Shown piece after piece: positions 1 through 64,000 of a DNA stretch of 64,000 nucleotides; position 1 is the stretch's first letter, and the number at the start of each line of letters is the position of its first letter. This DNA comes from an uncultured Acidobacteriota bacterium. Its GTDB lineage: Bacteria > Acidobacteriota > Thermoanaerobaculia > UBA5066. Made by a program: the position numbers and the translations under genes. The DNA lies in the NCBI GenBank assembly GCA_903845115.1, contig CAIMWE010000119.1:828-64827 (forward strand). Direction: 5' to 3'. The notes under the pieces are model-generated. The model did no database searches, was not told where the DNA came from, and saw only the letters and a list, made by a program, of their open reading frames with translations.

Positions 1-3000
1 CCCCGCACCTGAAGTTGGCGCTCGGATTCGTCCCCATGATCGCCGTCCACTGCCCCTGCGTCACGGCGTACTTCCCCACGTAATAGTCGGCGGTCAGCGT
101 CACCGCGTGCCGCGTCTCGCGGGGGTCCCGGCCCCTCTCCGTCGCCGGCGACCCCATCAGGAAGGTCCCCGCGGGGACCCTCACCATCGTCAGCGGGACG
201 TCCCCCGGCAGGGTCACCGTCACCTCGCCGGGCTCGGGACCGGAGCCGGCGACCGCCTCCATCGCCACGTACGAGCCGTCGTTCGTCCCGGACGCCGGAC
301 TCTCCCCGTCGTTCAGGATCCCGTAGGCCAGGAACGAGTCGGTCCCGGAGGCGACGGTGAGACGGCAGTAGCCGTTCGCGACGCCGCCCAGGACGCCGCT
401 CTTCTGGAACCACGCTCCCGGTCCGAGCCTCGGGAGGGTCTCCTCCGAGGCCATCCGGCCCGTCGCTCCGTCGAAGACCTGCAGCCTCACGTCGAGGTCC
501 GAGCCCTCGAGACCGACGTTGGCGACCGCCAGGTTCGACCGCGTGCCGGAGCCCTGCTGAAGGCCGTAGACCCACGCGTCCCGCGCCGCCCTCGACATCG
601 CCGACGACGGATAGAAGGCGCCGTACTCCCCACCGCCGGCGGCCGGCGTGGAGGTGCGCGCTCCCGCCATCCCCGCCACCGGTCCTTCGCGGGCTTCGAA
701 GGCGACCGTGAGGTATCCGGCGTGAACCGGACCCCTCGGCCCGATCGGCGCCCCCGCCTGGCGGAGGTCGTCGATGAGGTCCGGCACGATCACCTGCTCG
801 AACGGTTCGAGGTCGAAGGTGAACCAGCCGGTGTCCCCCTTCGGTTCGGTCACCGACTCGACGTAGTTCACGAGGACGCTCGACGGCCTCCCGGAAAGGC
901 TCGCCACGACGAGCTCGCTCTGGAAGAGGGTCGACTCCACGACGACCGGGACGCCCGTGACCGACTGGAGCCCCGAGACCAGGAGCGCCTCGACGTACGA
1001 GCCGTCGTTGGTCAGCCGGTCGTTGACGACGCCGTAGGCGAGGAACGGCCCTGTGCCGGCGATCCGCTCGACGGTCGCTCTCCCCTCGGCCCACCCTCCG
1101 GCCTCCAGGACGGAGTCGACCTGGTACCACTCGCCCGGCTGGAGCGTCAGGTCGGGAAGAGGGACGCCCGCCGCCGCGCTGTCGGGCAGGACGGTGACCC
1201 GGAGGGTGATCGGAGCGGACTCCCCGGCGTTGACGACGGCCAGGTTGCTCCGGTCGGAGGGCCCCTCCCTCAGCCCGAAGACGACGACTGGTCCGTCGAA
1301 CGCCTGCCGGACGTCGGTCCCGGGATAGGAGAGCCCGCAGCGTCCGTTGCCGGAAGGGGTCGTCGTTCGCGCCCCGGCCCAGCCCGCCCCCTCCGACGAG
1401 AGGCCCGTGAAGGTGACGCGGAGGGAGCCCCCCTCGGAGCCCGAGGCCGGGATCGCGAGCCCCTTCCGGCGGAGCCAGGCCATGGCTTCCGGGACGATCA
1501 GCTGCCGGCCGGGTTCGAGGGTCTCCGTGACCGTCCCCGATCCCGTGGCCCCCAGGCTCGGCGCCGCCGCGTACCGGAGGGTCAGCGTGGCGGTCGTGGT
1601 CCCGCGGTTCGTCAGCGTCAGCTCCGACGTGTAGCGCGGGGAGGTCCCCACGTCGAGGACGACCGGGACGAGCCGCGTGACGGGAACGCCGGGGGCGAGA
1701 CCGTTCACCGTCACCGTGCGCGAGACCGTGCTCGTGTTCTTCGCGCCGGTGGCGGCGAGGGTCACGGTGAAGGGGCCGGGGCCGGAGAAGGCGTGGACCG
1801 GGTTCCGCTGCGTCGAGAGGTTCGCGTCCCCGGACGCGGGGTCGCCGAAGTCCCAGCTCCACCCGGCCGGAACGCCGGCCGTCCGGTCCGAGAAGGCCAC
1901 CGCGTCTCCGGCCGCCGGGGCGTCCGGGACCCACGAGAAGTCGGCGCTCACCCCGCCGTCGGGCGGAACCGGGGCGATGACCCTCAGGACCTGGAACGGG
2001 TTGTGCCCCACGGCGAAGCGGTTGTCGTTCGGCTTGCCCGGCACCCAGGGCGAGTCCTCGACCCCGCCCACGGTGACGATCGCCCCGACCCAGTACCTCC
2101 CCACCGGCGTCCCGGCCGGAACCGTGAGGGGAGTGCCGGAGAGCTTCGTGTGGGTGTTCACCGGCACCGCCGCGAACGCCGCCGTGCCGAGAGGGAGGTC
2201 GGTCGGCTCGGGGTACCGCCGGGGTCCGGCGAGCCAGGCGTAGAAGCGGACCTCGACCGCCGAGGCCGCTTCCGTGCCGCTGTTCTCGAGGGTCCACCGG
2301 TCCAGGGAGAGCGTCTCGCCGGCGAGGACGGAGTCCTTGCCGAGCCTGGCGTAGTCCTGCGCTTCCGCGCTGTTGCCGTATGTGAAGGGGAAGATCCCGA
2401 CGTCGGTCCCCTTCAGGGCGAGGCCCTGGTACTCGGCCCGGAGGGTGTTGGCGTCCATCCGGGTCACGAACTTCGTCACGTCGTGGTTCGCGTAGGTCAT
2501 CGTCGAGAACGACGTCGGCTTGTCCGGGAGGTCGAAGACGTGGTGGAGCCCGAGCGAATGCCCGACCTCGTGCGGCGCGATCGCCTGCACGATCGCCGGG
2601 TTCCCGGACGCCATGTCGAACCCGGGAGCGAACCAGTCGCCGGTCCACCCGGGCGGGAAGTTCCCGTTCAGGAGAACGTCCGCCTCCGCGATCGGGCCGC
2701 AGCCCGTGGCGTCGAAGTCCCGGCAGCCGTTGAACGTCCCGAAGCTGGCGATCGGCTGGACGAGGGAGATCCCCAGGAGGCTCGGCTCCATCGCCAGCCC
2801 GTAGACGGAGAGCGCGTCCTCGTTGCCGATCAGGACGTTCACCTCGTCGATCCCGTTCCCGGGCTTGCCGAGGCCGCTCGAAGGGTCCACGGAGAGGGTC
2901 ACGACGTTCCCGAACCGGTTCCACTGCGCGATCGAGTCGGCCGCCGCCTGCTTCGTCGCGACGGTGCTGGCCTTCCCGCGGACGACGAAGTCCCGCGGCA

Positions 3001-3121
3001 TCCCGGTCTGATAGCCGCACCAGCAACTCTCGCCGTTCACCCAGCCCGCGGCCTGCTGCGCCGCGAGACGGGAGGGGACGAGGGCAGAGAGGACCGCGAA
3101 GGCCAAGACGACGCACCTCAT
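1..3121 (-). CDS. Secreted multidomain protein, C-terminus cut by the left window edge: signal peptide - metzincin-type Zn metalloprotease - PKD domain - two copies of an unassigned ~240-aa domain - FGE-sulfatase (SUMF1-like) domain
   Basis: Absent from the ORF track because it runs off the window. Hand translation of the minus strand in the frame of ATG 3121..3119 gives MRCVVLAFAVLSALVPSRLAAQQAAG (signal peptide) and HEVGHSLGLHH (HExxHxxGxxH, nt 2540-2572). It also gives WSWDFGDPASGD...PVHAFSGPGPFTVTL (PKD, ~nt 1700-1960). Two blocks each end in FLAYG(V/I)xND...NDGSYV (~nt 960-1680 and ~230-960). VPAGTFLMGS...ETRHAVTLTADYYVGKYAVTQGQW is FGE-sulfatase-like (nt 1 to ~200). Frame consistency was checked at nt 118, 358, 1678, 2038, 2581 and 3121. 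Confidence 0.8.
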   Translation of the reverse strand, partial: MRCVVLAFAVLSALVPSRLAAQQAAGWVNGESCWCGYQTGMPRDFVVRGKASTVATKQAAADSIAQWNRFGNVVTLSVDPSSGLGKPGNGIDEVNVLIGNEDALSVYGLAMEPSLLGISLVQPIASFGTFNGCRDFDATGCGPIAEADVLLNGNFPPGWTGDWFAPGFDMASGNPAIVQAIAPHEVGHSLGLHHVFDLPDKPTSFSTMTYANHDVTKFVTRMDANTLRAEYQGLALKGTDVGIFPFTYGNSAEAQDYARLGKDSVLAGETLSLDRWTLENSGTEAASAVEVRFYAWLAGPRRYPEPTDLPLGTAAFAAVPVNTHTKLSGTPLTVPAGTPVGRYWVGAIVTVGGVEDSPWVPGKPNDNRFAVGHNPFQVLRVIAPVPPDGGVSADFSWVPDAPAAGDAVAFSDRTAGVPAGWSWDFGDPASGDANLSTQRNPVHAFSGPGPFTVTLAATGAKNTSTVSRTVTVNGLAPGVPVTRLVPVVLDVGTSPRYTSELTLTNRGTTTATLTLRYAAAPSLGATGSGTVTETLEPGRQLIVPEAMAWLRRKGLAIPASGSEGGSLRVTFTGLSSEGAGWAGARTTTPSGNGRCGLSYPGTDVRQAFDGPVVVFGLREGPSDRSNLAVVNAGESAPITLRVTVLPDSAAAGVPLPDLTLQPGEWYQVDSVLEAGGWAEGRATVERIAGTGPFLAYGVVNDRLTNDGSYVEALLVSGLQSVTGVPVVVESTLFQSELVVASLSGRPSSVLVNYVESVTEPKGDTGWFTFDLEPFEQVIVPDLIDDLRQAGAPIGPRGPVHAGYLTVAFEAREGPVAGMAGARTSTPAAGGGEYGAFYPSSAMSRAARDAWVYGLQQGSGTRSNLAVANVGLEGSDLDVRLQVFDGATGRMASEETLPRLGPGAWFQKSGVLGGVANGYCRLTVASGTDSFLAYGILNDGESPASGTNDGSYVAMEAVAGSGPEPGEVTVTLPGDVPLTMVRVPAGTFLMGSPATERGRDPRETRHAVTLTADYYVGKYAVTQGQWTAIMGTNPSANFRCG

Positions 3122-3365
3122 CCGCGTTCCCTCCTTTTCTGCCGGAAGCAAGATCGGAGCCGAAACCATCGAATGACGGAAACTCCTCGGGCTCCTGGAC
3201 TTCCGACGCGCCGGGGTCCTCCACCGTGTGCCAGCCGGTGTCCCATGACACGCGCCGTGGGAAAGTCCGTGTCCCAAAATGGGACTCGGGGGGGGGGGGC
3301 GTGCCGGGCGGTCCTCGGAGGAACCGGGTAACCTCCCGGGAGCCCAGAATGGAGGGACCACGTCC

Positions 3366-4172
3366 ATGCTCGGATCCCCTTCTCCCGATCACACCGGAGC
3401 CCCCGTCGCGCTCGCCCACGCCGAGGCGGGGAGCGGCCCACCGCTCCTCCTTCTCGCCGGCCTCGGGTCCGACCGGGACTTCTGGAAGGCCCACCTCCCG
3501 CTGCTGGCCCGGAGGTACCGGGTGATCGTCCCCGACCCCCGCGGCTCGGGGGAAAGCGCCGCTCCGGCCGGGCCGTACAGCGCGGCGGAGATGGCGGGCG
3601 ACGCGCTCGCGCTCCTCGACCGGCTCGGGATAGCTGAGGCGTCCGTCGCGGGACACTCGCTCGGGGGGATGGTGGCGCTCGAGATGGCGCTCGCGGCTCC
3701 CGGGCGCGTCCGTGCGCTGGTCCTCGCGGCGACCGGCGCCCGCCCGCACCCGCTTACCCTCTTCTGCCTGGAGGTCGCGGGCACCCTCTGGGAGAGCGGC
3801 TGCGCCCCCGAAACGCTCGTCCGGACGTTCCTCACCTGGACGGCCTCCGGGGCGGTCCTCGCCTCCCCGGAGCGGGTCCGGAGCGCGGTCGAGGAGCAGC
3901 TCCGTCCCCGGGTCCCGCAGCCCCTCCCGGCCTGGAGGGCCCAGGCGGCGGCCGTGACCACCTTCGACGTCCGGGGGCGCCTCCCGGAGATCGGCTGTCC
4001 GGCGCTCGTCATCGCCGGAGACGAGGACTGCCTGCTGCCGGTGGCCGTCTCCCGGGAGCTCGCGGAAGGCATCCCGGGGGCGCGCTTCGAGGCGCTCCCC
4101 GGGGCCGGGCACAACGGAATCGCCGAGGACCCGGCCGGCTTCTGCCGGATGCTCGAGCGGTTCCTCGGGTAG
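3366..4172 (+). CDS. Alpha/beta-fold hydrolase
   Basis: Track ORF 3279..4172 trimmed to the internal ATG at 3366 (MLGSPSPD...). Motifs: LLLLAGLGSD, nucleophile elbow GHSLGG, C-terminal GAGHNGIAEDP. Protein-like composition only from residue ~30 onward. Confidence 0.85.
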   Translation: MLGSPSPDHTGAPVALAHAEAGSGPPLLLLAGLGSDRDFWKAHLPLLARRYRVIVPDPRGSGESAAPAGPYSAAEMAGDALALLDRLGIAEASVAGHSLGGMVALEMALAAPGRVRALVLAATGARPHPLTLFCLEVAGTLWESGCAPETLVRTFLTWTASGAVLASPERVRSAVEEQLRPRVPQPLPAWRAQAAAVTTFDVRGRLPEIGCPALVIAGDEDCLLPVAVSRELAEGIPGARFEALPGAGHNGIAEDPAGFCRMLERFLG

Positions 4173-4190
4173 AGAAGAGATCCCGGAGGC

Positions 4191-4985
4191 TTACTTCGCG
4201 ATCCCCTTCGGGTAGCAGAGCCCTCCGGTGATCTCGATGGTCGTGGCGTTCAGGGCCTCGTTCTCCGCGCAGAAGCCGATCATGGAGGCGATCTCCTCGG
4301 GCGCCACGAGGCGGCCGAGGTGCACGTCCTCCAGGATCGCCTTCAGGGCGTCCTGGTTCATGCCGGTCAGCATGGGCGTGGCGGTGTAGCCGGGGGCGAT
4401 GGCCACGCACCGGACGTTCCGGATGCCCCGCATCAGGAACTCGCCGACGATGATCTTCGGCATCAGGGCGTCGGCCACCTTGGCCGAGGAATAGTTGATC
4501 TGGCCCACCTGGCCGCACTTGTTCACGGAGGAGATCGGCACGAGGAGGCCCGGCCACCCGCCGTTCACCATCGCCTCCGCCGCGTCCCGGATGGTGAGGA
4601 AGGTGCCGGTCAGGTTGGTGTCGATGACGGCCTGCCACTTGTCCAGCCCCAGCTTCTTGGAGACCTGGCCCGTCTCCTTGTCCAGGCTCAGCATCGTACC
4701 GTCGCGAATGATCCCGGCCGAGGAGACGGCGATGTTCAGCTTTCCGAACGCCTCGATCGTCCCCTTGATGAACCGCGCGACGTCCGCCTCGATGGTGACG
4801 TTGGCCTGGATCCCGACGGCCTCGCCCCCCATCTCCTTCACGTCCTTGACCACGCGGTCGATGTTCTTCTGCACCATGTCGACGACAGCCACCTTGGCGC
4901 CGCGACTGGCGAAGTACTTCACCACCGCCTCGCCGATTCCGTTGCCGCCGCCCGTCACGAGAACCACGCTGCCTTTGATTTCCAT
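4191..4985 (-). CDS. Short-chain dehydrogenase/reductase (3-hydroxyacyl-CoA dehydrogenase-like SDR)
   Basis: 264 aa. TGGGNGIG cofactor motif, YSSAK catalytic Tyr/Lys, GAGGAAG RBS upstream of ATG 4985. Confidence 0.9.
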   Translation of the reverse strand: MEIKGSVVLVTGGGNGIGEAVVKYFASRGAKVAVVDMVQKNIDRVVKDVKEMGGEAVGIQANVTIEADVARFIKGTIEAFGKLNIAVSSAGIIRDGTMLSLDKETGQVSKKLGLDKWQAVIDTNLTGTFLTIRDAAEAMVNGGWPGLLVPISSVNKCGQVGQINYSSAKVADALMPKIIVGEFLMRGIRNVRCVAIAPGYTATPMLTGMNQDALKAILEDVHLGRLVAPEEIASMIGFCAENEALNATTIEITGGLCYPKGIAK

Positions 4986-5046
4986 GATCTCTTCCTCTGC
5001 GCTCGATCGCTGCTGTGCTGTCAGTTCGTCGGACCCGGTCCCGCGG

Positions 5047-5364
5047 TCACAGGTCCCTGGGAGACGAAACGCTGTCCTTGTTCCAGTAGACGAAGTTGGG
5101 GTGGGCGACGTCCGGCCCGACGATCTTCAGGTCCCCGATCATGTTCGGATGCATGACGTCCGGCCCGACCGACCGGACCCCGACGGGGAAGATCGTCTTG
5201 ATCAGGGCCAGCGCCCGCGTCCTCGCCTCGCCCTCCGTCAGGCCCCCGAAGAGGCCGGTGCCCGCCACGGCGCTGGAGCCGTTCGCGAGCTTGAAGGTGA
5301 GGTTCCAGCGGTCCCCCTCCTTCTCGAGGGAGAAATCCATGTCGTTGTAGCGGATGGCTTCCAT
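5047..5364 (-). CDS. Hypothetical 105-aa protein with an internal GPDVxHPN duplication
   Basis: Protein-like composition (K/N/F/I-containing, not RPG-rich). AAAGGA RBS 5 nt upstream of ATG 5364. Nested between the thiolase and SDR genes on the same strand. Repeat SVGPDVMHPNM / IVGPDVAHPNF. No family recognised. Confidence 0.55.
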   Translation of the reverse strand: MEAIRYNDMDFSLEKEGDRWNLTFKLANGSSAVAGTGLFGGLTEGEARTRALALIKTIFPVGVRSVGPDVMHPNMIGDLKIVGPDVAHPNFVYWNKDSVSSPRDL

Positions 5365-5392
5365 GGCTGTCCTTTCGTCCCCGCGTCCGTGG

Positions 5393-6634
5393 CTACAGCT
5401 TCTTCAGGACCGTGACGCAGTTCGTCACGGCGGAGCCGCCGACGTTGAACGACACGCCGATGTCGGCCTTCCTGGCCTTCACGCCGATCGGCTCTCCGAT
5501 CAGCTGCTTGTAGAGCAGGGCGTGCATGGAGACGCCGGTCGCGCCGACGGGGTGCCCCTTCGACTTCAGGCCGCCAGAGAGGTTGACGGCGACCTTGTCG
5601 TCGCGCGTGAAGCGCCCGTCGAGGTAGTCGTACCCGCCGCGGCCGTCCGCCGAGAACCCCAGCGCCTCCGTCGAGAGGATCTGGTTGATGGTGAAGCAGT
5701 CGTGGACCTCGGCAATGTCGATGTCTGCGGCGGTGATGCCGGCTTCCCTGTAGGCCTTGGCGGTGGCGTCCTTGCCGGCCATCAGGTCGTACATGTTGGG
5801 ACGCACGTTTTCCGGCATCCGCTCGACCGACTGCCCGATGCCCGCGATCTCCACGGCGCGCTTCCGGTTGCCGACGTTCGCGGTCGGGGTGATGACCAGG
5901 GCCGCGGCGCCGTCCGTGACGAGGGAGCAGTCGTGCAGGCGCAGGGGGGCGGCGACCATCATGTTCTTGCACCGGCCCTTCGCGTCCGGCTCGTTCAGCT
6001 TCATGATGGCCTCGACCGTCGCGGGGCCGTTCTTCATGTGGGCCAGCGGGTTCTCCGCCCCGTTCTTGTAGCAGAGGGCGCCCGCCGTCCACATCATCTT
6101 CTCCATCTCGGCGAGGGGGATCTCGTAGTGCGCCATGTAGCCCTTGGCGTACTCGGCGAAGAGCATCGGGAAGGAGATCCCCTTCGAGCCCTCGGTCGGC
6201 CAGTGCGAGGAGCAGGCCAGCACGTGCGTCATCTGCGGGGTCGGCAGGAGGTTCATCTTCTCCACGCCGATCACCAGGGCGTGCTTCGCGCGGCCTGCTT
6301 CCACGGCGTACAGCGCGCTGTAGAGGGCGACCGAGCCCGAGGCGCACGCGCACTCGCAGCGGGTCATCGGCTTGAAGCGGAGGGACGGGTCGATCTCGGC
6401 CGCGAGAGGCGCCACGTGCTCCTGGTTGATGAAGCTGCCCGGCGAGCAGGAGCCGACGAAGACGGTGTCGATCTCCTTCGCCTCGAGGCCCGCGTCGGCG
6501 ATGGCGCCGCGCCCCGCCTCGACCAGCAGGTCGTAGTAGGTCCTGGTGTCGGTGACCAGCCCGGTCGCCTTGTCCTTCTTGACGAAGGCGCCGAACTCGG
6601 TGTTGCAGGCGCCGATGATGCTGACCTTGCTCAT
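5393..6634 (-). CDS. Thiolase-like protein (SCP-x / acetyl-CoA acetyltransferase family)
   Basis: 413 aa. TRCECACASGS active-site Cys region, HDCF and GHPVGATG thiolase C-terminal motifs, GAAAGGAAA RBS. Confidence 0.9.
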   Translation of the reverse strand: MSKVSIIGACNTEFGAFVKKDKATGLVTDTRTYYDLLVEAGRGAIADAGLEAKEIDTVFVGSCSPGSFINQEHVAPLAAEIDPSLRFKPMTRCECACASGSVALYSALYAVEAGRAKHALVIGVEKMNLLPTPQMTHVLACSSHWPTEGSKGISFPMLFAEYAKGYMAHYEIPLAEMEKMMWTAGALCYKNGAENPLAHMKNGPATVEAIMKLNEPDAKGRCKNMMVAAPLRLHDCSLVTDGAAALVITPTANVGNRKRAVEIAGIGQSVERMPENVRPNMYDLMAGKDATAKAYREAGITAADIDIAEVHDCFTINQILSTEALGFSADGRGGYDYLDGRFTRDDKVAVNLSGGLKSKGHPVGATGVSMHALLYKQLIGEPIGVKARKADIGVSFNVGGSAVTNCVTVLKKL

Positions 6635-6839
6635 GCTCGGTTTCCTTTCGGGTGTGGAACCTCGGGTTTAGCTGCTGGATGACGGAACCGCGGACATCTC
6701 GCACCAGACGGAGAGGAAAGGAACGTTTGGGCGGGACGGGAGACGAGCCAGGAGAGGGCGGGCCGGCGCTCGCTCATCCCCTGCCGCGGGATCGGGCAAG
6801 TGCACGGCATCTCCATCAAGGCTCTGGAGCCTCCTCTCG

Positions 6840-6861
6840 ACATACCGAACGCTCGGTATGT
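6840..6861. promoter_or_regulatory. 9-bp inverted repeat with 4-nt spacer (ACATACCGA-acgc-TCGGTATGT), candidate operator
   Basis: Read directly. Lies in the 493-bp divergent intergenic region between the thiolase operon (-) and the TauE gene (+), in a locally AT-richer stretch. Confidence 0.3.
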
Positions 6862-6921
6862 GTAGCCACCCACGAATCGTAGCCGTCTCGAATCGCGTGT
6901 CAAGAATCCGGGACTGATCCC

Positions 6922-6951
6922 GATGCATCATTTTCGGCCGAAATATGCATC
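6922..6951. promoter_or_regulatory. Nested AT-rich palindrome GATGCAT-cat-TTTCGGCCGAAA-t-ATGCATC, candidate transcription-factor binding site
   Basis: Perfect 12-bp palindrome TTTCGGCCGAAA (6932-6943) flanked by inverted GATGCAT/ATGCATC. About 180 nt upstream of the TauE start. Conspicuous against the GC-rich background. Confidence 0.35.
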
Positions 6952-7127
6952 AGGAGGAACCCGCCGTCGGACCGGCGGCGCCCGGGGGAGGGCAAGCCGA
7001 TTGCCAGTCGGGACCGGACTCCCTATCCTCGCGCCTGCCATCCTCCGACACCCGCGGCGCGCGCCGCAAGGGGTTCCGGTGTCTCCCATCCCGTCCGAGC
7101 GCCCCGGCAAGGCAGAAGGAATCCACG

Positions 7128-7895
7128 ATGTTCACACCGATCCAGTTCCTCCTCGCCGCGCTGGCCGCGATCGGCGCCGGGGCCGTCAACGCCCTGGCGG
7201 GCGGCGGCACGCTGATCACCTTCCCGATGCTCGTCGCGCTGGGCGTGCCGGCCGTCGCCGCGAACGTGACGAACACGGTGGCGCTCTGTCCTGGGTACCT
7301 CGGCGGGACGCTCGCCCAGAGGAACGACCTGCGGGGGCAGAAGAGCCGTCTGTGGTTGATCCTCCCGGCCGGCATCGTCGGCGGAGTCCTGGGAGGGTTC
7401 CTCCTTCTGAACACCGGGGAGAAGCTCTTCCGGACCCTCGTTCCCTGGCTGATCCTCCTCGCCTCGGTCCTCCTCGCGATCCAGAATCCCGTCCGTGCCT
7501 GGCTGATGCGCCGGATGGGCGCCGACCACTCGGGCACGGGCCTCGAGCGGTGGTCCTGGCTCCCCGTCGGCGCGGCCTCGATCTACGGCGGCTACTTCGG
7601 CGCGGGGCTGAGCGTGATCGTCCTCTCCGCGCTGGGGCTGACCGTGCACGACACCCTGACGCGCCTGAACGCCCTGAAGCAGGCGGTGGCGTTCGCGGTC
7701 AACGTGGCGGCGGCCGTCTTCTTCGTCTTCTCGGGCCAGGTCGTCTGGCCCATGGCGCTCGTGATGGCGGTCGGCGCGCTCCTCGGCGGGACCCTCGGCG
7801 GGAAGCTCGCGGGAAGGGTCCACCCCTCCACCTTGCGCTGGGTCGTCGTCACGATCGGCGTCGTCATCTCGATCGTCTACTTCGTCCGCGGGTAG
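7128..7895 (+). CDS. TauE/SafE-family (DUF81) anion exporter membrane protein
   Basis: Track ORF 6945..7895 trimmed to ATG 7128 ([18 protein letters not shown]..., AAGGA RBS at 7116-7120). Multiple Gly-rich TM helices, [11 protein letters not shown] and GGYFGAGLS motifs typical of the family. Confidence 0.85.
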
Positions 7896-7903
7896 CTTTT
7901 CCC

Positions 7904-7920
7904 GCCGGCGACGCGCCGGC
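7904..7920. terminator. GC-only hairpin (7-bp stem GCCGGCG/CGCCGGC, 3-nt loop) between convergent genes; possible bidirectional terminator
   Basis: Sits in the 27-nt gap between the TauE stop (7895) and the sdaA stop (7923). No U-tract on either side, so weak. Confidence 0.25.
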
Positions 7921-7922
7921 CG

Positions 7923-9287
7923 TCAACAGTGGATGGAGCTCTTCGCCAGCCCTCCCCGGGCAGTCTCCTTGTAGCGGTCCGACATGTCCCGGCCGGTCTC
8001 CAGCATCACCTCCACCACGGCGTCGAAGTCGATCTTCTGGCTGGCCGGGTCTCCCGCCGAGGCGAGGAGATACGCGTTGTAGGCGTGGACGGCACCGACC
8101 GCGTTCCGTTCGATGCAGGGGATCTGGACGTAGCCGCCGATGGGGTCGCAGGTGAGCCCCAGGTGGTGCTCCAGCGCGATCTCGGCGGCGTTCTCCACGG
8201 TGCCGACGTCGCAGCCGTGGATGTGGGCGATCAGGGCGGCGGCCATGGACGAGGCGACGCCGATCTCCCCCTGGCAGCCGACCTCGGCGCCGGAGATGCT
8301 GGCGTTGTGACGGGCGATGCCGCCGATCGCGGCGGCGACGAGCAGCCCCTCCACGAGCAGGGGCCGGGGGACTTCCATGTGCTTGGCGAGGAGGTAGACG
8401 ACGCCGGGCATCACCCCGGCCGACCCCGACGTGGGCGCCGTCACCACCAGGTGCCCCGCCGCGTTCTCCTCAGAGGCGGCCAGGGCATAGGCGTTGAGGA
8501 GGATGGCGAAGCGGTCTGCCGAGTCGGGCATGCTCTGCGAGCGCCGGTACAGGACGGGGGCCTTGCGCGACAGGCCGATCGGCCCGGGCAGGACGCCGTC
8601 CGTGACGAGGCCCCGCTCCACGGCGTGCTCCATGGCGTCGAGGATTCCGTTGAGCCGACGGCTCACCTCGTCCGCTCCGCAGCCCGAAAGGACCGTCTCG
8701 TTGCGCCAGAGGAGCTCGACGAGGCCGAGGGCGTGGCGCTCCATCTGGCCGCGGAGCTGCCGCATGTTGGCGTACGGGACGGGCGGCATCGGCCTCGGGA
8801 TCTCCGACTCGCCCTTGCAGAGGATGAAGCCCCCGCCGATCGAGTAGTACTCCTTCTCCAGGAGGACCCTCTCCCCGGCGAGGAGGCGGAACACGAGCGT
8901 GTTGGGGTGGGGAAGGTCGCGGGGCGCGGCGTCGAAGTGGAGATGCTTCGGGCGGAACGGGATCGTCCCTTCCGCGAGCTGGAACGCGTAGGTCCCGTCC
9001 GGGTCCCTGCCCAGCGCGTCGAAGGCGTCCGGGTCGCACGTCTCCGGCTCCCATCCCAGGAGGCCGGCGATCACCGAACGGTCGGTCCCGTGCCCCTTTC
9101 CCGTCGTGGCGAGGGAGCCGTAGAGACGGACGTCCAGGGCGGTCGCCGCCTCCCGGGAAGCGCTCTCCAGCTCGGAGCAGGCCTGCCGGAAGCGACGGGC
9201 CGCCTTCATGGGCCCCAGCGTGTGCGAGCTGGAGGGACCGGGCCCGATCTTGAAGATGTCGAAGACGGAGGTCATCACGGAGTTCAT
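7923..9287 (-). CDS. sdaA: L-serine ammonia-lyase (iron-sulfur-dependent L-serine dehydratase, single-chain form)
   Basis: SVFDIFKIGPGPSSSHTLGPM N-terminus and CQGEIGVASSMAA Fe-S region. Start set to ATG 9287, which forms an ATGA overlap with the stop (9286..9284) of the upstream permease gene. Confidence 0.9.
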   Translation of the reverse strand: MNSVMTSVFDIFKIGPGPSSSHTLGPMKAARRFRQACSELESASREAATALDVRLYGSLATTGKGHGTDRSVIAGLLGWEPETCDPDAFDALGRDPDGTYAFQLAEGTIPFRPKHLHFDAAPRDLPHPNTLVFRLLAGERVLLEKEYYSIGGGFILCKGESEIPRPMPPVPYANMRQLRGQMERHALGLVELLWRNETVLSGCGADEVSRRLNGILDAMEHAVERGLVTDGVLPGPIGLSRKAPVLYRRSQSMPDSADRFAILLNAYALAASEENAAGHLVVTAPTSGSAGVMPGVVYLLAKHMEVPRPLLVEGLLVAAAIGGIARHNASISGAEVGCQGEIGVASSMAAALIAHIHGCDVGTVENAAEIALEHHLGLTCDPIGGYVQIPCIERNAVGAVHAYNAYLLASAGDPASQKIDFDAVVEVMLETGRDMSDRYKETARGGLAKSSIHC

Positions 9288-11389
9288 CGCGCGGGCCGCT
9301 CCGGGGCCCGATCCAGCCACTTCTTCATGATCATCTCCAGCTCCCCGCTCTTTCGGAGGCCCTCGAGCGCCCGGTCGAGGCCCTTCCCGAGGGGGGCGTT
9401 ACCCTTCTTGTAGGCGATGGCGTACGACTCTTGCTGGTCCAGGGAGATGAGCCGGCCGGCGACGACTTTCTGGGCCAGCCACTTCTCGAGGATCGGCCGG
9501 TCGAAGACCACCGCGTCGAGGACGCCGCTCTTGAACAGCGTCGCGAGGTCGGGCGAGGCGTCGAGCCGCCGCAGGGTCACCTCCGGGCGCTTCTCCAGGA
9601 ACGCTTCGCCCGTCGTCTCTTTCTTGACGCCGATGGACCGTCCCCGGAGGTCCTCGAGGGTGCGGACGGCGCTGTCCGGCGGCACGAGGAGAGCCAGCCC
9701 GCTCTGGTGGTAGCTCTCCGAGAACGCGACCGTGCGCTTGCGGTCCTCGGTCACGGTCAGCTCGCCGACGGCGACGTCCGCGAGGCCCTTCTCCACGGAC
9801 GGGAGCAGGTGCTTGAACGCGGTGGGACGGATGGAGACCCGGTAGCCCATGTCGTGGGCGAGGGCCTCGATGAGGTCGATGTCGAGGCCGGCGATCTTCC
9901 CGGAGTCGTCCTCGAAGGCGATGGGCGGGTTCGAGGCCTCGACGGCGACCCTGAGGACCGGCCGCCTGTCGATGACCTTCGTGGAGAGCAGCAGGAGACC
10001 GGCCACCAGGGCCGACCCCGTCAGGACCAGGTACTTCTTCGGGATCCGGATCCCCCCGAAGACCGGGCCGGTGCGGGAGTGCAGGTAGAGGACGGGCAGG
10101 CCGAACAGCGTCAGGCCGACGGCGGCCAGGGCGTTGACCGGCTGAGCGGCCAGCATCCCGTAGATGATGTAGGCGGCGCCGCCGAGCGCGATCAGGGGCG
10201 GCAGCGGATAGAGGGGGACCCGGTAGCTGCGGGGGGCGTCGGGGAGGCGCCTCCGGGCGATGAACACGGCGACGAAGCTCATCGCGTAGAAGATCCAGAT
10301 GACGAACATCGCCATGTCGGTCAACCGGTCGGCGTCGAGCATCCGCATGTAGACGAAGGCGAGGAGCACCATCAGCAGGGCGGCGTTCACCGGCGTCTTG
10401 CTGTCGTCCTCGATCTTTCGGAGACTCGCGGAACCGGGCAGCTGGTTGCGCTCGCCCATGACGAGCACGATGCGGGAGAGCGTCATGACGTAGCCGTTGA
10501 GCCCGCCCACGATGGAGACCATGATCCCCACCGAGAGGATGTTGCCTCCGTACAGCCCGAACAGCTTCTGCGCGGCGATGGAGGAGGCGTCGTGGCCGAG
10601 GGCGACCATCTCGGCCGGCGGCAGGACCCGGATCAGGGCGACGTTGATGACGAGGTAGACGACCGACAGGAAGGTCAGCCCGCCGATGATGGCCCGGGGC
10701 AGGATCTTGCCCGGGTCCTTCATCTCGCCGGCCACGGAGGCCACCTGGGACCAGCCGTCGTAGGCGAAGAGGGTGGCGATGACGGCCACGGAGAAAGGAC
10801 CGGCCAGCCCCGTCTGGTTCACCGCCATGTGGAGGACCTGGCCGTTGCCCTTCCAGAGGCCGAAGACCGCCAGCAGGAAGACCGGGATCAGCTTGCAGAA
10901 GGTCGCCACCATCTGCAGGTATCCGGCCTCCTTGACGCCGACGCTGTTCACGAAGAGGACGAAGGCCATGACGACGAAGCCGACCAGGGCCGAGAACTGG
11001 TCCGGGACGTCGAAGAGCAGACAGAAGACGGAGCTGAAGTAGGCCGCCAGGGCGCCGATCGTCGCCGGCCCGAAGATCAAGATCATCGTCCAGCCGTAGA
11101 GGTAGGAGACCCGGGTGCCGTAGATCTCCTCCAGGTAGACGTAGACGCCGCCGGTGCGCGGATAGAGGACGCCCAGCTCACAGAGAGTGAGGCCTCCGGC
11201 CATGCTGAGCAGCGCCCCGATGACCCAGGCGGCAAGGGCCCAGGAGGAATCGCCCGCCGCCGCCATCACCGCGGGCGGCTTCATGAAGGCGCCCGCGCCC
11301 AGGACCATGCCGACGACGAGGGAGAGAGCGCCGACCAGGCCCAGGTCGGCCTTGAGCTGAGGAGCGCTGGACTCGATCCGTTCTTCCAT
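9284..11389 (-). CDS. APC-superfamily amino-acid permease fused to a C-terminal periplasmic solute-binding (SBP_bac_3-like) domain
   Basis: Track ORF trimmed to ATG 11389 (MEERIESSAPQLK...). About 12 TM helices with FAYDGWSQV and TPVNAALL APC motifs. An extra TM (YLVLTGSALVAGLLLLS, ~nt 9975-10040) follows. Then comes a soluble domain, LRVAVEASNPPIAFEDDSGKIAGLDIDL...DAVVFDRPILEKW (~nt 9284-9965). Confidence 0.85.
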   Translation of the reverse strand: MEERIESSAPQLKADLGLVGALSLVVGMVLGAGAFMKPPAVMAAAGDSSWALAAWVIGALLSMAGGLTLCELGVLYPRTGGVYVYLEEIYGTRVSYLYGWTMILIFGPATIGALAAYFSSVFCLLFDVPDQFSALVGFVVMAFVLFVNSVGVKEAGYLQMVATFCKLIPVFLLAVFGLWKGNGQVLHMAVNQTGLAGPFSVAVIATLFAYDGWSQVASVAGEMKDPGKILPRAIIGGLTFLSVVYLVINVALIRVLPPAEMVALGHDASSIAAQKLFGLYGGNILSVGIMVSIVGGLNGYVMTLSRIVLVMGERNQLPGSASLRKIEDDSKTPVNAALLMVLLAFVYMRMLDADRLTDMAMFVIWIFYAMSFVAVFIARRRLPDAPRSYRVPLYPLPPLIALGGAAYIIYGMLAAQPVNALAAVGLTLFGLPVLYLHSRTGPVFGGIRIPKKYLVLTGSALVAGLLLLSTKVIDRRPVLRVAVEASNPPIAFEDDSGKIAGLDIDLIEALAHDMGYRVSIRPTAFKHLLPSVEKGLADVAVGELTVTEDRKRTVAFSESYHQSGLALLVPPDSAVRTLEDLRGRSIGVKKETTGEAFLEKRPEVTLRRLDASPDLATLFKSGVLDAVVFDRPILEKWLAQKVVAGRLISLDQQESYAIAYKKGNAPLGKGLDRALEGLRKSGELEMIMKKWLDRAPERPAR

Positions 11390-11725
11390 TTCCTGGCCCT
11401 CGCTGGATATCCCTGCTGTTGCCGATGCCGGCGGTCGCGACCCGGGACGCTCCGGCGGAGGCGTACCGGTCCGCCAATCACGGGGCCTCTCGCCTGGCCT
11501 GTCAAGAGGAAATGGGCCGCGTCCACGGAATCGCTTGAACCGGGTCCTGCCGTTCACTATCCTCGGTCAGGCGCGCATCGCACGTCGACCTCCCTGTTCG
11601 TTGCCGAGACGGAGGTGAGAGGGATTGAGCGGCCAGAGACCGGCCTGTCACGGTCCTCCCGGGGACGACGGAAGCGTTCATGGGCACCCCCCTCGACACG
11701 TCCGACGGCGAGAGGAGACGAGATC

Positions 11726-13276
11726 GTGACGACACCCAGAGAGATCTTCAGGGATGGGATGACGAGGCGGGAAAGCCTCAGGCTCTCGGGACTGGCCCTG
11801 GGCGGGCTGGCCCTGGGGGGAAAAGCCGCGGCGGTCTGCACGGAGCCGGCGACGCCGTGCTATCCGGCGACCGAGAAGACCCAGCAGTACGGGTTCTACG
11901 ACAGCCTGCCGACCCTGGACTACCGCCAGACCCCGAAGCCGCCCGGGACGGTGTTCACCCCCCCCACGGACACGCCGAAGCTCGAGTCCGACGAGATGCG
12001 GATCACCTTCATGGGCTCGTGCATCCCCCCGGTCCGCCGGGCGCAGGCGATGATGAGCATCTTCGTCGAGGTCGGGTGGGACGAGGTGAACAACCGGGCC
12101 ATGGACCAGTTCGTCTTCGACTGCGGCTCGGGGTGCGTCCGGAACTACGGGGCGATGGGGGTCGGTTTCGGCCGGATGGACAAGGTCTTCATCAACCACC
12201 TGCACGGCGACCACATGTCCGACCTGACCCACATCTACTGCTTCGGGCCGTCGCTGGACCGCCTCTCCCCCCTGTACGTCTGGGGGCCGGGCCCGTCGGG
12301 CGTCAGGAGCCCGAAGTTTCCGCACAAGCTCTACAACGACGGCACGAAGGCGTTCTGCGAGCACCTCCGGGAAGCGCTGCGGTGGCACTCGGAGAGCTTC
12401 AGCTTCCAGAACACGAGCTACCAGGGCTACGAGCCGCCCACCCGCAAGAGCTGGGGGCTGCCGGTCGAGCCCGTCCCGGTCTCGGATGACGAGCCGGATG
12501 ACGGGTACGCCATGGTCCCGATCCAGCTGGACTGGCAGCAGGTGGGGGGCGTCGCCTACGCCAACAAGGCGACCGGCGCGAAGGTCACGCACTTCCCGGT
12601 GATCCACTGCCGGAGGGGCTCCGTCGGCTACAAGCTCGAGTGGAAGGGCCTGTCGATGATCTACACGAGCGACACCAAGCCCGAGTACAACACCATCATC
12701 CAGGCCGCCAACAGGGGCAAGGGCGTGGACGTGCTCATCCACGAGATGGTCGTCCCGCCGGAGATCTGGGCCATGGAGGCCGCGCACTACGACAGCGTGC
12801 CAGTGGGTGGCGGCGAGACCTGGGACAACACCGTCAAGCGCCTGAAGCAGGTGCAGGACAGCTCCCACACCCCGCAGGGGGGCTTCGGCTACCTGCTCAG
12901 CCAGATCCACCCCCGTCCCCGGATGACGGTCGCCACCCACTTCCCGGTGGCCGACGACACGATCGCCTGCGCCCTCCGGAGCATCCACAACCAGTGCCCG
13001 GACATCAACCCGGACATCAACCTCCTGTGCCTGCAGCCGATCACCTGGTCGTTCGACCTGATGGTGATCAGCGTGAGGCCCGGAAAGCCGGTCCAGCAGT
13101 TCAGGGCCCTGGTCAACGACTTCGGATTCTCGCCGCTATACCAGGGGCCGGACTCGAGCCTCCTGAACACGCCGAAGTACCACGACAAGAACGGGGACCC
13201 GGATCCCTACGCCCAGATCGACCCCTCGGCCTCGATCGTCGCGGGCGACGACACCTACTGCACGGACGGCTACTGA
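11726..13276 (+). CDS. Tat-exported metallo-beta-lactamase-fold hydrolase
   Basis: Only the last ~516 codons of track ORF 9431..13276 are protein-like. GTG 11726 has a GGAGA RBS 8 nt upstream (alternative ATG at 11759). Twin-arginine signal MTRRESLRLSGLALGGLALGG. HLHGDH (HxHxDH) zinc motif. Confidence 0.85.
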   Translation: MTTPREIFRDGMTRRESLRLSGLALGGLALGGKAAAVCTEPATPCYPATEKTQQYGFYDSLPTLDYRQTPKPPGTVFTPPTDTPKLESDEMRITFMGSCIPPVRRAQAMMSIFVEVGWDEVNNRAMDQFVFDCGSGCVRNYGAMGVGFGRMDKVFINHLHGDHMSDLTHIYCFGPSLDRLSPLYVWGPGPSGVRSPKFPHKLYNDGTKAFCEHLREALRWHSESFSFQNTSYQGYEPPTRKSWGLPVEPVPVSDDEPDDGYAMVPIQLDWQQVGGVAYANKATGAKVTHFPVIHCRRGSVGYKLEWKGLSMIYTSDTKPEYNTIIQAANRGKGVDVLIHEMVVPPEIWAMEAAHYDSVPVGGGETWDNTVKRLKQVQDSSHTPQGGFGYLLSQIHPRPRMTVATHFPVADDTIACALRSIHNQCPDINPDINLLCLQPITWSFDLMVISVRPGKPVQQFRALVNDFGFSPLYQGPDSSLLNTPKYHDKNGDPDPYAQIDPSASIVAGDDTYCTDGY

Positions 13277-13381
13277 CCCTGCGATCCGACCGGGCGGGAC
13301 GCCGACGGGGGACGGCGATCCTGCCGTCGCCGGGACGGGCGCCGGTGGCGCCGGACTCCGTGGCAGACTCGGCACCGACCG

Positions 13382-13861
13382 ATGCCTCGAGCCGAAGCCC
13401 CCGGCGCACGGGACGCGTCCGCGCCGCCCGAAACCTCCCTCCTGTTCCCGTGGCCGCCGCGGAGGCTCCGGTGGGCGCGGCCCGTCCAGCTGCTCCTCCG
13501 GACGATCCACCTCGCGGCCATGGCGTTCGTCCTCGGGGGCGTCGCGTTCCACGCGCCCCAGCGGGCTCTCGCCCTCCCGATGGTCCTGACGGTCCTGAGC
13601 GGGATCTTCCTCCTCGCGGTCGACGTCGCCAGGAGCGGTGTCTTCCTCTACCTGGCGGCGGGGCTCGCCGTCCACGTCAAGGTGATCCTCCTCGTGCTGG
13701 GCAGCGTGTTCCCCGAGCTGCGCCTCGCGTTCTACCTCGCCGCGACCGTGGTGGCTTCGTTCAGCTCGCACATGAGCGGACCTCTTCGCCACTACTCCTT
13801 CTTCCACGGGAGGGTCCTGGAGCAGGGCCCGCGAGCGGAGCGATCCGGACCGCACGACTGA
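13382..13861 (+). CDS. Small integral membrane protein (about 4 TM helices), function unknown
   Basis: Hydrophobic helices LAAMAFVLGGVAF, LPMVLTVLSGIFLLAV, VFLYLAAGLAVHVKVILLVLG, LAFYLAATVVASF. The N-terminal ~30 residues are RPG-rich, so the true start is uncertain. Confidence 0.5.
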   Translation: MPRAEAPGARDASAPPETSLLFPWPPRRLRWARPVQLLLRTIHLAAMAFVLGGVAFHAPQRALALPMVLTVLSGIFLLAVDVARSGVFLYLAAGLAVHVKVILLVLGSVFPELRLAFYLAATVVASFSSHMSGPLRHYSFFHGRVLEQGPRAERSGPHD

Positions 13862-13907
13862 TGCGGGATGTTGCGCGTCCCGCCCCTGGATGAAGGAAAA
13901 TGCCCCC

Positions 13908-14723
13908 ATGAACAGAACGACCACCGCCCTCACCGGGGCCCTCGCTTTCCTTCTGGCCGCCGCATCGCCGTGCCTCGCGCAGCCCACGCTCATCCTCTCC
14001 ACCACGACGAGCACCCAGGACAGCGGCCTCCTCGACGACCTCCTCCCCCGCTTCGAGGCGAAGACGGGGATCAAGGTGAAGACGATCGCCGTCGGGTCCG
14101 GCGAGGCTCTGGCGATGGGCCGCCGGGGCGACGCGGACGTCCTCCTCGTCCACTCCAAGGCGGCCGAGGACGAGTTCATGGCGCAGGGGTTCGGGTCGCT
14201 CCGGCTGGACGTCATGCACAACGACTTCGTCCTCGTCGGCCCGTCATCCGACCCCGCGGGGATCAAGGGCCTCTCGATCGCTGACGCGCTGAAGAGGATC
14301 GCCGAGAAGGGCCTCCCCTTCGTCTCGCGCGACGACCGCTCGGGAACGCACGCCCGCGAGCTCGAGCTCTGGAAGAAGGCCGGGATCGCCCCCGCCGGGA
14401 AGAGCTGGTACGTCGCCACCGGCCAGGGAATGGGAGAGACGGCGCGCGTCACCTCCGAGAAGAAGGCCTACACGCTCGCCGACCGCGGCACGTTCCTCGC
14501 GCTCCGGAAGACCCTGTCGCTCGAGATCCTCGTCGAGGGCGAGAAGGACCTCTGGAACTCCTACCGCGTCATCGTCGTCAACCCGGAGAAGCACCCGAAG
14601 ACCCACGAGAAGGAAGCACGGCAGTTCGCCCAGTGGATCGTCGCGCCCGAGACCCAGAAGGTGATCGGCGAGTTCGGCCGCGCGAAGTACGGCCAGCCGC
14701 TCTTCGTCCCCGACGCGAAATAG
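13908..14723 (+). CDS. tupA: Tungstate ABC transporter substrate-binding protein
   Basis: Signal peptide MNRTTTALTGALAFLLAAASPCLAQ. TTTSTQDSGLLD (the TTTS motif characteristic of TupA). GDADVLLVHS. Start set to ATG 13908 (GAAGGA RBS) rather than 13890. Confidence 0.8.
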   Translation: MNRTTTALTGALAFLLAAASPCLAQPTLILSTTTSTQDSGLLDDLLPRFEAKTGIKVKTIAVGSGEALAMGRRGDADVLLVHSKAAEDEFMAQGFGSLRLDVMHNDFVLVGPSSDPAGIKGLSIADALKRIAEKGLPFVSRDDRSGTHARELELWKKAGIAPAGKSWYVATGQGMGETARVTSEKKAYTLADRGTFLALRKTLSLEILVEGEKDLWNSYRVIVVNPEKHPKTHEKEARQFAQWIVAPETQKVIGEFGRAKYGQPLFVPDAK

Positions 14724-14726
14724 GAA

Positions 14727-15410
14727 GTGGTCGGGCTGCTCGATTCCGTCACCGCGCTCCTCCCGATGCAGGGGGAGCTGGCCGGCATCGTCCTCCTCTC
14801 GCTCTTCGTCTCGGGGGCCGCGATGGCCGTCTCGATGCTGATCGGCGTCCCGGCGGGGATCTTCCTCGGCCTCCACCGCTTTCCCGGGCGGAGCTTCCTC
14901 GTCACGCTCGTGAACACCGGGATGGGGCTCCCCCCCGTCGTCGTCGGCCTGGGCGTCTTCCTCCTGCTCGCCCGCTCGGGCCCGCTCGGAGGCCTCGACC
15001 TTCTCTACACCCCGGCGGCGATGGTCCTGGCGCAGGTCGTCATCGCCACTCCCCTGGTCGTCGGGATCACGCTCGCCGCCATCCAGGGCCTCGACGAGAG
15101 GCTCCACCTCCAGATCCTCTCCCTCGGCGCCTCGCGCGGCCAGCTCTACCTGAGGCTCGTGAAGGAGGCCCGCCTCTCCCTCGTGGCGGCGCTCGCCGCT
15201 GGCTTCGGGTCGATCATCTCGGAAGTGGGCGCCGTGATGATGGTCGGCGGGAACATCAAGGGGCAGACCCGGGTGATGACGACGGCGATCGTCCTCCAGA
15301 CGCGGCAGGGAGAGTTCGGGAACGCGGTCGCGCTGGGGACGATCCTCCTGGGACTGGCCCTGGCGATCAACTGGCTCTTCACCTGGGTCCAGCAGAGGCA
15401 GCGCGCGTGA
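14727..15410 (+). CDS. tupB: Tungstate ABC transporter permease
   Basis: 227 aa, 5-6 TM helices, binding-protein-dependent transport signature region (LSLGASRGQLYLRLV). GTG start 3 nt after the tupA stop. Confidence 0.8.
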   Translation: MVGLLDSVTALLPMQGELAGIVLLSLFVSGAAMAVSMLIGVPAGIFLGLHRFPGRSFLVTLVNTGMGLPPVVVGLGVFLLLARSGPLGGLDLLYTPAAMVLAQVVIATPLVVGITLAAIQGLDERLHLQILSLGASRGQLYLRLVKEARLSLVAALAAGFGSIISEVGAVMMVGGNIKGQTRVMTTAIVLQTRQGEFGNAVALGTILLGLALAINWLFTWVQQRQRA

Positions 15411-16537
15411 GTCTCCTCCGGCTCGACGACGTCGCGGTCGTGCGCGAAGGGAAGACGCTTCTCTCCCTCCCCCGCTTCGAGGTCGAGGAGGGGGAGATCC
15501 TCGCCGTCCTCGGCCCGACGGGCGCGGGGAAGAGCACGCTCCTGCGCATCCTCCACTTCCTCGAGCGGCCCGCGGCCGGGACCCTCTCGTGGCGGGGAGA
15601 GAGGGTGCCGTGGCCCGCCCCGCTCCCGCTCCGGCGGAAGATCTCGATGGCGTTCCAGGACCCGCTCCTCCTGTCGGGGACGACGACCGAGAACGTCGCC
15701 TACGGCCTCGAGGTACGGGGCGAGAACGGCCGCGGCTCCCGGGAGCGGGTGGAGGCGGCGCTCCGGCTCTTCCACGTCGACCACCTCGCGGCCCGTTCCA
15801 CCCGTAACCTCTCGGGCGGGGAGGCCCAGCGGACCGCCCTCGCGCGGGCGTTCGTCCTCTCCCCCGACCTCCTCCTCCTGGACGAGCCGTTCGCCGCCCT
15901 CGACGCGCCGATCCGCAAGCACCTCCTCCAGGAGCTGAAGCAGGCCGTCCGCGCGCACGGCATCACCTGCGTCTACGTGACCCACGAGCAGGGGGAGGCG
16001 TTCTCCATCGCCGACCGGATCGCCGTCCTCCGGCGCGGAGAGCTCCTCCAGGCGGGGCCGCCCGAGGACGTCCTCCGCCGCCCGCACAGCCGCGCCGTCG
16101 CCCGCTTCATGCAGACCGGGAACATCCTCCCCGGCGTCGTCTCCAGGCGCACGGAGGCGATCTCCGAGGTGACGGTCGGCCCGCGCCTCCTCTTCTCGCG
16201 CGCCGGCTTTCCCGAGGGGACGCCCGTCCACACCTGCGTCCGCCGCGAGGAGGTCCTCGTCGAGGCCCCGGGCGAGGCTTCCCCCGCCCCTGGCCTGAAT
16301 CGCTTCCCCGGGACGGTCGAGGCCGTCGTCGACCTCGGCTCCACGATGCAGGTACGGATCGACGCCGGCTTCCCGGGCCTTCCGCTCCAGTCCCTCGTCA
16401 CCCGGCGCGTGGCGCACGACCTCTCCCTGAGGCCCGGCGGCGAGGTCTTCGCGACGTTCTCCGCGGCCTCGGTCCACCTCATCCGCCGTGAAGGGAGCGA
16501 GATCGATGACGACCTCGGGAACCATGACAACCTGTAG
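15407..16537 (+). CDS. tupC: Tungstate ABC transporter ATP-binding protein with C-terminal TOBE/Mop-like domain
   Basis: Only the C-terminal 376 codons of track ORF 14633..16537 are protein-like. GTG 15407 overlaps the tupB TGA (GTGA). Walker A GPTGAGKST, signature LSGGEAQR, Walker B LLLLDEP. Confidence 0.8.
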   Translation: MSLLRLDDVAVVREGKTLLSLPRFEVEEGEILAVLGPTGAGKSTLLRILHFLERPAAGTLSWRGERVPWPAPLPLRRKISMAFQDPLLLSGTTTENVAYGLEVRGENGRGSRERVEAALRLFHVDHLAARSTRNLSGGEAQRTALARAFVLSPDLLLLDEPFAALDAPIRKHLLQELKQAVRAHGITCVYVTHEQGEAFSIADRIAVLRRGELLQAGPPEDVLRRPHSRAVARFMQTGNILPGVVSRRTEAISEVTVGPRLLFSRAGFPEGTPVHTCVRREEVLVEAPGEASPAPGLNRFPGTVEAVVDLGSTMQVRIDAGFPGLPLQSLVTRRVAHDLSLRPGGEVFATFSAASVHLIRREGSEIDDDLGNHDNL

Positions 16538-17753
16538 CGAGGCGCTTCGCCTCGTCCTCGATTCCGTCGATCCGCTCCCCGCCCGGAAGACGTCCCTCGA
16601 GGGCGCCCTCGGGCTCGTCCTCGCCGGGACCCTGGTCTCCCCCGAGACGGTTCCCCCCTTCACGAACTCCGCGATGGACGGGTACGCCGTGCGGGCGGAC
16701 GACTGCGCGGCGGCGGCGCCCGGAGCCCCCGTCTCGCTCGAGGTGCTCTCCGACCTCCCCGCCGGGAGCGTCGCCCTTCACGACGTGCGCCCCGGCACGG
16801 CCATCCGGATCATGACGGGGGCTCCGCTCCCCGGAGGCGCCGACACCGTCGTCCCGGTCGAGGCCACGACCTCGGACGCCGGCCGGGTCCGGATCACCGC
16901 GCCGCCGAAGCGGGGCGCCAACGTCCGGAAAGCCGGCGAGGACCTCCGCGAGGGCGAGGAGCTCCTGCCGAAGGGGTTCGTCCTCACCCCGGCGGCCCTC
17001 GGCATCCTCGCGTCCGTCGGACTGGCGGAGGTCCCGGTCCACCCGCGGGTCCGGATCGCGATCCTGACGACGGGGGACGAGCTGGTGGCCGCGGCGGAGA
17101 AGCCGGGCCCCGGGCAGATCCGGGACTCGAACATCCAGACGATGTGCGGCCAGGCCGTGGCCTTCGGGGCCGTGCCCGTCCCCTTTCCGCGCGTCCCCGA
17201 TACGCGCGAGGCCGTGACCCTCGCCCTGACGAAGGCGCGAGAGAGCGCCGACGTCATCGTGACGAACGGCGGCATCTCCGTCGGCGACTACGACTTCATC
17301 AAGGCCGTCCTCGCGGACTGCGGCGCCCGCGAGGTCTTCTGGAAGGTGCGGCAGAAGCCGGGCGGGCCGCTCGGGTTCTGGCTCTGGGGCGGCACGCCCG
17401 TCTTCGGCATCCCGGGCAACACCGTGGCCGCCATGGTCTGCATGGAGGAGTACGTGAGGCCCGCCCTCCGGAAGATGATGGGGCACGCCCGGCTCCTCCG
17501 CCCAGAGGTGACCGGGATCTTCGAGGGGGAGTTCCGCAAGAGCGCCCCCGACGGGAAGGTCCACCTGGTCCGCGTCCGGGCTCGGCGCGAGAACGGGAAG
17601 GTCGTCGTCTCCCCTTCCGGCCCGCAGGGCTCGGGAATTCTCTCGTCGATGCTCCGCTCGAACGCGCTCGCGCTCGTCCCCGCGGAGGCGGTCGCCCTGA
17701 AGAGCGGCGACGAGGTCCTGGTGCACCTGATCGAGGAGCCCGAGGACCGCTGA
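16506..17753 (+). CDS. moeA: Molybdopterin molybdenum/tungsten-transferase MoeA
   Basis: PPFTNSAMDGYAVRADD, GEDLREGE and TTGDELV motifs. ATG 16506 is preceded by GGGAG (alternative starts at 16488 and 16524). Overlaps the tupC 3' end. Confidence 0.9.
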   Translation: MTTSGTMTTCSEALRLVLDSVDPLPARKTSLEGALGLVLAGTLVSPETVPPFTNSAMDGYAVRADDCAAAAPGAPVSLEVLSDLPAGSVALHDVRPGTAIRIMTGAPLPGGADTVVPVEATTSDAGRVRITAPPKRGANVRKAGEDLREGEELLPKGFVLTPAALGILASVGLAEVPVHPRVRIAILTTGDELVAAAEKPGPGQIRDSNIQTMCGQAVAFGAVPVPFPRVPDTREAVTLALTKARESADVIVTNGGISVGDYDFIKAVLADCGAREVFWKVRQKPGGPLGFWLWGGTPVFGIPGNTVAAMVCMEEYVRPALRKMMGHARLLRPEVTGIFEGEFRKSAPDGKVHLVRVRARRENGKVVVSPSGPQGSGILSSMLRSNALALVPAEAVALKSGDEVLVHLIEEPEDR

Positions 17754-17755
17754 CG
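17691..17755 (+). repeat. Left copy of a direct repeat: the authentic moeA 3' end including the stop codon
   Basis: nt 17701-17755 versus 19661-19715 match at 45 of 55 positions with no indel, exactly 1960 nt apart. This includes an identical CCCGAGGACCGCTGACG spanning the TGA. Confidence 0.6.
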
Positions 17756-17915
17756 CGGACGGGTCAGCGGGCTCCCGACTCCCGCGGGACCTCGGTTCCT
17801 GACCGAATCGGGCCCCAGCTCGAGGCCTTCGGCGGGTAGGATCCCTGCGGTCGATCTCGGGCCGTGCGCCCCCCGGGCCGCGGGAACGGAATCGACCCGA
17901 GAAGGAGGTACCCGG

Positions 17916-18608
17916 ATGATCTACTCCTCTGAAGTCGAGCACATGTGCCGCGTGGCGAAGGGACCTGACCACGGCCCCGCGCCCATTCCCCAGGAGGGCC
18001 GCTGGGTCCAGGCCAAGGAGATCAAGGACATCTCCGGCCTCACCCACGGGGTCGGCTGGTGCGCCCCCCAGCAGGGCGCGTGCAAGCTGACCCTCAACGT
18101 CAAGGACGGCCTCATCCAGGAAGCCCTCGTCGAGACCATCGGGTGCTCGGGCATGACCCACAGCGCGGCCATGGCTGCCGAGATCCTGTCGGGGAAGACG
18201 CTCCTGGAGGCCCTGAACACGGACCTGGTGTGCGACGCCATCAACACGGCCATGCGCGAGCTCTTCCTCCAGATCGTCTACGGGCGCACCCAGACCGCGT
18301 TCTCCGAGGGCGGCCTCCCCGTGGGCGCCGGGCTGGAGGACCTGGGAAAGGGCCTGCGCAGCCAGATCGGCACGATGTACGGCACCGTGGCCAAGGGGGT
18401 CCGGTACCTGGAGATGGCCGAGGGCTACGTCACGCGGATGGGCCTGGACGAGAACGACGAGGTCATCGGGTACGAGTTCGTCCACCTGGGGAAGATGATG
18501 GAGTCCGTCGAGAAGGGCGTGGAGCCGGCGGAGGCCTTGAAGAAGGCCACCTCCAGCTACGGCCGGTTCGCCGAGGCCGCCCGCGTCATCAACCCGCGGC
18601 ACCAGTAG
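17916..18608 (+). CDS. NifU/IscU N-terminal-domain-like Fe-S scaffold protein
   Basis: GAAGGAGG RBS 7 nt upstream. GVGWCAPQQGACKLTLNV...ETIGCSGMTHSAAMAAEILSGKTLLEA matches the IscU pattern (Cys...GC..a..S....v.Gkt..eA). Confidence 0.75.
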   Translation: MIYSSEVEHMCRVAKGPDHGPAPIPQEGRWVQAKEIKDISGLTHGVGWCAPQQGACKLTLNVKDGLIQEALVETIGCSGMTHSAAMAAEILSGKTLLEALNTDLVCDAINTAMRELFLQIVYGRTQTAFSEGGLPVGAGLEDLGKGLRSQIGTMYGTVAKGVRYLEMAEGYVTRMGLDENDEVIGYEFVHLGKMMESVEKGVEPAEALKKATSSYGRFAEAARVINPRHQ

Positions 18609-18625
18609 GGAAGAAGGAGAAGGCC

Positions 18626-19627
18626 ATGGCCCTGTTCGAAAGCTACGAACGAAGGATCGGTCGAATCAACGAGGTGCTGGCCCAGCACGGTCTCGGCTCC
18701 CTGGAGGAGGCGAGGCAGCTCGTCGAGGCCCGGGGCGTCGACGTCTACGGCATCGTGAAGGGGATCCAGTCCATCTGCTTCGAGAACGTCTGCTGGGCCT
18801 ACATCCTCGGGGCCGCCATCGCCCTGAAGAAGGGCCAGTCGAAGGCCGTGGAGATCGCCACGTCCCTGGGCGAGGGGATGCAGGCCTTCTGCATCCCGGG
18901 CTCCGTCGCCGAGGACCGCAAGGTCGGGATCGGCCACGGGAACCTCGCCTCCATGCTCCTGAAGGAGGAGACGAAGTGCTTCGCCTTCCTGGCGGGCCAC
19001 GAGTCCTTCGCCGCGGCCGAGGGCGCCATCGGCCTGGCCAGGAGCGCCAACAAGGCGCGCAGGGAGCCGCTGCGGGTCATCCTCAACGGCCTGGGCAAGG
19101 ACGCCGCCCAGATCATCTCCCGCATCAACGGCTTCACCTACGTCCAGACGAAGTTCGACTACGCGAGCGGCAGGCTGGACATCGTGAGGGAGGTCCCTTA
19201 CTCCAAGGGGGAGAAGTCCAAGGTCCGCTGCTACGGGGCCGACGACGTGCGAGAGGGGGTGGCCATCAACCACCACGAGGGAGTGGACGTCTCCATCACG
19301 GGGAACTCCACCAACCCCACCCGCTTCCAGCACCCGGTCGCGGGAACGTACAAGAAGGAGTGCCTGGAGCAGGGGAAGAAGTACTTCTCCGTGGCGAGCG
19401 GCGGCGGCACGGGGCGCACGCTCCACCCGGACAACATGGGCGCCGGTCCGGCCTCGTACGGCATGACCGACACCATGGGGCGCATGCACTCCGACGCCCA
19501 GTTCGCGGGATCCTCGTCGGTCCCCGCGCACGTCGAGATGATGGGTTTCCTGGGCATGGGCAACAACCCGATGGTGGGAGCCAGCGTGGCGGTGGCCGTG
19601 GCCCTGGAGCAGGCGCTGGCGAGCTGA
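18626..19627 (+). CDS. GGGtGRT-family protein (uncharacterised family)
   Basis: Only the part of track ORF 18059..19627 from ATG 18626 (MALFESYERRIG..., AAGGAGAAGG RBS) is protein-like. Contains the family-naming motif SGGGTGRTLHPDN. Confidence 0.85.
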   Translation: MALFESYERRIGRINEVLAQHGLGSLEEARQLVEARGVDVYGIVKGIQSICFENVCWAYILGAAIALKKGQSKAVEIATSLGEGMQAFCIPGSVAEDRKVGIGHGNLASMLLKEETKCFAFLAGHESFAAAEGAIGLARSANKARREPLRVILNGLGKDAAQIISRINGFTYVQTKFDYASGRLDIVREVPYSKGEKSKVRCYGADDVREGVAINHHEGVDVSITGNSTNPTRFQHPVAGTYKKECLEQGKKYFSVASGGGTGRTLHPDNMGAGPASYGMTDTMGRMHSDAQFAGSSSVPAHVEMMGFLGMGNNPMVGASVAVAVALEQALAS

Positions 19628-19650
19628 CCCCCCTGGACCTCGAGGAGGCG

Positions 19651-19715
19651 CTCGCCCCTGAGAGCGGCGACGAAGTGCCGGAGCGCCTCGCCGAGAGGCC
19701 CGAGGACCGCTGACG
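19651..19715 (+). repeat. Right copy of the direct repeat: non-coding relic of a moeA 3' end
   Basis: Would translate as ...LAPESGDEVPERLAERPEDR*, compared with the MoeA C-terminus ...AVALKSGDEVLVHLIEEPEDR*. Lies in the 121-nt gap after the GGGtGRT gene. Confidence 0.6.
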
Positions 19716-19748
19716 GGTCCGAGCTGGACGGCTGGCCGGGGCCCGGGG

Positions 19749-20174
19749 TCAGTTCACGGAGAGGAGGATGGCCAGCCGGGTCAGGGTGATGGGGTGGCGC
19801 CCCAGGCCGCGGATCCTTATGCTCCCTCCGACCGCCTTCTTGAATATGCTCCTTCCAACCCCGTCGAAGAGGTACGGAAGACCGCCGACGAGATTGACGT
19901 TCGACATCTCGATGATCGACTCCGAGTCGGTCGTGACGGTCGCGTCGACGCCTTCCGCGATGCCGTCCCTGATGACGCAGCTTCCCCCGGAGAAGACGAG
20001 GGTCAACGACACCTCGGCGTCGGTCGCCGAGAGGCCGACCGACCCCTTCAGGAGGGAGAAGACCCTCGCCTTGTACGGGCTCGTCTCGACGTTCGCCCGG
20101 ATCAGGTCGGCCACCATGTTGGCCAGGCCGTTTTCCAGGGCGCTCTTGTCGACGGTGATCTGTGGTGCGGTCAA
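19749..20174 (-). CDS. SCP2 sterol/lipid-carrier domain protein (141 aa)
   Basis: Only the C-terminal part of track ORF 19749..21350 is protein-like. TTG 20174 sits 6 nt downstream of GGAGG. Sequence LTAPQITVDKSALENGLANMVADLIRANV...GGSIRIRGLGRHPITLTRLAILL resembles SCP2-fold proteins. Confidence 0.7.
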   Translation of the reverse strand: MTAPQITVDKSALENGLANMVADLIRANVETSPYKARVFSLLKGSVGLSATDAEVSLTLVFSGGSCVIRDGIAEGVDATVTTDSESIIEMSNVNLVGGLPYLFDGVGRSIFKKAVGGSIRIRGLGRHPITLTRLAILLSVN

Positions 20175-20248
20175 GAGAGACCTCCAATCCCCGCGGCTCC
20201 AGGGTGCGGGACCCGGTACGACCGAGGCTTCCGGGACGACCGGATCTC

Positions 20249-21415
20249 CTAGAACGCGGCCTTCAGGACCCCGAGCACCTCGTCCGCGTCGAGCACGGCC
20301 CTGCCGTTGTAGATGATCGAGGCGTCCGCGAGGGTCGCCTCGGCGAGCTCCGGGAGGGCGCTCTCGGGGACCCCCTGTGAAGAGAGCGTCTGCGGCAGCC
20401 CGGTCCGGGCGGCCAGCTCCGAGAGGAGCCTGGCGGCCGCCTCGGCACAGGCCTCGTCGGAGACCCCCGCGACCTGGAATCCCAGCGCCTCGGCCACGGG
20501 ACGGTAGGCGCCGGCGATCTCCCCCGCGTTGAACCGGACGACGTGGGGCAGGAGGATGGAGTTCGCGAGCCCGTGGTGGACGCCGTGGCGCGCCCCGATG
20601 GTGTGGGCGATGGCGTGGACGAGGCCGACCTGGGCGTTGGAGAAGGCCGTCCCGGCCATGTTCGACGCGATCAGCATCTGGCCCCGGGCCACGAGGTCCT
20701 TGCCGTCGTCGACGGCGCGCGGCAGGAACTCGCGGATGAGGCGGATGGCGTGGAGCGCCAGGCCGTCGGCGATCGGCTCGTTCTGCTGGGAGTGGATCGA
20801 CTCCACCGCGTGGGACATGGCGTCCATCCCCGTGGCGGCGGTGAGGCCGCGCGGCAGCCCGACGGTCAGCTCCGGGTCGAGGAGCGCCGTGTTCGGGATG
20901 ATGTTGTAGTCGCCGAAGAGGAGCTTCTGGTGGGCCTCGTGGTCCTTGATGACCGCGACGTACGTCACCTCGCTGCCGGTCCCGGCCGTCGTCGGGATGG
21001 CGACGTGGGGCGTCGCCGGCCGCTTCAGCACCTGGAACCCCTCGTAGTCCCGGAGGGAGCCCCCTTCCTTGAGGACGATGGCGATCCCCTTGGCCGTGTC
21101 GATCGCGCTCCCGCCGCCGACGCTGACGATGCAGTCGGCGCCCCGCTCGCGCGCGAAGGCGGCCCCCGCGTCGACCAGGTGGACGCCCGAGTCGGGCACG
21201 ACGTCCGAGTAGATGCCGGCACAGGCGTCGCCCAGCACCTTCTCGATGCGCGAGGGGATGTCCGTGCTCTTCGCCAGGACCGAGTCGGTGACGACGAGCG
21301 CCCGAGCGCAGCCGAGCGCCCGGACCTCCTCCTTGACGTCGCGGGAGCAACCCGGGCCGAAGACGACCCGGGTCGTGTTCATGTAGATGAACGAGAGGCT
21401 AGCGTCGTAAGTCAC
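20249..21415 (-). CDS. Iron-containing (type III) alcohol dehydrogenase
   Basis: 388 aa. GGGSAIDTAKG, PTTAGTGSE and HAIAHTIGARHGVHHG metal-binding motifs. GTG start with GGAG RBS. Confidence 0.9.
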   Translation of the reverse strand: MTYDASLSFIYMNTTRVVFGPGCSRDVKEEVRALGCARALVVTDSVLAKSTDIPSRIEKVLGDACAGIYSDVVPDSGVHLVDAGAAFARERGADCIVSVGGGSAIDTAKGIAIVLKEGGSLRDYEGFQVLKRPATPHVAIPTTAGTGSEVTYVAVIKDHEAHQKLLFGDYNIIPNTALLDPELTVGLPRGLTAATGMDAMSHAVESIHSQQNEPIADGLALHAIRLIREFLPRAVDDGKDLVARGQMLIASNMAGTAFSNAQVGLVHAIAHTIGARHGVHHGLANSILLPHVVRFNAGEIAGAYRPVAEALGFQVAGVSDEACAEAAARLLSELAARTGLPQTLSSQGVPESALPELAEATLADASIIYNGRAVLDADEVLGVLKAAF

Positions 21416-21438
21416 GGCTCTTCTCCGAGCTCAGCCGT

Positions 21439-21864
21439 TCAGGGCTCGTCCAGGAACTGCGTCGGGACGCGCGTCGCGCAGGTCACGAGCGCCTGGGCCG
21501 CCTTCACGTTGCGGACGATGATCTGCAGGTTCCCCTTCAGCTTGAGCTTGCCCTGCATCATCCCCTTCACCGGCTCCAGCTCCTTGTGGATCACCTGCTT
21601 CCAGCGGGCGTAGTCGCCGAAGATGCAGAAGGGGGCGGTCTGCGCCTCCTCGGCCGTGCAGTGGTGCGACTCTCGGCACACCCCCTCGTGCAGGTCGAGC
21701 CACATCCCGTACGCCTCGTTGATCCCGAGGTCGGGCTGGGCGTTGACGACGAGCGCCGTCACGCCGAACGTCCACGGCTTGCCGCCCTCCTTGTACTCGG
21801 GGCTCTCGTTGATGGCGTTGTGGAACGCCGCCACCCACTCGTCGGAAGGAAACTTCATCGCCAT
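21439..21864 (-). CDS. SCP2 sterol/lipid-carrier domain protein (141 aa), paralogue-like partner of 19749..20174
   Basis: C-terminal part of track ORF 21439..23625. ATG 21864 (MAMKFPSDEWVAAFHNAINES...) has a GAGGGG RBS. C-terminal GMMQGKLKLKGNLQIIVRNV is the typical SCP2 signature. Confidence 0.75.
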   Translation of the reverse strand: MAMKFPSDEWVAAFHNAINESPEYKEGGKPWTFGVTALVVNAQPDLGINEAYGMWLDLHEGVCRESHHCTAEEAQTAPFCIFGDYARWKQVIHKELEPVKGMMQGKLKLKGNLQIIVRNVKAAQALVTCATRVPTQFLDEP

Positions 21865-21893
21865 GTTCTTTCCCCTCTCGTCTGTTCTTTCTC

Positions 21894-23765
21894 TCAGATC
21901 CGCTGGTGAAGGACCTGGCCCACCTCGGCCAGGCCCGCCTGTTCCAGTACCGCCGAAAGAGGCCGGCCGGCCTCGTCCAGGCCCCGCACCTCGTAGTACT
22001 CGCGCAGCATCATCTCCTCGTCGGGGACCAGGCCGGCCGCCGCGCCGTCGGGAAGCGGCGTGAGGATCTTCGCGGGGAGGCGGTCGTCGGCGCGCGTCAC
22101 GCCCATCAGGTTGTTCAGGCAGCGCTTCAGGAGCCACAGCCGCTCCCCGGTCTTCCGGTACTCCTCCACCGAGAAGTCCTCCCAGCCCGTGACGGCCCGG
22201 ATCGCCCGGATCAGGTCGTCGAACTGGTAGCACCACATCTCGAACTCGCACAGGGCCAGGGAATTGAGGGGGACGCCCAGGTCCTCCCCGATCCGCACCA
22301 TGCCCGCCTTCCCCTCGCTCGAAAGCCCTTCGTAGTTCTCCTCGAGGCCGACGTCCGCGTAGGAGGCGAGGCCGTGCTCGATCGCCTCCACCAAGTGGGC
22401 CTTGTGGCAGGCGCCGCGATAGGAGGTCATGTAGGCGAGCGCCAGCCCGTGGGACCCGCGGGGGTCGTGCATCGGGATCTCCAGACCCTTGATCTCGGCG
22501 GTCAGCGCCTCCGAACCGCGCCCCAGCTTCTTCGCCGCGCCGCGGCTCCCCTCGGCCAGGAGGTCCCCGATCCCCTCCCGCTTCGCCAGCTTGTGGAGCA
22601 TGGCGATGGCGCCGTCCACCTCCCCGAACTTCAGCTCGACGCCGCCCGTGTCCTCCAGCGTGAGGAGCCCCTTCGCGAAGCAGTCGTAGGCCCAGGCGAT
22701 GGTGCATCCCGCCGTGATCGAGTCGACGCCGTAGCGGTTGCACCACTCGTTGGACTTGATCACCCCGGCGAGGTCCTTCTGGTTCAGCATCGTCCCGAAC
22801 GAGCAGCAGGTCTCGTACTCGGGTCCCGGCCCCACCGGAGTCTTGTAAGGACCGTCCGGCACCTCCACCTCGCGGCGGCAGGCGATCGGGCAGGCGTAGC
22901 AGGCCAGGCCCCGCTTGAGGTAGGTCTCGGACATCGTCGGTCCGGAGAGGGCGTTGGAGAGCTCGAAGTCCTCGCCGAGGGACCAGTTCGCGATCGGGAT
23001 GTCGCCGATCATCATCCCCAGGTCCATCGCGGAGTCGGTCCCCATCTCCTTGAGGGCCTGCGCCGGCACCGCCTGGCCGATCATCTGGACGAGCGACTTG
23101 CAGATCGCCTTGTAGGAGACCGGGTCGGCGATCGGGACCGTCCCCTCGCCCCGGCAGACGACCGCCTTCAGCCGCTTGCTCCCCATCACCGCGCCCATCC
23201 CGGTGCGCCCGATGAAGTCGTGCTTGTTGTTGGCGATGCACGCGAAGCGGACGAGGTTCTCTCCGGCCTGGCCGATGGAGAGAACGCTGGGGCGCTTCTT
23301 CCCCGCCATCGTCTCCCGGAGCCGGTCGGTCGTCTCGTAGGTGTCGAGGCCCCAGAGCTCCGAGGCGTCCCGCAGCTCGACCTTCCCCTCGTCCAGGACG
23401 AGCATCACCGGCTTCGGCGACTGCCCGACGACGACGATGCCGTCGATGCCGCACCGCTTCAGGGATGGGGCGAAGTCCCCGCCGGCGCTTCCCTCTCCCC
23501 AGATCCCGGTGAGGGGCGAGCGCGCCGCGACGGCGAACCGGGAGCTTCCGGGAATCAGGGTGCCCGAGATCGGGCCGGTCAGGATGAAGAGGTCGTTGTC
23601 CGGACCGAGCGGGTCCGCGGCCCACTTCCCTCGCTGGAAGAAGAGGTAGGCCGCCAGGCCGCTCCCTCCCAGGTATTTTCTCTGGACCTCCGCCGCGATG
23701 GGGAGTTCGGTGATCTCGCCCCGGGCGAGGTCGACCTCCAGGTACTTGCCGACGTAGCCACCCAT
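21894..23765 (-). CDS. aor: Tungsten-type aldehyde:ferredoxin oxidoreductase (AOR family)
   Basis: Trimmed to ATG 23765 (MGGYVGKYLEVDL...). GGSGLAAYL, GRTGMGAVMGSK, [4Fe-4S] ligands CYACPIAC (CxxCxxxC), EYETCCSFG. Confidence 0.9.
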   Translation of the reverse strand: MGGYVGKYLEVDLARGEITELPIAAEVQRKYLGGSGLAAYLFFQRGKWAADPLGPDNDLFILTGPISGTLIPGSSRFAVAARSPLTGIWGEGSAGGDFAPSLKRCGIDGIVVVGQSPKPVMLVLDEGKVELRDASELWGLDTYETTDRLRETMAGKKRPSVLSIGQAGENLVRFACIANNKHDFIGRTGMGAVMGSKRLKAVVCRGEGTVPIADPVSYKAICKSLVQMIGQAVPAQALKEMGTDSAMDLGMMIGDIPIANWSLGEDFELSNALSGPTMSETYLKRGLACYACPIACRREVEVPDGPYKTPVGPGPEYETCCSFGTMLNQKDLAGVIKSNEWCNRYGVDSITAGCTIAWAYDCFAKGLLTLEDTGGVELKFGEVDGAIAMLHKLAKREGIGDLLAEGSRGAAKKLGRGSEALTAEIKGLEIPMHDPRGSHGLALAYMTSYRGACHKAHLVEAIEHGLASYADVGLEENYEGLSSEGKAGMVRIGEDLGVPLNSLALCEFEMWCYQFDDLIRAIRAVTGWEDFSVEEYRKTGERLWLLKRCLNNLMGVTRADDRLPAKILTPLPDGAAAGLVPDEEMMLREYYEVRGLDEAGRPLSAVLEQAGLAEVGQVLHQRI

Positions 23766-23890
23766 ATTACCCAGCCCCCTTCTCTCCGAAAGGATCGAAT
23801 CCCGGGTCATCCCGCAGCCCTTGCTTTCGAAGCCCCCTACGAAGAACCCTCGAATGGACCCCAACCGTTCCCTTCCACGCTATGGGGCGC

Positions 23891-23957
23891 GGAGGATCGT
23901 GTCAACGGGAAACGGCGGGTTGACTCCTCCGTCCGGGGTGCTAAGTTCTCCGGGGAG
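23891..23957 (+). promoter_or_regulatory. Structured 5' leader of the MoaD-like gene with two mutually exclusive hairpins, one of which sequesters the SD
   Basis: Hairpin 1 pairs GGAGGA(23891-96)/TCCTCC(23925-30) plus GTCAAC(23901-06)/GTTGAC(23919-24), with loop GGGAAACGGCGG. Hairpin 2 pairs CTCC(23927-30)+CCGG(23933-36) with CCGG(23950-53)+GGAG(23954-57). That GGAG is the SD located 7-9 nt before ATG 23967. Confidence 0.35.
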
Positions 23958-23966
23958 GGCGGAACG

Positions 23967-24245
23967 ATGCCGCGGATCGTGGTGATTCTCCCTACGCCCC
24001 TCCGTCGGGCCGCGGGGGGGACTCGCGAGGTCGACGCGGAGGGCGAGACGGTCGCCGAAGCCCTCTCCTCCCTGCGCGGCCTCCATCCCGCCGTGGCCCG
24101 CCTCATCCTCCAGGAGAGCGACCTTCCCCGCCCGGGGGTGCGCCTCTTCCTGAACGTCACGGACGTTCGCGCCCTTGGCGGCTTCGACACCCCCCTGGCG
24201 CCCGGCGACCGCCTCTCGGTCGTGCTCCCCATGGCAGGCGGGTAA
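23967..24245 (+). CDS. moaD: MoaD/ThiS-family sulfur-carrier protein (C-terminal Gly-Gly)
   Basis: Only the last 92 codons of track ORF 21906..24245 are protein-like. MPRIVVILPTPLRRAAGG...GDRLSVVLPMAGG ends in GG. Located next to the AOR and moeA genes. Confidence 0.7.
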   Translation: MPRIVVILPTPLRRAAGGTREVDAEGETVAEALSSLRGLHPAVARLILQESDLPRPGVRLFLNVTDVRALGGFDTPLAPGDRLSVVLPMAGG

Positions 24246-24271
24246 GGGCCGGCGCGGAGGGAAGTTCCCGG

Positions 24272-27200
24272 TCAGCCCCTCTCGAGAATCCGCTCCGCCT
24301 CCGAGACGCTCACCTCGCCCTCCGAAACGTGCCGGAGAAGCGAGCGGATCCACTCGTCCCCGGCAACCCCGGCAGCCTCGGCATCCCCCGCGGCCTCGCC
24401 GCCAGTCGTTTTCTGCCCGACAGGCTTCCGGGCAGGCTCCGCCCCGGGGGGGAGGCCGGGCCGCGCGACGACGTACCGGACGAGCTGCCCCACGGTGGGG
24501 TGGTCGTAGAGGTCGGTCGGCTTCAGCTCCGCCCCCAGGCTCTCGCCGATCGACCGGGCAACCTCCGCGGCGAGGAGGGAGTCGATCCCGAGGTCGGTGA
24601 AGGGAGTCGTGTCGTCGATCTGTCCGGCCCCGAGCTCGAGAACCTTCGCGACGCTCGACACGACAGCGTCCCGGACCCTCGTCGAGGGCTCCCCCGAGGC
24701 AGCCGCGCCGGGCACGGCCATCGCAGCCACGGGTGACTCCGCCAGCGGCTCCGGGGGTCGATCCCGGCCCGCCAGCCGGACCAGGCCGTCGCTGCGGGCG
24801 AGGAGCACTCCCCCTTCTCCCGGCGCCTCCCCTTCCGTCACGAGGGGCTCGAACCCCTCCTCCTCGAGGAGACGCCGCCACTGGGCCGCGGAGGCCAGAG
24901 GGGACGAGGCGATCCTGTTCTCGACGTCCTCGCCCAGCCACCAGCCGTCGAGCAGACCGAACGTGAGGGTGAGGAAGTCCTCGGCCTCGAACGCCTCGTT
25001 CAGGACGAGCCATCCCCCGGGGGCGAGAAGCCCCTTGACCCTCCCGAGGGTCCTCCCCAGGTCCCGCGTGGCATGCAGGACGTTCGAGGCCACGACCACG
25101 TCGAACCGGGCCGCCTCGAACCCTTGCTCGGCGCCCTCGCGCTCTACGTCCAGGAGGCGGAACTCCACGAAGGGGAACTCCCCCCCGAACGCGCTCCGGC
25201 CGTGCGCCAGGAAGGCTCGCGAGACGTCCGTGTAGACGTACTCGACTCGCGGGACCGAGGCCAGCTCCCGGAGGACGAAGACGCTCGTCCCACCGGTCCC
25301 CGCCCCGACCTCCAGGACCCGGATCGGCCCTTTCCCTCCCGCAGCGAGGCTCCTCGCCTCGCAGAGCTCGCGCACGCGCTGCGCCGCGAGCCGGTTCGCG
25401 GCATCCGCGACCGCGTGCCCCCGGTAGATGCCGGCGACCCGCTCCAGGGAGCCGCCAGGGAAGAGGACGTCCGTCGGCTGCGTCCCCCCCGTCAGGATCC
25501 CGGGGAACGCCGCGAGGCAGCTGCCGAGGAGCTCACACTGCGGTGCGACCTCCGGGACCTTGCGACCGAATTCCGCCAGGCGCGCCGCGGCCCCTTCGGC
25601 GTCCCTGCCGACCTCCTCCAGGCCCGGCGAGCCGTTGAAGAGCCCTTCCCGTTCCCTGAGCCACCCCGCCCGCTCGAGCATCGCGAAGAGGGCGGCGAAG
25701 AGCTTGCGCCGGCCGGGGGCGATCCCGAGGCTGCGGAAGAGCTCGACCGGGTCGAGACGCGCTCCTGCGCCGAGAGGGACCCCCATCCGCCGCAGCGTCG
25801 CGACGAGGAGCTCCCGCCCCAGGCGCTCCATCTCTCCCAGCGCGTTCCGGAAGCGGAGGGACGCTTCGTCGTCCCTCTCGCGACGACCGACGGGCGCGAG
25901 ACGCGGTCTGGCCGACGAAGCGGAAGAGGAGGAGGAAGCGTCCGCCGCGAGAGCGTGCGCGACGACGCGCCGGGAGAGGTCCGCTCCCATCCGGGCGAGC
26001 GGTCCGTCGTCTGCCCGGATCGCGAGGACCTGGCGGACGCGAGGCTCGCCGAGGAGCCAGTCGACCGTCGCCATCCCGTCCGCCGTCGAGAGGGAGTGGA
26101 CCCCCAGCGCCGCGAGCCGCGCCCGGTACTGCTCCGTCGCCACGACCCCGACCTCGCCCCAGTAGCCCCAGTTGACCGTCTTGACCGGATACGTCACCGC
26201 GGCCCCGACGGCGGCTGCGAATGCGTCCTCGAACGTGGAGGCCGCCGAGTAGTTGCTCTGGCCCGGGTCGCCCGAGAAGGACTCGGCCGAAGAGAAGAAG
26301 AGGAGAAATTCGAGCGGCTCGGCGCGGAGCGCGTGCAGGAGCGCCACGCACCCCTCGACCTTGGGGGAGAGGGCAGCCTGGAGCGTCGCCTCGTCCATCC
26401 GGTCGACCGTCCGGTCCGCGAGGACGAGGGCCGAATGGACCGCGGCCTGGATCGGCCCGAACCGCTCGCGCCCCTGGGCCACGGCGGCTTCGAGAGAGGC
26501 CGGGACCGAGGCGTCCGCCTGGAAGTAGGCGACCTCGCCGCCGAGCCTCTCGATCTCTGCGATCCGCGCCCGCTGCGCGGCGTCCAGGCTCCTCCGGCCG
26601 ACGAGGACGAGGCGGGACCGGGCGGCAGCCAGGTGGGCCGCCAGCTCCAGGCCGAGCCCTCCGCCTCCCCCGACGATCAGGACGACGCCCCGCTCTGGGA
26701 ACGTGAACGGGACGGGCCTCTCCACGTCGAGGGGAAGGAGGGTCCGTACGAAGCGGCAGCCCTCCCGGAGAGCCACGTCCCCGGCGTCCGTCTCGGCCAG
26801 CTCCGCGCGCAGGGCGGCCGCGAGGGCCCCCGCCTCCTGCGACGGCCAGCGTCCGTCGAGGTCGACGCACCGGACGCGCCAGCCACCGTATTCCCGGGAG
26901 AGCGAGCGGACGAAGCCAGGGAGCGTGCCGGCGAAGGGAGTGGACGGCGGCTCCGAGGAGAAGAGGCGGTGGACGCCCCCCGTCGCCACGAGGATCTCCG
27001 CGGAGCGCGCGCCGCCCTCCCGGAGGGCCTTGACCAGCCGGAACAGCGAGAGGAGACCGGCCTCCTGGACGCGCTGGAGTGACGCGAGGTCGTCGAGCGC
27101 TCCCCCGGCCCGCTGGAGCGCCCCGAGGTGGTAGACGCGAGAGACGCCGTGCAGGTCGCCCCCGAGCGCGCCGACGAGCGCTGCCACGAGGGCGTGCGGG

Positions 27201-30200
27201 TCCGCGGCAGGCACCTCGCGCACCCCGTCCTCGACGCGCGCCACGGAGCCGAGTCGCAGCGTGACGGTCCGCGCCCCTGCGTACGCCCGGGCGAGACGGG
27301 CCGCCAGCTCCTCGGCCCCCTTCTCGGGAGGGAGGAGGACCACCGTGACGCCGCCCGGCTCGCCGGCGGGTGCGGGCCGGAGGCTGCGCCGCTCCCAGCG
27401 GGGAACGTAGAGGAGGCGGTCGGCCGCCGCGCCACGGCGACCCGGCGGCCGTTCCTCCCGCCTGACGGGCTGCCCCTCTGCCGCGCCTCCGCCGATCCAG
27501 TGGCGAACGGGCGCGAACGGGTAGGTGGGGAGCGACACCTTCCGGCGCGGCCCCCGGCGCGCGAGCTTCCCGAAGTCCACTTCCGCCCCCGAAACCCACG
27601 CCTCCCCGACCTTCGAGAGCTTTCCCTTGGCCACCCACCGGTCGAGGAGCTCCCTGACGTCGTCGTCGCCGGAGAGGAAGGGCGTCCCCCGCACCCCGCC
27701 ACGCAGGACCCCCTCCGGTTCCCGCCCCGCGGCCATCTCGACGAGGAGCCCGACGGCCTCTCCGACGCTGCGGGCGACGAACGCGAGCCGCTCCGCCATC
27801 GCCTCCCGGCCATCCTGGAGGGTGAAGGCGACGTTCCCCAGGGTGAGGCCCTCGTCCGCGAGGCGTCCCTCCCCGAGCCTGCGCGAGAGGAACGACGCCA
27901 GCGCGGCGACGCGCGCGTCGAGCCGCTCCCGGTCGCGGGCCGAGAGGACGATCAGCTCCGGCTCCCCCTCGTCCTCGCGCTCACCGCGCCAGGGCGGCTC
28001 GAACTCCTCCACGACGAGGTGCGCGTTGGCGCCGCCGGCGCCGAAGGAGCTGACGCCGGCGCGACGCGGCGGCGCGGCAAGAGGGCCGAGGGAGTCCGGC
28101 GAGGCGGCACGCGGACGCTCCCACGCGGAGAGCTCGCGCTGGACCCGGAAGGGAGACGCCTCGAAGTCGATCTTCGGGTTGAGCTCCTCGGCGTGGAGCG
28201 ACGGGACGAGCTTCCCGTGCCACATCTGCAACAGGACCTTCGTGAGGCCCAGGACGCCGGCTGCGGCCTCCAGGTGGCCCGCGTTCGACTTCGCCGAGCC
28301 GATCGCGCACCAGCTCCGGCCCGGGGCTCCGCCTCCGAAGGCCCTCGTCAGCCCGGCGATCTCGACGGGATCCCCGAGAGACGTGCCGGTCCCGTGCGCC
28401 TCCACGTAGGTCACGGTCCGCGGGTCGACGCCTGCCGAGCGGAGCGCGGCCGTGACGAGGTCCCCCTGCGCGACCGGGCTCGGCACCGTGAAGCCGCTCG
28501 TCTTTCCCCCCGCGTTGATCGCGGAGCCCCGGATCACGCCCCGGATCGGGTCGCCGTCGGCGAGCGCCCGGGCGAGAGGCTTCAGGAGAACCGCTCCGAC
28601 CCCCTCGCCGTCCACGAAGCCGTCGGCGCCCGCCCCGAAGCTCCGGCAGCGCTCGCCCGGCGAGAGCATCCCGGCGCGCGCCAGACGCCTGAAGTGGACG
28701 GGGTGGAGGATCAGGTTGACCCCACCGGCGATCGCGGCCCGGCACTCCCCCCTCCGCAGGCTCTCGCAGGCGAGGTGGATCGCGGTGAGCGAGGAGGAGC
28801 AGGCCGTGTCGACCGCGAGGCTCGGGCCCTTCAGGTCGAAGAAGTAGGAGACGCGGTTGGCGATCGGCCAGTGGGCGGCGTGGGCGTCGGTCACCAGGCC
28901 GCGAGCCGCCGCCTCCGCCGCGAGCCACTCGTAGTCGCCCGCCATGACGCCGACGAAGACGCCCACCTCGGAGCCGAGGGCCGAGAGGTGACGGCGCGTG
29001 AACCCCGCGTCCTCCAGGACGGCGGCGGCCGTCTCCAGAAAGAGGCGCTCCTGCGGGTCCATGGCCGCCGCCTCGCGGGGCGAGATCCCGAAGTAGAGGG
29101 AGTCGAACCGGTCGACGCCCTGGAGGAACCCGCCCCACCTCGGGGCGCCCTCCCCTTCGGCCCTCCAGTCCCACCTCTCCGCCGGGACCAGGCGGATGCC
29201 GCTCCGGCCCGCCTCCAGGCTCTCCCACACCTCGTCGATCGTCGCCCCGAGGGGATAGCGCCCGGCCACTCCCAGGATGGCGATGTCGCCGCCCTCGCCC
29301 TCCCTGGGCCGGGCAGGGCTCGGCAAGGCGAACGGCTGCGGCGCGGGACGCGGGGCCGGCTCCGGGGCCGCCGGGACCGCGGGACCCCGCATCCGGGAAA
29401 GCGCGGCGGCGTGCTCCCGCGCGAAGTAGGTCGCCAGGGCGCCGATCGTCAGGTGCTCGAAGAGAAGCGTGCTCGGCAGCCTTCCGAAGTCCTTCTCGAG
29501 CTCCCTGTTGACGTCGAGGACTCCGAGCGAGTCGAGACCGTAGACGTCGAAGCTGGCGTCCTCGGAGAGCCGCGCCTGGTCGATCTTCAGGACCCGCGCC
29601 AGGAGGCCCTTGACGTAGGCCACAGCGTCGCGCCGGGGGGCGCCGGGCCCCTCGTGACCCGGAGCGCTGTCGACCGGACCCGCCTCGGCCACCAGGACCG
29701 ACTGGCCTCCCCGCGCCAGGAGAGGGTGGCCGGCGGCGAGGTCGTGGACGCGAGAGAAGAGGCCGGCGAAGAGCTCCCTCCACCGCTCCCGCGCGACCAG
29801 GGGGGACCCGGGGATCCGGTTCTCCGCGTCCTCGAAGGCCCACCACCCGGGCGTGAGGCCGAACGTCACCACGGCGAAGTCGTCCAGGACGGTCGCCTCG
29901 CTCACGACGGCCAGTCCCCCGGTCCGGAGGAGCTCTCGCAGGAAGCCGAGCGTCCGGCCGACGCGGGCCGTGGCGTGGACGACGTTGGTCCCGATGACGA
30001 CGTCGAAGCTCCCTCGAGGGAAGCCCTGCCCGGCGGGATCCCGCTCGAGGTCGAGCTTCACCCGCTCGACGGACGGGTAGGCCGAGAGGAACTCCGCCGC
30101 CCGCCTCACGAACGCGGCCGACACGTCGGAGAAGACGTACCGGACGCGCGTGCCGAGAGGAAGGAGCGCGTCGAGGACGGCCCGGGTCGTGGCGCCGGTC

Positions 30201-33200
30201 CCCGCACCGACCTCCAGGATGTCGAGCCGCGCCCGCGGGTCGACCGCGAGCCGCTCCTCGGCGAACCGCTTCACGACCGACGCGACGCACCGGTTCGCGA
30301 GGTCGGCCAGTCCGTCGCCCTGGTAGACGCTCTCGACCAGCTCGGGGGAGCCGGAGGGGAAGAGGACCTCCAGGGCGCTCCGCTTCCCCGTCACCACGTC
30401 CGGCAGGGCGTCCGCGCAGCGGGAGAGGAGGGCGAGCCGCCCGCCCAGCTCCGGGTGGCGCTCGGCCAGCCGGTCCGACCCGGCCGCCGGCCCGGCGGTC
30501 GGGGTCTGCTCCCCGCGCGGCACCTTCCCGGCGAGGCCGAGGAGCGTTTCGACGAGCGGCACGTAGGCCGGCAGGAGGCCCAGGCGGTGGCGCCACCCCT
30601 CTTCCGGGACGGCGGATCCCGGGCGGAGGACCCCGAGCGAGAGGAGCGCCTCGAGGGCCGCGCGACGGGCGATCTCCTCGAGCCGGGCGCGTCCGGACTG
30701 GAGCCGGTTCCACTCGTCCAGGTCCCGGGACGGCAGGGGCACCGCCGTGACGAGCTCCAGGAGGGAACCTTTCGCGCCCCTTCCGTCGGAAGCCCCCCGC
30801 GGCTCGCGCAGGACCAGCCCGGTGACGGTGGCGCAGACCTCTCCCTCGAGGCCGGCCACGACGGCGTCGAACCGCCCTTCGCCCCTCCTCGCCACGAGGG
30901 CCCTGGCGCCGGCCGGGACGGGACGATGGACCGTGAGCTCGTCGAGGCCGAACGGGAGCATCGTCCTCACCCGGCCGTCCTCGCCCCTTGTCAGGACGGC
31001 GGTCGCCTGGAGCGCCGCGTCGAGGAGCGCCGCGGGGAAGGGGTCGGCCGGGAGCGACTCCTCCTCGCGCAGCGTGGCGAGCGCCTCGTCCCTGCCGAAG
31101 AGCACCCGGGTGAGACCCCGGAGCGCCGGCCCGTACCGGACGCCCGAGCTCTCCATCAGCGCGTAGAGGGCCTCCCCGGTCAGGAGCTCCCCCATCCGCG
31201 CCGCCGCCGCGTGGAGATCCACGGGCGGCACTCCCGCCGGAACGGGCTCGAGGGCTCCCTCGGCGTGGAGCGTCGCCTCGCCCGACTCGACCCGGAAGCG
31301 GACCGCATCGGCTCCGTCGAGGACCAGGCGGACCCTGACGGCGGTCTCGGTCCCTTCGACGACGACCGGCCGCAGCCAGGCGACGCGGACGACGCGGAGG
31401 ACGCCAGTCTCGCCGGGACGCTCCCCCGGGAGAAGGCCTTGCCGCCGGGCCTCCGTGCGCGCCTCGACCGCCGCACCCAGGAGGACCATCCCCGGAACGA
31501 CCAGCCGACCCTCCACCTCGTGGTCCCGCACGACCGGATCCGAACGGCGGAACGTCCGGTGGAGGACGAATTCCTCCCCCCGCCGGCGCGTCTCCGGCGG
31601 CTCGGCTCCCGCTGCGAATCGCGCGACCGCCCCCTGCGGCGCCGCAGCCCAGCAGCGTTCGCGCTCGAAGGGGTACGTCGGCAGCGGGAGGCGCCGGCCC
31701 CGTCCGCCCAGCCACGGATCGAGGCGGAGAACGACCCCGGCGGTGTAGAGGCGAGCCAGCGCGACGAGCTTCTCCCGGAGCCGCTCGCCGGAGAGCCGCG
31801 TCGACACGATCTCGGAGACGATCCTCTCGCCCTCCTCCTCCATCCCTGGGCCCGGCGGATTGGCGGTCCGGAGCGCGTCGAGCGCCCCCGGAGCCGAAAG
31901 GCGCGACAGCTCCCGGCGGAGCTCTTCGAGGCTCTCGGCCACGAGACCCACCCGGAGCGGGAAGTGGACCCGGCTGGCCAGGGTGAACGCCACGTCGCCC
32001 ATGCGCGCGCTGGCCCCCTCCTTCGAGAGCCAGCCCAGGAGATCGGAAACCCGCCTCTCGAGCGAGCCCCTGGTCTTCGCGGAGAGGAGAAAGAGCTGCG
32101 GGCCCTCGGAAGCGGGAGCGGGAGGGAGCTGCGGCGCTTCCTCGAGGACGAGGTGGGCGTTCGTCCCGCTGAACCCGAACGAGCTGACGGCGGCCCGGCG
32201 CGGCACTCCCGGCTCGCTCGCCCATTCCGCGAGGCGCGTGCTGACGAAGAACGGGCTGTCGGCGAGCCGCAGGTGCCTGTTCTCCCGCTCGAAGTGGAGC
32301 GACGGCGGGATCTTCCGGTGCCGGAGCGCCATCAGGACCTTGATGACGCTCGCGACGCCCGCGGCTGCGGTCGTGTGCCCGATGTTCGTCTTGACGGATC
32401 CGAGCGCGCAGAACTGCCTCCGGTCTGTCCGCTCGCGGAAGGACTTCGTCAGCGCCTCCACCTCGATGGGGTCTCCCAGCTTGGTGCCGGTGCCGTGCGC
32501 CTCGACGAGCGTGATCGTCCCCGGGTCGACCCCGGCCCGACGGTAGACCCGCGTCTCCAGCTCTGCCTGCGAGCGCGCGCTCGGAGCCGTGAGGCCGTTC
32601 GAGCGGCCGTCCTGGTTCACGCCGGAGCCCCGGATCACCCCGTAGACGTGGTCGGAGTCCGCCAGGGCCTCGGAAAGGCGCTTGAGGACGACGACGCCGA
32701 CGGCCTCTCCCGGCACGAAGCCGTCCGCACGGTCGTCGAACGCCTTGCACCTGCCGTCGGGAGCCAGCATCCCGGCCTTCGTCATCTCGACGTAGGCGTC
32801 CTCGCCGAGGTACAGGGTGACCCCGCCGGCGAGGGCCAGGTCGGTCTCCCCGGCGAGGAGGCTCTGGCACGCCAGGTGGATCGCCACGAGCGACGAGGAG
32901 CAAGCCGTGTCGACGGCGATCGCGGGCCCCCGGAGGTCGAGGGCATAGGAGACCCGGCCGGCGAGGATCGAGTGGGCGTTGCCGAGCATCTCCTGCGCGG
33001 GGCGGGAGCCGTCGAGCCGGTCGCGGTACCGGTCGCTTCCCGTGACGCCGACCCAGACCCCCGTCGAGGAGCCGGCCAGCCCGTCGGCCGAGTACCCCGC
33101 GTCCTCCAGCGACCGCCACGTCTCCTCCAGGAAGAGGCGCTGCTGTGGGTCCATCAGCTCGGCGTCCGACGGCGAGATGCTGAAGAAGAGGGGGTCGAAC

Positions 33201-36200
33201 CGGTCGACGTCGGCGAGGAACCCTCCCCACCGGCTCGTGCTGGTACCCGGCCGGCCGGGGTCCTCGTCGAAGAGGCGCGTGGAGTCCCACCGCTCCGGCG
33301 GGACCTCCGTGACGGAGCAGACCCCGGCCGCGAGGTTCGCCCAGAATTCGCGCACGTCGGCCGCCCCCGGGAAGCGCCCGGAGCAGCCGATGATGGCGAT
33401 GTCGCGCGAGGGAGCCGCCCCCGGGGACGGCCCGCCCTCCCCTCCCGGCCCGGACGAGGCCTCGACCCGGGAAACGTCCGCGACCTCCCGGTCCGGCAGG
33501 AGGCCATGGAGGTGCCGGGCGAGGGCCTCGAGGGTGGAGTGGTCGTAGAGGGTGCTCGCCGCGAGGTCGAGACGGAGCAGCCGGCTCAGCTCGCGGACGA
33601 ACTCGACGCCCAGGATGGAGTCGACGCCCAGGTCCACGAAGGCCCTGGTGGGAGCGAGGCGGGACGGCTCCACGTAGAGGACGGCCGCGAGCGTCTCCGC
33701 CAGCATCTCCTGCAGCTGCGCCGGGGAGAGCGCCGGGAGCGGCGCGGAAGGACCGGAGGGAGCGACAGCCAGCTCGGGAGCAGCGGCGGCCTCCGGAGCG
33801 GCGGGGAACGGGAGCGTCTGCGCCCCCGCTTCCAGAAGGTGCGTGGTGAGCCGGGCGAGGGTTGGGTGGTCGTAGAGGTCGGTGGCCCTGAAGCTCCGGC
33901 CGGTCATCCTCTCGACCTGGCGCGCGAACTCCACCGTGAGGATCGAGTCGAGCCCCAGGTCGACGAAGGGTCGGTCCGCGTCGAGCTTCGCCGCGTCGGC
34001 GTAGAGGACGGAGGCGAGCTCTTCCTTCAGGCGCGCGGCCAGGCCGGCTCGGCTCTCGCCGCGCGGCTCGCCCGTTCCTCGCGCGGCCGGCGGCGCGGCC
34101 GGCGGGACCAGCGGAGCGGGAGGGGTTGAAGGCGGCTCGGGCCGACTGGCGCCGGCGGGCTCCCGTTCCCCGGCCAGCGGCCGCAGGACGAGCCTGCCGG
34201 CCGCCACCCTGCGGGGAGCCTCGGCGGCGCCGGCACCGTACCTGACGTCCTCGAACGGGTGGCCCGGAAGCGGGATCCGGCGCCTGCGCCCCGTGTGAAG
34301 CGGGTGGAGCGGCTTCCAGTCGACGGCTTCGCCCCCTTCCCATCGCCGGGCGAGATCCGAGAGGTCCGAGGCCCCGGCAGCGTTGCTGGTGCCCGGAATC
34401 GAGGGCAGCCGGTGGGAGCCCCCCGCGGCGACCGCGAGGAGCTTCTCGCGGAGCTCGGCAACGCTCGCGGCGACGATGGCGACCCGCTCGGCCATCGCCT
34501 CGCGCCCGGCCTGGAGCGTGAACGCGAGGTCGTGCAGGAGGACGCCCCGGCCGGCCTCTCCCTCCAGGAAGGCGGCCAGCTCGCGGCACTGGGCGACGAG
34601 GCGCGGGCGGTCGGCCGCCGACAACGGGACGAGAGCGGCCCCTGTCCCGGCCGTCCGGGCCTCCTCGAGGTGCTCCTCGAGAACCACGTGGGCGTTCGCC
34701 CCGCCGAACCCGAAGGAGCTCACTCCCGCCCGCCGGGGGACGGGGGCGCCGTCGCTCCCCTCCAGCCGGCCCCATTCCTGGTTCTCCCGGACGAGGTAGA
34801 AGGGGCTCTCTCCCAGGTCGACGAGGGGGTTGACCTCCTCGTTGTGGAGCAGCCCGGGGAGCTTTCCGTGGCGCATCGCCAGCGCCACCTTGACGACACC
34901 CGCCACGCCCGCCGCCGCCTCGAGGTGCCCCAGGTTCGTCTTCAGGGAGCCGATGCCGCACGTGGGGCGAGAGGGCGGAGGGAGCCCCCGCCTCTCGTGG
35001 AGCGTGGTGAACGCTGCCTTGAGCCCGTTGACCTCGATGGGGTCGCCGAGCGCGGTACCGGTGCCGTGAGCCTCCACGTAGGTCACGGTCCTCGGATCCA
35101 CGCCCGCAGCGCTCTGCGCCTCGACGATCAGCTCCGCCTGCGCCCGGGGGTTCGGCGAGGTGAGCGAGTGGGTGCGCCCCCCGTGGTTCTCGGCGGTCCC
35201 GAGGATGACGGCGTGAATCGTGTCGCCGTCCGCGATCGCCTCGGAGAGAGGCCGCAGCAGGAGGAGCGCGGCCCCCTCGCCTCTCACGTAACCGTTGGCG
35301 CCCCGGTCGAATGCCCGGCAGCGTCCCTCGGGGCTCAGCATGCGCCCCTGGCTGAGCGCCACGTACGAGAGGGGGCTCAGGATGACGTTCACGCCGCCGG
35401 CGAGGGCCGCACGGCACTCCCCCCGCTGGACCGAGACGACGGCGCGGTGAAGGGCGACGAGCGAGCTCGAGCACGCCGTGTCCACGGTGGCGCTCGGCCC
35501 GCACAGGTCGAAGAGGTACGAGATCCGGTTGGCCAGGACCGCGTGCGAGAGCCCGGAAAGCGTGTGGGGCGTGACCGGCGCCCCGCGGCGAAAGACGGTC
35601 TCCTCGAAGTCGAATCCGGAGGCCCCCACGAAGACCCCGGTCCGCGTCCCGGCGAAGGAGGAGGGGGCGTGGCCGGAGTGCTCGAAGGCCCGCCAGGCGG
35701 CGCGCAGGAGGAGCCGCTGCTGGGGGTCCATCCGCTCGGCCTCGCGCGGGGAGATGCCGAAGAACGCCGCGTCGAAGGCGTCGACGTCGGGGACGAAGCC
35801 TCCCCATCGCGACACGCTCTTTCCCTCCTCCCCCTCGCTTCCCTGGATGGCCTCCGCTTGCCAGCGCTCGGGAGGGATCACCGAGATGAGGTCGGTGCCG
35901 TTCCAGAGATGCTCCCAGAGCTCGTCCAGGGTCGCGGCGCCCGGGAAGATCCCGCCGATCCCGACGATCGCCACCGGCTCCGGCCTGCCGCCGCCCCCGT
36001 GCCGCCCGCCGGAGAGAGCCCGCGCGTCCGCGGTCTCCAGGCTCTTTGCCTGCCGCGAGAGGAGGTGGCTCGCAACGCGCCGCAGGGTCGTCTGCTCGTA
36101 GAAGAGGGTCGCCTCGACGGGGGTGTCGAACCGGCGGCTCAGCTCCGCCGCCAGGGCCGTGAACCGGACGGAGTCGACCCCGTATTCGCCGAGGGGGCGG

Positions 36201-39200
36201 AGCGGGTCGATCCGCTCGGGAAGCACGTGGACCAGGCGCCCCACGATCCGGGCCAGCGTCTGCTCCACCGCGGCGGCCTCCCACCGAACCGGCTCTCCGG
36301 GCTCATTCGCCGTCTGACTCGAAGGTCGCAGCGCCTCGCCGGAGAGCGTTCCCCCGCACCGGGAGCGGAGCTCGTCGAGGCTTTCCGTCGAGAGAGCCCG
36401 GCGGTCCGCCTTCCGGTTCGGGGTCAGCGGCAGCCCGGCCAGCGGGACGTAGGTCGACGGGAGCATCGCGGCCGGGAGCCATGCGGCGAGCGCCCGCGCG
36501 CAGGCGGCCGCCGGGTCGGAGCCCGGCTCGGCGGGGACGACGAAGGCGAAGAGCTGGTCCTGCCCCGTGGCGTCGGGCCTGAGGACGACGGCCGCGTCGC
36601 GGATTCCCTCGACCCGGGCAAGCGCGTTCTCCACCTCCCCCAGCTCGATCCTCACGCCGCGGAGTTTCACCTGAGAGTCCCGCCGGCCGAGGAGCTCGAT
36701 CCGCCCGTCGAAGAGGAACCGGCCCCGGTCGCCCGTGAGGTAGAGCCGCCCGTTGCCGAACGGGGTGCCGAAGGGGTCGGGGACGAACGCCGCGCCCGTG
36801 AGGTCGGGCCGCTGGTGGTAGCCCTCGGCGACGCCCTCCCCCCCGATGGCGACCTCGCCCGCGACGCCGGGCGCCACCGGGAGCCCCGCCGGATCGAGGA
36901 CGTAGACGGCCGTGTTCGCGATGGGTCGCCCCACGTCGACCCGCTCGCCGGCCACGACGCGGCCCGCGGTGGACCAGATCGTCGTCTCGGTCGGGCCGTA
37001 GACGTTCCAGAGCTCGTCGCCCACGCCGAGTAGCCGGTCGGCCAGCTCGGGGGAGAGGCGCTCGCCGCCGCAGAGGAGCTTCAGCGGGCGGGTGCGCTTC
37101 CAGCCGGCGGCGAGGAGCATCCGGAAGGTGGCGGGCGTCGCCTGGAGGACCGTCGCGCCTCCGGCCTCCAGGCTCCGACGCAGGCGGGCCCCGTCCCGCG
37201 TCTCCTCGGCCGGCGCGATCTCGACGACTCCCCCGGTCACGAGCGGCAGGAAGAGCTCCAGCGCGGCGATGTCGAACGAGATCGTCGTGACCGCCAGGAG
37301 GCGGTCCGCTCCGGAAAACCCGGGCCGCTCCGCCATCGAGAGGAGCAGGTTCGTCAGGGAGCGGTGCGACACCCGCGTCCCCTTGGGCCGGCCCGTGGAG
37401 CCCGACGTGTAGATGACGTAGGCGAGGCCGTGCCCCGGAACGGGCGAGGAGGCCCCCGCGGGCCGACCGGGAAGCTCGCCGGCGTCCGCGCCAGCGCCGT
37501 CGTCGACCTCCACGATCTTCACGCCGAGGTCGGAGGCCAGGGCGGGGAGCCACCCGAAGCCCCCGGAGGCGAGGGAGGCGGCGGAAGTAGCGGAGGCCGT
37601 GGAACTGGCGAAGGTCGCGGAGGTCACGATGGCCGCGAGGCCGCTGTCCCGGACCATGAACTCCAGCCGCTCCCTCGGGAACGCCGGGTCCAGCGGGACG
37701 TAGGCGGCGCCGGTCTGGAGGACCCCGAGGAGCGCGGCGGGGAGGCTCGCCGACCTGTCCAGGAGGACGCCCACGAGCGAGGAGGGCCCGATCCCTTCTG
37801 CCGCGAGGCGCCGGGCGAGGCGGGCCGAGCGCCTCGCGAGCTCCCCGTAGGTGAGGCTCTCCTGCCGGGCCACGACGGCGAGAGCGCCCTCCCTCTCCCG
37901 GGCGCGCTCCGCGAAGAGGTCGTGGACGCGCCGGTCGAGCGGGAAGTCCCGCGCCGTGTCGTTCCACGTCACCACGACGCGTCGACGCTCCTCCTCGCCG
38001 AGGAGGGGGAGGGCCGCGGCCAGCACGTCGGGCGTTTCGAACGAAGCCTCGACGAGGCGGAGGTACTGCCCCGCCATCCCGCGCACGGTCGCCTCGTCGA
38101 ACAGCTCGGGGTCGTACTTGAAGTTGAGCCGGACGCGGCCGCGGTCCCTGGTCAGCTCGAGCGTCAGGTCGCGCTCCCCTTCCTGGAGGACCTCGGGGAC
38201 TCTCTCCAGGAGAAGCCGCCCCTCTCCCGCGAAGCCGTGGACGGGGTCCCTCCACCCCAGGTCGTAGAAGGCGACGGGAAGCGGCGGACGCGGCAGGGAG
38301 CCCGCCGAGGCGCGGGCCTCGTCGAGGATCGCGGGGAGCGGGAGCGCCGCCTGGTCGAGGGCCGCCGTCAGCGCATCGTGGACCCGGCGTCTCAGGCCGC
38401 GGGCGGTCGGGTCGCCGGAGAGGTCCACCACGACGGGGACGACGTTCATGAAGAGACCGGTCGCTCCCTCGAATCCGGCCGGCCGTCCCGACACGGGAAG
38501 GGCGACGGCGACGCTGGCCTCCTCGGTGTGGCGGTGCAGGAGCAGGTGGAGCGGGGCCAGCCAGGCCGCGACCCGGGTGATTCCCTCGGCGGCGGCGACG
38601 GCCGCCGCCCGCGCGAAGAGAGTCTCGTCCGCCTCGATCCAGACCGTCTCCCCCCGGTGCCGCGGGACCTCGGGGCGCCGGTGGTCGAGCGCCAGCGGGA
38701 GCGGCGGCAGCCCACGCGGGAGGAGCGCTCGCCACGAGGCGCGCAGCCGTTCCCCCTCCGGTCCGCCGAGAAGCCGGCTCTGCCACGACACGAAGTCGCG
38801 GTACGACGGCCCCGCGGGGGGAGCCGGGAGCGGCAGCCCCTGGCGGATCCGCGCGTACAGCTCGGTCAGGTCGGCGAGCAGCGCCTCCAGGGTCAACGCG
38901 TCCGTGACGACGTGATGGAGGGCGAGGAGCAGGAGGGGGCGCTCCCCGGGGAAGAGCGCTGCCCTGAGGAGCGAATCGCGAGTGAGGTCGAAGGAGCGGT
39001 GCCCCTCCTCCCGGACGAGGTCGACCACCTGGTCCCCGGAGAGTCCCGCCACGTCGCGGACTTCGAGAGGGACCCCGGCGGCGCGCCGGACGAACTGGAC
39101 CGGCTCGCCCCCCTCCTCGCGAAGGCCGGTGCGAAGGACGGGGTGCCTCGCGACGACTCCTTCGAGAGCCATCGCGAGGACCCGCAGGTCCACGTCCACC

Positions 39201-42200
39201 GGAAGGCGGAAGGCCGCGGGGCAGCACGATGAGTAGGCACCCGGTGCGAGCCGCTCGACGTTCCAGAAGAAACGCTGCATCGCCGAGAGGGGAAAGGCTT
39301 CTTCCGTCTCCGGGCTGCCGGCCAGGGGCTCGAGGGGGCCCGGAAAGCGCCCTGCCGTCCCGATCGCGGCGACCGGCTCGTTGCCGACATGACCTTCCCG
39401 GACAGGCTCTCCCGCGGGCAAGGCGGCCGAGAGGTGCGCGGCGAGCTGCTCGAGGGTGGGGTGCTGGTAGAGCGACGCGACCGGGACCCTCAGCGACAGG
39501 CTCCGCTCGATCCCCGCGGCGAAGGCCGCGAGCCGGATGGAGTCGAAGCCCAGGTCCACGAGGTGGGCCCGGCCGTCGAGGCTCCCGCTCCGCCCGAGCG
39601 TCTCCGCCGCCAGGCTCGCGAGCCGCGGGAGGAGGGTGGTGCCCTCCCCGGCGCCCTCCGCCTTGCCCGCGACAGCGGCCCGCCCGACCTCGCCCTCCGC
39701 GCCGGGCGCCGCCGGGCGACCGTGGACCGCCTCGATGCGCGAGACCTCCCACGTCGACAGCAGCTTGCGGTCCACCTTGTTGTTCGGGGTGAACGGCAGC
39801 TTCGCGACGAGCACCGTCTCCGCCGGCACCATGTACTCCGGCAGCCGGCCGCGGAGGTCCATCAGGATGGCCCGGCCGTCGACGGCCCCTCCCCCCCCGT
39901 CCCCGGGGACGATGAAGGCCACGAGCCGCTCCTGCCCGTCGGCCTCCCGGCGGAGCGCGACGGCCGCGTCGCGGACCCCGCCGTCGCGGAGTAGCGCGGA
40001 CTCCACCTCTCCCAGCTCGATCCGGTAGCCGCGGAGCTTCACCTGGAGGTCCCCGCGCCCGAGGAACTCGACGCGGCCGCTGGGCAGGAACCGCCCCAGG
40101 TCCCCCGATCGGTAGAGCGGCTCGCCGGGGACGAAGGGATCGGGGAGGAACCTGGCGGCGGTCTCCCCGGGGCGGTTCAGGTAGCCCGGCGAGACGCCGA
40201 CCCCGCCGATGCAGATCTCCCCCGGCTCCCCCACGCCGACCGGGTTCAGGCGATCGTCGAGGACGTAATGGCGGTAGTTCGGGAGCGGCAGCCCGAGCGT
40301 GATGTGGCTTCCGGGAAGGACCTCCTCGAGCGACGAGAGGACGGTGGTCTCGGTCGGTCCGTAGCCGGAGAAGAGCCGGTCGACGCGCGCGAGCACCTGG
40401 TCGGCCAGCTCGCGGCTCAGCGCCTCTCCCGCGGTCACGATCGTGATGGGAAGCCTGCGCGTCCACCCGCCGGCGAGGAGGAGGCGCCAGGTGCCCGGCG
40501 TGGCCTGCAGGTAGGTCATCCGCCCCGACTCCACCTTCTCGCGGAGCAGGACGCCGTCGTGCGTGACCGCCGTGGGGAGCACCTCGAGCCACCCCCCCGT
40601 CACGAGCGGCAGGAAGAAGTCGAAGACCGACAGGTCGAAGCAGACCGACGAGATCGCGAGCAGGCCGTCCGAGCGGGAGAAGCCCGTCTTCCTCGCGACG
40701 CCGAGGAGGAGGTTCGTCACCGACTCGTGCCGGACGGGGACCATCTTCGGACGCCCCGTCGATCCGGACGTGGCGATCACGTAGGCCGGGTTCTCCGGCC
40801 GGGCCCGGCGGTGCGTGAAGAGGAGCCCCCCGAACCACTCCCGGCTCGCGGCAGGCTCTTCCCGGCCTTCGCCGTCGAGGAGCACCGGACGGTGCGCCCC
40901 CTCGGGGAGGCGGGACCGGAGGCTCCGGTCCGTGACGACGAGCGGCGCGAGCGTGTCGTCGAGGATCATCCCGATCCTCTCCGCGGGGTAGGCCGGGTCG
41001 AGGGGAACGTACGCGCCCCCCGCCTTCAGGATCCCGAGGAGCGCCACGACGAGCTCGATCCCGCGGTCCAGGAAGACCCCGACGAGGGAGCCGGGTTCCA
41101 CTCCCAGGGCGACGAGCCTCTCGGCCAGCCGGGCGGCCTGCCTGTTCAGCTCGCCGTACGAGAGGCTCCTGCCCTCGAACGCCACGGCCATCGCGGCGGG
41201 CCTGCCACGCACCTGCTCGAGGAAGAGGTCCAGGAGGGTCCTCCCGGGTGGGAAGGGGGTCCTCGTGTCGTTCCACTCCTCGACGACGAGGTGGCGCTCG
41301 ACCTCGCCGACGAGGGAGACCTCCGAGAGCGCCGTGCCCGGCCGGGCCGCGGCCGCTTCCAGGAAGAGCGTGAACCGGCGGGCCATCCGCTCCGCGTCCC
41401 CGTCGGAAAGGAGGGCCCGGTCGTGGACGAACCGCATCGACGAGCCGTCCTCGGCCACGGCGAGGAGGAGCGCCGCGCCTCTAGGGAGAACGGATCGCGC
41501 CGGATCGGGGACGATCTCGCAACGGACCGGGCCGTTCAGGTCCACGTCCCGCAGGGCGGGATACCGGAACGTCACGTCCCGTGAGAAGGGGCCGCGCTCC
41601 TCGAGCGATCGAAGGTCGTCGGCGAGCCGGGCGATGACCTCCCCCACCGGCTCCTCTCCTGGCGGCTCGACGGCGAGCGGGAGGTACTCCGCGAGGAGGG
41701 AGGAAAGCCCGGCCCGCGAGAGGTCGTCCTGTCGATCTTCATGGAGGTGACGGACCGCCAGGCGGAACGGCTCGCGGGTCGCCCAGCGGCTCCAGAAGGC
41801 GGCGAAAGCGGCCACCCCGGCCCGCCCCTCGCGAACGAGGCTCGCCGCGCCGGTCCCGGGACCCGCGGCGAACGAGCCGATCCCTGCCCCGCCCGTGGGC
41901 CGCGCGGCCTGCTCCTGCGGCGCGGCGGGAGAGAGCCGGCCCAGCCGCTCCACGAAGAAGGCCTCCTGCCGGACGGCCCGCGAGCAGCCCTTCGAGAGGA
42001 GTTCCACCTGCTCCGCCCCCGGCGAGTCGAGGCGCATCCCTTTCCGCCAGCTCTTCGCCAGCTCGTCCGGCCCGACCCGGGTTCCCTCCATCGTCAGGAC
42101 GAAAGGAATCCGCACGTCGCCACGTCCGGTCGCGACCGTCGCCCCCCCGGGCGAGACGTCGACGAGGGTGCCGGGGGGAAGCCCGGAGACCGAGTCCAGC

Positions 42201-42997
42201 ACCTCCAGGGCAGGGACGATGAGGAGTTCCGGCCTCCGGGAAGCGTCGCGAGGCGCCACCAGCTTCGCCGTCCCGAAGGGGTTCGGGTGGGGACCGAAGT
42301 CGAGGGCGCGGCAGAGGGAGTCGATCTCCTGCGCGGGACGCCCCCAGTCGATCACCATCGCGCCGGGGGGCCTCTGGAAGCGCCGGTAGAGAGTCCTTTG
42401 CCCCAGCTCCTGCGGGGTCCCCGCGCCGCCGCGCTCGAGAGCGTCGAGGACCTCGGGGAAGCTCTCGAGGCCGGCCTGGAACGCCTTCAGGTTGAGGGTG
42501 AGCGCGGTCTCGGCCGGGTCGACGGCCAGCGTCCGCCGGGCCAGGATCGGCCCGTCGTCCACCCCGGCGCTCATCCGGTGCCACGAGACGCCGTGGACCT
42601 TCTCGCCCTGCAGGATCGCCCACGTCGTGGAGTGGACCCCCGCGTACCGCGGAAGCGGCCCGTCGTGGAAATTCACCGCGCCCCGCTCTGCCAGCGCCAG
42701 CGACTCGGCCGAGAGGAGCTCCTCGTTCGAGACGCTGAAGAGGTAGTCGAGGTGCGTCCCTTCGAGCGCAGGGCGCAGCTCTTCCGCCCGCGCCGTGAGC
42801 CGGGCCGGGATCCCCCGCTCCCCGGCCCACCGGCGGAGCTCGGGATTCGGCGACGAGACCCCTGCGACCCGGTAGCCGCGCGAAACGAGGACCTCGGCGC
42901 ACTGGACGAGGAGGCTGCGTTCCCCGACGAGCCAGCAGGTGGCGAAGGAGCGGGCGCCCCCGGCCGCCTCTCGGAGCGTTCCCCTTCCCTCCGTCAC
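24272..42997 (-). CDS. Hybrid NRPS / trans-AT PKS megasynthase A (6241 aa): F-C*-A-PCP-C-A(Gly)-PCP-KS-ACP-ACP-KS-DH-cMT-ACP-KS-KR-cMT-ACP
   Basis: Track ORF 24272..44062 trimmed to GTG 42997, which overlaps the TGA of the upstream ER gene (GTGA). Approximate domain map in nt follows. Formyltransferase-like 42997-42050 (VNFHDGPLPRYAG, GVDDGPIL). C-terminal half of a C domain 42050-41290. A1 41290-39760 (YVIATSGSTGRPK). PCP 39650-39440 (LGFDSI). C 39300-37990 (HHVVTD). A2 37970-36400 (YVIYTSGSTGRPKG). PCP 36290-36080 (YGVDSV). KS1 35985-34680 (DTACSSS near 35473, HGTGT present). ACP 34060-33850 (LGLDSI). ACP 33740-33530 (LGVDSI). KS2 33410-32140. DH 31600-30740 (HEVEGRLVVP). cMT 30420-29750 (EVGAGTG). 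ACP 29640-29440. KS3 29290-28010. KR 27350-26050 (GGGGGLG, NYSAAS). cMT 25500-24870. ACP 24700-24490 (LGIDSL). No AT domain anywhere. Confidence 0.95.
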   Translation of the reverse strand: MTEGRGTLREAAGGARSFATCWLVGERSLLVQCAEVLVSRGYRVAGVSSPNPELRRWAGERGIPARLTARAEELRPALEGTHLDYLFSVSNEELLSAESLALAERGAVNFHDGPLPRYAGVHSTTWAILQGEKVHGVSWHRMSAGVDDGPILARRTLAVDPAETALTLNLKAFQAGLESFPEVLDALERGGAGTPQELGQRTLYRRFQRPPGAMVIDWGRPAQEIDSLCRALDFGPHPNPFGTAKLVAPRDASRRPELLIVPALEVLDSVSGLPPGTLVDVSPGGATVATGRGDVRIPFVLTMEGTRVGPDELAKSWRKGMRLDSPGAEQVELLSKGCSRAVRQEAFFVERLGRLSPAAPQEQAARPTGGAGIGSFAAGPGTGAASLVREGRAGVAAFAAFWSRWATREPFRLAVRHLHEDRQDDLSRAGLSSLLAEYLPLAVEPPGEEPVGEVIARLADDLRSLEERGPFSRDVTFRYPALRDVDLNGPVRCEIVPDPARSVLPRGAALLLAVAEDGSSMRFVHDRALLSDGDAERMARRFTLFLEAAAARPGTALSEVSLVGEVERHLVVEEWNDTRTPFPPGRTLLDLFLEQVRGRPAAMAVAFEGRSLSYGELNRQAARLAERLVALGVEPGSLVGVFLDRGIELVVALLGILKAGGAYVPLDPAYPAERIGMILDDTLAPLVVTDRSLRSRLPEGAHRPVLLDGEGREEPAASREWFGGLLFTHRRARPENPAYVIATSGSTGRPKMVPVRHESVTNLLLGVARKTGFSRSDGLLAISSVCFDLSVFDFFLPLVTGGWLEVLPTAVTHDGVLLREKVESGRMTYLQATPGTWRLLLAGGWTRRLPITIVTAGEALSRELADQVLARVDRLFSGYGPTETTVLSSLEEVLPGSHITLGLPLPNYRHYVLDDRLNPVGVGEPGEICIGGVGVSPGYLNRPGETAARFLPDPFVPGEPLYRSGDLGRFLPSGRVEFLGRGDLQVKLRGYRIELGEVESALLRDGGVRDAAVALRREADGQERLVAFIVPGDGGGGAVDGRAILMDLRGRLPEYMVPAETVLVAKLPFTPNNKVDRKLLSTWEVSRIEAVHGRPAAPGAEGEVGRAAVAGKAEGAGEGTTLLPRLASLAAETLGRSGSLDGRAHLVDLGFDSIRLAAFAAGIERSLSLRVPVASLYQHPTLEQLAAHLSAALPAGEPVREGHVGNEPVAAIGTAGRFPGPLEPLAGSPETEEAFPLSAMQRFFWNVERLAPGAYSSCCPAAFRLPVDVDLRVLAMALEGVVARHPVLRTGLREEGGEPVQFVRRAAGVPLEVRDVAGLSGDQVVDLVREEGHRSFDLTRDSLLRAALFPGERPLLLLALHHVVTDALTLEALLADLTELYARIRQGLPLPAPPAGPSYRDFVSWQSRLLGGPEGERLRASWRALLPRGLPPLPLALDHRRPEVPRHRGETVWIEADETLFARAAAVAAAEGITRVAAWLAPLHLLLHRHTEEASVAVALPVSGRPAGFEGATGLFMNVVPVVVDLSGDPTARGLRRRVHDALTAALDQAALPLPAILDEARASAGSLPRPPLPVAFYDLGWRDPVHGFAGEGRLLLERVPEVLQEGERDLTLELTRDRGRVRLNFKYDPELFDEATVRGMAGQYLRLVEASFETPDVLAAALPLLGEEERRRVVVTWNDTARDFPLDRRVHDLFAERAREREGALAVVARQESLTYGELARRSARLARRLAAEGIGPSSLVGVLLDRSASLPAALLGVLQTGAAYVPLDPAFPRERLEFMVRDSGLAAIVTSATFASSTASATSAASLASGGFGWLPALASDLGVKIVEVDDGAGADAGELPGRPAGASSPVPGHGLAYVIYTSGSTGRPKGTRVSHRSLTNLLLSMAERPGFSGADRLLAVTTISFDIAALELFLPLVTGGVVEIAPAEETRDGARLRRSLEAGGATVLQATPATFRMLLAAGWKRTRPLKLLCGGERLSPELADRLLGVGDELWNVYGPTETTIWSTAGRVVAGERVDVGRPIANTAVYVLDPAGLPVAPGVAGEVAIGGEGVAEGYHQRPDLTGAAFVPDPFGTPFGNGRLYLTGDRGRFLFDGRIELLGRRDSQVKLRGVRIELGEVENALARVEGIRDAAVVLRPDATGQDQLFAFVVPAEPGSDPAAACARALAAWLPAAMLPSTYVPLAGLPLTPNRKADRRALSTESLDELRSRCGGTLSGEALRPSSQTANEPGEPVRWEAAAVEQTLARIVGRLVHVLPERIDPLRPLGEYGVDSVRFTALAAELSRRFDTPVEATLFYEQTTLRRVASHLLSRQAKSLETADARALSGGRHGGGGRPEPVAIVGIGGIFPGAATLDELWEHLWNGTDLISVIPPERWQAEAIQGSEGEEGKSVSRWGGFVPDVDAFDAAFFGISPREAERMDPQQRLLLRAAWRAFEHSGHAPSSFAGTRTGVFVGASGFDFEETVFRRGAPVTPHTLSGLSHAVLANRISYLFDLCGPSATVDTACSSSLVALHRAVVSVQRGECRAALAGGVNVILSPLSYVALSQGRMLSPEGRCRAFDRGANGYVRGEGAALLLLRPLSEAIADGDTIHAVILGTAENHGGRTHSLTSPNPRAQAELIVEAQSAAGVDPRTVTYVEAHGTGTALGDPIEVNGLKAAFTTLHERRGLPPPSRPTCGIGSLKTNLGHLEAAAGVAGVVKVALAMRHGKLPGLLHNEEVNPLVDLGESPFYLVRENQEWGRLEGSDGAPVPRRAGVSSFGFGGANAHVVLEEHLEEARTAGTGAALVPLSAADRPRLVAQCRELAAFLEGEAGRGVLLHDLAFTLQAGREAMAERVAIVAASVAELREKLLAVAAGGSHRLPSIPGTSNAAGASDLSDLARRWEGGEAVDWKPLHPLHTGRRRRIPLPGHPFEDVRYGAGAAEAPRRVAAGRLVLRPLAGEREPAGASRPEPPSTPPAPLVPPAAPPAARGTGEPRGESRAGLAARLKEELASVLYADAAKLDADRPFVDLGLDSILTVEFARQVERMTGRSFRATDLYDHPTLARLTTHLLEAGAQTLPFPAAPEAAAAPELAVAPSGPSAPLPALSPAQLQEMLAETLAAVLYVEPSRLAPTRAFVDLGVDSILGVEFVRELSRLLRLDLAASTLYDHSTLEALARHLHGLLPDREVADVSRVEASSGPGGEGGPSPGAAPSRDIAIIGCSGRFPGAADVREFWANLAAGVCSVTEVPPERWDSTRLFDEDPGRPGTSTSRWGGFLADVDRFDPLFFSISPSDAELMDPQQRLFLEETWRSLEDAGYSADGLAGSSTGVWVGVTGSDRYRDRLDGSRPAQEMLGNAHSILAGRVSYALDLRGPAIAVDTACSSSLVAIHLACQSLLAGETDLALAGGVTLYLGEDAYVEMTKAGMLAPDGRCKAFDDRADGFVPGEAVGVVVLKRLSEALADSDHVYGVIRGSGVNQDGRSNGLTAPSARSQAELETRVYRRAGVDPGTITLVEAHGTGTKLGDPIEVEALTKSFRERTDRRQFCALGSVKTNIGHTTAAAGVASVIKVLMALRHRKIPPSLHFERENRHLRLADSPFFVSTRLAEWASEPGVPRRAAVSSFGFSGTNAHLVLEEAPQLPPAPASEGPQLFLLSAKTRGSLERRVSDLLGWLSKEGASARMGDVAFTLASRVHFPLRVGLVAESLEELRRELSRLSAPGALDALRTANPPGPGMEEEGERIVSEIVSTRLSGERLREKLVALARLYTAGVVLRLDPWLGGRGRRLPLPTYPFERERCWAAAPQGAVARFAAGAEPPETRRRGEEFVLHRTFRRSDPVVRDHEVEGRLVVPGMVLLGAAVEARTEARRQGLLPGERPGETGVLRVVRVAWLRPVVVEGTETAVRVRLVLDGADAVRFRVESGEATLHAEGALEPVPAGVPPVDLHAAAARMGELLTGEALYALMESSGVRYGPALRGLTRVLFGRDEALATLREEESLPADPFPAALLDAALQATAVLTRGEDGRVRTMLPFGLDELTVHRPVPAGARALVARRGEGRFDAVVAGLEGEVCATVTGLVLREPRGASDGRGAKGSLLELVTAVPLPSRDLDEWNRLQSGRARLEEIARRAALEALLSLGVLRPGSAVPEEGWRHRLGLLPAYVPLVETLLGLAGKVPRGEQTPTAGPAAGSDRLAERHPELGGRLALLSRCADALPDVVTGKRSALEVLFPSGSPELVESVYQGDGLADLANRCVASVVKRFAEERLAVDPRARLDILEVGAGTGATTRAVLDALLPLGTRVRYVFSDVSAAFVRRAAEFLSAYPSVERVKLDLERDPAGQGFPRGSFDVVIGTNVVHATARVGRTLGFLRELLRTGGLAVVSEATVLDDFAVVTFGLTPGWWAFEDAENRIPGSPLVARERWRELFAGLFSRVHDLAAGHPLLARGGQSVLVAEAGPVDSAPGHEGPGAPRRDAVAYVKGLLARVLKIDQARLSEDASFDVYGLDSLGVLDVNRELEKDFGRLPSTLLFEHLTIGALATYFAREHAAALSRMRGPAVPAAPEPAPRPAPQPFALPSPARPREGEGGDIAILGVAGRYPLGATIDEVWESLEAGRSGIRLVPAERWDWRAEGEGAPRWGGFLQGVDRFDSLYFGISPREAAAMDPQERLFLETAAAVLEDAGFTRRHLSALGSEVGVFVGVMAGDYEWLAAEAAARGLVTDAHAAHWPIANRVSYFFDLKGPSLAVDTACSSSLTAIHLACESLRRGECRAAIAGGVNLILHPVHFRRLARAGMLSPGERCRSFGAGADGFVDGEGVGAVLLKPLARALADGDPIRGVIRGSAINAGGKTSGFTVPSPVAQGDLVTAALRSAGVDPRTVTYVEAHGTGTSLGDPVEIAGLTRAFGGGAPGRSWCAIGSAKSNAGHLEAAAGVLGLTKVLLQMWHGKLVPSLHAEELNPKIDFEASPFRVQRELSAWERPRAASPDSLGPLAAPPRRAGVSSFGAGGANAHLVVEEFEPPWRGEREDEGEPELIVLSARDRERLDARVAALASFLSRRLGEGRLADEGLTLGNVAFTLQDGREAMAERLAFVARSVGEAVGLLVEMAAGREPEGVLRGGVRGTPFLSGDDDVRELLDRWVAKGKLSKVGEAWVSGAEVDFGKLARRGPRRKVSLPTYPFAPVRHWIGGGAAEGQPVRREERPPGRRGAAADRLLYVPRWERRSLRPAPAGEPGGVTVVLLPPEKGAEELAARLARAYAGARTVTLRLGSVARVEDGVREVPAADPHALVAALVGALGGDLHGVSRVYHLGALQRAGGALDDLASLQRVQEAGLLSLFRLVKALREGGARSAEILVATGGVHRLFSSEPPSTPFAGTLPGFVRSLSREYGGWRVRCVDLDGRWPSQEAGALAAALRAELAETDAGDVALREGCRFVRTLLPLDVERPVPFTFPERGVVLIVGGGGGLGLELAAHLAAARSRLVLVGRRSLDAAQRARIAEIERLGGEVAYFQADASVPASLEAAVAQGRERFGPIQAAVHSALVLADRTVDRMDEATLQAALSPKVEGCVALLHALRAEPLEFLLFFSSAESFSGDPGQSNYSAASTFEDAFAAAVGAAVTYPVKTVNWGYWGEVGVVATEQYRARLAALGVHSLSTADGMATVDWLLGEPRVRQVLAIRADDGPLARMGADLSRRVVAHALAADASSSSSASSARPRLAPVGRRERDDEASLRFRNALGEMERLGRELLVATLRRMGVPLGAGARLDPVELFRSLGIAPGRRKLFAALFAMLERAGWLREREGLFNGSPGLEEVGRDAEGAAARLAEFGRKVPEVAPQCELLGSCLAAFPGILTGGTQPTDVLFPGGSLERVAGIYRGHAVADAANRLAAQRVRELCEARSLAAGGKGPIRVLEVGAGTGGTSVFVLRELASVPRVEYVYTDVSRAFLAHGRSAFGGEFPFVEFRLLDVEREGAEQGFEAARFDVVVASNVLHATRDLGRTLGRVKGLLAPGGWLVLNEAFEAEDFLTLTFGLLDGWWLGEDVENRIASSPLASAAQWRRLLEEEGFEPLVTEGEAPGEGGVLLARSDGLVRLAGRDRPPEPLAESPVAAMAVPGAAASGEPSTRVRDAVVSSVAKVLELGAGQIDDTTPFTDLGIDSLLAAEVARSIGESLGAELKPTDLYDHPTVGQLVRYVVARPGLPPGAEPARKPVGQKTTGGEAAGDAEAAGVAGDEWIRSLLRHVSEGEVSVSEAERILERG
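33530..34060 (-). other. Tandem ACP didomain following KS1 of megasynthase A
   Basis: FVDLGLDSILTVEF (Ser codon 33946..33944) and FVDLGVDSILGVEF (Ser codon 33619..33617), 109 aa apart. No reductive domain lies between KS1 and KS2. Confidence 0.85.
42050..42997 (-). other. Formyltransferase-like (F) domain at the N-terminus of megasynthase A
   Basis: SFATCWLVGERSLLVQCAEVLVSRGYRVAGV (Fmt-like Rossmann start). NFHDGPLPRYAG (the N/H of the Fmt SLLPxxRG block; His codon at 42667..42665). SAGVDDGPIL (catalytic Asp block). Confidence 0.75.
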
Positions 42998-44385
42998 GAC
43001 GCCGCCATCCCGCGGGCGTCCCGCGCGAAGCTCGCGAGGCGTTCCGAAAGGACTCGCGCCGCGCCGCACATGAGGCGCTCGGCCAGATCGTCGACGTGCC
43101 TCGCGCGCCAGTCCTCGAGCGGCGTGCCCCGGACCCAGCGATTGAAGGCCCCGAGGGCCGGCCCGCACTGGACCTGGTAGTCCACGACGCGATCGGGGTC
43201 CCCTTCCATCGCCCACCGGTTCGACTGGAAGAAGTACCAGCGGAAGACGAGCGCCATCTTCTGCCTGGGGCTTCTCTCTGCCCGTCGCAGCTCCTCCGGC
43301 AGCGCCTCCTCGTAGTACCGGCGCGTCTCCGCGAAGACCTCCTCGAACGTCTTCCCGAAGTAGCGGGACTCGACCTGCCGCCGCGTCGCCGCATCGACCG
43401 ACTCCCAGGAGGCGTGCTGGCGGTAGAGGTCGTAGAGCTTGCTCGCGCGCGCCGGGAAGAAGACCCCCTTCCGGAGCACCTGGATCTTCGCCCCCATCTC
43501 GAACAGGTCGCCCGCCGGGGCGATCGCGGTGTCCTGGACGTCCGCCCCCTGGAGCATCTCCTTGACCCGGTCGCTCGTCCCCGCCTCGACCGTGCACTGG
43601 TTGATCGAGCCGGTGAGGACGAAGTCGGCCCCCAGGAGGAACGCCGCGGCCACCGCCTCCGGCGTCCCGAGGCCGCCCGCGGCCCCGATGCGGGGCGCAT
43701 CCGGATAGCCGAACCGCTCCTGAAGCTCGTCCCGCAGGCGCATCATCGACGGAACCAGGACCAGCGCCACCCCCTGGTCGGTGTGCCCGCCCGAGTCGGC
43801 CTCGGCGCAGACGTCGTGGGCCATGGGGATGGAAGCCGCCAGGTCGGCCTCCTGCGCCGTGATCTTTCCCGCGTCCCGGAGGGACTGGAGGATCGGGCCC
43901 GGCGGCGGAGAGAGAAACTGGCGGGCGATCTCGGGGCGCGAGACCTTCGCGAGGACGCGGTGCGGCGCCGCCACCGTGCCGTCCGCGCGCCGCTCGAGGC
44001 CCGTGACCCGGTACCGGACGAGGGCGGGAGTCATCTGCAGGAACGCCGCCGCCTCGGCGCACGGGACACCCCCCCGGAGGAAGAGGTCCACCGTCCGCTC
44101 CTCCAGCGCCGGGTCCGTCCCCTGGGAGAGGAAGTTCGCCCCGTACGGCTGCGCCGGTCCGAGCGTCGCCTGGAGGAATCGGACGTCCGCCTCCACCCGG
44201 TCGAGCGGGAGGCCGCCGGTCCCCAGGAAGCCGAGCAGGCCCGCCCGTCCCATCCGGGTCACGAGCTCCTTCGAGCCGATCCCCTTGTACATGGCCCCGG
44301 CGACGTAGGCGTACCGGACGCCGTGCTCGCGCCGGAAGGCGGCGCTGCCGAGGCGCGACGGGTCGACCGGGAGTGCCGTCTCCAT
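42994..44385 (-). CDS. PfaD/PksE-type trans-acting enoyl reductase (FMN, nitronate-monooxygenase fold)
   Basis: 463 aa. YAYVAGAMYKGIGSKELV, EADSGGHTD, LRKGVFFPARA; the characteristic C-terminal extension QKMALVFRWYF is present. Confidence 0.9.
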   Translation of the reverse strand: METALPVDPSRLGSAAFRREHGVRYAYVAGAMYKGIGSKELVTRMGRAGLLGFLGTGGLPLDRVEADVRFLQATLGPAQPYGANFLSQGTDPALEERTVDLFLRGGVPCAEAAAFLQMTPALVRYRVTGLERRADGTVAAPHRVLAKVSRPEIARQFLSPPPGPILQSLRDAGKITAQEADLAASIPMAHDVCAEADSGGHTDQGVALVLVPSMMRLRDELQERFGYPDAPRIGAAGGLGTPEAVAAAFLLGADFVLTGSINQCTVEAGTSDRVKEMLQGADVQDTAIAPAGDLFEMGAKIQVLRKGVFFPARASKLYDLYRQHASWESVDAATRRQVESRYFGKTFEEVFAETRRYYEEALPEELRRAERSPRQKMALVFRWYFFQSNRWAMEGDPDRVVDYQVQCGPALGAFNRWVRGTPLEDWRARHVDDLAERLMCGAARVLSERLASFARDARGMAAS

Positions 44386-44389
44386 CCGT

Positions 44390-45136
44390 TCAGCTCCCGA
44401 AGCGCGACTCGATCCGGCCGCGGACCTCGGCCTGGGCGAAGGTGACCCGGTGCATGGCCAGCTCGCTCTCGACGACGGCCGGAAGGGCCTCGCGAATGGG
44501 CCTGGCCAGCTGCCGCTTCAGCTCCTCCAGGGCGACGCGCGGCTTGTCGGCCAGCTCCCGCGCCAGGGCCAGGCCCGTCTCGACGACCTTCTCCCGCTTC
44601 ACCACCCGCATCCCGGCGCCCCGGTCGCGGAGCTCGCCGCCGTGGTAGCTGGCGGCGGTGTAGAGCATTTCGGTGCCCAGGCACTCCCCGAACTTCCGCG
44701 GCACGATGTAGGTCGCCCCCATCCCGGGCGTGAAGCCGTACCGCATGAAGTTCGCGGCGTAGAGCGACTCCTCCGAGAGGACGAGGAGGTCCGCGAAACA
44801 GCCCAGGGCGAGCCCGCCTCCGAGGGCGTGCCCCTGCATCGCGGCGATCACCGGGATGCGGCAGCGGAGGAAGACGTCGAAGAAGCCCGCGTCGACGAAC
44901 TGGAGCTTCCCCTCGAGGATGGAGAGCAGCTCTTCCTTCGTCCCTCCGCAGCAGAAGTAGGTGTCGTAGCCGTGCACGACGACGACCCTGAGGTCCGGGT
45001 CGGCCTCCACCTCGGCGAAGGCCCCGAGGAGAGCCTGGACGAAGGGACGCGAGAACGTGTTCCTGCTGGCGCGGTCCTCCAGGACGACGACTCCGATGCC
45101 GTTCCCGGCGCGCTTCAGGGAGACGACCTCGCTCAC
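44390..45136 (-). CDS. Enoyl-CoA hydratase-family decarboxylase ECH2 (PksI-like) of the beta-branching cassette
   Basis: 248 aa. HGYDTYFCCGGTKEELL...IPVIAAMQGHALGGG...ANFMRYGFTPGMGATYIVPRKFG is nearly colinear with my recollection of B. subtilis PksI. GTG start with GAGGAGGA RBS. Confidence 0.9.
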   Translation of the reverse strand: MSEVVSLKRAGNGIGVVVLEDRASRNTFSRPFVQALLGAFAEVEADPDLRVVVVHGYDTYFCCGGTKEELLSILEGKLQFVDAGFFDVFLRCRIPVIAAMQGHALGGGLALGCFADLLVLSEESLYAANFMRYGFTPGMGATYIVPRKFGECLGTEMLYTAASYHGGELRDRGAGMRVVKREKVVETGLALARELADKPRVALEELKRQLARPIREALPAVVESELAMHRVTFAQAEVRGRIESRFGS

Positions 45137-45146
45137 GGATTCCTCC

Positions 45147-45920
45147 TCACCGCGCGTCCCAGGGGAACCTTCCCTCCCTCGCGAACCGCCGCATGTTCTC
45201 CTGGACGGCCGGGGCCGCCGCGAGGCGCGAGATCTCGTCCACGGCGTCCCGCTCCATGGCGTCGGTGATCACCCACATCCGCCGGAAGTAGCTCTTGAGC
45301 TCCACGATGGTCGACTCCTCCAGCTTGCCGATCCGGAGGAGCAGACGGCGCAGCGGCTCGTCCAGGTCGTCCGCCACCTCGTCGACGAGGTGGAAAGCGA
45401 GCGCCTCCCGGGCCGGGACGGGCAACGTGGAGAGCGTCATGGTGTAGGTCTTCTGGAAGCCGACCCGCCGGATGAGGTACGGCACCACGCACGCCGGGAG
45501 GAGTCCCCACAGCGCCTCGGAAAGGGCGAACTGGGAGCGCTCCGTGGCCAGGACGAAGTCGCTCGCCGCCGCCAGACCGACCCCCCCCGCCGTCACGCGC
45601 CCGTCCACGCGGGCCACGACGACCTTGGGGCTGAGGCTGAACCGTCGGAGGATCGCCATGTAGCCTTCCGCGCGGTCCGCCTCTCCCCCGCTGCCGTCCC
45701 CCGAGGCCTCCGCGAAGTCCATCCCCGTGCAGAAGGTCCCGGGCTGCCCGTCCAGGACGAAGAACCGGCAGGTGGGATCCCCCTCGGCCAGGTCGAGCGC
45801 CTGCCCGAGCTCCACGAGCATCCGGCCGTTGATGGCGTTCTGCCGTTCCGGACGCGAGAGCGTGACCGTCAGGACGCGCGCCGACTCCTTCAGGACGAGC
45901 GTCTCGAATGGCGGCGTCAC
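45147..45920 (-). CDS. Enoyl-CoA hydratase-family dehydratase ECH1 (PksH-like) of the beta-branching cassette
   Basis: C-terminal 257 codons of track ORF 45147..48272. GTG 45920 has a GAGGGGG RBS, 11 nt after the HMGS stop. LTVTLSRPERQNAINGRM, FCTGMDF, RVDGRVTAGGVGL crotonase motifs. Confidence 0.85.
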   Translation of the reverse strand: MTPPFETLVLKESARVLTVTLSRPERQNAINGRMLVELGQALDLAEGDPTCRFFVLDGQPGTFCTGMDFAEASGDGSGGEADRAEGYMAILRRFSLSPKVVVARVDGRVTAGGVGLAAASDFVLATERSQFALSEALWGLLPACVVPYLIRRVGFQKTYTMTLSTLPVPAREALAFHLVDEVADDLDEPLRRLLLRIGKLEESTIVELKSYFRRMWVITDAMERDAVDEISRLAAAPAVQENMRRFAREGRFPWDAR

Positions 45921-45931
45921 GGCAGGCCCCC

Positions 45932-47164
45932 TCAGCTCCAGGAGTACTCGCGGTGGTAGTTGCGGATGCCGTCCAGGACGAGGAGTCCGCGTCCTGCGAC
46001 CTGGGACTCGTAGAGCGGGGCGAGGGGGCCCCGATCCATCTCCCGGTCCTTCGTCCCGAAGGTCCAGCTGGCGTTCAGGTCGAGAATCCGGTCGTACTCC
46101 TCCATCGTGAGAGGGTACCGCTCCCGGAGCCGGTCGGCGAGCGCGAGGGACCGGAGCTTCTCCTGCGACCTGCTCGTGACGGTGCCGCTGAAGAACTCCG
46201 ACGAGCAGCCGGACCCGTAGGCGAAGAGACCGACCCTCCGGGGAGCCCGGAAGTCGCCGCTGTCGACGATGCCCTGGAGCGCCAGGAAGAGCGTCGCGGA
46301 GTAGATGTTGCCGACCTCGACACAGTGGCGAAGCGACGGCAGGACCCGCCTCTCGAAGTCGGTGTCGCAGGCGGCCGGACCTGCCCGCTTCAGCTTCCGC
46401 ATCATCATCCGGTGGGCTCCCTTGACCATCCCCCCGAACGGCGTGTGGAACGCGAGGTAGTCGAAGGTCGTGGCGAAGTCCGCGCCCTCCACCCTCTCCG
46501 CGTAGACCTCCCAGGACCTCTCGAGGCAGTCGAGGTACGAGAGGAGCGAGAGGTCGGGGTCTCCCGTCTCGAACTCCGCCGTCGGGCGGCAGGTGTCCAT
46601 GACCTCGTAGCCCCAGTACCCGTTCGCCCCGAAGTCGAGGTCCAGGATCTCCGGGTTCTCCCCGACGAGCAGGGCCGCGGCGCCCGTCCCCTGGGACGGC
46701 TCGGCGTACGTCAGCTTGGCCGCCGCCCGGGCCGTGTCGGTCGCCACGACCAGGGCCTTCGCCCCCGGCGAGGCTCCCGACGCGACGAACGCCGCGGCGA
46801 GCTGGAGGGCGGCCGCTCCGCCGTAGCAGGCCTGCTTCACCTCGAAGAGGCGGCAGCGCCGCCCGAGGCCGAGGTGCCGGTGCACGTAGGTGCTGAGCGA
46901 CTTCCCGAAGTCGATCCCCGACTCGGAGGCGGTGACGAGGAGCTCGATGCGCCCCCGCTCCGCGGCGTCCATCCTGTCCACGATCGGCCTGGCGGCGTTC
47001 ACCCCGTTCGTGACGGGGTCCTCCCATGGGAAGCCGACCGCCTTCTTCTCCATCATCAGGTTGCCGAAGCGCTCCAGGTCGAGCCCTCGGGAACGGAAAA
47101 GCGTCCTCACGTCGAGGCACGCGCGGCCACCGTAGGAGTTCAGATCCTCGATTCCGACGGGCAC
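45932..47164 (-). CDS. HMG-CoA-synthase homologue (PksG-like HMGS) for polyketide beta-branching
   Basis: 410 aa. ASESGIDFGKS, EVKQACYGGAAAL (active-site Cys), FHTPFGGMV, YGSGCSSEFF. GTG start 3 nt after the upstream TGA. Confidence 0.9.
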   Translation of the reverse strand: MPVGIEDLNSYGGRACLDVRTLFRSRGLDLERFGNLMMEKKAVGFPWEDPVTNGVNAARPIVDRMDAAERGRIELLVTASESGIDFGKSLSTYVHRHLGLGRRCRLFEVKQACYGGAAALQLAAAFVASGASPGAKALVVATDTARAAAKLTYAEPSQGTGAAALLVGENPEILDLDFGANGYWGYEVMDTCRPTAEFETGDPDLSLLSYLDCLERSWEVYAERVEGADFATTFDYLAFHTPFGGMVKGAHRMMMRKLKRAGPAACDTDFERRVLPSLRHCVEVGNIYSATLFLALQGIVDSGDFRAPRRVGLFAYGSGCSSEFFSGTVTSRSQEKLRSLALADRLRERYPLTMEEYDRILDLNASWTFGTKDREMDRGPLAPLYESQVAGRGLLVLDGIRNYHREYSWS

Positions 47165-47167
47165 GGG

Positions 47168-48445
47168 TCAGTACTCCTCGCTCTGAAGTCTGTGCAGCAG
47201 GACGCTGCTGTTGACGCCGCCGAATCCGAAGGAATTCGAGAGGGCCCAGGCCACCTCGACCTCCTCGGCCCTGCTTCCCACGAACCGCAGCAGCGGATCC
47301 ACCGGCTCCTCCAGGTTCAGGTTCGGGTGGAGGAACCCGTGGCCGAGCTGCAGGACACACGCCACGAGCTCCACGAGCCCGGCAGCGTTGAGGCAGTGCC
47401 CCGTCAGCGACTTCGTCGAGTTGACCCACGGACGCGCGGGACCGAACACGGCCTTCAGCGCGGCGCACTCGCACGCGTCCCCCACGGGGGAAGAGCTGCC
47501 GTGCGCGTTCACGTAGCCCACGTCGGAAGGGGACGCGCCCGCCTCCTCCAGGGCCTTCCGCATCGCCCGCGCCTCGCCGTCCCCGCTCGGGCTCGGCAGG
47601 TGGGTTCCGTCGAGGACGAGCGACGTCCCGGCGATCTCTCCCAGCACCCTGACGCCCCGCTCCCGGGCCGACTCGGCCGTCTCCAGGACGAGACACGCGG
47701 CTCCCTCTCCCCAGACGAAGCCGCCGTGGCGACGGTCGAAGGGACGCGACGCCCGCTCGGGCTCGTCCTGGAAGGAGTCGGTGAGGGCGGCCCCCAGGAG
47801 GCCGTACGCCTCGAGGTCGAGGGCCCCCAGGTCCGCCGAGGCGCCGCACACCAGAACGCAGCGCGCGTCCCCCGCCCGGAGGACCCGTACCGCGTTCCAG
47901 ACCGCGACGTTCCCGCTCCCCGAGGCCCCGCTCACCGTGAAGCCGAAGCCCCGGGTTCCCAGGATCTCGCTGACGCAGCCGACCTGGCTGGAGTCGAGCG
48001 CCCAGATCGCGTACTTCGGGTTGACCCTCCCGGTCTCGCGAAACTTCTCCCAGGCCTCGCCGGTGTACCCCGTGGCCAGGTTGCTCCCCGCCACGACGAC
48101 CCCTATCTCCTCGGGTGCGACCGGCACCCTGTGGAGTCTCGCGTCGAGGAAGGCCTGCACCGCGACGCAGGCCGAAAGGCGCACCCCGCCGGGCGCGCTC
48201 GCGAGGATCTTCCGGGCCCGCGCGCCCGGACCGGCCGCCGGGCCTTCGAGCCCCCCGAAGAAGCTCTGCCACGAGAAGTCCCGGACCCGGGCGGCGACCG
48301 TGACCGACACGCCCGGCATCTCCTCGAGGCGGCCCACGCCGCAGGAACCTCGCCGCAGGCCATCCTCGAAGGACGCGACGTCGTGTCCGATGCTCGTCAC
48401 GACGCCGAGGCCCGTGACGACGATGCGGGGCCCTGCGTTCCTCAC
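47168..48445 (-). CDS. Free-standing decarboxylating ketosynthase (PksF-like, active-site Cys replaced by Ser)
   Basis: 425 aa FabF-like. FTVSGASGSGN aligns with the xTACAxG block, with Ser in place of the nucleophilic Cys. NAHGSSSP and TGHCLNAAG His motifs are retained. GTG start in a GTGA overlap. Confidence 0.85.
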   Translation of the reverse strand: MRNAGPRIVVTGLGVVTSIGHDVASFEDGLRRGSCGVGRLEEMPGVSVTVAARVRDFSWQSFFGGLEGPAAGPGARARKILASAPGGVRLSACVAVQAFLDARLHRVPVAPEEIGVVVAGSNLATGYTGEAWEKFRETGRVNPKYAIWALDSSQVGCVSEILGTRGFGFTVSGASGSGNVAVWNAVRVLRAGDARCVLVCGASADLGALDLEAYGLLGAALTDSFQDEPERASRPFDRRHGGFVWGEGAACLVLETAESARERGVRVLGEIAGTSLVLDGTHLPSPSGDGEARAMRKALEEAGASPSDVGYVNAHGSSSPVGDACECAALKAVFGPARPWVNSTKSLTGHCLNAAGLVELVACVLQLGHGFLHPNLNLEEPVDPLLRFVGSRAEEVEVAWALSNSFGFGGVNSSVLLHRLQSEEY

Positions 48446-48699
48446 GGACTCTCCCCTCCCCCGAGGTGGCGGTGCAGGACGTCCACGAGCCCCTGGAGGT
48501 TCGAGACGCCGTGGAGCTCGACCCGGGGAATCCGCAGGTCCAGCTGCTCGAGGACCGCCATCGAGATCTCGACCCGGTCCACCGAGTTCGCGCCCAGCTC
48601 CAGGAGGGAGACCCCCGGGACGACCGCGTCGGGGCTCACGTCCACGAGAACCTCGAGGACCTTCGCCTTCACGACCTGGAAGATCATCTCGCGCGTCAC
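48442..48699 (-). CDS. Free-standing acyl carrier protein (AcpK-like donor ACP of the beta-branching cassette)
   Basis: C-terminal 85 codons of track ORF 48442..49707. GTG 48699 is in a GTGA overlap with a GGAGGAG RBS. LLELGANSVDRVEISMAVLEQL carries the phosphopantetheine Ser. Confidence 0.75.
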   Translation of the reverse strand: MTREMIFQVVKAKVLEVLVDVSPDAVVPGVSLLELGANSVDRVEISMAVLEQLDLRIPRVELHGVSNLQGLVDVLHRHLGGGESP

Positions 48700-49670
48700 G
48701 ATCTCTCCTCCTCGGCGACCCGGAGGGCGGCTTCCACCGTGGCCAGGTTCGCCGCGTCCCTCGCGAAGGGAGTCACGACAGGAAAGACGAGCGAGGCGGA
48801 GCCCGGGCGCGTATTCGTCCGGACGAACGACGCGAGCGTCCCCGAAGGCCCGAGGTCCACGTAGGAGTGGGGGCCTCGCTCCTCCATCCAGTCGACCGTC
48901 CTCTGGAACTGGACCGGACCGCGCGTCACGCCCCACAGGGAATCGGCGCCCGCGACGGGGACGATGCCCGCCCACCGGGCCGAGACGAGAGGGAACCGCG
49001 GGGGACGCACCTCGAGGGTGGAGAGCAGCTCCTTCCACTCGCCGGCGACCGCGTCGACGGCGGGCGAGTGGAACGCGATCCGGATCGGGAGCCGGACGGA
49101 GTCGACCTGCCGCTCCCGGAAGAGCCGCTCGAGCTCGTCCAGGTCCCGGCCGCTCCCCGTGAGGACGAAGTGGCGCGGCGTGTTCACCGCCGCGACCGAG
49201 ACGCCCGGGAAGCGGCTCCGATCCGCTTCGAAGCCGGCCAGGGGGGCCAGCACGGCCAGCATCCCGCCGGACACGCCGCTTCGCTCCAGGGCCTCGGCCT
49301 GACGGAAGGTCGAGAGGAGAGCCTCTCTCCAGGGGATGACCTCGGCGACCGCCGCGGCGACGAACTCGCCGAGGCTGTAGCCGAGGAGGAAGTCCGGCAC
49401 GAGGCCGCGGTCGAGGAAGAGCCGCGCCATCGCGTACTGGAAGAGGAAGAGCCCCGGATGCGTGTACCGCGTCAGGTCGAACGGGTCGAAGCGGCCCCCC
49501 TCGTGCCGGTAGATCACGTCGGCCAGGGAGGTGCCGAGGGGACCCTCGAGGAGCGCGCTCCCCTCGTCCACGACCCCCCGGAAGACGGGCTCGCCTTCGT
49601 ACAGCTCTCGGCCCATCGCGTAGTACTGGCTCCCCTGCCCGGAGAACATGAAGACGACGGACCGCCTCAC
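48696..49670 (-). CDS. Second discrete acyltransferase-like protein (possible proofreading acylhydrolase or second trans-AT); GYSLGE instead of GHSxG
   Basis: Trimmed to GTG 49670 (GTGA overlap, GGAGG 7 nt upstream). FMFSGQGSQYYAMG, LLGYSLGEF, RIAFHSP. Confidence 0.8.
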   Translation of the reverse strand: MRRSVVFMFSGQGSQYYAMGRELYEGEPVFRGVVDEGSALLEGPLGTSLADVIYRHEGGRFDPFDLTRYTHPGLFLFQYAMARLFLDRGLVPDFLLGYSLGEFVAAAVAEVIPWREALLSTFRQAEALERSGVSGGMLAVLAPLAGFEADRSRFPGVSVAAVNTPRHFVLTGSGRDLDELERLFRERQVDSVRLPIRIAFHSPAVDAVAGEWKELLSTLEVRPPRFPLVSARWAGIVPVAGADSLWGVTRGPVQFQRTVDWMEERGPHSYVDLGPSGTLASFVRTNTRPGSASLVFPVVTPFARDAANLATVEAALRVAEEERS

Positions 49671-50521
49671 GGCTCGGCCTCCAGCCTCTCGGCGAGCCAC
49701 GCCGCAACCCCGGCTCCGAGGGAGCTCTTCCGGGGAAGGACGATCGCGAACGCGAACCCGCCCACGATGCTGCTCTCGAACCGGTACTGGCCGAAGTTGC
49801 GGAAGCGCCCCTCCGCGGAACCGTTCCGAAAGACCACCGACTCCACCGCGAGCACCTCGAAGGGAGTCGTCAGCCCGCAGCGAAGGACCTTGGAGAGGGC
49901 CTCCTTCGCGGTCCAGAGCTGCGTCACGCGGCGAAGGGCCTCGTCCGGAGAGAGAGTCGCCGTGTCCACCTCGGCCAGGCTCACCTGCGTCTGGAGGGTC
50001 CCGAGGCGATCCGGCTCGAGCCGTTCCAGGTCGATGGCGAGCGGGTGGGCCGCGGGGAACGCCACCGCCGCGGCCGCCCCCCCGCTGTGCGTGAGGCAGA
50101 CGGCCGCGAGGCTCGACCCCACACGCGGATTACCGCTCCGCGTGGAGGGGGTCCAGGGGAATCCCGGCGGTCCAGGTTCCCCCGGAACACGTTCGTGCCG
50201 GACCAGGGGCTGCTGGAATATCCCGTTGACCACCTCCAGTGTGGCCCAGTCCCTCTCGCCGAGGTACTCGCCGAGCGCGACCTTGGCCACGAAGCGTCCG
50301 AGGAGGAACTCGTCGCGGCGTCGCTCGAAACGGAGCCCCTCGTAAGTCCTGAGCTCGTTCTCGTGGAGTACGTCGCCCCGCCGGGCCTCCACGGCCCGCG
50401 CCCAGGATGGCGCGGCGCACGCCAGGAAGGCCGGGACCGCCTCGCCCCCGCGCGTCAGCCCCAGCGCGAGGGGTGAGAACGCCCCCGTCTCCACAGGCGC
50501 GGGCGCCGCGGCCAGATTCAC
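49667..50521 (-). CDS. Sfp-type 4'-phosphopantetheinyl transferase
   Basis: C-terminal 284 codons of track ORF 49667..51265. GTG 50521 in a GTGA overlap. LAIDLERL (xxIDxE) and WTAKEALSKVL (WxxKEAxxK) motifs. Confidence 0.8.
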   Translation of the reverse strand: MNLAAAPAPVETGAFSPLALGLTRGGEAVPAFLACAAPSWARAVEARRGDVLHENELRTYEGLRFERRRDEFLLGRFVAKVALGEYLGERDWATLEVVNGIFQQPLVRHERVPGEPGPPGFPWTPSTRSGNPRVGSSLAAVCLTHSGGAAAAVAFPAAHPLAIDLERLEPDRLGTLQTQVSLAEVDTATLSPDEALRRVTQLWTAKEALSKVLRCGLTTPFEVLAVESVVFRNGSAEGRFRNFGQYRFESSIVGGFAFAIVLPRKSSLGAGVAAWLAERLEAEP

Positions 50522-51375
50522 GCTCTCGCCGCGGCCCGGATCTGCCGGAGGAGGCCCGAGAGGACCGCACCCGGCCCGACCTCGACGAACTCGGGGGCTG
50601 GCTGGCCGAGGAGGTACTGGATGCTCTCGCACCAGCGAACGGGAGAGCTGATCTGCCGCGCGAGGAGGTCCAGCGTCTCGCCGGGGCCGTAGGGGCGCGC
50701 GGTGACGTTCGAGATGACCGGGATCGCGAGCGGCCGGAACTCGACCGGCGAGCCGAAGCGGCGGAAGGCGACGGCCGCGTCCACCATGGCCCGCGAGTGG
50801 AAGGCCGCGCTGACCTTGAGCGGGACGAACAGCTGCGCCCCGGCCGCCTCGAACGCCTCCCTCGAGGCGCTCACCTCGTCGACCGGCCCGGAGACGACGA
50901 GCTGCTTCGGCGCGTTCAGGTTCGCGACGTCCAGCCCGGAGAAGCGCGGGTCCGAAAGGACTTCCTCGACCCGCGCCGCGGGGAGGCCGACGACGGCCGC
51001 CATCCCTCCCCCCCGTGCCCGGGCCATCAGGTCGCCCCGCTTCTTCACGAGGCGGAGCCCCGTCGCGAAGTCGAAGGCTCCCGCGGCGAAGAGGGCGTCG
51101 TACTCCCCCAGGCTGTGCCCCGCGACGAAGTCCGGAGGGGGCGCGCCGGCCGCCTGGCGGTCGAGATAGGTCAGGGCATTCACGACGAAGAGCGCCGGCT
51201 GCGTGTGGTCCGTCCGGTCGAGGAGCTGGTCGGGATCCTCCAGACAGAGCCTCTCGACCGACCATCCCAGGATGTCGTCCGCGTGCGTCACCTCGCGGGG
51301 GAACTTCGCGAAGAGCTCCGCCCCCATGCCGACCTTCTGGGAACCCTGTCCCGGGAAGAGCGCGATCCTCGTCAT
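50518..51375 (-). CDS. Discrete malonyl-CoA:ACP acyltransferase (trans-AT, FabD-like)
   Basis: 285 aa. LFPGQGSQKVGMG, GHSLGEYDAL, KKRGDLM (carboxylate-binding Arg), SAAFHS. Confidence 0.9.
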   Translation of the reverse strand: MTRIALFPGQGSQKVGMGAELFAKFPREVTHADDILGWSVERLCLEDPDQLLDRTDHTQPALFVVNALTYLDRQAAGAPPPDFVAGHSLGEYDALFAAGAFDFATGLRLVKKRGDLMARARGGGMAAVVGLPAARVEEVLSDPRFSGLDVANLNAPKQLVVSGPVDEVSASREAFEAAGAQLFVPLKVSAAFHSRAMVDAAVAFRRFGSPVEFRPLAIPVISNVTARPYGPGETLDLLARQISSPVRWCESIQYLLGQPAPEFVEVGPGAVLSGLLRQIRAAARA

Positions 51376-51403
51376 GGCAAGTGCCCGATCGTCGCCGTCA
51401 CCG

Positions 51404-53413
51404 TCATTCCTCCACCTTGCTCTGCGGTGTCCTCAGGATCACGGCCCAGCGGTGGAAGATGACGATCATGAGGGCGGCCAACCCGAACATCCAGAACCAG
51501 ACCTTCTCGCGAATCATGGTCTCCGGCCTCCTCATGTACAGGCAGAGCTCGTGGCCGAAAAGGGTGTGGATCACTTCGTCTCCGAGATGGTTCAACGAGC
51601 TCTCCGGGTAGTACTGCTCGACGTAGCCCCAAACCCCCATGCAGAGCCCGAGGAAGGAGAGTTGCTCGACGAAGCGGACCACGAGGAACGCGATCTGCGA
51701 GAGCTTGCTCACGCGCTTGTTGAAGAGGCGGGTCACCTGCCGCACGGTCGGCGCCAGGACCGCGACGACGTTATCGAGGTCCTGGATCCTGCTCTTCGCG
51801 GTCGAAAGGAAGCTCTGGAGCCCGCTCGAGTCGATTCCCCCACGCCCGGACAGTTTCGCCCGCAGCCTCTTCCGCCTCTTCTTCTGCTCCTCCCTCGCCC
51901 GGTCCGAGAAGTAGCGCCGCACCTCTTTCCGGCTGTCGAGGTGCGGGTTGAGCCGGTAGACGATGGAGTCGAACTGGAAGCTCGCCCGGAAGTACCGGAG
52001 CACGTCCGAGCGCATCGGAATCTTGTACCGGCGGGAGATCTCGGCCATCGCCGACATCGCCCGCCCCGAGCACCTCTCCTGCCAGGTCGCCGCCTTGCTC
52101 TTCGCGGTGAAGAGGAACTCCCTCATCGCGTGCGTCATCTCGTTCGTGTATTCCTCGAGGTCCAGGGGCGGCAGCGGCTCGAGCGAGGCGATCATGTTCC
52201 GCACCATTCCGTCGATGTCGTCCTTGGCAAACGAGTTGATGAACCGGATGAGGTCGGCCCGGTACTTCGAGGTGATCGTCCCCGTCGCTCCGAAGTCGAT
52301 CATGACGAGGGTGTTGTCCGGCTGCAGGATCACGTTCGAGGGGTGCGGGTCGGCGTGGAAGAAGCTGCTCTCGAAGAGCTGCCAGTAGAAGACGTTCACC
52401 ATCCGCCGGCCGATCTTCTCGAGGTCGAATCCCTTTGCCGCCAGGTCCGCGAGGAAGGCCTGGTCGTCCCTCTGGACGGCCTCGATGACGTGCCGGAGGA
52501 AGACCCCCGTGACGAACTCGGTGACGAGGACCCTGTTGGTGGAGTAGGCCCCGAAGACGCGAGGGGCCGTGACGTAGCGGTTCGCCTTCTTCGCGTCGGC
52601 CCGGAAGAGGGACGTCTGGCGCGCCTCCACCCGGAAGTTCAGCTCGTCCAGGAGCATCACCCGGAACTCCCTCAGGACCGGACGGGCCTTCCCCCTCTCG
52701 ATCAGCCCGAACCGCTCCGCCTGCCGGAAGACGAACTCGATCGCGTCGAGGTCGGCGGCCAGGATCCGCTCGACGCCTGGCCGCCGCACCTTGACCGCCA
52801 CCACCTCGCCGGTCGGGAGCGTGGCCCGGTAGGCGACGGCGATGGACGCCGAGCCGAGCGGCTCGTCCTCGAACTGGCTGAAGAGGCTGCTGATCGGCTG
52901 GCCCAGCTCCTTCTCGATGACGGCCCGCGCCTGGGCGACCGGGATCGGGGCCACGCTGTCGAGAAGGCCGAGGAGCTCCTCGCTGATCTCCTTGGGCACG
53001 AGATCGGCCCGGACCCCCAGCTGCTGGCCGATCTTGATGGCCGACGGGCCGAGCCGCTCGAGGGTGAGCCTCAGCCGGACGGCGTCCGACCTCTTCGAGG
53101 CGCGGCGACGGAGCCGGTCTCCCAGTATCCCGAGGCCCAGCCGGACGAACGAGAAGGTCCAGACGACGAGCCGCCAGAGGACCCGGAAACGGCTGACCTG
53201 GATCTCCTCGCGCTCGATATTGACGCCGATGTCGTGATCTGCCGCCTCGGACTTTCGCTCGCGTTTCCCCCGGCCGTCGCCGCGGAGCCGGATGACCTTC
53301 GCGGGCGGGCGGGCGGCCCACGCCCCCCGCCCGATCACCGGCGCGATCCGGACGGGGGGCTCACCGCGGTCCGGCAGCCCGGGCTCGGCGCTCGCGTCGC
53401 TCGTCTCGCTCAT
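51404..53413 (-). CDS. ABC1/UbiB-family atypical protein kinase, membrane-anchored
   Basis: 669 aa. LERLGPSAIKIGQQLGVRADLVP, AVKVRRPGV, FFHADPHPSNV, MIDFG. TM segments are present N-terminally (LWRLVVWTFSFVRLGLGILG) and C-terminally. ATG 53413 overlaps the TGA of PKS B (ATGA). Confidence 0.9.
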   Translation of the reverse strand: MSETSDASAEPGLPDRGEPPVRIAPVIGRGAWAARPPAKVIRLRGDGRGKRERKSEAADHDIGVNIEREEIQVSRFRVLWRLVVWTFSFVRLGLGILGDRLRRRASKRSDAVRLRLTLERLGPSAIKIGQQLGVRADLVPKEISEELLGLLDSVAPIPVAQARAVIEKELGQPISSLFSQFEDEPLGSASIAVAYRATLPTGEVVAVKVRRPGVERILAADLDAIEFVFRQAERFGLIERGKARPVLREFRVMLLDELNFRVEARQTSLFRADAKKANRYVTAPRVFGAYSTNRVLVTEFVTGVFLRHVIEAVQRDDQAFLADLAAKGFDLEKIGRRMVNVFYWQLFESSFFHADPHPSNVILQPDNTLVMIDFGATGTITSKYRADLIRFINSFAKDDIDGMVRNMIASLEPLPPLDLEEYTNEMTHAMREFLFTAKSKAATWQERCSGRAMSAMAEISRRYKIPMRSDVLRYFRASFQFDSIVYRLNPHLDSRKEVRRYFSDRAREEQKKRRKRLRAKLSGRGGIDSSGLQSFLSTAKSRIQDLDNVVAVLAPTVRQVTRLFNKRVSKLSQIAFLVVRFVEQLSFLGLCMGVWGYVEQYYPESSLNHLGDEVIHTLFGHELCLYMRRPETMIREKVWFWMFGLAALMIVIFHRWAVILRTPQSKVEE

Positions 53414-54290
53414 CCGGCGAGTCTACCTTCCAGGGCGAGCAGCTTCGAGAGCCGGGCGGCGACGAGGTCGAGGCCGGGCGGCATCAGCAGGCTGAAGTGG
53501 TCGCACGGGACCTCCACGACCTCGAGCCGGGTCCGGATCACGTCGCGCCAGGGCCCAACCGTGTCGTAGGACGCGAACGCGGCCAGCGAGGCCGGCTGCG
53601 GATCGACGCCTTCGAGGACGAAACCGCGTGTCGAGCGGAAGTAAAGGACGTCGGAGGCGTCGTACGGCCGCACGGCGTGGACGCGGAAAGCCTCCCCGGT
53701 GAAGTTGCTCACGTCCGTCGCCCCCTTGAGGCACCTGTACACCTCGTCCTCCGAGAGCGAGAGCCTGCCCCGCTCGCGAATCAGCGGCACGAGCGCGCCG
53801 AGCTGAAGGTGCGGCAGGACGCCCTCGAGATCGGCCATCGTGAGACGGGCCTGGCTCCAGTTCTCCGAGGCCAGGAAGAGGTTCGCGAGCATGACGCGGC
53901 TGAGGCCGCTCTCGCGGAGCCCACCGAAGACGGCTTCCACCTCGGGCGTGTTCGGGTAGGTGTCGAGGAGGACGAGCCGCTCCACTCTTTCTCCGGCCTC
54001 GTGGAGGAGGCGCGCGGCTTCCATCGCGACGACGCCGCCGAGCGAGTAGCCCCCCAGGACGTAGGGCCCCCGGGGGACGGCCCGGCGGACGCACTCGGCG
54101 TAGTGCGCCGCCATGTCGGGGAGGCGCATGAACGGGAGGGCCCGCCCGTCGACTCCCCGGGCCTGGAAAGCGAAGAGCGGGTACTCCTTCCCCAGGGCCG
54201 AGGCGAGGGACCTGAAGACCCCGGCGAACCCAGGAGCGCCGTGGACCCAGAAGGAGGCCCGGCGCCGGCCGGAGCGGTTGATCGGGACGA
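53410..54290 (-). other. C-terminal thioesterase domain of megasynthase B
   Basis: SFWVHGAPGFAGVF, nucleophile elbow GGYSLGG (~nt 54030-54050), distal VPCDHFSLL His block. Confidence 0.85.
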
Positions 54291-57200
54291 TCTCGGGGGG
54301 GAGCTCCGGTGTAGCTCCGTCCTCCCGCGGCGCGACGGGGCGGGGCGCCGCCGCGCCGCCCCGGGACGCCAGGAAGGAGGCTAGCGATTCGAGGGTCGGG
54401 TGCCGGAAGAGGTCCGACGGAGCCACTCGCCCGAAATCCTTCTCGAGCGCCTTCACGACCTCGAGCGCCATCAGGGAGTCGACTCCGTACTCCTCCAGCG
54501 AGGTCGTCGCGTCGAGCCCGTCCCGGTCGATCTGCAGGACGCCGGCCAAGATCTGCCGGAGGCGCTCGAGGGGTTCTCCGGCGGGGACGGCTCCGCCGCG
54601 CACGGGAGCGTCCCGCCTCGCCTCCTCCGCCGGGAGCCCCAGCCGGGCCAGGGCCGCCGGCTCCGCCCGGAGGGCCACGCAGTAACCGAGCGACGGCTCC
54701 GCCGCCACGCGCGAGAGCGCCTCCATGCCGGACGCCGGGTCGATCGAGCCGATCCCCTCGGCGGCCATCGCCCGGGAGACCCGCTCGTCCGTCGCCCCGC
54801 CGACCGTGCCCCAGTAGCCCCACGCGAGGGCTGCCGAGGGGAGGATTCCGCGACGGGCCAGGGTCGCCGCGAAGGCATCCTCGAAGGTGGTGGCGGCCGC
54901 GTAGTTCGCCTGGCCGATTCCACCCGAGAGCCCGACGATCGACGAGAAGAAGATGACGAAGTCCAGGGCCGTCCCCTCGGCCCGGAGAGCGCGGGCCAGG
55001 AGGACGCTCCCCGTCACCTTCGGGGAGAGAGCCTCCCGGAAGGCGGCCTCGTCCATCGTCCTGAGCATCCCGTCGCGCAGGACCACCGCCGAGTGGATGG
55101 CCCCGTCGATCTTCCCGAACCTCTCCCGTGCCCGGCGCAGGGCCTCCTCCAGGCTCCCGGCGTCGGTCAGGTCCGCGGTCACGGAGAGCGCTTCGCCCCC
55201 CAGCCGCTCGATCTCGGCGACGAGCTCGGTGAGCGCGGAAGACGCGGGCCGCCTCCCCAGGAGCACCAGGCGCGCCCGGAACGACGTCGCCAGGTACCAG
55301 GCCACTTCCCTCCCGATGCCGCCCGCCCCCGCGATCAGGTAGGTCCCTCCCTCGCGAAAGCCGCCCGTCCCGGGGGTGCCCAGTCCCGTCCGGCCGCCGC
55401 CCCCGGCCTCGAGCCGGTGCATCGACCGGACGTACCGCCGCCCCTCCCGGAACGCGATCTCCCGGCCCGACGCGTCTCCCCTCTCGGCGTCCAGGGCGGC
55501 GGAAAGCTCACCGAGCCCTTCCGGCCCCTCTCCCGCGAGATCCACGTCGAGAGAGAGAACGCTCCAGAGAGGGAACTCCAGGCCGATGGACTTCGCGAGT
55601 CCGAGGAGGCTCGCTCCCGTCGGGCGCCCCTCGTCACGATCCAGGACGAGGTGGACCCCGTCCGTGATCACGCGCAGGTCGAGCGTCCGCTCGGCGTCGC
55701 CGCGCGCGGCGAGGAGCCGGACCATCCGGAAGAGGGCCAGGACGCCTCGCTCCTGGGCCGCCTCGATCGCGGCGGCGTCGTCGAGCGGCACGGGCCCGTC
55801 ACCGATTCCCCCGAGGAAGTAGACCCGCGAGACCCCCTCCGCGGGGCAGGCCTCCCCGGCATCCGTCGAGAGGATCTCGGCGCCCGGGTGCAGGCCGGCG
55901 AGGGCCTTCGCCAGGGAGTTCCCCCCGGCACCCGCCAGGATCGAGACGCGCTCCGGGCGATCGGGGGACGGGACGGACGCGGCACCGGCCTCCGGAAGCC
56001 ACAGGGGAACGTACAGGGGAAGGCCGGTCCTCTCGACGGGGAGCTCGCGGAATCGGACCCCGCGGAGGCGGAACACCGCGAGCCCGTCCTCGCCGGCGAC
56101 GTCGACGTCGACCCCGCCGTCCGCGTTCCGGTGCGCGCGGACGCGCAGGCGCTCCCCCGCGTTCCCTGGCAGGGAGCGGAAGACGCTCACCTCCGCCACG
56201 GAGAACGGCAGCATCGGGCGCCGCTCGGCCTCGAAGGCGAGGAGCACGGCGACCTGCATGGCTCCGTCGGCCAGGCCCGGCGAAAGGACGAACCGCGGGT
56301 CCCTCGCCGACGCAGGAAGGGAGAGCCAGCCCGAGGCCGCCCCGTCCCCGAGGGAGAGCGTCTCGAGGCTCCGGTAGGTGGGGCCGTGGGTCACGCCCAT
56401 CTCCCGGAAGCGGCGGTAGATCTCGGCGGACTCGAGGAGCGGCGGGGGCGTCCCCTCCCGCGGCCCCGCGCGCGGCTCCAGGCGCGGCTGCTCGGCCTCA
56501 GGCAGAAGGTCCGCCCCGCCCGTTCCGAAACGAACCTCGCCGACGACGTGCGTCACACGTCCGGAGGGGCTCACGCTCTCGATCCGGAAATCGGGCGCCT
56601 CGGCCTCCCCGGTGAGGACGACCTCCAGGTCCACCGGTTCCCCGGCCAGCGCCACCGGCTCGACGAACACGACATCGACGAGGCGCGGGTTCTCCCCCGG
56701 CCGCGCGCGGCGCGCCGCCGCGAGGGCCATCTCCAGCGAGGCCGCGCCCGGGAGGACGGGCCGCCCCCCCACGAGGTGCTCGGCCACGACCGGCTCGCGG
56801 GGGTCCAGCCTCTTGCGGGAGCCGTCTCCCGCGGAACCGTCGAGCAGCGGGTGGCCGGATCCGCCCGGGAGGGCCGGCTCGGCCACCGGGGAGCGCCGCA
56901 CAGAGCCGCCGACCCAGTGCCGCTCCCGCGCGAAGGGGTAGGTCGGAAGCGGGACCCGCCTCCTTCCCGCGGTGTGGAGCCGCCTCCAGTCGACGGCGGC
57001 ACCGGCAACCCAGAGCGACGCCAGTTTCGAGAGCTTGCGATTCGCGACGAGGTACTCGACGTACTCCGGGTCGGCTGCGCCCGCGGCTCGCTCTTCGCCG
57101 CGCCGCACGGCCACCCGTCCCGTCTCGAGCCCCGAGGGGGCGCTCAGCCTCTCCCTCGCGTCGGCCAGGCTCCCGGCGACGAACGCCAGCCGGCAAGCCA

Positions 57201-60200
57201 TCTCCTCGCGGCCGACCTGGAGAGTGAAGGCCAGGTCCGCGAGGGGCGGAAGGCTCTCCTCCTCCCGGCCCAGGAACCCGGCGAGCCCGCGGACGGCCTC
57301 CGCGAGCCGCTCCTCGTTCCGGGCCGAGACGACGATCAGCTGGGGTTCCGGCTCCTCCCGGTCGAAGGGGGGCGGATCGGGCTCCTCGAGGAGGACGTGC
57401 GCGTTGGCGCCGCCGAAGCCGAAGGAGCTGACGCCCGCGCGCCGGGGAACCTCCCGCCCGTCCCGGCCGGTCCGCCGCGTCCAGGGACGCCGCTCGCGGA
57501 TCACGTCGAACGGGCTCCCGTCGAGGTTCAGGTACGGGTTCAGCTCGGTCGCGTGGAGGGTCGCGGGGAGGACGCGGTGCCGCATCGCGAGGACCATCTT
57601 CAGGACGCCCGCGACGCCGGAGGCCGTCTCCAGGTGCCCGATGTTGCTCTTGACCGACCCGAGCCCGCAGGTCGGAGCCGGAGCGCCGTCGGGGCCGGGT
57701 CCGAAGCGCGCGAAGGCGCTCTTCAGGCCGTTGACCTCGATCGGGTCTCCCAGCTCCGTCCCCGTCCCGTGCGCCTCGACGTATCCCAGCGTCTCGGGGT
57801 GGATGCCGGCGAGCCTCCACGCCTCCTCGAGCAGGTCCGCCTGGGCTTCGGGGTTCGGGGCCGTCAGGGAGGCGGCCCGGCCGCCGTGTCCTGCGGCCGT
57901 GGCCAGGATGACGGCCCGGACGGTGTCCCCGTCGGCGAGTGCCCTGTCGAGCGGCTTGAGGAGGAGGGCCCCCACCCCCTCGCCTCGCACGTAGCCGTCG
58001 GCCGCGCTCGAGAAAGCCTTGCACCGGCCGTCGGCGCTCATCATCCCCGCCTTGCTGAAGCCGATCGCCATGGTCGGGCTCAGGATGACGTTGACGCCCC
58101 CCGCGATCGCCAGGTCGCACCGGCCGCTCCGGAGCGCCTCGACGGCGTGGTGGATCGCCACCAGAGAGCTGGAGCAGGCGGTGTCGACGGGCTCGCTCGG
58201 ACCGCGCAGGTCGAGGAGGAACGAGATCCGGTTCGCCAGGACGGCGTGGGAGATGCCCGTCGAGATCTGGCTCTCGACATCGTCCACGCGGGCGCGGATC
58301 AGCTCGGAATAGTCGGAGGAGGCCACCCCGACCCAGAGGCCCGTCCGGCTCTTCGCGAGGTCCGAGGGGCGGTAGCCCGCATCCTCGATCGTCCTCCAGA
58401 CCGTCGTCAGGAAGAGGCGTTGCTGCGGGTCCATGAGCGCCGCCTCCTTCGGCGAGATGCCGAAGAAGAGGGCGTCGAAGCGGTCCACCTCCGGCATGAA
58501 GCCGCCCCACTTCGCGCGCGTCTTCATCGCCTCGGTCCCGGGGTCGCCCCAGACGGCCCGCCAGTCCCAGCGGTCGGGCGGGATCTCGGAGATCAGGTCG
58601 GTCCCCGCCTCGAGGTGCCTCCAGAACTCGTCGAGGTCGCGCGACCCCGGCAGGACGCCGCTCGCCCCGATGATCGCGATCGGCGCGGCCCCCCGCCCAC
58701 GTCCGGCCGGGAGCGGGCGCCTCCGGGGCGCCCGGAGCGACGCTCGGGAGCCGCCGGCTTCCCCCTCGCGAGGCCGGGCCGACACGAGGTGCCCCGCCAG
58801 GCGCGAGATCGAGAAGTGCTCGAAGAGGTCGGCCGGAGTGATCGCCCCTCCCTCCGACGCGTTCACCTCCCTCGAGAAGGCGACGAGGCTCGTCGAGTCG
58901 AAGCCGTAGGCCGTGAAGTCCCGGCGGACCGGGACCTCCGACGGGTCCATCTTCAGCATCCGCGCCGCGACCGCGCGGAGCCGCTCCTCGACCCGCTGCC
59001 GCTCGGCCTGGTCGGCCAGCGGGCCCGCCTCGCCAGGCAGGGGAGGAGCCGGATCCTCCGCAGCCGGGAGAGAGCCAGCGGCTGCCGGCCGCGTCGACAG
59101 GCCGCGGATCGTGGCCACGCTCTCTCCGGCCTCGTCCCGGATCTCGACGTCGAACCGGGCGTTCCCTCCGGACCGTGAGGCCGCGGGGCTGGACGTGACG
59201 GACGCGACGGCGGCGGCGGGAATGCGACGGCGGATCTCCACCTCGTCGATCCAGAAAGGCAGCGAGAGACCGGACGAGCGGTCCTGCAGCCCCGCCACGG
59301 CCTGCAGGGCCCCGTCGAGGAGGGCGGGGTGGAGGACGAAGCCGTCCGCACCGGCCAGGAGCGCCGCGTGGAGACCGAGCTTCGCGCTCGCGAACCCCTC
59401 TCCGGCCGCGACGGACCTGACCGTCCGGAACCGCTCGCCCAGGGAGAGCCCCGCCTGGGCGAACGAGCGGTAGAGCGAGTCGCCGTCGACCTCGCCCCGG
59501 GACGTCCCGTCCTGCCGGGGCGCCTCGGCCGGCGGCTCGCCGGGAAGAGCCGGATCCCAGTGGAGGAGGCCGCTCGCGTGGACGCTCCCGGACGGCAGGC
59601 CGACCACCTCGAACTCCGCTCCGTCGTCCCCGGGAACGAGCCGGATCTCGACCGTGCACCCCTCCTCGCCGGGCGGAGCCGCCAGCGGAGCGAGGAAGGC
59701 GAGATCTCCGAGCCGCACCACGGGCCGGCGCGCCGCCAGCTCCCCTGCCGCACGCGCCATCTCGACGAGGGCCGCCGCCGGGAGGACCCTCCGGCCGAGG
59801 ACGACGTGCTCGCCCAGGAAGAACTCGTCACCGGTGAAGGTCGCCTCGAACGAGATCCCCTCGAACGACGACGTGTTGCGGTGGACCAGCGGGTGAAGCG
59901 CGCCGGGAGAGCCCGGTCCGCTCGTCGGCACCGTCGGGGCGGGGCGGGGAGCGTCCAGCCAGCAGCGTCGCCGGGCGAAGGGGTAGCCGGGCAGGGAGAC
60001 CCGGCGGCGAGCGCCCGTCCGGCGCAGCGCCCTCCAGTCGACCGGGACGCCCCGGACCCAGAGGCGGCCCAGCTCGGCGAGGTCGCGGCTGGCCAAGGCC
60101 CCACGGACGGACTCCGGGTCCGCAAACCCCGTCGAGTCCTCCTCGCAGGACCCACGCAGGGCACCTTCCCACCCCCCTTCCGCGAAGGACTCGAGCCTCC

Positions 60201-63200
60201 GGCACAGCTCCTCGCGGCTCCCCGTGACGAAGGCGAGCCGCTCCTCCATCTCCTCCCGTCCCGTCTGGAGCGTGAAGGCCACGTCGGCGAGGGCGGGAGG
60301 AGCCAGGAAGTGCGCCCCGGGCCGGTCGAAGCGGGCGAGGTGGGCGGCCAGCCCCGCTGCCGAGGCCCGCAGCCGCTCCTCGTCGCGCGCCGACAGGACG
60401 ATCAGCTCCTCCCGCTCCGGAGCCTCCTCCGGCGGCGGGGCCGGGCCTTCCTCCACGACGAGGTGCGCATTGGCGCCTCCGGCGCCGAAGGAGCTCACCC
60501 CCGCCCGCCGGGGCGTGCCCGGGGGGCCGTCCCAGGCGGCCAGGCTCTCCTGGAGAGTGAACGGCGTCGAGGAGAGGTCGAGCCTCGGGTTGAGGGGCCG
60601 GGCGTTCAGGGTGGGGACGAGCTCCCTGGCCTGGAGCTGGCAGAGGACCTTGGTCAGCTGCGAGATGCCGGACGCCGCCTCGAGGTGGCCCAGGTTCGAC
60701 TTCACCGATCCGATCGAGCAGGGTCCGTTCCACCCCGCCTCGCTTCCGAAGACCTTCGCGAGCGCCGCGACCTCGATCGGGTCCCCGAGAGGAGAGCCGT
60801 TGGCGGCCAGCTCGAGGCAGGAGATGGAGCGGGCCGGCACCCCGGCGCGCGCGAGCGACGTGGCGACGAGGTCGGCCTGCGCGGCCGGGCTCGGCACCCG
60901 GAAGCCCCCGGTCTTGCCTCCATGGTTGGCGGCGGTCGCCAGGATGACCCCGTAGACGAAATCCCCCTCCTCCAATGCCTCGCGCAGCGGCCGCAGGAGC
61001 ACCGCGCCGACTCCCTCCCCCGGCACCATTCCATCCCCGTCCCCGAGGCTGCGGCTCTCCGGGTGGCTGCCGAGGAGGCCCACCTCGGAGAGCGCGAGGT
61101 ACTTCCCGGGGTGGAGCGAAAGGTTGACGCCGGCGACGATGGCCGCGCCGCACTCCCCGCTCCGGAGGCTCTCGCAGGCCAGGTGGACGGCCGTGAGCGA
61201 GGACGAGCAGGCGGTGTCGACCGCGAGGCTCGGACCTTTGAGGTCGAGGACGTACGAGACGCGGTTCGCGATCGACCAGTAGGAGCCGCTCGAAAGGCAT
61301 CCCCTGAGCCCGGGGTCGCGCGCCAGCAGCGGGTACTGCCGGTACATGCAGCCCACGTAGACGCCGACGCCCCCGGCCAGGCGGGAGAGCTCGCGGCGCG
61401 TGAACCCCGCATCCTCCACGGCGTGCCAGACCGTCTCGAGGACGAGCCGCTCCTCGGGGTCCATCCGCTCGGCCTCCGCGGGAGAGATCCCGAAGAAGAG
61501 CGGGTCGAACCGGTCCACGTCGTCGAGGAAGCCCCCCCGGCGACTGCGGCTCCCCCGGAAGCTTTCGTGCGTGGCGTCCCAGCGGTCCCGGGGAACGTCC
61601 TGGATGCAGCTCCGCCCTCCCCGCAGGTTCTCCCAGAGGTCCGGGACCGTGGGGGACGCCGGATAGCGGCCCGCGAGGCCGACGACGGCCACCTCGAATC
61701 GCGAGGCGTCCCGCGAGACGCCTCCAGGCCTTCCTTCCGGGACCGGAGCAGCGGTCCGGGGGACGACGGAAGGCTCCTCCTCCGTGGCAGCGGCTGCCGC
61801 CACGCCGCTTCCGCCTCCGATCCGGCGGAGCGCTTCCGCGTGGCCTTCCGCCAGGAGGGCGCCGAGGGCCTCCACGGTCCCGTACTCGAAGAGGAGCGTC
61901 GCCGGGAGCGGTCCGAGGTCCCGCTCGAACCTCGCGACCAGTTCCTGCGCGACGAGCGAGTCGATCCCGTACCGCTCGAAGGTGGCCCGGTCGCCGATCC
62001 GGCCCGCCGGAATCCGGAGGACCTCGGAGAAGACCGACTTCACGTAGCTCCGGGCGAGCCCCGGAAGGTCCTGGCCCGGGAGGCCCACGGGACCTTCCGC
62101 CATCGAGGGAGAAGGCGGCTCCACCGGCTCCGGAGCGGCCCCGGCCGAGGATCCGGCGGGGCTCGCCGCGCCCGCGTTGAGGCCGTCGCTCTCGGCGACG
62201 ATCACGCTCTGCGAACGGAGCTCGCTCCCGGCCTCGCCCGCCGGCGAAAAGCTCCGGATGCTCCGGAAGCCCCCCTCGAGGAGGAGCGCCTCCCAGCGCG
62301 CGCGGTCGAGGAGGGGAGAGCCGGGCAGCCGCTCGGCCTCGTCCTCGAAACGCCACCAGCCGCGGGTCAGGCCGAAGATGAGGGTCGCCGACCCGTGGCT
62401 GACGGTCACCTCGTTGACGACCAGGAGCCCGTTCGCCCGGAGCGGCCTCTTGACGTGCGAGAGGGTGGCCCGGATGTCGCGCGTGGCGTGCAGGACGTTG
62501 CTCCCGAGGACGAGGTCGACGCTGTCCGGCGGGATCCCCTGCTCCTCGGCAGGGCGCTCGAGGTCCAGGAGACGGAACTCGACGAACGGGTGGGCGGCTC
62601 CGAAAGAGCTCCGGCCGTGCTCCAGGAAACCAGCGGACACGTCGGTGTAGAGGTACCGGAGCGGGCCCCCCGCGTCCGCCAGGGCCGGGAGGACGAAGGA
62701 GCTGGTGGACCCCGTCCCGGCCCCCACCTCCAGGATCGTGACCGGCCCGGCCGGGTCGAGCCTTCGCCGCTCGTCCACGTACGCCCGGACGAGGCGGGCC
62801 ACGAGCCGGCTGCAGGCGTCCGCCTGGACGTTTCCCTTGTAGATCTTCTCCACGAGCGAGATCGAGCCGCTCGGGAAGAGAACCTCCATGTGGTTCCGCC
62901 TCCCCGTGAGGACGTCCGGGTAGGCGTCCAGGCAGTGCCGTAGGCAGTGAGCGTGGGCCGCGAGGCCTGGGTGAGCCGCCACGAGCACCGCCTGCCCGCG
63001 GTCGGGATCGCCGAGCTCGGCGAGGAGCGCGAGGTCGTCGAGGACGGGAAGCGATTGCACCTTGCCGCCTCTCCGCTCGAGGAAACCCGCCTTTTCCAGG
63101 ATGGAGAGGAGGGACTCGAAGAGGCGGGAGTACTCCGGCACGATTCCGAGCCGGTCGGCGAGGATCGCCTCGGAATGGACCTCTCCCGGCTCGAGGAAGA

Positions 63201-63279
63201 CGGCCATCCTCCGGAAGGCCGCCAGGAGGAGCGTGGCGCCGAACCGCTCGAGCGGGTCGGTCTCGAGCTCACTCCCCAT
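53410..63279 (-). CDS. trans-AT PKS megasynthase B (3289 aa): cMT-ACP-KS0-DH-ACP-KS-DH-KR-ACP-TE
   Basis: Approximate map in nt follows. cMT 62900-62250 (EVGAGTG). ACP 62060-61860 (YGIDSL). KS0 61700-60450. DH 59900-59050 (HVVLGRRVLP). ACP 59000-58800 (YGFDST). KS 58690-57390 (DTACSSS near 58176, EAHGTGT). DH 56830-56030 (HLVGGRPVLP). KR 55960-54800 (GAGGIG, NYAAAT). ACP 54590-54390 (YGVDSL). TE 54290-53410. No AT domain. Confidence 0.95.
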   Translation of the reverse strand: MGSELETDPLERFGATLLLAAFRRMAVFLEPGEVHSEAILADRLGIVPEYSRLFESLLSILEKAGFLERRGGKVQSLPVLDDLALLAELGDPDRGQAVLVAAHPGLAAHAHCLRHCLDAYPDVLTGRRNHMEVLFPSGSISLVEKIYKGNVQADACSRLVARLVRAYVDERRRLDPAGPVTILEVGAGTGSTSSFVLPALADAGGPLRYLYTDVSAGFLEHGRSSFGAAHPFVEFRLLDLERPAEEQGIPPDSVDLVLGSNVLHATRDIRATLSHVKRPLRANGLLVVNEVTVSHGSATLIFGLTRGWWRFEDEAERLPGSPLLDRARWEALLLEGGFRSIRSFSPAGEAGSELRSQSVIVAESDGLNAGAASPAGSSAGAAPEPVEPPSPSMAEGPVGLPGQDLPGLARSYVKSVFSEVLRIPAGRIGDRATFERYGIDSLVAQELVARFERDLGPLPATLLFEYGTVEALGALLAEGHAEALRRIGGGSGVAAAAATEEEPSVVPRTAAPVPEGRPGGVSRDASRFEVAVVGLAGRYPASPTVPDLWENLRGGRSCIQDVPRDRWDATHESFRGSRSRRGGFLDDVDRFDPLFFGISPAEAERMDPEERLVLETVWHAVEDAGFTRRELSRLAGGVGVYVGCMYRQYPLLARDPGLRGCLSSGSYWSIANRVSYVLDLKGPSLAVDTACSSSLTAVHLACESLRSGECGAAIVAGVNLSLHPGKYLALSEVGLLGSHPESRSLGDGDGMVPGEGVGAVLLRPLREALEEGDFVYGVILATAANHGGKTGGFRVPSPAAQADLVATSLARAGVPARSISCLELAANGSPLGDPIEVAALAKVFGSEAGWNGPCSIGSVKSNLGHLEAASGISQLTKVLCQLQARELVPTLNARPLNPRLDLSSTPFTLQESLAAWDGPPGTPRRAGVSSFGAGGANAHLVVEEGPAPPPEEAPEREELIVLSARDEERLRASAAGLAAHLARFDRPGAHFLAPPALADVAFTLQTGREEMEERLAFVTGSREELCRRLESFAEGGWEGALRGSCEEDSTGFADPESVRGALASRDLAELGRLWVRGVPVDWRALRRTGARRRVSLPGYPFARRRCWLDAPRPAPTVPTSGPGSPGALHPLVHRNTSSFEGISFEATFTGDEFFLGEHVVLGRRVLPAAALVEMARAAGELAARRPVVRLGDLAFLAPLAAPPGEEGCTVEIRLVPGDDGAEFEVVGLPSGSVHASGLLHWDPALPGEPPAEAPRQDGTSRGEVDGDSLYRSFAQAGLSLGERFRTVRSVAAGEGFASAKLGLHAALLAGADGFVLHPALLDGALQAVAGLQDRSSGLSLPFWIDEVEIRRRIPAAAVASVTSSPAASRSGGNARFDVEIRDEAGESVATIRGLSTRPAAAGSLPAAEDPAPPLPGEAGPLADQAERQRVEERLRAVAARMLKMDPSEVPVRRDFTAYGFDSTSLVAFSREVNASEGGAITPADLFEHFSISRLAGHLVSARPREGEAGGSRASLRAPRRRPLPAGRGRGAAPIAIIGASGVLPGSRDLDEFWRHLEAGTDLISEIPPDRWDWRAVWGDPGTEAMKTRAKWGGFMPEVDRFDALFFGISPKEAALMDPQQRLFLTTVWRTIEDAGYRPSDLAKSRTGLWVGVASSDYSELIRARVDDVESQISTGISHAVLANRISFLLDLRGPSEPVDTACSSSLVAIHHAVEALRSGRCDLAIAGGVNVILSPTMAIGFSKAGMMSADGRCKAFSSAADGYVRGEGVGALLLKPLDRALADGDTVRAVILATAAGHGGRAASLTAPNPEAQADLLEEAWRLAGIHPETLGYVEAHGTGTELGDPIEVNGLKSAFARFGPGPDGAPAPTCGLGSVKSNIGHLETASGVAGVLKMVLAMRHRVLPATLHATELNPYLNLDGSPFDVIRERRPWTRRTGRDGREVPRRAGVSSFGFGGANAHVLLEEPDPPPFDREEPEPQLIVVSARNEERLAEAVRGLAGFLGREEESLPPLADLAFTLQVGREEMACRLAFVAGSLADARERLSAPSGLETGRVAVRRGEERAAGAADPEYVEYLVANRKLSKLASLWVAGAAVDWRRLHTAGRRRVPLPTYPFARERHWVGGSVRRSPVAEPALPGGSGHPLLDGSAGDGSRKRLDPREPVVAEHLVGGRPVLPGAASLEMALAAARRARPGENPRLVDVVFVEPVALAGEPVDLEVVLTGEAEAPDFRIESVSPSGRVTHVVGEVRFGTGGADLLPEAEQPRLEPRAGPREGTPPPLLESAEIYRRFREMGVTHGPTYRSLETLSLGDGAASGWLSLPASARDPRFVLSPGLADGAMQVAVLLAFEAERRPMLPFSVAEVSVFRSLPGNAGERLRVRAHRNADGGVDVDVAGEDGLAVFRLRGVRFRELPVERTGLPLYVPLWLPEAGAASVPSPDRPERVSILAGAGGNSLAKALAGLHPGAEILSTDAGEACPAEGVSRVYFLGGIGDGPVPLDDAAAIEAAQERGVLALFRMVRLLAARGDAERTLDLRVITDGVHLVLDRDEGRPTGASLLGLAKSIGLEFPLWSVLSLDVDLAGEGPEGLGELSAALDAERGDASGREIAFREGRRYVRSMHRLEAGGGGRTGLGTPGTGGFREGGTYLIAGAGGIGREVAWYLATSFRARLVLLGRRPASSALTELVAEIERLGGEALSVTADLTDAGSLEEALRRARERFGKIDGAIHSAVVLRDGMLRTMDEAAFREALSPKVTGSVLLARALRAEGTALDFVIFFSSIVGLSGGIGQANYAAATTFEDAFAATLARRGILPSAALAWGYWGTVGGATDERVSRAMAAEGIGSIDPASGMEALSRVAAEPSLGYCVALRAEPAALARLGLPAEEARRDAPVRGGAVPAGEPLERLRQILAGVLQIDRDGLDATTSLEEYGVDSLMALEVVKALEKDFGRVAPSDLFRHPTLESLASFLASRGGAAAPRPVAPREDGATPELPPEIVPINRSGRRRASFWVHGAPGFAGVFRSLASALGKEYPLFAFQARGVDGRALPFMRLPDMAAHYAECVRRAVPRGPYVLGGYSLGGVVAMEAARLLHEAGERVERLVLLDTYPNTPEVEAVFGGLRESGLSRVMLANLFLASENWSQARLTMADLEGVLPHLQLGALVPLIRERGRLSLSEDEVYRCLKGATDVSNFTGEAFRVHAVRPYDASDVLYFRSTRGFVLEGVDPQPASLAAFASYDTVGPWRDVIRTRLEVVEVPCDHFSLLMPPGLDLVAARLSKLLALEGRLAG
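60450..61700 (-). other. Non-elongating ketosynthase (KS0) in megasynthase B
   Basis: The active-site Cys is kept (DTACSSS, codon 61209..61207). The EAHGTGT block reads ELAANGS, with the catalytic His replaced by Ala (codon 60807..60805). The downstream KSNLGH His is kept. Confidence 0.8.
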
Positions 63280-64000
63280 CGGGGAGCTCCTCCGTCGCCA
63301 GCCGGCTCAGCGTCGAGCTCAGAACGGACGGGATCCGCTCCGGGTAGCGCTCCATGCGGGAGGGGGACGGAAGCCCGATCGACCGGAGGAACCGGGGTTC
63401 CCCCTTCACCGCGACGAGGGAGTCCGGGGAGCCGGCCGAGAGCGCCACGTCCACCACGCCCATCCCTTCCTCGGGCTGGATGGAGTGGACGCCGAGGGAC
63501 GCCATCTGCCGGCGGTACGCCTCCGTGGCCACGGCACCCACGCTCCCCCAGAAGCCCCAGCGGATCAGCTTGACCGGCAAGGAGAGCCGCTGGCCCAGGG
63601 CGTGGGCCCAGGCGTCCTCGAACGTCGACGCGGCGGCGTAGTTTCCCTGGCCGGGATTCCCCATGAGCGACTGGACCGAGGAGAAGAAGAGCAGGAAGTC
63701 GAGTGGCTCGCCCTCGAGCGCGAGGTGGAGGCCCATCGACCCGCTCACCTTCGGGGCGAGGACCTCCCGGAGCCCGTTCCCGTCCATTGCCGCCAGGCGG
63801 GTGTCTCGCAGGACCAGCGCCGAATGGACGGCCCCCTGGATCGGGCCGAACCGCTCTCTGCCGGCCTTCACCGCGCCGCGCAGGCCGCCCGGGCTGGCGA
63901 GGTCGGCCGGGACGTAGAGCGCCTTCCCCCCCGCCCGCTCGAGGGAGGTGATCGCCGAGAGGATCTCCGCGTCGGGCTCCCGGCGCCCCACGAGGACGAG
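63269..64000 (-). CDS. trans-AT PKS megasynthase C, C-terminal ketoreductase domain only (N-terminus beyond the right window edge)
   Basis: The frame stays open to nt 64000 (LVLVGRREPDAE...). HSALVLRD and GQGNYAAASTFEDAW are KR catalytic motifs. The stop at 63269 lies 11 nt inside the start of PKS B. Confidence 0.85.
   Translation of the reverse strand, partial: LVLVGRREPDAEILSAITSLERAGGKALYVPADLASPGGLRGAVKAGRERFGPIQGAVHSALVLRDTRLAAMDGNGLREVLAPKVSGSMGLHLALEGEPLDFLLFFSSVQSLMGNPGQGNYAAASTFEDAWAHALGQRLSLPVKLIRWGFWGSVGAVATEAYRRQMASLGVHSIQPEEGMGVVDVALSAGSPDSLVAVKGEPRFLRSIGLPSPSRMERYPERIPSVLSSTLSRLATEELPDGE

Follow-up and report, generated by a model that had tools for sequence, protein, structure and literature searches.

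What does a long run of megasynthase and accessory genes in an uncultivated bacterium make, and is the product already known from another organism? The genes in question lie on the minus strand of the window (the whole stretch of DNA that was analysed, 64,000 nt), where 13 consecutive reading frames extend from 24272 to beyond 64000, as established by ORF listing, translation, and start and stop checks. In transcription order, from PKS C to the NRPS-PKS protein A, the gaps between neighbours are -11, -4, +28, -4, -4, -4, -4, +3, +11, +10, +4, and -4 nt, the same range as reported in an earlier note on this DNA. The domain strings given there for A and B were both reproduced when Pfam was run on overlapping 700-aa pieces of A, B, and C (the small proteins being searched whole), and the cluster is indeed open at the right edge, beyond which the PKS C gene continues. 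The region is a real, intact, and very large gene cluster for a hybrid peptide-polyketide, built from well-known parts. More specifically, an uncultivated freshwater bacterium of high GC content very likely carries here a trans-AT PKS-NRPS cluster that is intact and co-transcribed, with an uncharacterised, N-terminally formylated, methyl-branched peptide-polyketide as its predicted product. Three megasynthases frame the block:

24272..42997, minus strand: NRPS-PKS A, 6241 aa, read from Pfam pieces, specificity codes, and KS motifs
53410-63279, minus strand: PKS B, 3289 aa, read from Pfam pieces and from KS, DH (HxxxGxxxxP, DxxxQ), and KR motifs
63269 to beyond 64000, minus strand: 3' end of PKS C, of which the KR tail (Pfam KR E 7e-36) and the C-terminal linker lie inside the window

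The assignment to the trans-AT type depends on the absence of AT domains from the megasynthases, for which the earlier note had seen no candidate in any KS module. The HMM check agreed: Acyl_transf_1 had no match at E up to 1e-4 in the 700-aa pieces of A, B, and C (for C, the part within the window), and comparison of the two free AT-like proteins with A, B, and C by blastp and phmmer returned nothing below E 0.06. All five KS domains are followed by KAsynt_C_assoc, RhiE-like_linker, and CurL-like_PKS_C matches, that is, by remnants of KS-to-AT linkers. The corresponding activities are encoded by separate genes:

50518-51375, minus strand: free-standing malonyl-type acyltransferase (trans-AT); closest in the PDB to DisD (E 5.5e-97), then to PksE and PksC
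49667-50521, minus strand: phosphopantetheinyl transferase (PPTase), 284 aa, similar in size to Sfp; matches Pfam ACPS (E 8e-10) and, weakly, 4PPT_N
48696-49670, minus strand: AT-like acyl hydrolase of the PksD type (proofreading), 324 aa; PksD homologue 8avz E 8.9e-59
42994-44385, minus strand: trans-acting enoyl reductase (ER) of the PfaD family; TIGR02814 666.7 bits against a cut-off of 449, with Pfam NMO and FabD_helical_ins

The free AT also passes the NCBIfam FabD model TIGR00128 (311 bits, cut-off 261). With an AT of the DisD/FabD type encoded separately and none integrated in the megasynthases, the system is, as judged from its sequences, a trans-AT PKS, as had been proposed. Two discrete ATs had been claimed; the first stands as the trans-AT, but the second is a PksD-type acyl hydrolase, whose best PDB match (8avz) scores far above any true AT. 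Its start was set as called on sister contigs, giving 324 aa; a 334-aa ORF was rejected as too long, since it would run 34 nt into the PPTase gene. The PPTase had no NCBIfam match. The ER is of the PfaD type, as noted earlier, with TIGR02814 well above its cut-off. A PUFA synthase, which a PfaD-type protein might suggest, was considered and rejected: PfaA-C-type genes are absent, and trans-AT systems usually have a trans-ER of this kind.

Protein A, with the domain string F-deltaC-A1-PCP-C-A2(Gly)-PCP-KS-ACP-ACP-KS-DH-cMT-ACP-KS-KR-cMT-ACP, comprises the initiation region plus the first five modules. Both adenylation domains pass TIGR01733, and with GrsA as the ruler (which returned DAWTIAAICK) the specificity code of A2 is DILQLGVIWK, from which A2 is predicted to load glycine. 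The KS2-DH-cMT-ACP module has a DH without a KR, and the protein ends in an ACP, without a TE. Its N-terminal 600 aa share at most 40% identity with their best database matches. These residues hold the starter:

42080..42940, minus strand: formyltransferase (F) domain, aa 20-306, FMT/ArnA type with C-terminal subdomain; Formyl_trans_N and Formyl_trans_C (PF00551, PF02911)
41228..42079, minus strand: deltaC (earlier C*), aa 307-590, the C-terminal lobe only of a condensation domain; recognised by homologue profile

F domains initiate the linear gramicidin, rhizopodin, oxazolomycin, and conglobatin assembly lines, where the PCP-bound amino acid is formylated (PMC4504003). The domain in A has the formyltransferase fold and the catalytic Asn, His, and Asp expected of such a starter: its AF2 model (pLDDT 88.8) matches FMT and ArnA with Foldseek TM 0.8-0.85; N109, H111, and D147 align to identical residues of the WbkC N-formyltransferase; and across 36 homologues H111 never varies and N109 is kept in at least 90%. 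The earlier reading of the start as F-C*-A was right about F, a C-like stretch, and A in that order, but C* is half a condensation domain. Pfam found no match, Condensation included, on the deltaC stretch alone, whereas a profile of 20 homologues aligns (E 1e-27 to 1e-30) with residues ~197-475 of three condensation domains, those of Txo2, Txo1, and McyB. A full condensation domain has both lobes, with HHxxxDG in the N-terminal one; here the F domain takes the place of the N-terminal lobe. Neither is F fused directly to A1, as in LgrA, since the 284-aa half domain lies between them. A truncated C-like domain before the starter A domain is required for catalysis in ACV synthetase (PMC7884236). 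At E up to 1e-30 the F-deltaC-A family counts 1378 cluster representatives, the best 150 of which nearly all span residues 20-600; this putative starter is thus widespread in databases, and no description of it as a module was found among the papers retrieved.

Downstream of the starter, A appears to be equipped for beta-branching, the enzymes for which are encoded next to it. All five parts of the cassette (donor ACP, Cys-to-Ser KS, HMGS, ECH1, and ECH2) are contiguous at 44390-48699:

48442-48699, minus strand: free ACP, AcpK-like; Pfam PP-binding, and PRK07117 at 76.2 bits against a cut-off of 79
47168-48445, minus strand: decarboxylating KS, Cys to Ser, PksF-like; PRK07103 E 1.6e-129
45932-47164, minus strand: HMG-CoA synthase homologue (HMGS); Pfam HMG_CoA_synt_C and HMG_CoA_synt_N
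45147-45920, minus strand: ECH1, a dehydrating crotonase, PksH-like; Pfam ECH_1 E 3e-41, PRK07112 E 1e-68
44390-45136, minus strand: ECH2, a decarboxylating crotonase, PksI-like; PRK07110 322.8 bits against a cut-off of 215
33509..35980, minus strand: KS-ACP-ACP module of A, aa 2340-3163; two PP-binding stretches, no reductive domain, KS catalytically intact

The Cys-to-Ser exchange and the presence of HMGS, ECH1, and ECH2, all claimed before, were recovered: the discrete KS aligns GASGSG with the DTACSS of the other KS domains, and the remaining three are contiguous genes with Pfam or NCBIfam matches. The 80 best relatives of the HMGS all lie in PKS loci. The KS-ACP-ACP module is the probable acceptor of the branch. 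A Trp six residues after the Ser is the flag of beta-branching ACPs, and both tandem ACPs of A have Phe at that +6 position.

PKS B, with the string cMT-ACP-KS0-DH-ACP-KS-DH-KR-ACP-TE, contributes the terminal modules and the release domain. Its first KS had been called a KS0, and this proved apt: the active-site Cys is kept, HGTGT is replaced by AANGS, and the DH motifs of the same module are intact.

58786..61695, minus strand: KS0-DH-ACP, a non-elongating dehydrating module of B, aa 529-1498, read from KS and DH motifs

All three KRs are of the B-type, including that in the tail of C (motif LRD), and the DH and KR motifs are intact. The rightward extension called for in the earlier note was obtained in part from a longer scaffold of the same population (L167), whose gene table gives PKS C a length of 6732 aa and places PP-binding and DH matches ahead of its first KS. 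The size of at least 40 kb claimed before thus holds as very large but is raised: given the length of PKS C on longer scaffolds of this population, the cluster spans at least 60 kb and probably more. Since C begins with PP-binding and DH before its first KS while A ends in an ACP, at least one link between A and C must lie out of view, and we infer the assembly order A, unseen PKS, C, B. The exact product of B has no database record; searches with the C fragment and with the N-terminus of B gave only matches shorter than about 910 aa, and the N-terminal 520 aa of B share at most 44% identity with their best matches.

Between B and the free AT lies a gene with no part in chain assembly as proposed below:

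51404-53413, minus strand: UbiB/ABC1-family atypical kinase or ATPase, 669 aa; Pfam ABC1 E 5e-61

It had been described as a UbiB-type kinase. Membership in the Pfam ABC1 family stands, but the protein falls below the NCBIfam cut-offs for UbiB (TIGR01982, 260.8 bits against 487.55; PRK04750, 207.6 bits against 667) and has a weak match to the NCBIfam MABP-1 model; these scores place it in the ABC1 family and not with housekeeping UbiB. Its closest PDB entries are mycobacterial macrolide-binding ATPases (7cy2, 5yjz), and two hydrophobic helices are predicted near its C-terminus (hydropathy peaks at ~574-595 and 640-662). These UbiB-family proteins, MABP-1 and MSMEG_1954, bind polyketide macrolides and confer resistance through their ATPase activity (PMC6208485). 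Most likely, the cluster protein would act as a membrane-anchored ATPase that handles the lipophilic product, either in self-protection or by handing it over to the membrane or an exporter, a role suggested by weak homology (E ~1e-21) together with gene linkage.

Taken in order, these parts outline a single pathway. The PPTase would prime all carrier domains, and A1 would load the first amino acid on PCP1, where the F domain may formylate it with formyl-tetrahydrofolate, the half condensation domain between F and A serving as a structural platform. The C domain would then add the glycine loaded by A2; KS1 would add malonate, supplied by the trans-AT, onto the tandem ACPs; and the HMGS cassette would turn the beta-keto group into a methyl-type branch. 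Two alpha-methylated units would be added by KS2-DH-cMT-ACP and KS3-KR-cMT-ACP, after which the chain would move to the PKS proteins right of the window, i.e., C and probably one more. Finally, the cMT-ACP of B would complete the last module of C, KS0-DH-ACP would dehydrate the intermediate, KS-DH-KR-ACP would add the final enoyl unit, and the TE would free the finished chain, either as an acid or as a macrolactone.

The same genes could instead serve two assembly lines in one operon, with A making a short N-formyl-dipeptidyl triketide that is released otherwise, C and B making a separate polyketide, and the trans enzymes being shared. The ending of A in an ACP without a TE, and the opening of C, by which A and C do not dock directly, are in line with this arrangement, as is a related cluster (L006) with an A-like gene and the cassette, where neither a B-like nor a UbiB gene occurs within 10 kb upstream. 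However, A and C would be bridged if one more PKS lay upstream of C, and the single TE seen is that of B. From B to A the genes are closely coupled in translation by 4-nt overlaps, and the F-domain starter, the only starter module in view, suits a single line. We therefore regard two lines as quite improbable and retain the single pathway from A to B.

Is this pathway already known? When one genome for each of 185,579 GTDB species was scanned with the HMGS, the best match shared 72% identity and came from a MAG cluster whose layout is partly shared; no close copy of the cluster was found among these species representatives. HMGS proteins from loci of Bacillus, Nostoc, Cuspidothrix, Corallococcus, and Streptomyces, organisms known to carry characterised trans-AT clusters, were 51-61% identical and the layouts of these loci differ. 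A single orthologous cluster was found, on another MAG contig (L086), where B is 68% identical (KS0 78%, last KS 87%) and is followed by the UbiB-like gene; the domain order is the same, and the orthologous PKS C holds a second tandem ACP pair. When KS domains were compared across the related loci, only the L086 orthologues stood out, which gave no guide to KS clades. The cluster is very probably uncharacterised, and the species scan and the sole MAG orthologue support, though they do not prove, a new product.

The strongest case for a copy of a characterised pathway with a known product is made by bacillaene (pks/bae of B. subtilis and B. velezensis), likewise a trans-AT system with a free AT (PksC/PksE-like), a PksD-type acyl hydrolase, an AcpK-like ACP, a PksF-like Cys-to-Ser KS, HMGS, ECH1, ECH2, and a trans ER, and with tandem ACPs for beta-branching, a role that the tandem ACPs of A probably share. 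In the bacillaene operon the accessory set precedes a hybrid NRPS-PKS, the second module of which takes Gly just before the first KS; the accessory set here, in its order AT, acyl hydrolase, ACP, KS, HMGS, ECH1, ECH2, and hybrid NRPS-PKS with a Gly module, resembles that front, and the matches to PksD, PksE, and PksC and to PksF-, PksH-, and PksI-type NCBIfam models point the same way. Against this, homologue identities are only about 40-60%, and the Bacillus HMGS match (51%) appears to sit in a different Bacillus cluster. To our knowledge, the bacillaene synthase has no F domain or F-deltaC-A starter, no cMT domains in these positions (three here), no KS0-DH-ACP, no terminal TE on a B-like protein, no separate PfaD-type ER gene after ECH2, no embedded PPTase gene, and no UbiB-like gene. 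Together with the HMGS identities and differing layouts above and the low identities of the N-termini of A and B, this makes a known pathway very improbable, and an uncharacterised one remains our reading.

GC3 is at least 0.9 in the coding frame across the entire 13-gene block. Many independent contigs from lake metagenomes carry the same locus at 99.6-99.99% identity, and none of its reading frames is interrupted there. The 64-kb window showed no tRNA or Rfam features, and when the stretch downstream of A was scanned, no terminator came up on the minus strand. That the cluster is decaying or silent and yields no product, for which one may cite an uncultivated organism and the failure to identify a promoter or terminator within the 64-kb window, is hardly credible against ~40 kb of unbroken frames at 73-75% GC, intact catalytic motifs wherever checked (KS, DH, KR, and F), near-identity across many samples, and a 68% identical orthologue with the same domain order.

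If expressed, the cluster should yield a new hybrid peptide-polyketide from a lineage without cultured members, and it is a good lead for genome mining and natural-product discovery. The starter, with well over 1000 protein clusters, allows wider testing, as does the UbiB-family ATPase; lying within a polyketide pathway and conserved along with it, this protein could link a poorly understood family to the handling of lipophilic secondary metabolites. A more far-reaching reading, which we consider rather unlikely, is that this cluster and its L086 orthologue represent a new family of N-formylated, heavily C-methylated peptide-polyketides of uncultivated, probably anaerobic freshwater bacteria, with F-deltaC-A as a distinct initiation device and the UbiB-like ATPase as a new cluster-encoded product chaperone or self-resistance factor. 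Neither F-deltaC-A nor the UbiB linkage overturns current understanding; cluster type, enzymology, and logic are textbook trans-AT PKS biology.

Among solved structures, the free AT is closest to DisD, the trans-AT of the disorazol synthase, and the alignment runs over the full length; we know of no HMGS cassette in the disorazol cluster. MABP-1 (Rv3197) and MSMEG_1954 are the closest solved relatives of the UbiB-like protein, matching its kinase-like core only; MABP-1 has no transmembrane regions, in contrast to the two C-terminal hydrophobic helices here. The rhizopodin starter carries an N-methyltransferase domain, whereas Pfam found none in the NRPS part of A. F-initiated lines (LgrA, rhizopodin, the oxazolomycin/phthoxazolin trans-AT systems, and conglobatin) likewise have an N-terminal F in the initiation module, acting on the PCP-bound first amino acid (PMC4504003, PMC5764310), but here a ~280-aa half condensation domain parts F from A. 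Sequence searches with this F domain, which falls among the WbkC, ArnA, and FMT enzymes, did not bring up LgrA. Further, where formyl-glycine is followed directly by a KS in such lines, the module next to the formylated residue here is a second NRPS module, for Gly. Because this is C-A-PCP and not a KS, an oxazole like that of oxazolomycin is not expected, and such a reading was considered and rejected. The C* of ACV synthetase is likewise a truncated condensation-like domain that precedes the first A domain, and it is needed for catalysis even with no upstream donor (PMC7884236); here, by contrast, a formyltransferase precedes the half domain, which belongs to a separate, widespread F-deltaC-A family.

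Thirteen consecutive genes run on the minus strand from position 24272 to the right window edge, as established by ORF listing and translation, with a coding-frame GC3 of about 0.9 throughout the block in a window of 67-75% G+C. They are separated by -11, -4, +28, -4, -4, -4, -4, +3, +11, +10, +4 and -4 nt; starts and stops were checked directly, and the values match the range of -11 to +28 nt proposed in the earlier note. Its gene map stood as to the 13 genes and their spacing, the sole coordinate change being a revised start for the second acyltransferase (AT)-like gene, now as in the gene callers' calls on sister contigs. The left cluster boundary is placed at 24272 because the flank codes for primary metabolism. 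The main features are:

1-23864: left flank, with genes for aldehyde:ferredoxin oxidoreductase, iron alcohol dehydrogenase, GGGtGRT protein, MoeA, a binding-protein-dependent ABC transporter with TOBE domain, serine dehydratase and thiolase
24272-42997, minus: NRPS-PKS A, 6241 aa
48696-49670, minus: second AT-like gene (acyl hydrolase, AH), 324 aa
53410-63279, minus: PKS B, 3289 aa, cMT-ACP-KS-DH-ACP-KS-DH-KR-ACP-TE (Pfam)
63269 past the right edge, minus: PKS C, whose 242 residues within the window are a KR tail (Pfam)

Copies of this locus, 99.6-99.99% identical, are present in the NCBI MAG GCA_903906115.1 and in numerous metagenome contigs from stratified lakes, the longest of them 212 kb. 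On the 118,254-bp ENA scaffold ERZ18626419 BUCK21-1_SAMEA6872779_METAG-scaffold_33 it matches positions 43,468-65,477 in reverse orientation, with some 32 kb of further sequence past PKS C. PKS C is complete on one such lake-metagenome scaffold (6732 aa), where its first recorded Pfam matches are PP-binding and DH, ahead of the first KS. The cluster, previously put at 40 kb or more and open on the right, is indeed open there, and the length of PKS C raises its size to at least about 60 kb. A has an ACP at its end, and for this reason one or more further PKSs upstream of C probably bridge A and C. Compared with window positions 40545-61375, one variant of the locus (L004) shows 53 mismatches and 11 gap openings in 20.9 kb; its AH has 333 aa against 324 aa in other variants; the remaining contigs carry 1-10 mismatches each. 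The L004 differences represent microdiversity within the lake population.

Within the left flank, positions 13890-23864 encode a periplasmic binding protein (PBP_like_2), a permease, an ABC ATPase with a TOBE domain, MoeA, a NifU-like protein, the GGGtGRT protein (E 2e-191), iron alcohol dehydrogenase and aldehyde:ferredoxin oxidoreductase. This block points to anaerobic metabolism of aldehydes and alcohols dependent on tungsten or molybdenum, and hints at an anaerobic or facultatively anaerobic host. Further left, a single 757-aa ORF (9284-11557, minus) joins AA_permease_2 (residues 72-471) to a C-terminal SBP_bac_3 (residues 535-749); fusions of secondary transporters to family-3 solute-binding domains are uncommon. 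At 1-3388 (minus), the left edge truncates a large ORF that encodes a PKD domain and the beginning of an FGE-sulfatase (formylglycine-generating enzyme-like) domain. Two high-GC3 ORFs (11600-13276 and 13382-13861, both plus) have no confident family, one of them giving only a weak metallo-beta-lactamase-fold match (E 1e-4).

The megasynthases were mapped with Pfam on overlapping 700-aa pieces. In A, Pfam places the following domains (residues), apart from one stretch with no match:

69-306: Formyl_trans_N and Formyl_trans_C (F)
307-590: stretch without Pfam match
594-1074: A1
1125-1189: PCP
1233-1673: C domain
1695-2196: A2
2246-2312: PCP
2340-2718: KS
2989-3054: ACP
3099-3163: ACP
3198-3570: KS
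3807-4064: DH
about 4261-4362: cMT
4461-4524: ACP
4571-4936: KS
5437-5614: KR
about 5872-6051: cMT
6111-6176: ACP

The search for integrated AT domains, whose detection the earlier note had named as a refutation of the trans-AT reading, returned no Acyl_transf_1 match in A, B or the in-window part of C (Pfam, 700-aa pieces), and comparison of the two free ATs with A, B and C by blastp and phmmer found nothing. Each KS is followed by KS-to-AT linker remnant families (Pfam). The lack of an integrated AT in these proteins, together with the remnants behind each KS, confirms the trans-AT assignment.

The discrete enzymes fit known families. The free AT is nearest to DisD, PksE and PksC (E 5.5e-97 to 4e-83) and scores above the FabD cut-off. 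The second AT-like protein has PksD, the bacillaene acyltransferase homologue, as by far its nearest match (E 8.9e-59; next match 1e-33); PksD is of the proofreading acyl-hydrolase type of trans-AT systems. The enoyl reductase (ER) scores above the PfaD-family cut-off, the PPTase matches ACPS (Pfam), and the models matched by ECH2, ECH1, the Cys-to-Ser KS and the free ACP are presumably of the PksI, PksH, PksF and AcpK types, respectively.

Catalytic residues were read for the KSs from an alignment of six sequences. The three KSs of A and the second of B have Cys, His and His intact; the first KS of B keeps its Cys and has AANGS instead of HGTGT, and the discrete KS has Ser at the active-site Cys position. 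By these motifs the former is a non-elongating KS0, and the latter is the decarboxylase type of beta-branching cassettes; the KS0 and the Cys-to-Ser exchange had both been noticed before and are borne out here. HxxxGxxxxP and DxxxQ are retained in each of the three DH domains, as are Ser, Tyr and Asn in each of the three KR domains, whose Asp as third residue of the 'LDD' motif marks them as B-type. Adenylation codes were extracted with a GrsA ruler, which was validated by its return of the canonical DAWTIAAICK. It gave DILQLGVIWK, a glycine code, for A2 and DLF(Q/A)VAGVLK for A1, and both domains pass the NCBI amino-acid adenylation model.

The sequence itself shows which parts are present, that catalytic motifs are intact and that integrated ATs are lacking; beyond this, we infer the following route. 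The PPTase would prime the carrier domains, A1 would load a first amino acid, F would formylate it on PCP1, and the C domain would add glycine. KS1 would then add trans-AT-supplied malonate on the tandem ACPs, where the HMGS cassette (free ACP, Cys-to-Ser KS, HMGS, ECH1 and ECH2) may put in a methyl-type beta-branch; of the two tandem ACP pairs, either is a candidate for the branch. Two alpha-methylating modules would follow, the first of them (the second PKS module of A) having a DH and no KR. The chain would go on via PKS proteins outside the window and C, and the split module KS-DH-KR/cMT-ACP would be completed on B. There, KS0-DH-ACP would dehydrate the intermediate, KS-DH-KR-ACP would add a last enoyl unit and the TE would release the product. 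The ER may reduce at least one enoyl intermediate in trans, and AH would clear stalled units.

In a survey of one genome per species (185,579 species), the best HMGS match (72% identity) lies in a MAG of 60% G+C (L006). Its genes run AT, AH, ACP, KS, HMGS, ECH1, ECH2, ER and then a megasynthase that is 38% identical to A and runs collinear with it over residues 20-2500; the 10 kb upstream hold no B-like, UbiB or PPTase gene. A metagenome scan yielded one true orthologue (L086, JADHED010000025.1; 65% G+C), in which B shows 68% identity from end to end (KS0 78%, last KS 87%), a UbiB-like gene directly follows B, and the PKS C tail before B reads KS-MT-ACP-KS-DH-ACP-ACP-KS-DH-KR. G+C in the window is 73-75% in the megasynthase genes, 69-71% in the accessory genes and 67-73% in the left flank. 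That the cluster belongs to an already characterised pathway seems unlikely from these comparisons, because loci of organisms known for characterised trans-AT clusters give matches of 51-61% and differ in layout, and because the best database matches reach at most 40% for the N-terminal 600 aa of A and at most 44% for the N-terminal 520 aa of B. The cluster is an orphan trans-AT PKS-NRPS of standard parts, and the earlier reading is judged correct as a whole. Openings for novelty are left in the conserved UbiB-like ATPase and in the starter family of A.

The UbiB-like protein has a clear ABC1 domain (Pfam), yet scores well under the NCBI UbiB cut-offs, and carries two C-terminal hydrophobic helices. 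Among solved structures it is nearest to MSMEG_1954 and MABP-1, macrolide-binding ATPases of mycobacteria, followed by COQ8; MABP-1 binds macrolides and confers resistance via its ATPase activity (PMC6208485). In an unrelated Victivallales MAG (L009, 6164-6958), a homologue with 45% identity is found next to an HMGS cassette. Given these macrolide-binding relatives and this linkage, weak as the homology is, we propose that the protein may handle the product or serve self-protection. Three other unrelated MAG loci, L009 and two from Acetobacteraceae (L070 and L074, at about 17.4-19.2 kb, 25-26% identity), have UbiB/ABC1-like genes no more than 10 kb from HMGS cassettes, which suggests a recurrent link of this family to trans-AT PKS clusters.

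The starter region of A (residues 1-600, window 41198-42997) has a widespread architecture, F-deltaC-A, in which deltaC is the stretch labelled C* in the earlier note. Submitted alone, residues 307-590 gave no Pfam match. Even so, numerous database proteins share the whole of the N-terminal 600 residues at 30-40% identity: with a threshold of E 1e-30, an exhaustive search retrieved 1378 cluster representatives, and among the 150 best almost every one spans residues 20-600. Most matches are the N-terminal portions of NRPSs 1200-1600 aa long; some carry a luciferase-like monooxygenase domain (PF00296) ahead of F, one being named a 'MupA/Atu3671 family' monooxygenase. Solved condensation domains (Txo2, Txo1, McyB, EntF and LgrA; E 1e-27 to 1e-12) aligned to a profile of 20 deltaC stretches only over about their own residues 197-475, so that residues 307-590 of A are a condensation-domain C-terminal lobe, the N-terminal lobe with HHxxxDG being absent; C* is narrowed to this one lobe. 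In a confident AlphaFold model built with a homologue alignment (pLDDT 88.8, pTM 0.85), residues 1-310 fit both methionyl-tRNA formyltransferase and the ArnA formyltransferase, C-terminal subdomain included (TM 0.8-0.85), and N109, H111 and D147 of F, conserved across the family, are identical to residues of the N-formyltransferase WbkC. The F-deltaC-A architecture is not described in the papers retrieved. The assembly lines for gramicidin, rhizopodin, oxazolomycin and conglobatin begin with F domains (PMC4504003), and ACV synthetase, like A, has a truncated C-like domain ahead of its starter A domain, where it is required for catalysis (PMC7884236).

What the first reader, a model, noticed from the sequence alone, without database searches (positions are those of the whole stretch)
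39440..42997. Formyltransferase-like domain fused to a half C domain and an A-PCP loading module at the head of a trans-AT assembly line
The first ~315 residues of megasynthase A look like a methionyl-tRNA-formyltransferase-type domain. The Asn/His block (VNFHDGPLPRYAG) and the Asp block (GVDDGPIL) both appear intact. What follows is not a full C domain but only something resembling its C-terminal half (nt ~42050-41290, ending ...LVGEVERHLVVEEWNDT). After that come a complete A domain and PCP. From established knowledge, F-A-PCP initiation modules are rare (linear gramicidin LgrA, anabaenopeptilide ApdA, oxazolomycin-type F-A(Gly)-PCP loaders). They give N-formylated starters or formyl-derived oxazoles. 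Here the F-loaded residue is followed by C-A(Gly)-PCP and then KS, so the inferred chain start is N-formyl-Xaa-Gly-polyketide. The F / half-C junction suggests the F domain replaced the N-terminal lobe of an ancestral C domain.
Basis: partly seen in the sequence, partly recalled or inferred. Interest (0 to 1): 0.75.

Follow-up and report, generated by a model that had tools for sequence, protein, structure and literature searches.

The report
Formyltransferase plus half-condensation loading module
The first module of this orphan polyketide-peptide assembly line carries an intact formyltransferase joined to the rear half of a condensation domain, a layout shared with the oxazolomycin-type starter modules and over a thousand uncharacterised relatives, so it is a new example of a known kind and not a one-off.

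Summary
Megasynthase A (42997..24272, minus strand, 6241 aa) starts with a two-subdomain Fmt/ArnA-like formyltransferase (aa ~18-315). Asn109, His111 and Asp147 are intact. Next comes a ~250-aa region (aa ~325-578) homologous only to the C-terminal lobe of NRPS condensation domains, with no HHxxxDG lobe. Then follow A-PCP, C-A(Gly)-PCP and KS.

It is not peculiar to this locus. F + half-C + A is a conserved unit in at least 1366 protein clusters across many phyla. One is a Streptomyces cassette arranged like ozmO/ozmP/ozmQ, whose loader aligns end to end with this one at 39% identity. LgrA's short F domain is only a marginal relative.

The best reading is an N-alpha-formylating starter module. 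The half C domain would be a non-catalytic adaptor that keeps the usual C:A platform. The predicted chain start is N-formyl-Xaa-Gly followed by a beta-branched polyketide. Xaa is not glycine by its specificity code, and no OzmP-type cyclodehydratase lies in the window, so an oxazole is unlikely.

Papers call such modules "F-A-PCP". I found no description of the half C domain in them. Its precedent is the ACV synthetase "C*" domain. Verdict: new member of a known kind, moderate interest.

The parts
24272..42997 (-). Megasynthase A (6241 aa). Domain order: F, half-C (C*), A1, PCP | C, A2(Gly), PCP | KS, ACP, ACP | KS, DH, MT, ACP | KS, KR, MT, ACP.
   Evidence: ORF list; start codon analysis; Pfam on four pieces.
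42995..42997 (-). GTG start codon, overlapping the stop codon of the upstream ER-like gene (GTGA).
   Evidence: The next in-frame starts are codons 108, 142 and 146.
42383..42946 (-). Formyltransferase catalytic (N-terminal) subdomain, aa ~18-205. Asn109 = 42671-42673, His111 = 42665-42667, Asp147 = 42557-42559.
   Evidence: Pfam PF00551 E 1.2e-15. Alignment to WbkC and match to ArnA. Conservation in 54 sequences. Motif kept in 137 of 150 representatives. AF2 pLDDT above 90.
42053..42370 (-). Formyltransferase C-terminal subdomain, aa ~210-315. Present in Fmt and ArnA, absent from LgrA's F domain.
   Evidence: Pfam PF02911 E 2.6e-5, above cut-off. Foldseek covers ~303-331 columns of Fmt and ArnA-N chains, TM 0.77-0.87 by target length.
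41264..42025 (-). Half condensation domain (C-lobe only, 'C*'), aa ~325-578. No HHxxxDG. A C7-like RD...R..P motif is kept (Asp474, Arg478).
   Evidence: Profile against PDB hits C domains only at positions ~200-460. hhalign to the protein's own C2 domain, probability 97.4%. Pfam Condensation positions 185-455 in relatives. Alignment A2.
39776..41218 (-). Adenylation domain A1, aa 594-1074. Specificity code DLFQVAGVLK (DLFAVAGVLK by raw pairwise alignment). Not a glycine code.
   Evidence: Pfam; code extraction; register check against a Gly-type relative.
39431..39625 (-). PCP1, aa 1125-1189. Phosphopantetheine attachment Ser1153 (GFDS) = 39539-39541.
   Evidence: Pfam PP-binding E 2e-12; motif search.
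37979..39301 (-). Full-length C domain of module 2, aa 1233-1673, with motif HHVVTDA (His1362).
   Evidence: Pfam Condensation, profile positions 3-274 plus 278-454; motif.
36410..37915 (-). Adenylation domain A2, code DILQLGVIWK (glycine type).
   Evidence: register.
34844..35980 (-). First KS of the trans-AT PKS part. It is followed by tandem ACPs (Ser3018, Ser3127), which suggests a beta-branching module.
   Evidence: Pfam; ACP motifs.
42994..51375 (-). Accessory genes upstream on the same strand. ER-like 42994-44385. ECH 44390-45136 and 45147-45959. HMG-CoA synthase-like 45932-47164. Free-standing KS 47168-48445. ACP and PPTase hits in ORFs 48442-49707 and 49667-51265. Discrete AT 50518-51375.
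   Evidence: Pfam.

Best explanation
This is the initiation module of an orphan trans-AT PKS-NRPS line.

1. A1 activates an amino acid and loads it on PCP1. The amino acid is not glycine by its code and is probably small to medium and uncharged.
2. [quoted passage not shown]
3. The ~250-residue C-lobe-only 'half C domain' between F and A has no catalytic histidine motif. It acts as a structural adaptor. It keeps the canonical C-lobe:A-core platform and rigidly carries the F domain where a full C domain would sit. PCP1 can then shuttle between A and F much as it would between A and C.
4. The full C domain of module 2 (HHxxxD intact) joins formyl-Xaa to Gly.
5. KS1, the tandem ACPs and the HMG-CoA synthase cassette then add a beta-branched ketide. 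The chain therefore begins N-formyl-Xaa-Gly-(beta-branched polyketide).

Shown by computation: domain identities and borders, catalytic residues, family membership, predicted folds. Inferred: formyl transfer, its timing, the adaptor role, the product.
For: F domain.
- Pfam and NCBIfam hits to formyltransferase models.
- Asn109/His111/Asp147 align with the catalytic blocks of WbkC. N109 and D147 are at least 90% conserved and H111 is invariant in 54 relatives. The motif is kept in 137 of 150 family representatives.
- The AF2 model of aa 1-600 has pLDDT 91.7 and pTM 0.88. It matches Fmt and ArnA-N chains at TM 0.77-0.87 by target length.

Half C domain.
- It is a C-lobe by profile search.
- The model of half-C + A core superposes on C-A didomain crystal structures over ~700 columns, TMq 0.78-0.85 (Txo1 6p4u best). 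A-only structures cover ~440 columns, TMq ~0.55. The predicted interface is therefore the canonical platform.
- A C-lobe-only 'C*' domain is needed for activity in ACV synthetase (PMC7884236).

Link to known loaders.
- aa 16-1190 align colinearly at 39% with a 1195-aa Streptomyces protein. That protein is followed by a 376-aa SGGKDS protein and a KS-ACP protein, the published ozmO-ozmP-ozmQ arrangement.
- OzmO (1196 aa) and PtxE (1154 aa) are described as F-A-PCP, and those lengths fit F + half-C + A + PCP.

Downstream logic: C (HHVVTDA), A2 with a Gly code, PCP, KS. No SGGxDS protein is encoded in the window.
Against: - No biochemical data exist for this protein or for any F + half-C module that I could find.
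- The canonical H-x-S-L-L-P-x-x-R-G motif reads H-D-G-P-L-P-R-Y-A-G here and throughout the family. Folate binding has therefore not been demonstrated.
- The A1 code (DLFQVAGVLK) matches no substrate I can assign.
- The window ends at 64000, so an OzmP-like gene or other tailoring genes could lie outside it.
- The adaptor role rests on predicted structures that were trained on C-A didomains. I had no model coordinates, so I could not check where the F active site points.
- In some relatives the F + half-C unit sits inside a protein after a full C domain (L013). The domain is therefore not restricted to N-alpha formylation of starters.
Confidence: 0.7

Rival explanations
1. Oxazole-forming starter as in oxazolomycin, conglobatin and phthoxazolin. 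The formyl group would be consumed by an ATP-dependent cyclodehydratase, giving an oxazole at the chain start instead of staying as N-formyl.
For: The loader is a full-length homologue (39%) of a Streptomyces F-C*-A(Gly)-PCP protein that sits next to an OzmP-like SGGKDS protein and a KS-ACP protein. The published model for OzmO, PtxE and CongA is formyl-Gly to oxazole.
Against: No SGGxDS/PP-loop protein is encoded anywhere in the 64-kb window. The A1 code DLFQVAGVLK differs from the Gly code of the oxazole-type relative, DILQLGMIWK, read. The next domain is a C domain, so formyl-Xaa is joined to Gly by an amide bond. The published oxazole model instead extends formyl-Gly by a KS with malonate.
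Confidence: 0.07
2. The F domain is an inactive relic kept for structural reasons, and the module simply loads an unmodified amino acid.
For: The SLLP..RG motif is altered to GPLPRYAG. The window's half C domain is so diverged that Pfam barely sees it (E 0.26), which shows the region tolerates drift.
Against: The altered motif is the family consensus, not a local decay. Asn/His/Asp are all kept. The AF2 confidence for F is very high. The rhizopodin F loader is cited as a relative in the literature; that rhizopodin keeps the formyl group is from my own knowledge, not checked here.
Confidence: 0.1
3. The F domain formylates a side-chain nitrogen (for example an N-hydroxy or amino group), or transfers another one-carbon or acyl unit, rather than capping the alpha-amine.
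For: Relatives exist in which F + half-C + A is internal, after A-PCP-C. Their A code DGEDIGTVIK resembles, from my memory, N5-hydroxyornithine codes (L013). Ten of the 150 best representatives have the unit starting more than 300 residues from the N-terminus.
Against: [quoted passage not shown] Apart from the invariant Asp235, the A1 pocket residues are only hydrophobic, small or the neutral polar Gln (Q in the corrected register), with nothing to bind a basic side chain. No N-hydroxylase gene was seen in the window.
Confidence: 0.08

Closest known systems
OzmO / PtxE / CongA-type formylating loading modules (oxazolomycin, phthoxazolin, conglobatin), with RizA of rhizopodin cited as a related F loader
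   Same: An N-terminal Fmt-like F domain heads a PKS-NRPS line, trans-AT in the cases of OzmO and PtxE. The lengths agree: 1196 and 1154 aa against 1189 aa to the end of PCP1 here. There is end-to-end 39% identity to a Streptomyces protein in an ozmO/ozmP/ozmQ-like cassette, including the half C region.
   Different: A1 is not glycine-specific. No OzmP-like cyclodehydratase lies in the window. The loader is fused in cis to C-A(Gly)-PCP-KS and is not a stand-alone protein that feeds a KS. The papers I read describe these modules as F-A-PCP and do not mention a half C domain. I could not obtain the OzmO sequence itself.
LgrA initiation module of linear gramicidin synthetase (F-A-PCP-C-A(Gly)-PCP)
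   Same: The module logic is the same: formyl-Xaa is made on module 1 and condensed with Gly on module 2. In LgrA the F domain sits roughly where a C domain would on the A core (review PMC10510592).
   Different: LgrA's F domain is 193 residues with a single subdomain, fused directly to A. It is only a marginal sequence match (E 0.008, 18 bits), whereas ArnA, WbkC and Fmt score 1e-11 to 1e-20. It has no Formyl_trans_C subdomain and no C-lobe. The two look like independent recruitments of a formyltransferase.
C* domain of ACV synthetase module 1 and the ADA domain of Lys2-type reductases (PMC7884236)
   Same: A C-lobe-only remnant of a condensation domain lies directly N-terminal to an initiating A domain. 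It lacks HHxxxDG and keeps only late C motifs. It is thought to be structural, and deleting it abolishes activity.
   Different: In ACVS nothing is fused in front of C*. Here a complete two-subdomain formyltransferase precedes it, predicted to form one rigid unit with it (pTM 0.88).
Sugar N-formyltransferases (WbkC, ArnA N-terminal domain) and Met-tRNA formyltransferase Fmt
   Same: These are the closest solved structures by sequence (E 1e-20 to 1e-11) and by fold (TM 0.77-0.87 by target length). They have the same two-subdomain layout and the same Asn/His/Asp set.
   Different: They are free-standing or fused to unrelated domains and act on nucleotide sugars or tRNA, not on a carrier-protein thioester. 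Their motif is HxSLLPxxRG, against HDGPLPRYAG here.

Membership tests
Fmt-fold N10-formyl-THF formyltransferases (PF00551 + PF02911) | Scores above the curated cut-offs of both Pfam models | tested here: met
   Formyl_trans_N 58.1 bits (cut-off 26.1). Formyl_trans_C 24.7 bits (cut-off 21.1)..
Fmt-fold N10-formyl-THF formyltransferases (PF00551 + PF02911) | Catalytic Asn, His and Asp present at aligned positions | tested here: met
   N109, H111 and D147 align with the catalytic blocks of WbkC. N109 and D147 are at least 90% conserved and H111 is invariant in 54 relatives.
Fmt-fold N10-formyl-THF formyltransferases (PF00551 + PF02911) | Two-subdomain Fmt/ArnA fold | tested here: met
   AF2 pLDDT 91.7. 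Foldseek TM 0.77-0.87 by target length to Fmt and ArnA-N chains over ~303-331 columns.
Fmt-fold N10-formyl-THF formyltransferases (PF00551 + PF02911) | Formyl transfer from N10-formyl-THF | not testable with these tools
   Needs an enzyme assay.
LgrA-type F domain | Short (~190 aa) single-subdomain F fused directly to the A core | tested here: not met
   Here F has both subdomains (aa 18-315) and is followed by a 250-aa C-lobe. LgrA's F domain is 193 residues.
LgrA-type F domain | Significant sequence similarity to the LgrA F domain | tested here: not met
   E 0.008, 18 bits, ranked below about 58 other Fmt-fold chains. Absent at E<=0.01 when the 600-aa query was used.
OzmO-type formylating loader | Colinear full-length homology to an F..A-PCP protein that sits in an ozmO/ozmP/ozmQ-like gene trio | tested here: met
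   39% identity, aa 16-1190 against 4-1151 of P0102. The neighbours of P0102 are a 376-aa SGGKDS protein and an 881-aa KS-ACP protein. OzmO itself was not available, so the link to the named proteins rests on arrangement and length.
OzmO-type formylating loader | Glycine-specific A domain | tested here: not met
   A1 code DLFQVAGVLK, against DILQLGMIWK read for P0102 from the alignment.
OzmO-type formylating loader | Adjacent OzmP/CongE-type ATP-pyrophosphatase (SGGKDS) | tested here: not met
   No SGGxDS motif in any of the six frames of the window. Sequence beyond 64000 is unknown.
C-lobe-only 'C*' domains | Homology confined to the C-terminal lobe of C domains, with no HHxxxDG | tested here: met
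   Profile hits cover C-domain positions ~200-460 only. hhalign aligns to positions 263-459 of 461 of the window's own C2 segment. The HH...DG pattern matches nowhere in the protein; the only H[HQ]...D motif found in aa 1201-1700 is HHVVTDA at 1361, in C2.
C-lobe-only 'C*' domains | Packs on the A core like the C-lobe of a full C domain | tested here: met
   This rests on prediction only. Foldseek aligns ~700 columns to C-A didomain structures, TMq 0.78-0.85.
C-lobe-only 'C*' domains | Needed for activity of the adjacent A domain | not testable with these tools
   Shown for ACVS by deletion (PMC7884236). Not tested for this family.
trans-AT PKS | KS domains without an in-cis AT, plus a discrete AT gene | tested here: met
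   No Acyl_transf_1 hit in megasynthases A or B. Discrete AT at 50518-51375, and an ER-like gene at 42994-44385.

The most novel reading that the evidence does not exclude
F + C-lobe would be a second, independent way in which NRPSs acquired formylation. A complete Fmt/ArnA-like enzyme was grafted in place of the N-lobe of a condensation domain. The result is a chimeric 'pseudo-C' domain in which the folate site takes over the position and the carrier-protein approach path of the lost HHxxxDG site. This unit, not the LgrA type, would then be the dominant form of in-cis formylation in bacteria: at least 1366 clusters at 50% identity, in many phyla. It would be used for starter capping, for oxazole starters and, when internal, for side-chain formylation.
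Probability: 0.35. Interest if true: 0.65.

Novelty: new member of a known kind. Interest (0 to 1): 0.45.

Why it matters
For this locus, the result gives a concrete and testable prediction: the product of an orphan trans-AT PKS-NRPS from an uncultured bacterium should start N-formyl-Xaa-Gly followed by a beta-branched ketide.

More generally, the 'F-A-PCP' loaders of the oxazolomycin class appear to be F-C*-A-PCP, structurally unlike the only solved example, LgrA. This matters in three ways.
- Domain annotation: the ~250-aa gap is not a linker.
- Engineering: swapping F domains without the C-lobe is likely to break the A-domain platform, as deleting C* does in ACV synthetase.
- Prevalence: a 2022 review calls in-cis F domains very scarce and strictly N-terminal. 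The census here finds over a thousand sequence clusters, some with the unit inside a protein.

Tried and rejected
- Pfam on the window's own gap region gives only E 0.26 for Condensation. I had to go through a profile of homologues to identify it.
- The first Foldseek search with the F + half-C model returned only formyltransferases in the 50 rows shown. I therefore made a second model of half-C + A.
- No model coordinates are returned, so I could not measure where the F active site points relative to the C-lobe or to PCP.
- The oxazolomycin paper (PMC2888422) is not held, and the OzmO, PtxE, CongA and RizA sequences were not obtainable. The link to them rests on a Streptomyces protein in an equivalent gene trio and on published lengths.
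- The genome scan did not find the source organism (best identity 37%). The only exact match to a window gene that I found is an unnamed ENA metagenome protein.
- Literature searches for a described 'F + truncated C' architecture and for a matching N-formyl trans-AT product found nothing.
- The oxazole hypothesis was considered and set aside: no SGGxDS protein, a non-Gly A1, and a C domain next.
- My pairwise extraction of position 278 of the specificity code was one residue out of register (A instead of Q). I corrected it using the canonical Gly code and the alignment.
- One Pfam call failed on a frame error and was repeated.
Full report
**Gene and setting.** The window is 67-75% G+C. A minus-strand ORF of 6241 codons runs from a GTG at 42997 to 24272. 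The GTG overlaps the stop codon of the upstream gene as GTGA. The next in-frame start codons are codons 108, 142 and 146, inside the formyltransferase fold. GC3 over the first 315 codons is 0.91 in this frame, against 0.75 and 0.54 in the others. The formyltransferase region is therefore part of the protein.

Pfam gives this domain order: Formyl_trans_N (aa 69-184), Formyl_trans_C (215-305), a gap, AMP-binding (594-1074), PP-binding (1125-1189), Condensation (1233-1673), AMP-binding, PP-binding, KS, two ACPs, KS-DH-MT-ACP, KS-KR-MT-ACP.

Upstream on the same strand lie the following:
- a second megasynthase ending in a thioesterase (53410-63279), and the end of a third;
- an ABC1 kinase;
- a discrete AT;
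- a PPTase hit;
- an ACP, a free-standing KS, an HMG-CoA synthase homologue and two ECH genes (a beta-branching cassette);
- an ER-like gene.

Downstream genes look unrelated to the cluster: aldehyde:ferredoxin oxidoreductase, Fe-ADH, MoeA, an ABC transporter and serine dehydratase. This is a trans-AT PKS-NRPS cluster in which the biosynthetically first gene is the last in the gene row.

**The formyltransferase.**
- Both Pfam models score above their cut-offs. NCBIfam models for formyltransferase, ArnA and Fmt also hit.
- The closest solved proteins by sequence are the sugar N-formyltransferase WbkC (E 1e-19 to 4e-20), the ArnA N-terminal domain (about 1e-19 to 1e-17) and Fmt (about 1e-15 to 1e-10).
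- VNFHDGPLPRYAG...GVDDGPIL aligns residue by residue with VNLHPSLLPAYRG...ADTGAIL of WbkC. This places Asn109, His111 and Asp147 in the catalytic blocks.
- In an alignment of 54 relatives H111, D112, L115, P116 and G120 are invariant. N109, P114, R117, Y118, A119 and D147 are at least 90% conserved.
- Of the 150 best family representatives, 137 keep N-x-H-D-[GAS]-x-L-P-x-x-A-G.
- An AlphaFold2 model of aa 1-600 has mean pLDDT 91.7 and pTM 0.88. It matches Fmt and ArnA-N chains over ~303-331 columns, with TM-scores of 0.77-0.87 normalised to the target. Both subdomains are therefore present.
- LgrA's F domain is only a marginal hit (E 0.008, 18 bits, aa 82-191). It is described as 193 residues, ~24 kDa (PMC10510592).

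**The gap is a half condensation domain.**
- The window's own residues 316-600 give only a weak Condensation hit (E 0.26, profile positions 401-453). Three relatives hit the Condensation model at positions ~185-455 of 456, at or just below the gathering score.
- A profile of 19 such regions (alignment A2) hits NRPS C domains in the PDB, and only in their C-terminal halves: McyB 199-464 (E 9e-23), Txo2 243-458 (2e-19), Txo1 238-455, CDA-C1 241-450, EntF 211-450, and the LgrA module-2 C domain 1024-1216.
- hhalign of the same profile against a segment spanning this protein's own module-2 C domain aligns positions 263-459 of 461 (probability 97.4%, E 1e-11).
- The HH...DG pattern matches nowhere in the protein, and the only H[HQ]...D motif found in aa 1201-1700 is HHVVTDA at 1361, in module 2.
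- The conserved residues of the half domain are E345, W348 and L352 (the 'FW..RL' helix that opens the C-lobe), P440, D474 and R478 (an RD...R..P motif like core motif C7).
The borders are about aa 325-578, nt 42025-41264.

**How it packs.** A second model, half-C + A core (aa 318-1000; pLDDT 83.4, pTM 0.75), was searched against the PDB. The top hits are C-A didomain or C-A-PCP structures (Txo1, Txo2, McyB, EntF, LgrA module 2, SrfA-C). They align over ~690-740 columns with query-normalised TM 0.75-0.85 (best 6p4u: 0.85, rmsd 3.9 A). A-domain-only entries align over ~430-445 columns, TM ~0.55. The half C domain is thus predicted to sit on the A core exactly as the C-lobe does in the canonical C:A platform. 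This is a prediction made by a method trained on such structures.

**The family.**
- A word-indexed search with aa 1-600 found 78 relatives, many covering 90-98% of the query.
Of these, 596 were confirmed, and the best 80 matched roughly query residues 2-23 through to 531-600 (most of them 20-600). They come from Acidobacteriota, Gemmatimonadota, Myxococcota, Planctomycetota, Chloroflexota, Verrucomicrobiota, Mycobacterium and Proteobacteria.
- An exhaustive phmmer run against 1.84 billion representatives gave 1366 clusters at E<=1e-30. Nearly all of the best 150 match aa ~18-578 in one stretch, and none exceeds 41% identity.
- The unit is N-terminal in about 75 of the 80 loci.
- Tblastn against plasmids finds it on rhizobial, Bradyrhizobium and Mycetohabitans replicons.

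**Link to characterised loaders.** Papers describe OzmO (1196 aa), PtxE (1154 aa) and CongA as F-A-PCP loaders that formylate glycyl-S-PCP. Each is followed by a gene for an SGGKDS ATP-pyrophosphatase-like protein (OzmP, PtxD, CongE) and then a KS protein. The CongA F domain is reported as 23% identical to LgrA's, 38% to rhizopodin's and 59% to OzmO's (PMC5764310, PMC4504003, PMC9057759).

One of the representatives, P0102, is a 1195-aa protein of Streptomyces sp. NPDC002928. On its contig it is followed by a 376-aa protein containing YSGGKDST and then by an 881-aa KS-ACP protein. This is the same trio. The window's aa 16-1190 align colinearly with P0102 residues 4-1151 at 39% identity, including the half C region. 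P0102's A-domain code, read from that alignment, is DILQLGMIWK (glycine). I conclude that the window's module belongs to the OzmO-type loader class, and that this class carries the half C domain. None of the papers I read mentions it. I could not obtain OzmO itself, so that last step is an inference.

**Specificity and product.** Raw pairwise alignment to GrsA-PheA gives A1 = DLFAVAGVLK and A2 = DILALGVIWK. Position 278 was one residue out of register. In the register that gives the canonical Gly code (Q two residues before 'TP', as in P0102), A2 = DILQLGVIWK, a glycine code. A1 = DLFQVAGVLK looks like a glycine-type scaffold with an enlarged pocket (G322, L331), and I cannot assign it. No SGGxDS motif exists in any frame of the window. 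With a C domain next, the likely chain start is N-formyl-Xaa-Gly. KS1, the tandem ACPs and the HMGS/ECH cassette would then add a beta-branched ketide. A Mycobacterium sp. MAG (L024) has a protein colinear with aa 20-3173 at 40% identity: F, ~260-aa gap, A-PCP-C-A-PCP-KS-ACP-ACP. The head architecture therefore recurs.

**Precedent for the half C domain.** ACV synthetases and Lys2-type reductases have an N-terminal 'C*' or 'ADA' domain. It superposes on the C-lobe of VibH, lacks motifs C1-C5 and keeps C7. Its deletion abolishes penicillin production (PMC7884236). The present module is the same idea with a formyltransferase fused in front.

**Mechanism proposed.** A1 loads Xaa on PCP1. F formylates the alpha-amine with N10-formyl-THF. 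C* is a non-catalytic adaptor that preserves the C:A platform and holds F rigidly (pTM 0.88 for F + C*). C2 couples formyl-Xaa to Gly. My confidence is 0.7. The rivals are an oxazole starter (0.07), an inactive F domain (0.10), and side-chain or other acyl transfer (0.08).

**Novelty.** The module is a new, distant member (at most 41% identity to anything in 15 billion proteins) of a known class of formylating loaders, in an orphan cluster from an uncultured organism. The window's serine dehydratase is 100% identical to an unnamed ENA metagenome protein, and the nearest named relative, at 75%, is a 'Syntrophus sp.' MAG. What appears to be undescribed is the family-wide F + C-lobe architecture and how common it is. 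A 2022 review calls in-cis F domains very scarce and strictly N-terminal (PMC8949500).

Noticed in passing
L009:10001-14686 and about 45 of loci L001-L080: The commonest relative is a single-module protein of ~1550-1640 aa. It consists of F, half-C, a Gly-type A domain (codes like DILTxGMIWK) split by an inserted luciferase-like monooxygenase (PF00296), and PCP. It occurs in many phyla, and NCBI labels it 'MupA/Atu3671 family FMN-dependent LLM'. I know of no assigned function.
   Followed up: partly
L013:6725-14335 (uncultured Desulfobacterium MAG); also P0100, P0105, P0121, P0175, P0208: The F + half-C + A unit occurs inside a protein, after A-PCP and a full C domain (A-PCP-C-F-C*-A-PCP-TE). 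The A code DGEDIGTVIK resembles, from my memory, N5-hydroxyornithine codes. This suggests in-cis side-chain formylation in a siderophore-like NRPS, contrary to the statement that cis F domains only cap N-termini.
   Followed up: partly
L003:8646-15309 (uncultured deltaproteobacterium MAG): A 346-aa SGGKDS / PAPS_reduct-like protein lies directly upstream of F-C*-A-PCP-PCP-nitroreductase (an Ox-type domain). It looks like an OzmP/OzmO-type oxazole starter cassette outside the actinomycetes, with an extra oxidase domain.
   Followed up: partly
L024:9956-19051 (Mycobacterium sp. MAG, 61% G+C): This protein is colinear with window megasynthase A aa 20-3173 at 40% identity and has the same head: F, ~260-aa gap, A-PCP-C-A-PCP-KS-ACP-ACP. 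The next ORF continues ACP-KS-DH. It may be a related pathway in another phylum.
   Followed up: partly
window 53410-63279 (-) and 63272-64000 (-): The megasynthase that ends in a thioesterase lies upstream of the accessory genes and of megasynthase A, and another megasynthase (ending in a KR domain) runs off the window. Gene order is therefore not colinear with biosynthesis, and the cluster is incomplete in this window.
   Followed up: partly
window 51404-53413 (-): An ABC1 atypical kinase-like gene (669 aa) sits between the TE-ending megasynthase and the discrete AT, inside the PKS gene row. This is an unusual companion for a trans-AT cluster.
   Followed up: no
window 38912-38932 (-), aa 1361-1367: The module-2 C domain has HHVVTDA in place of HHxxxDG. 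The catalytic His and the Asp are kept, and the final Gly is Ala.
   Followed up: no
window 13890-23864: Downstream of the cluster lie a molybdate/tungstate-type binding protein and permease, MoeA, an Fe-alcohol dehydrogenase and an aldehyde:ferredoxin oxidoreductase. Together with the best named relative of the serine dehydratase ('Syntrophus sp.' MAG, 75%), this points to an uncultured anaerobe with an unusually high G+C content (~72%).
   Followed up: partly
window 27128-34129 (+), 27981-36284 (-), 36303-41276 (-): Very long ORFs (up to 2767 aa) lie antisense to or out of frame with the megasynthase. They are by-products of the high G+C content and are not genes.
   Followed up: partly
PMC11869996 (mollusc Fmt-A-T-R, ~180 kDa): The animal-encoded formylating NRPS-like enzyme of the bursatellin pathway is large enough (~1600 aa) to hold F + half-C before A-T-R. 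It may belong to the same family.
   Followed up: no
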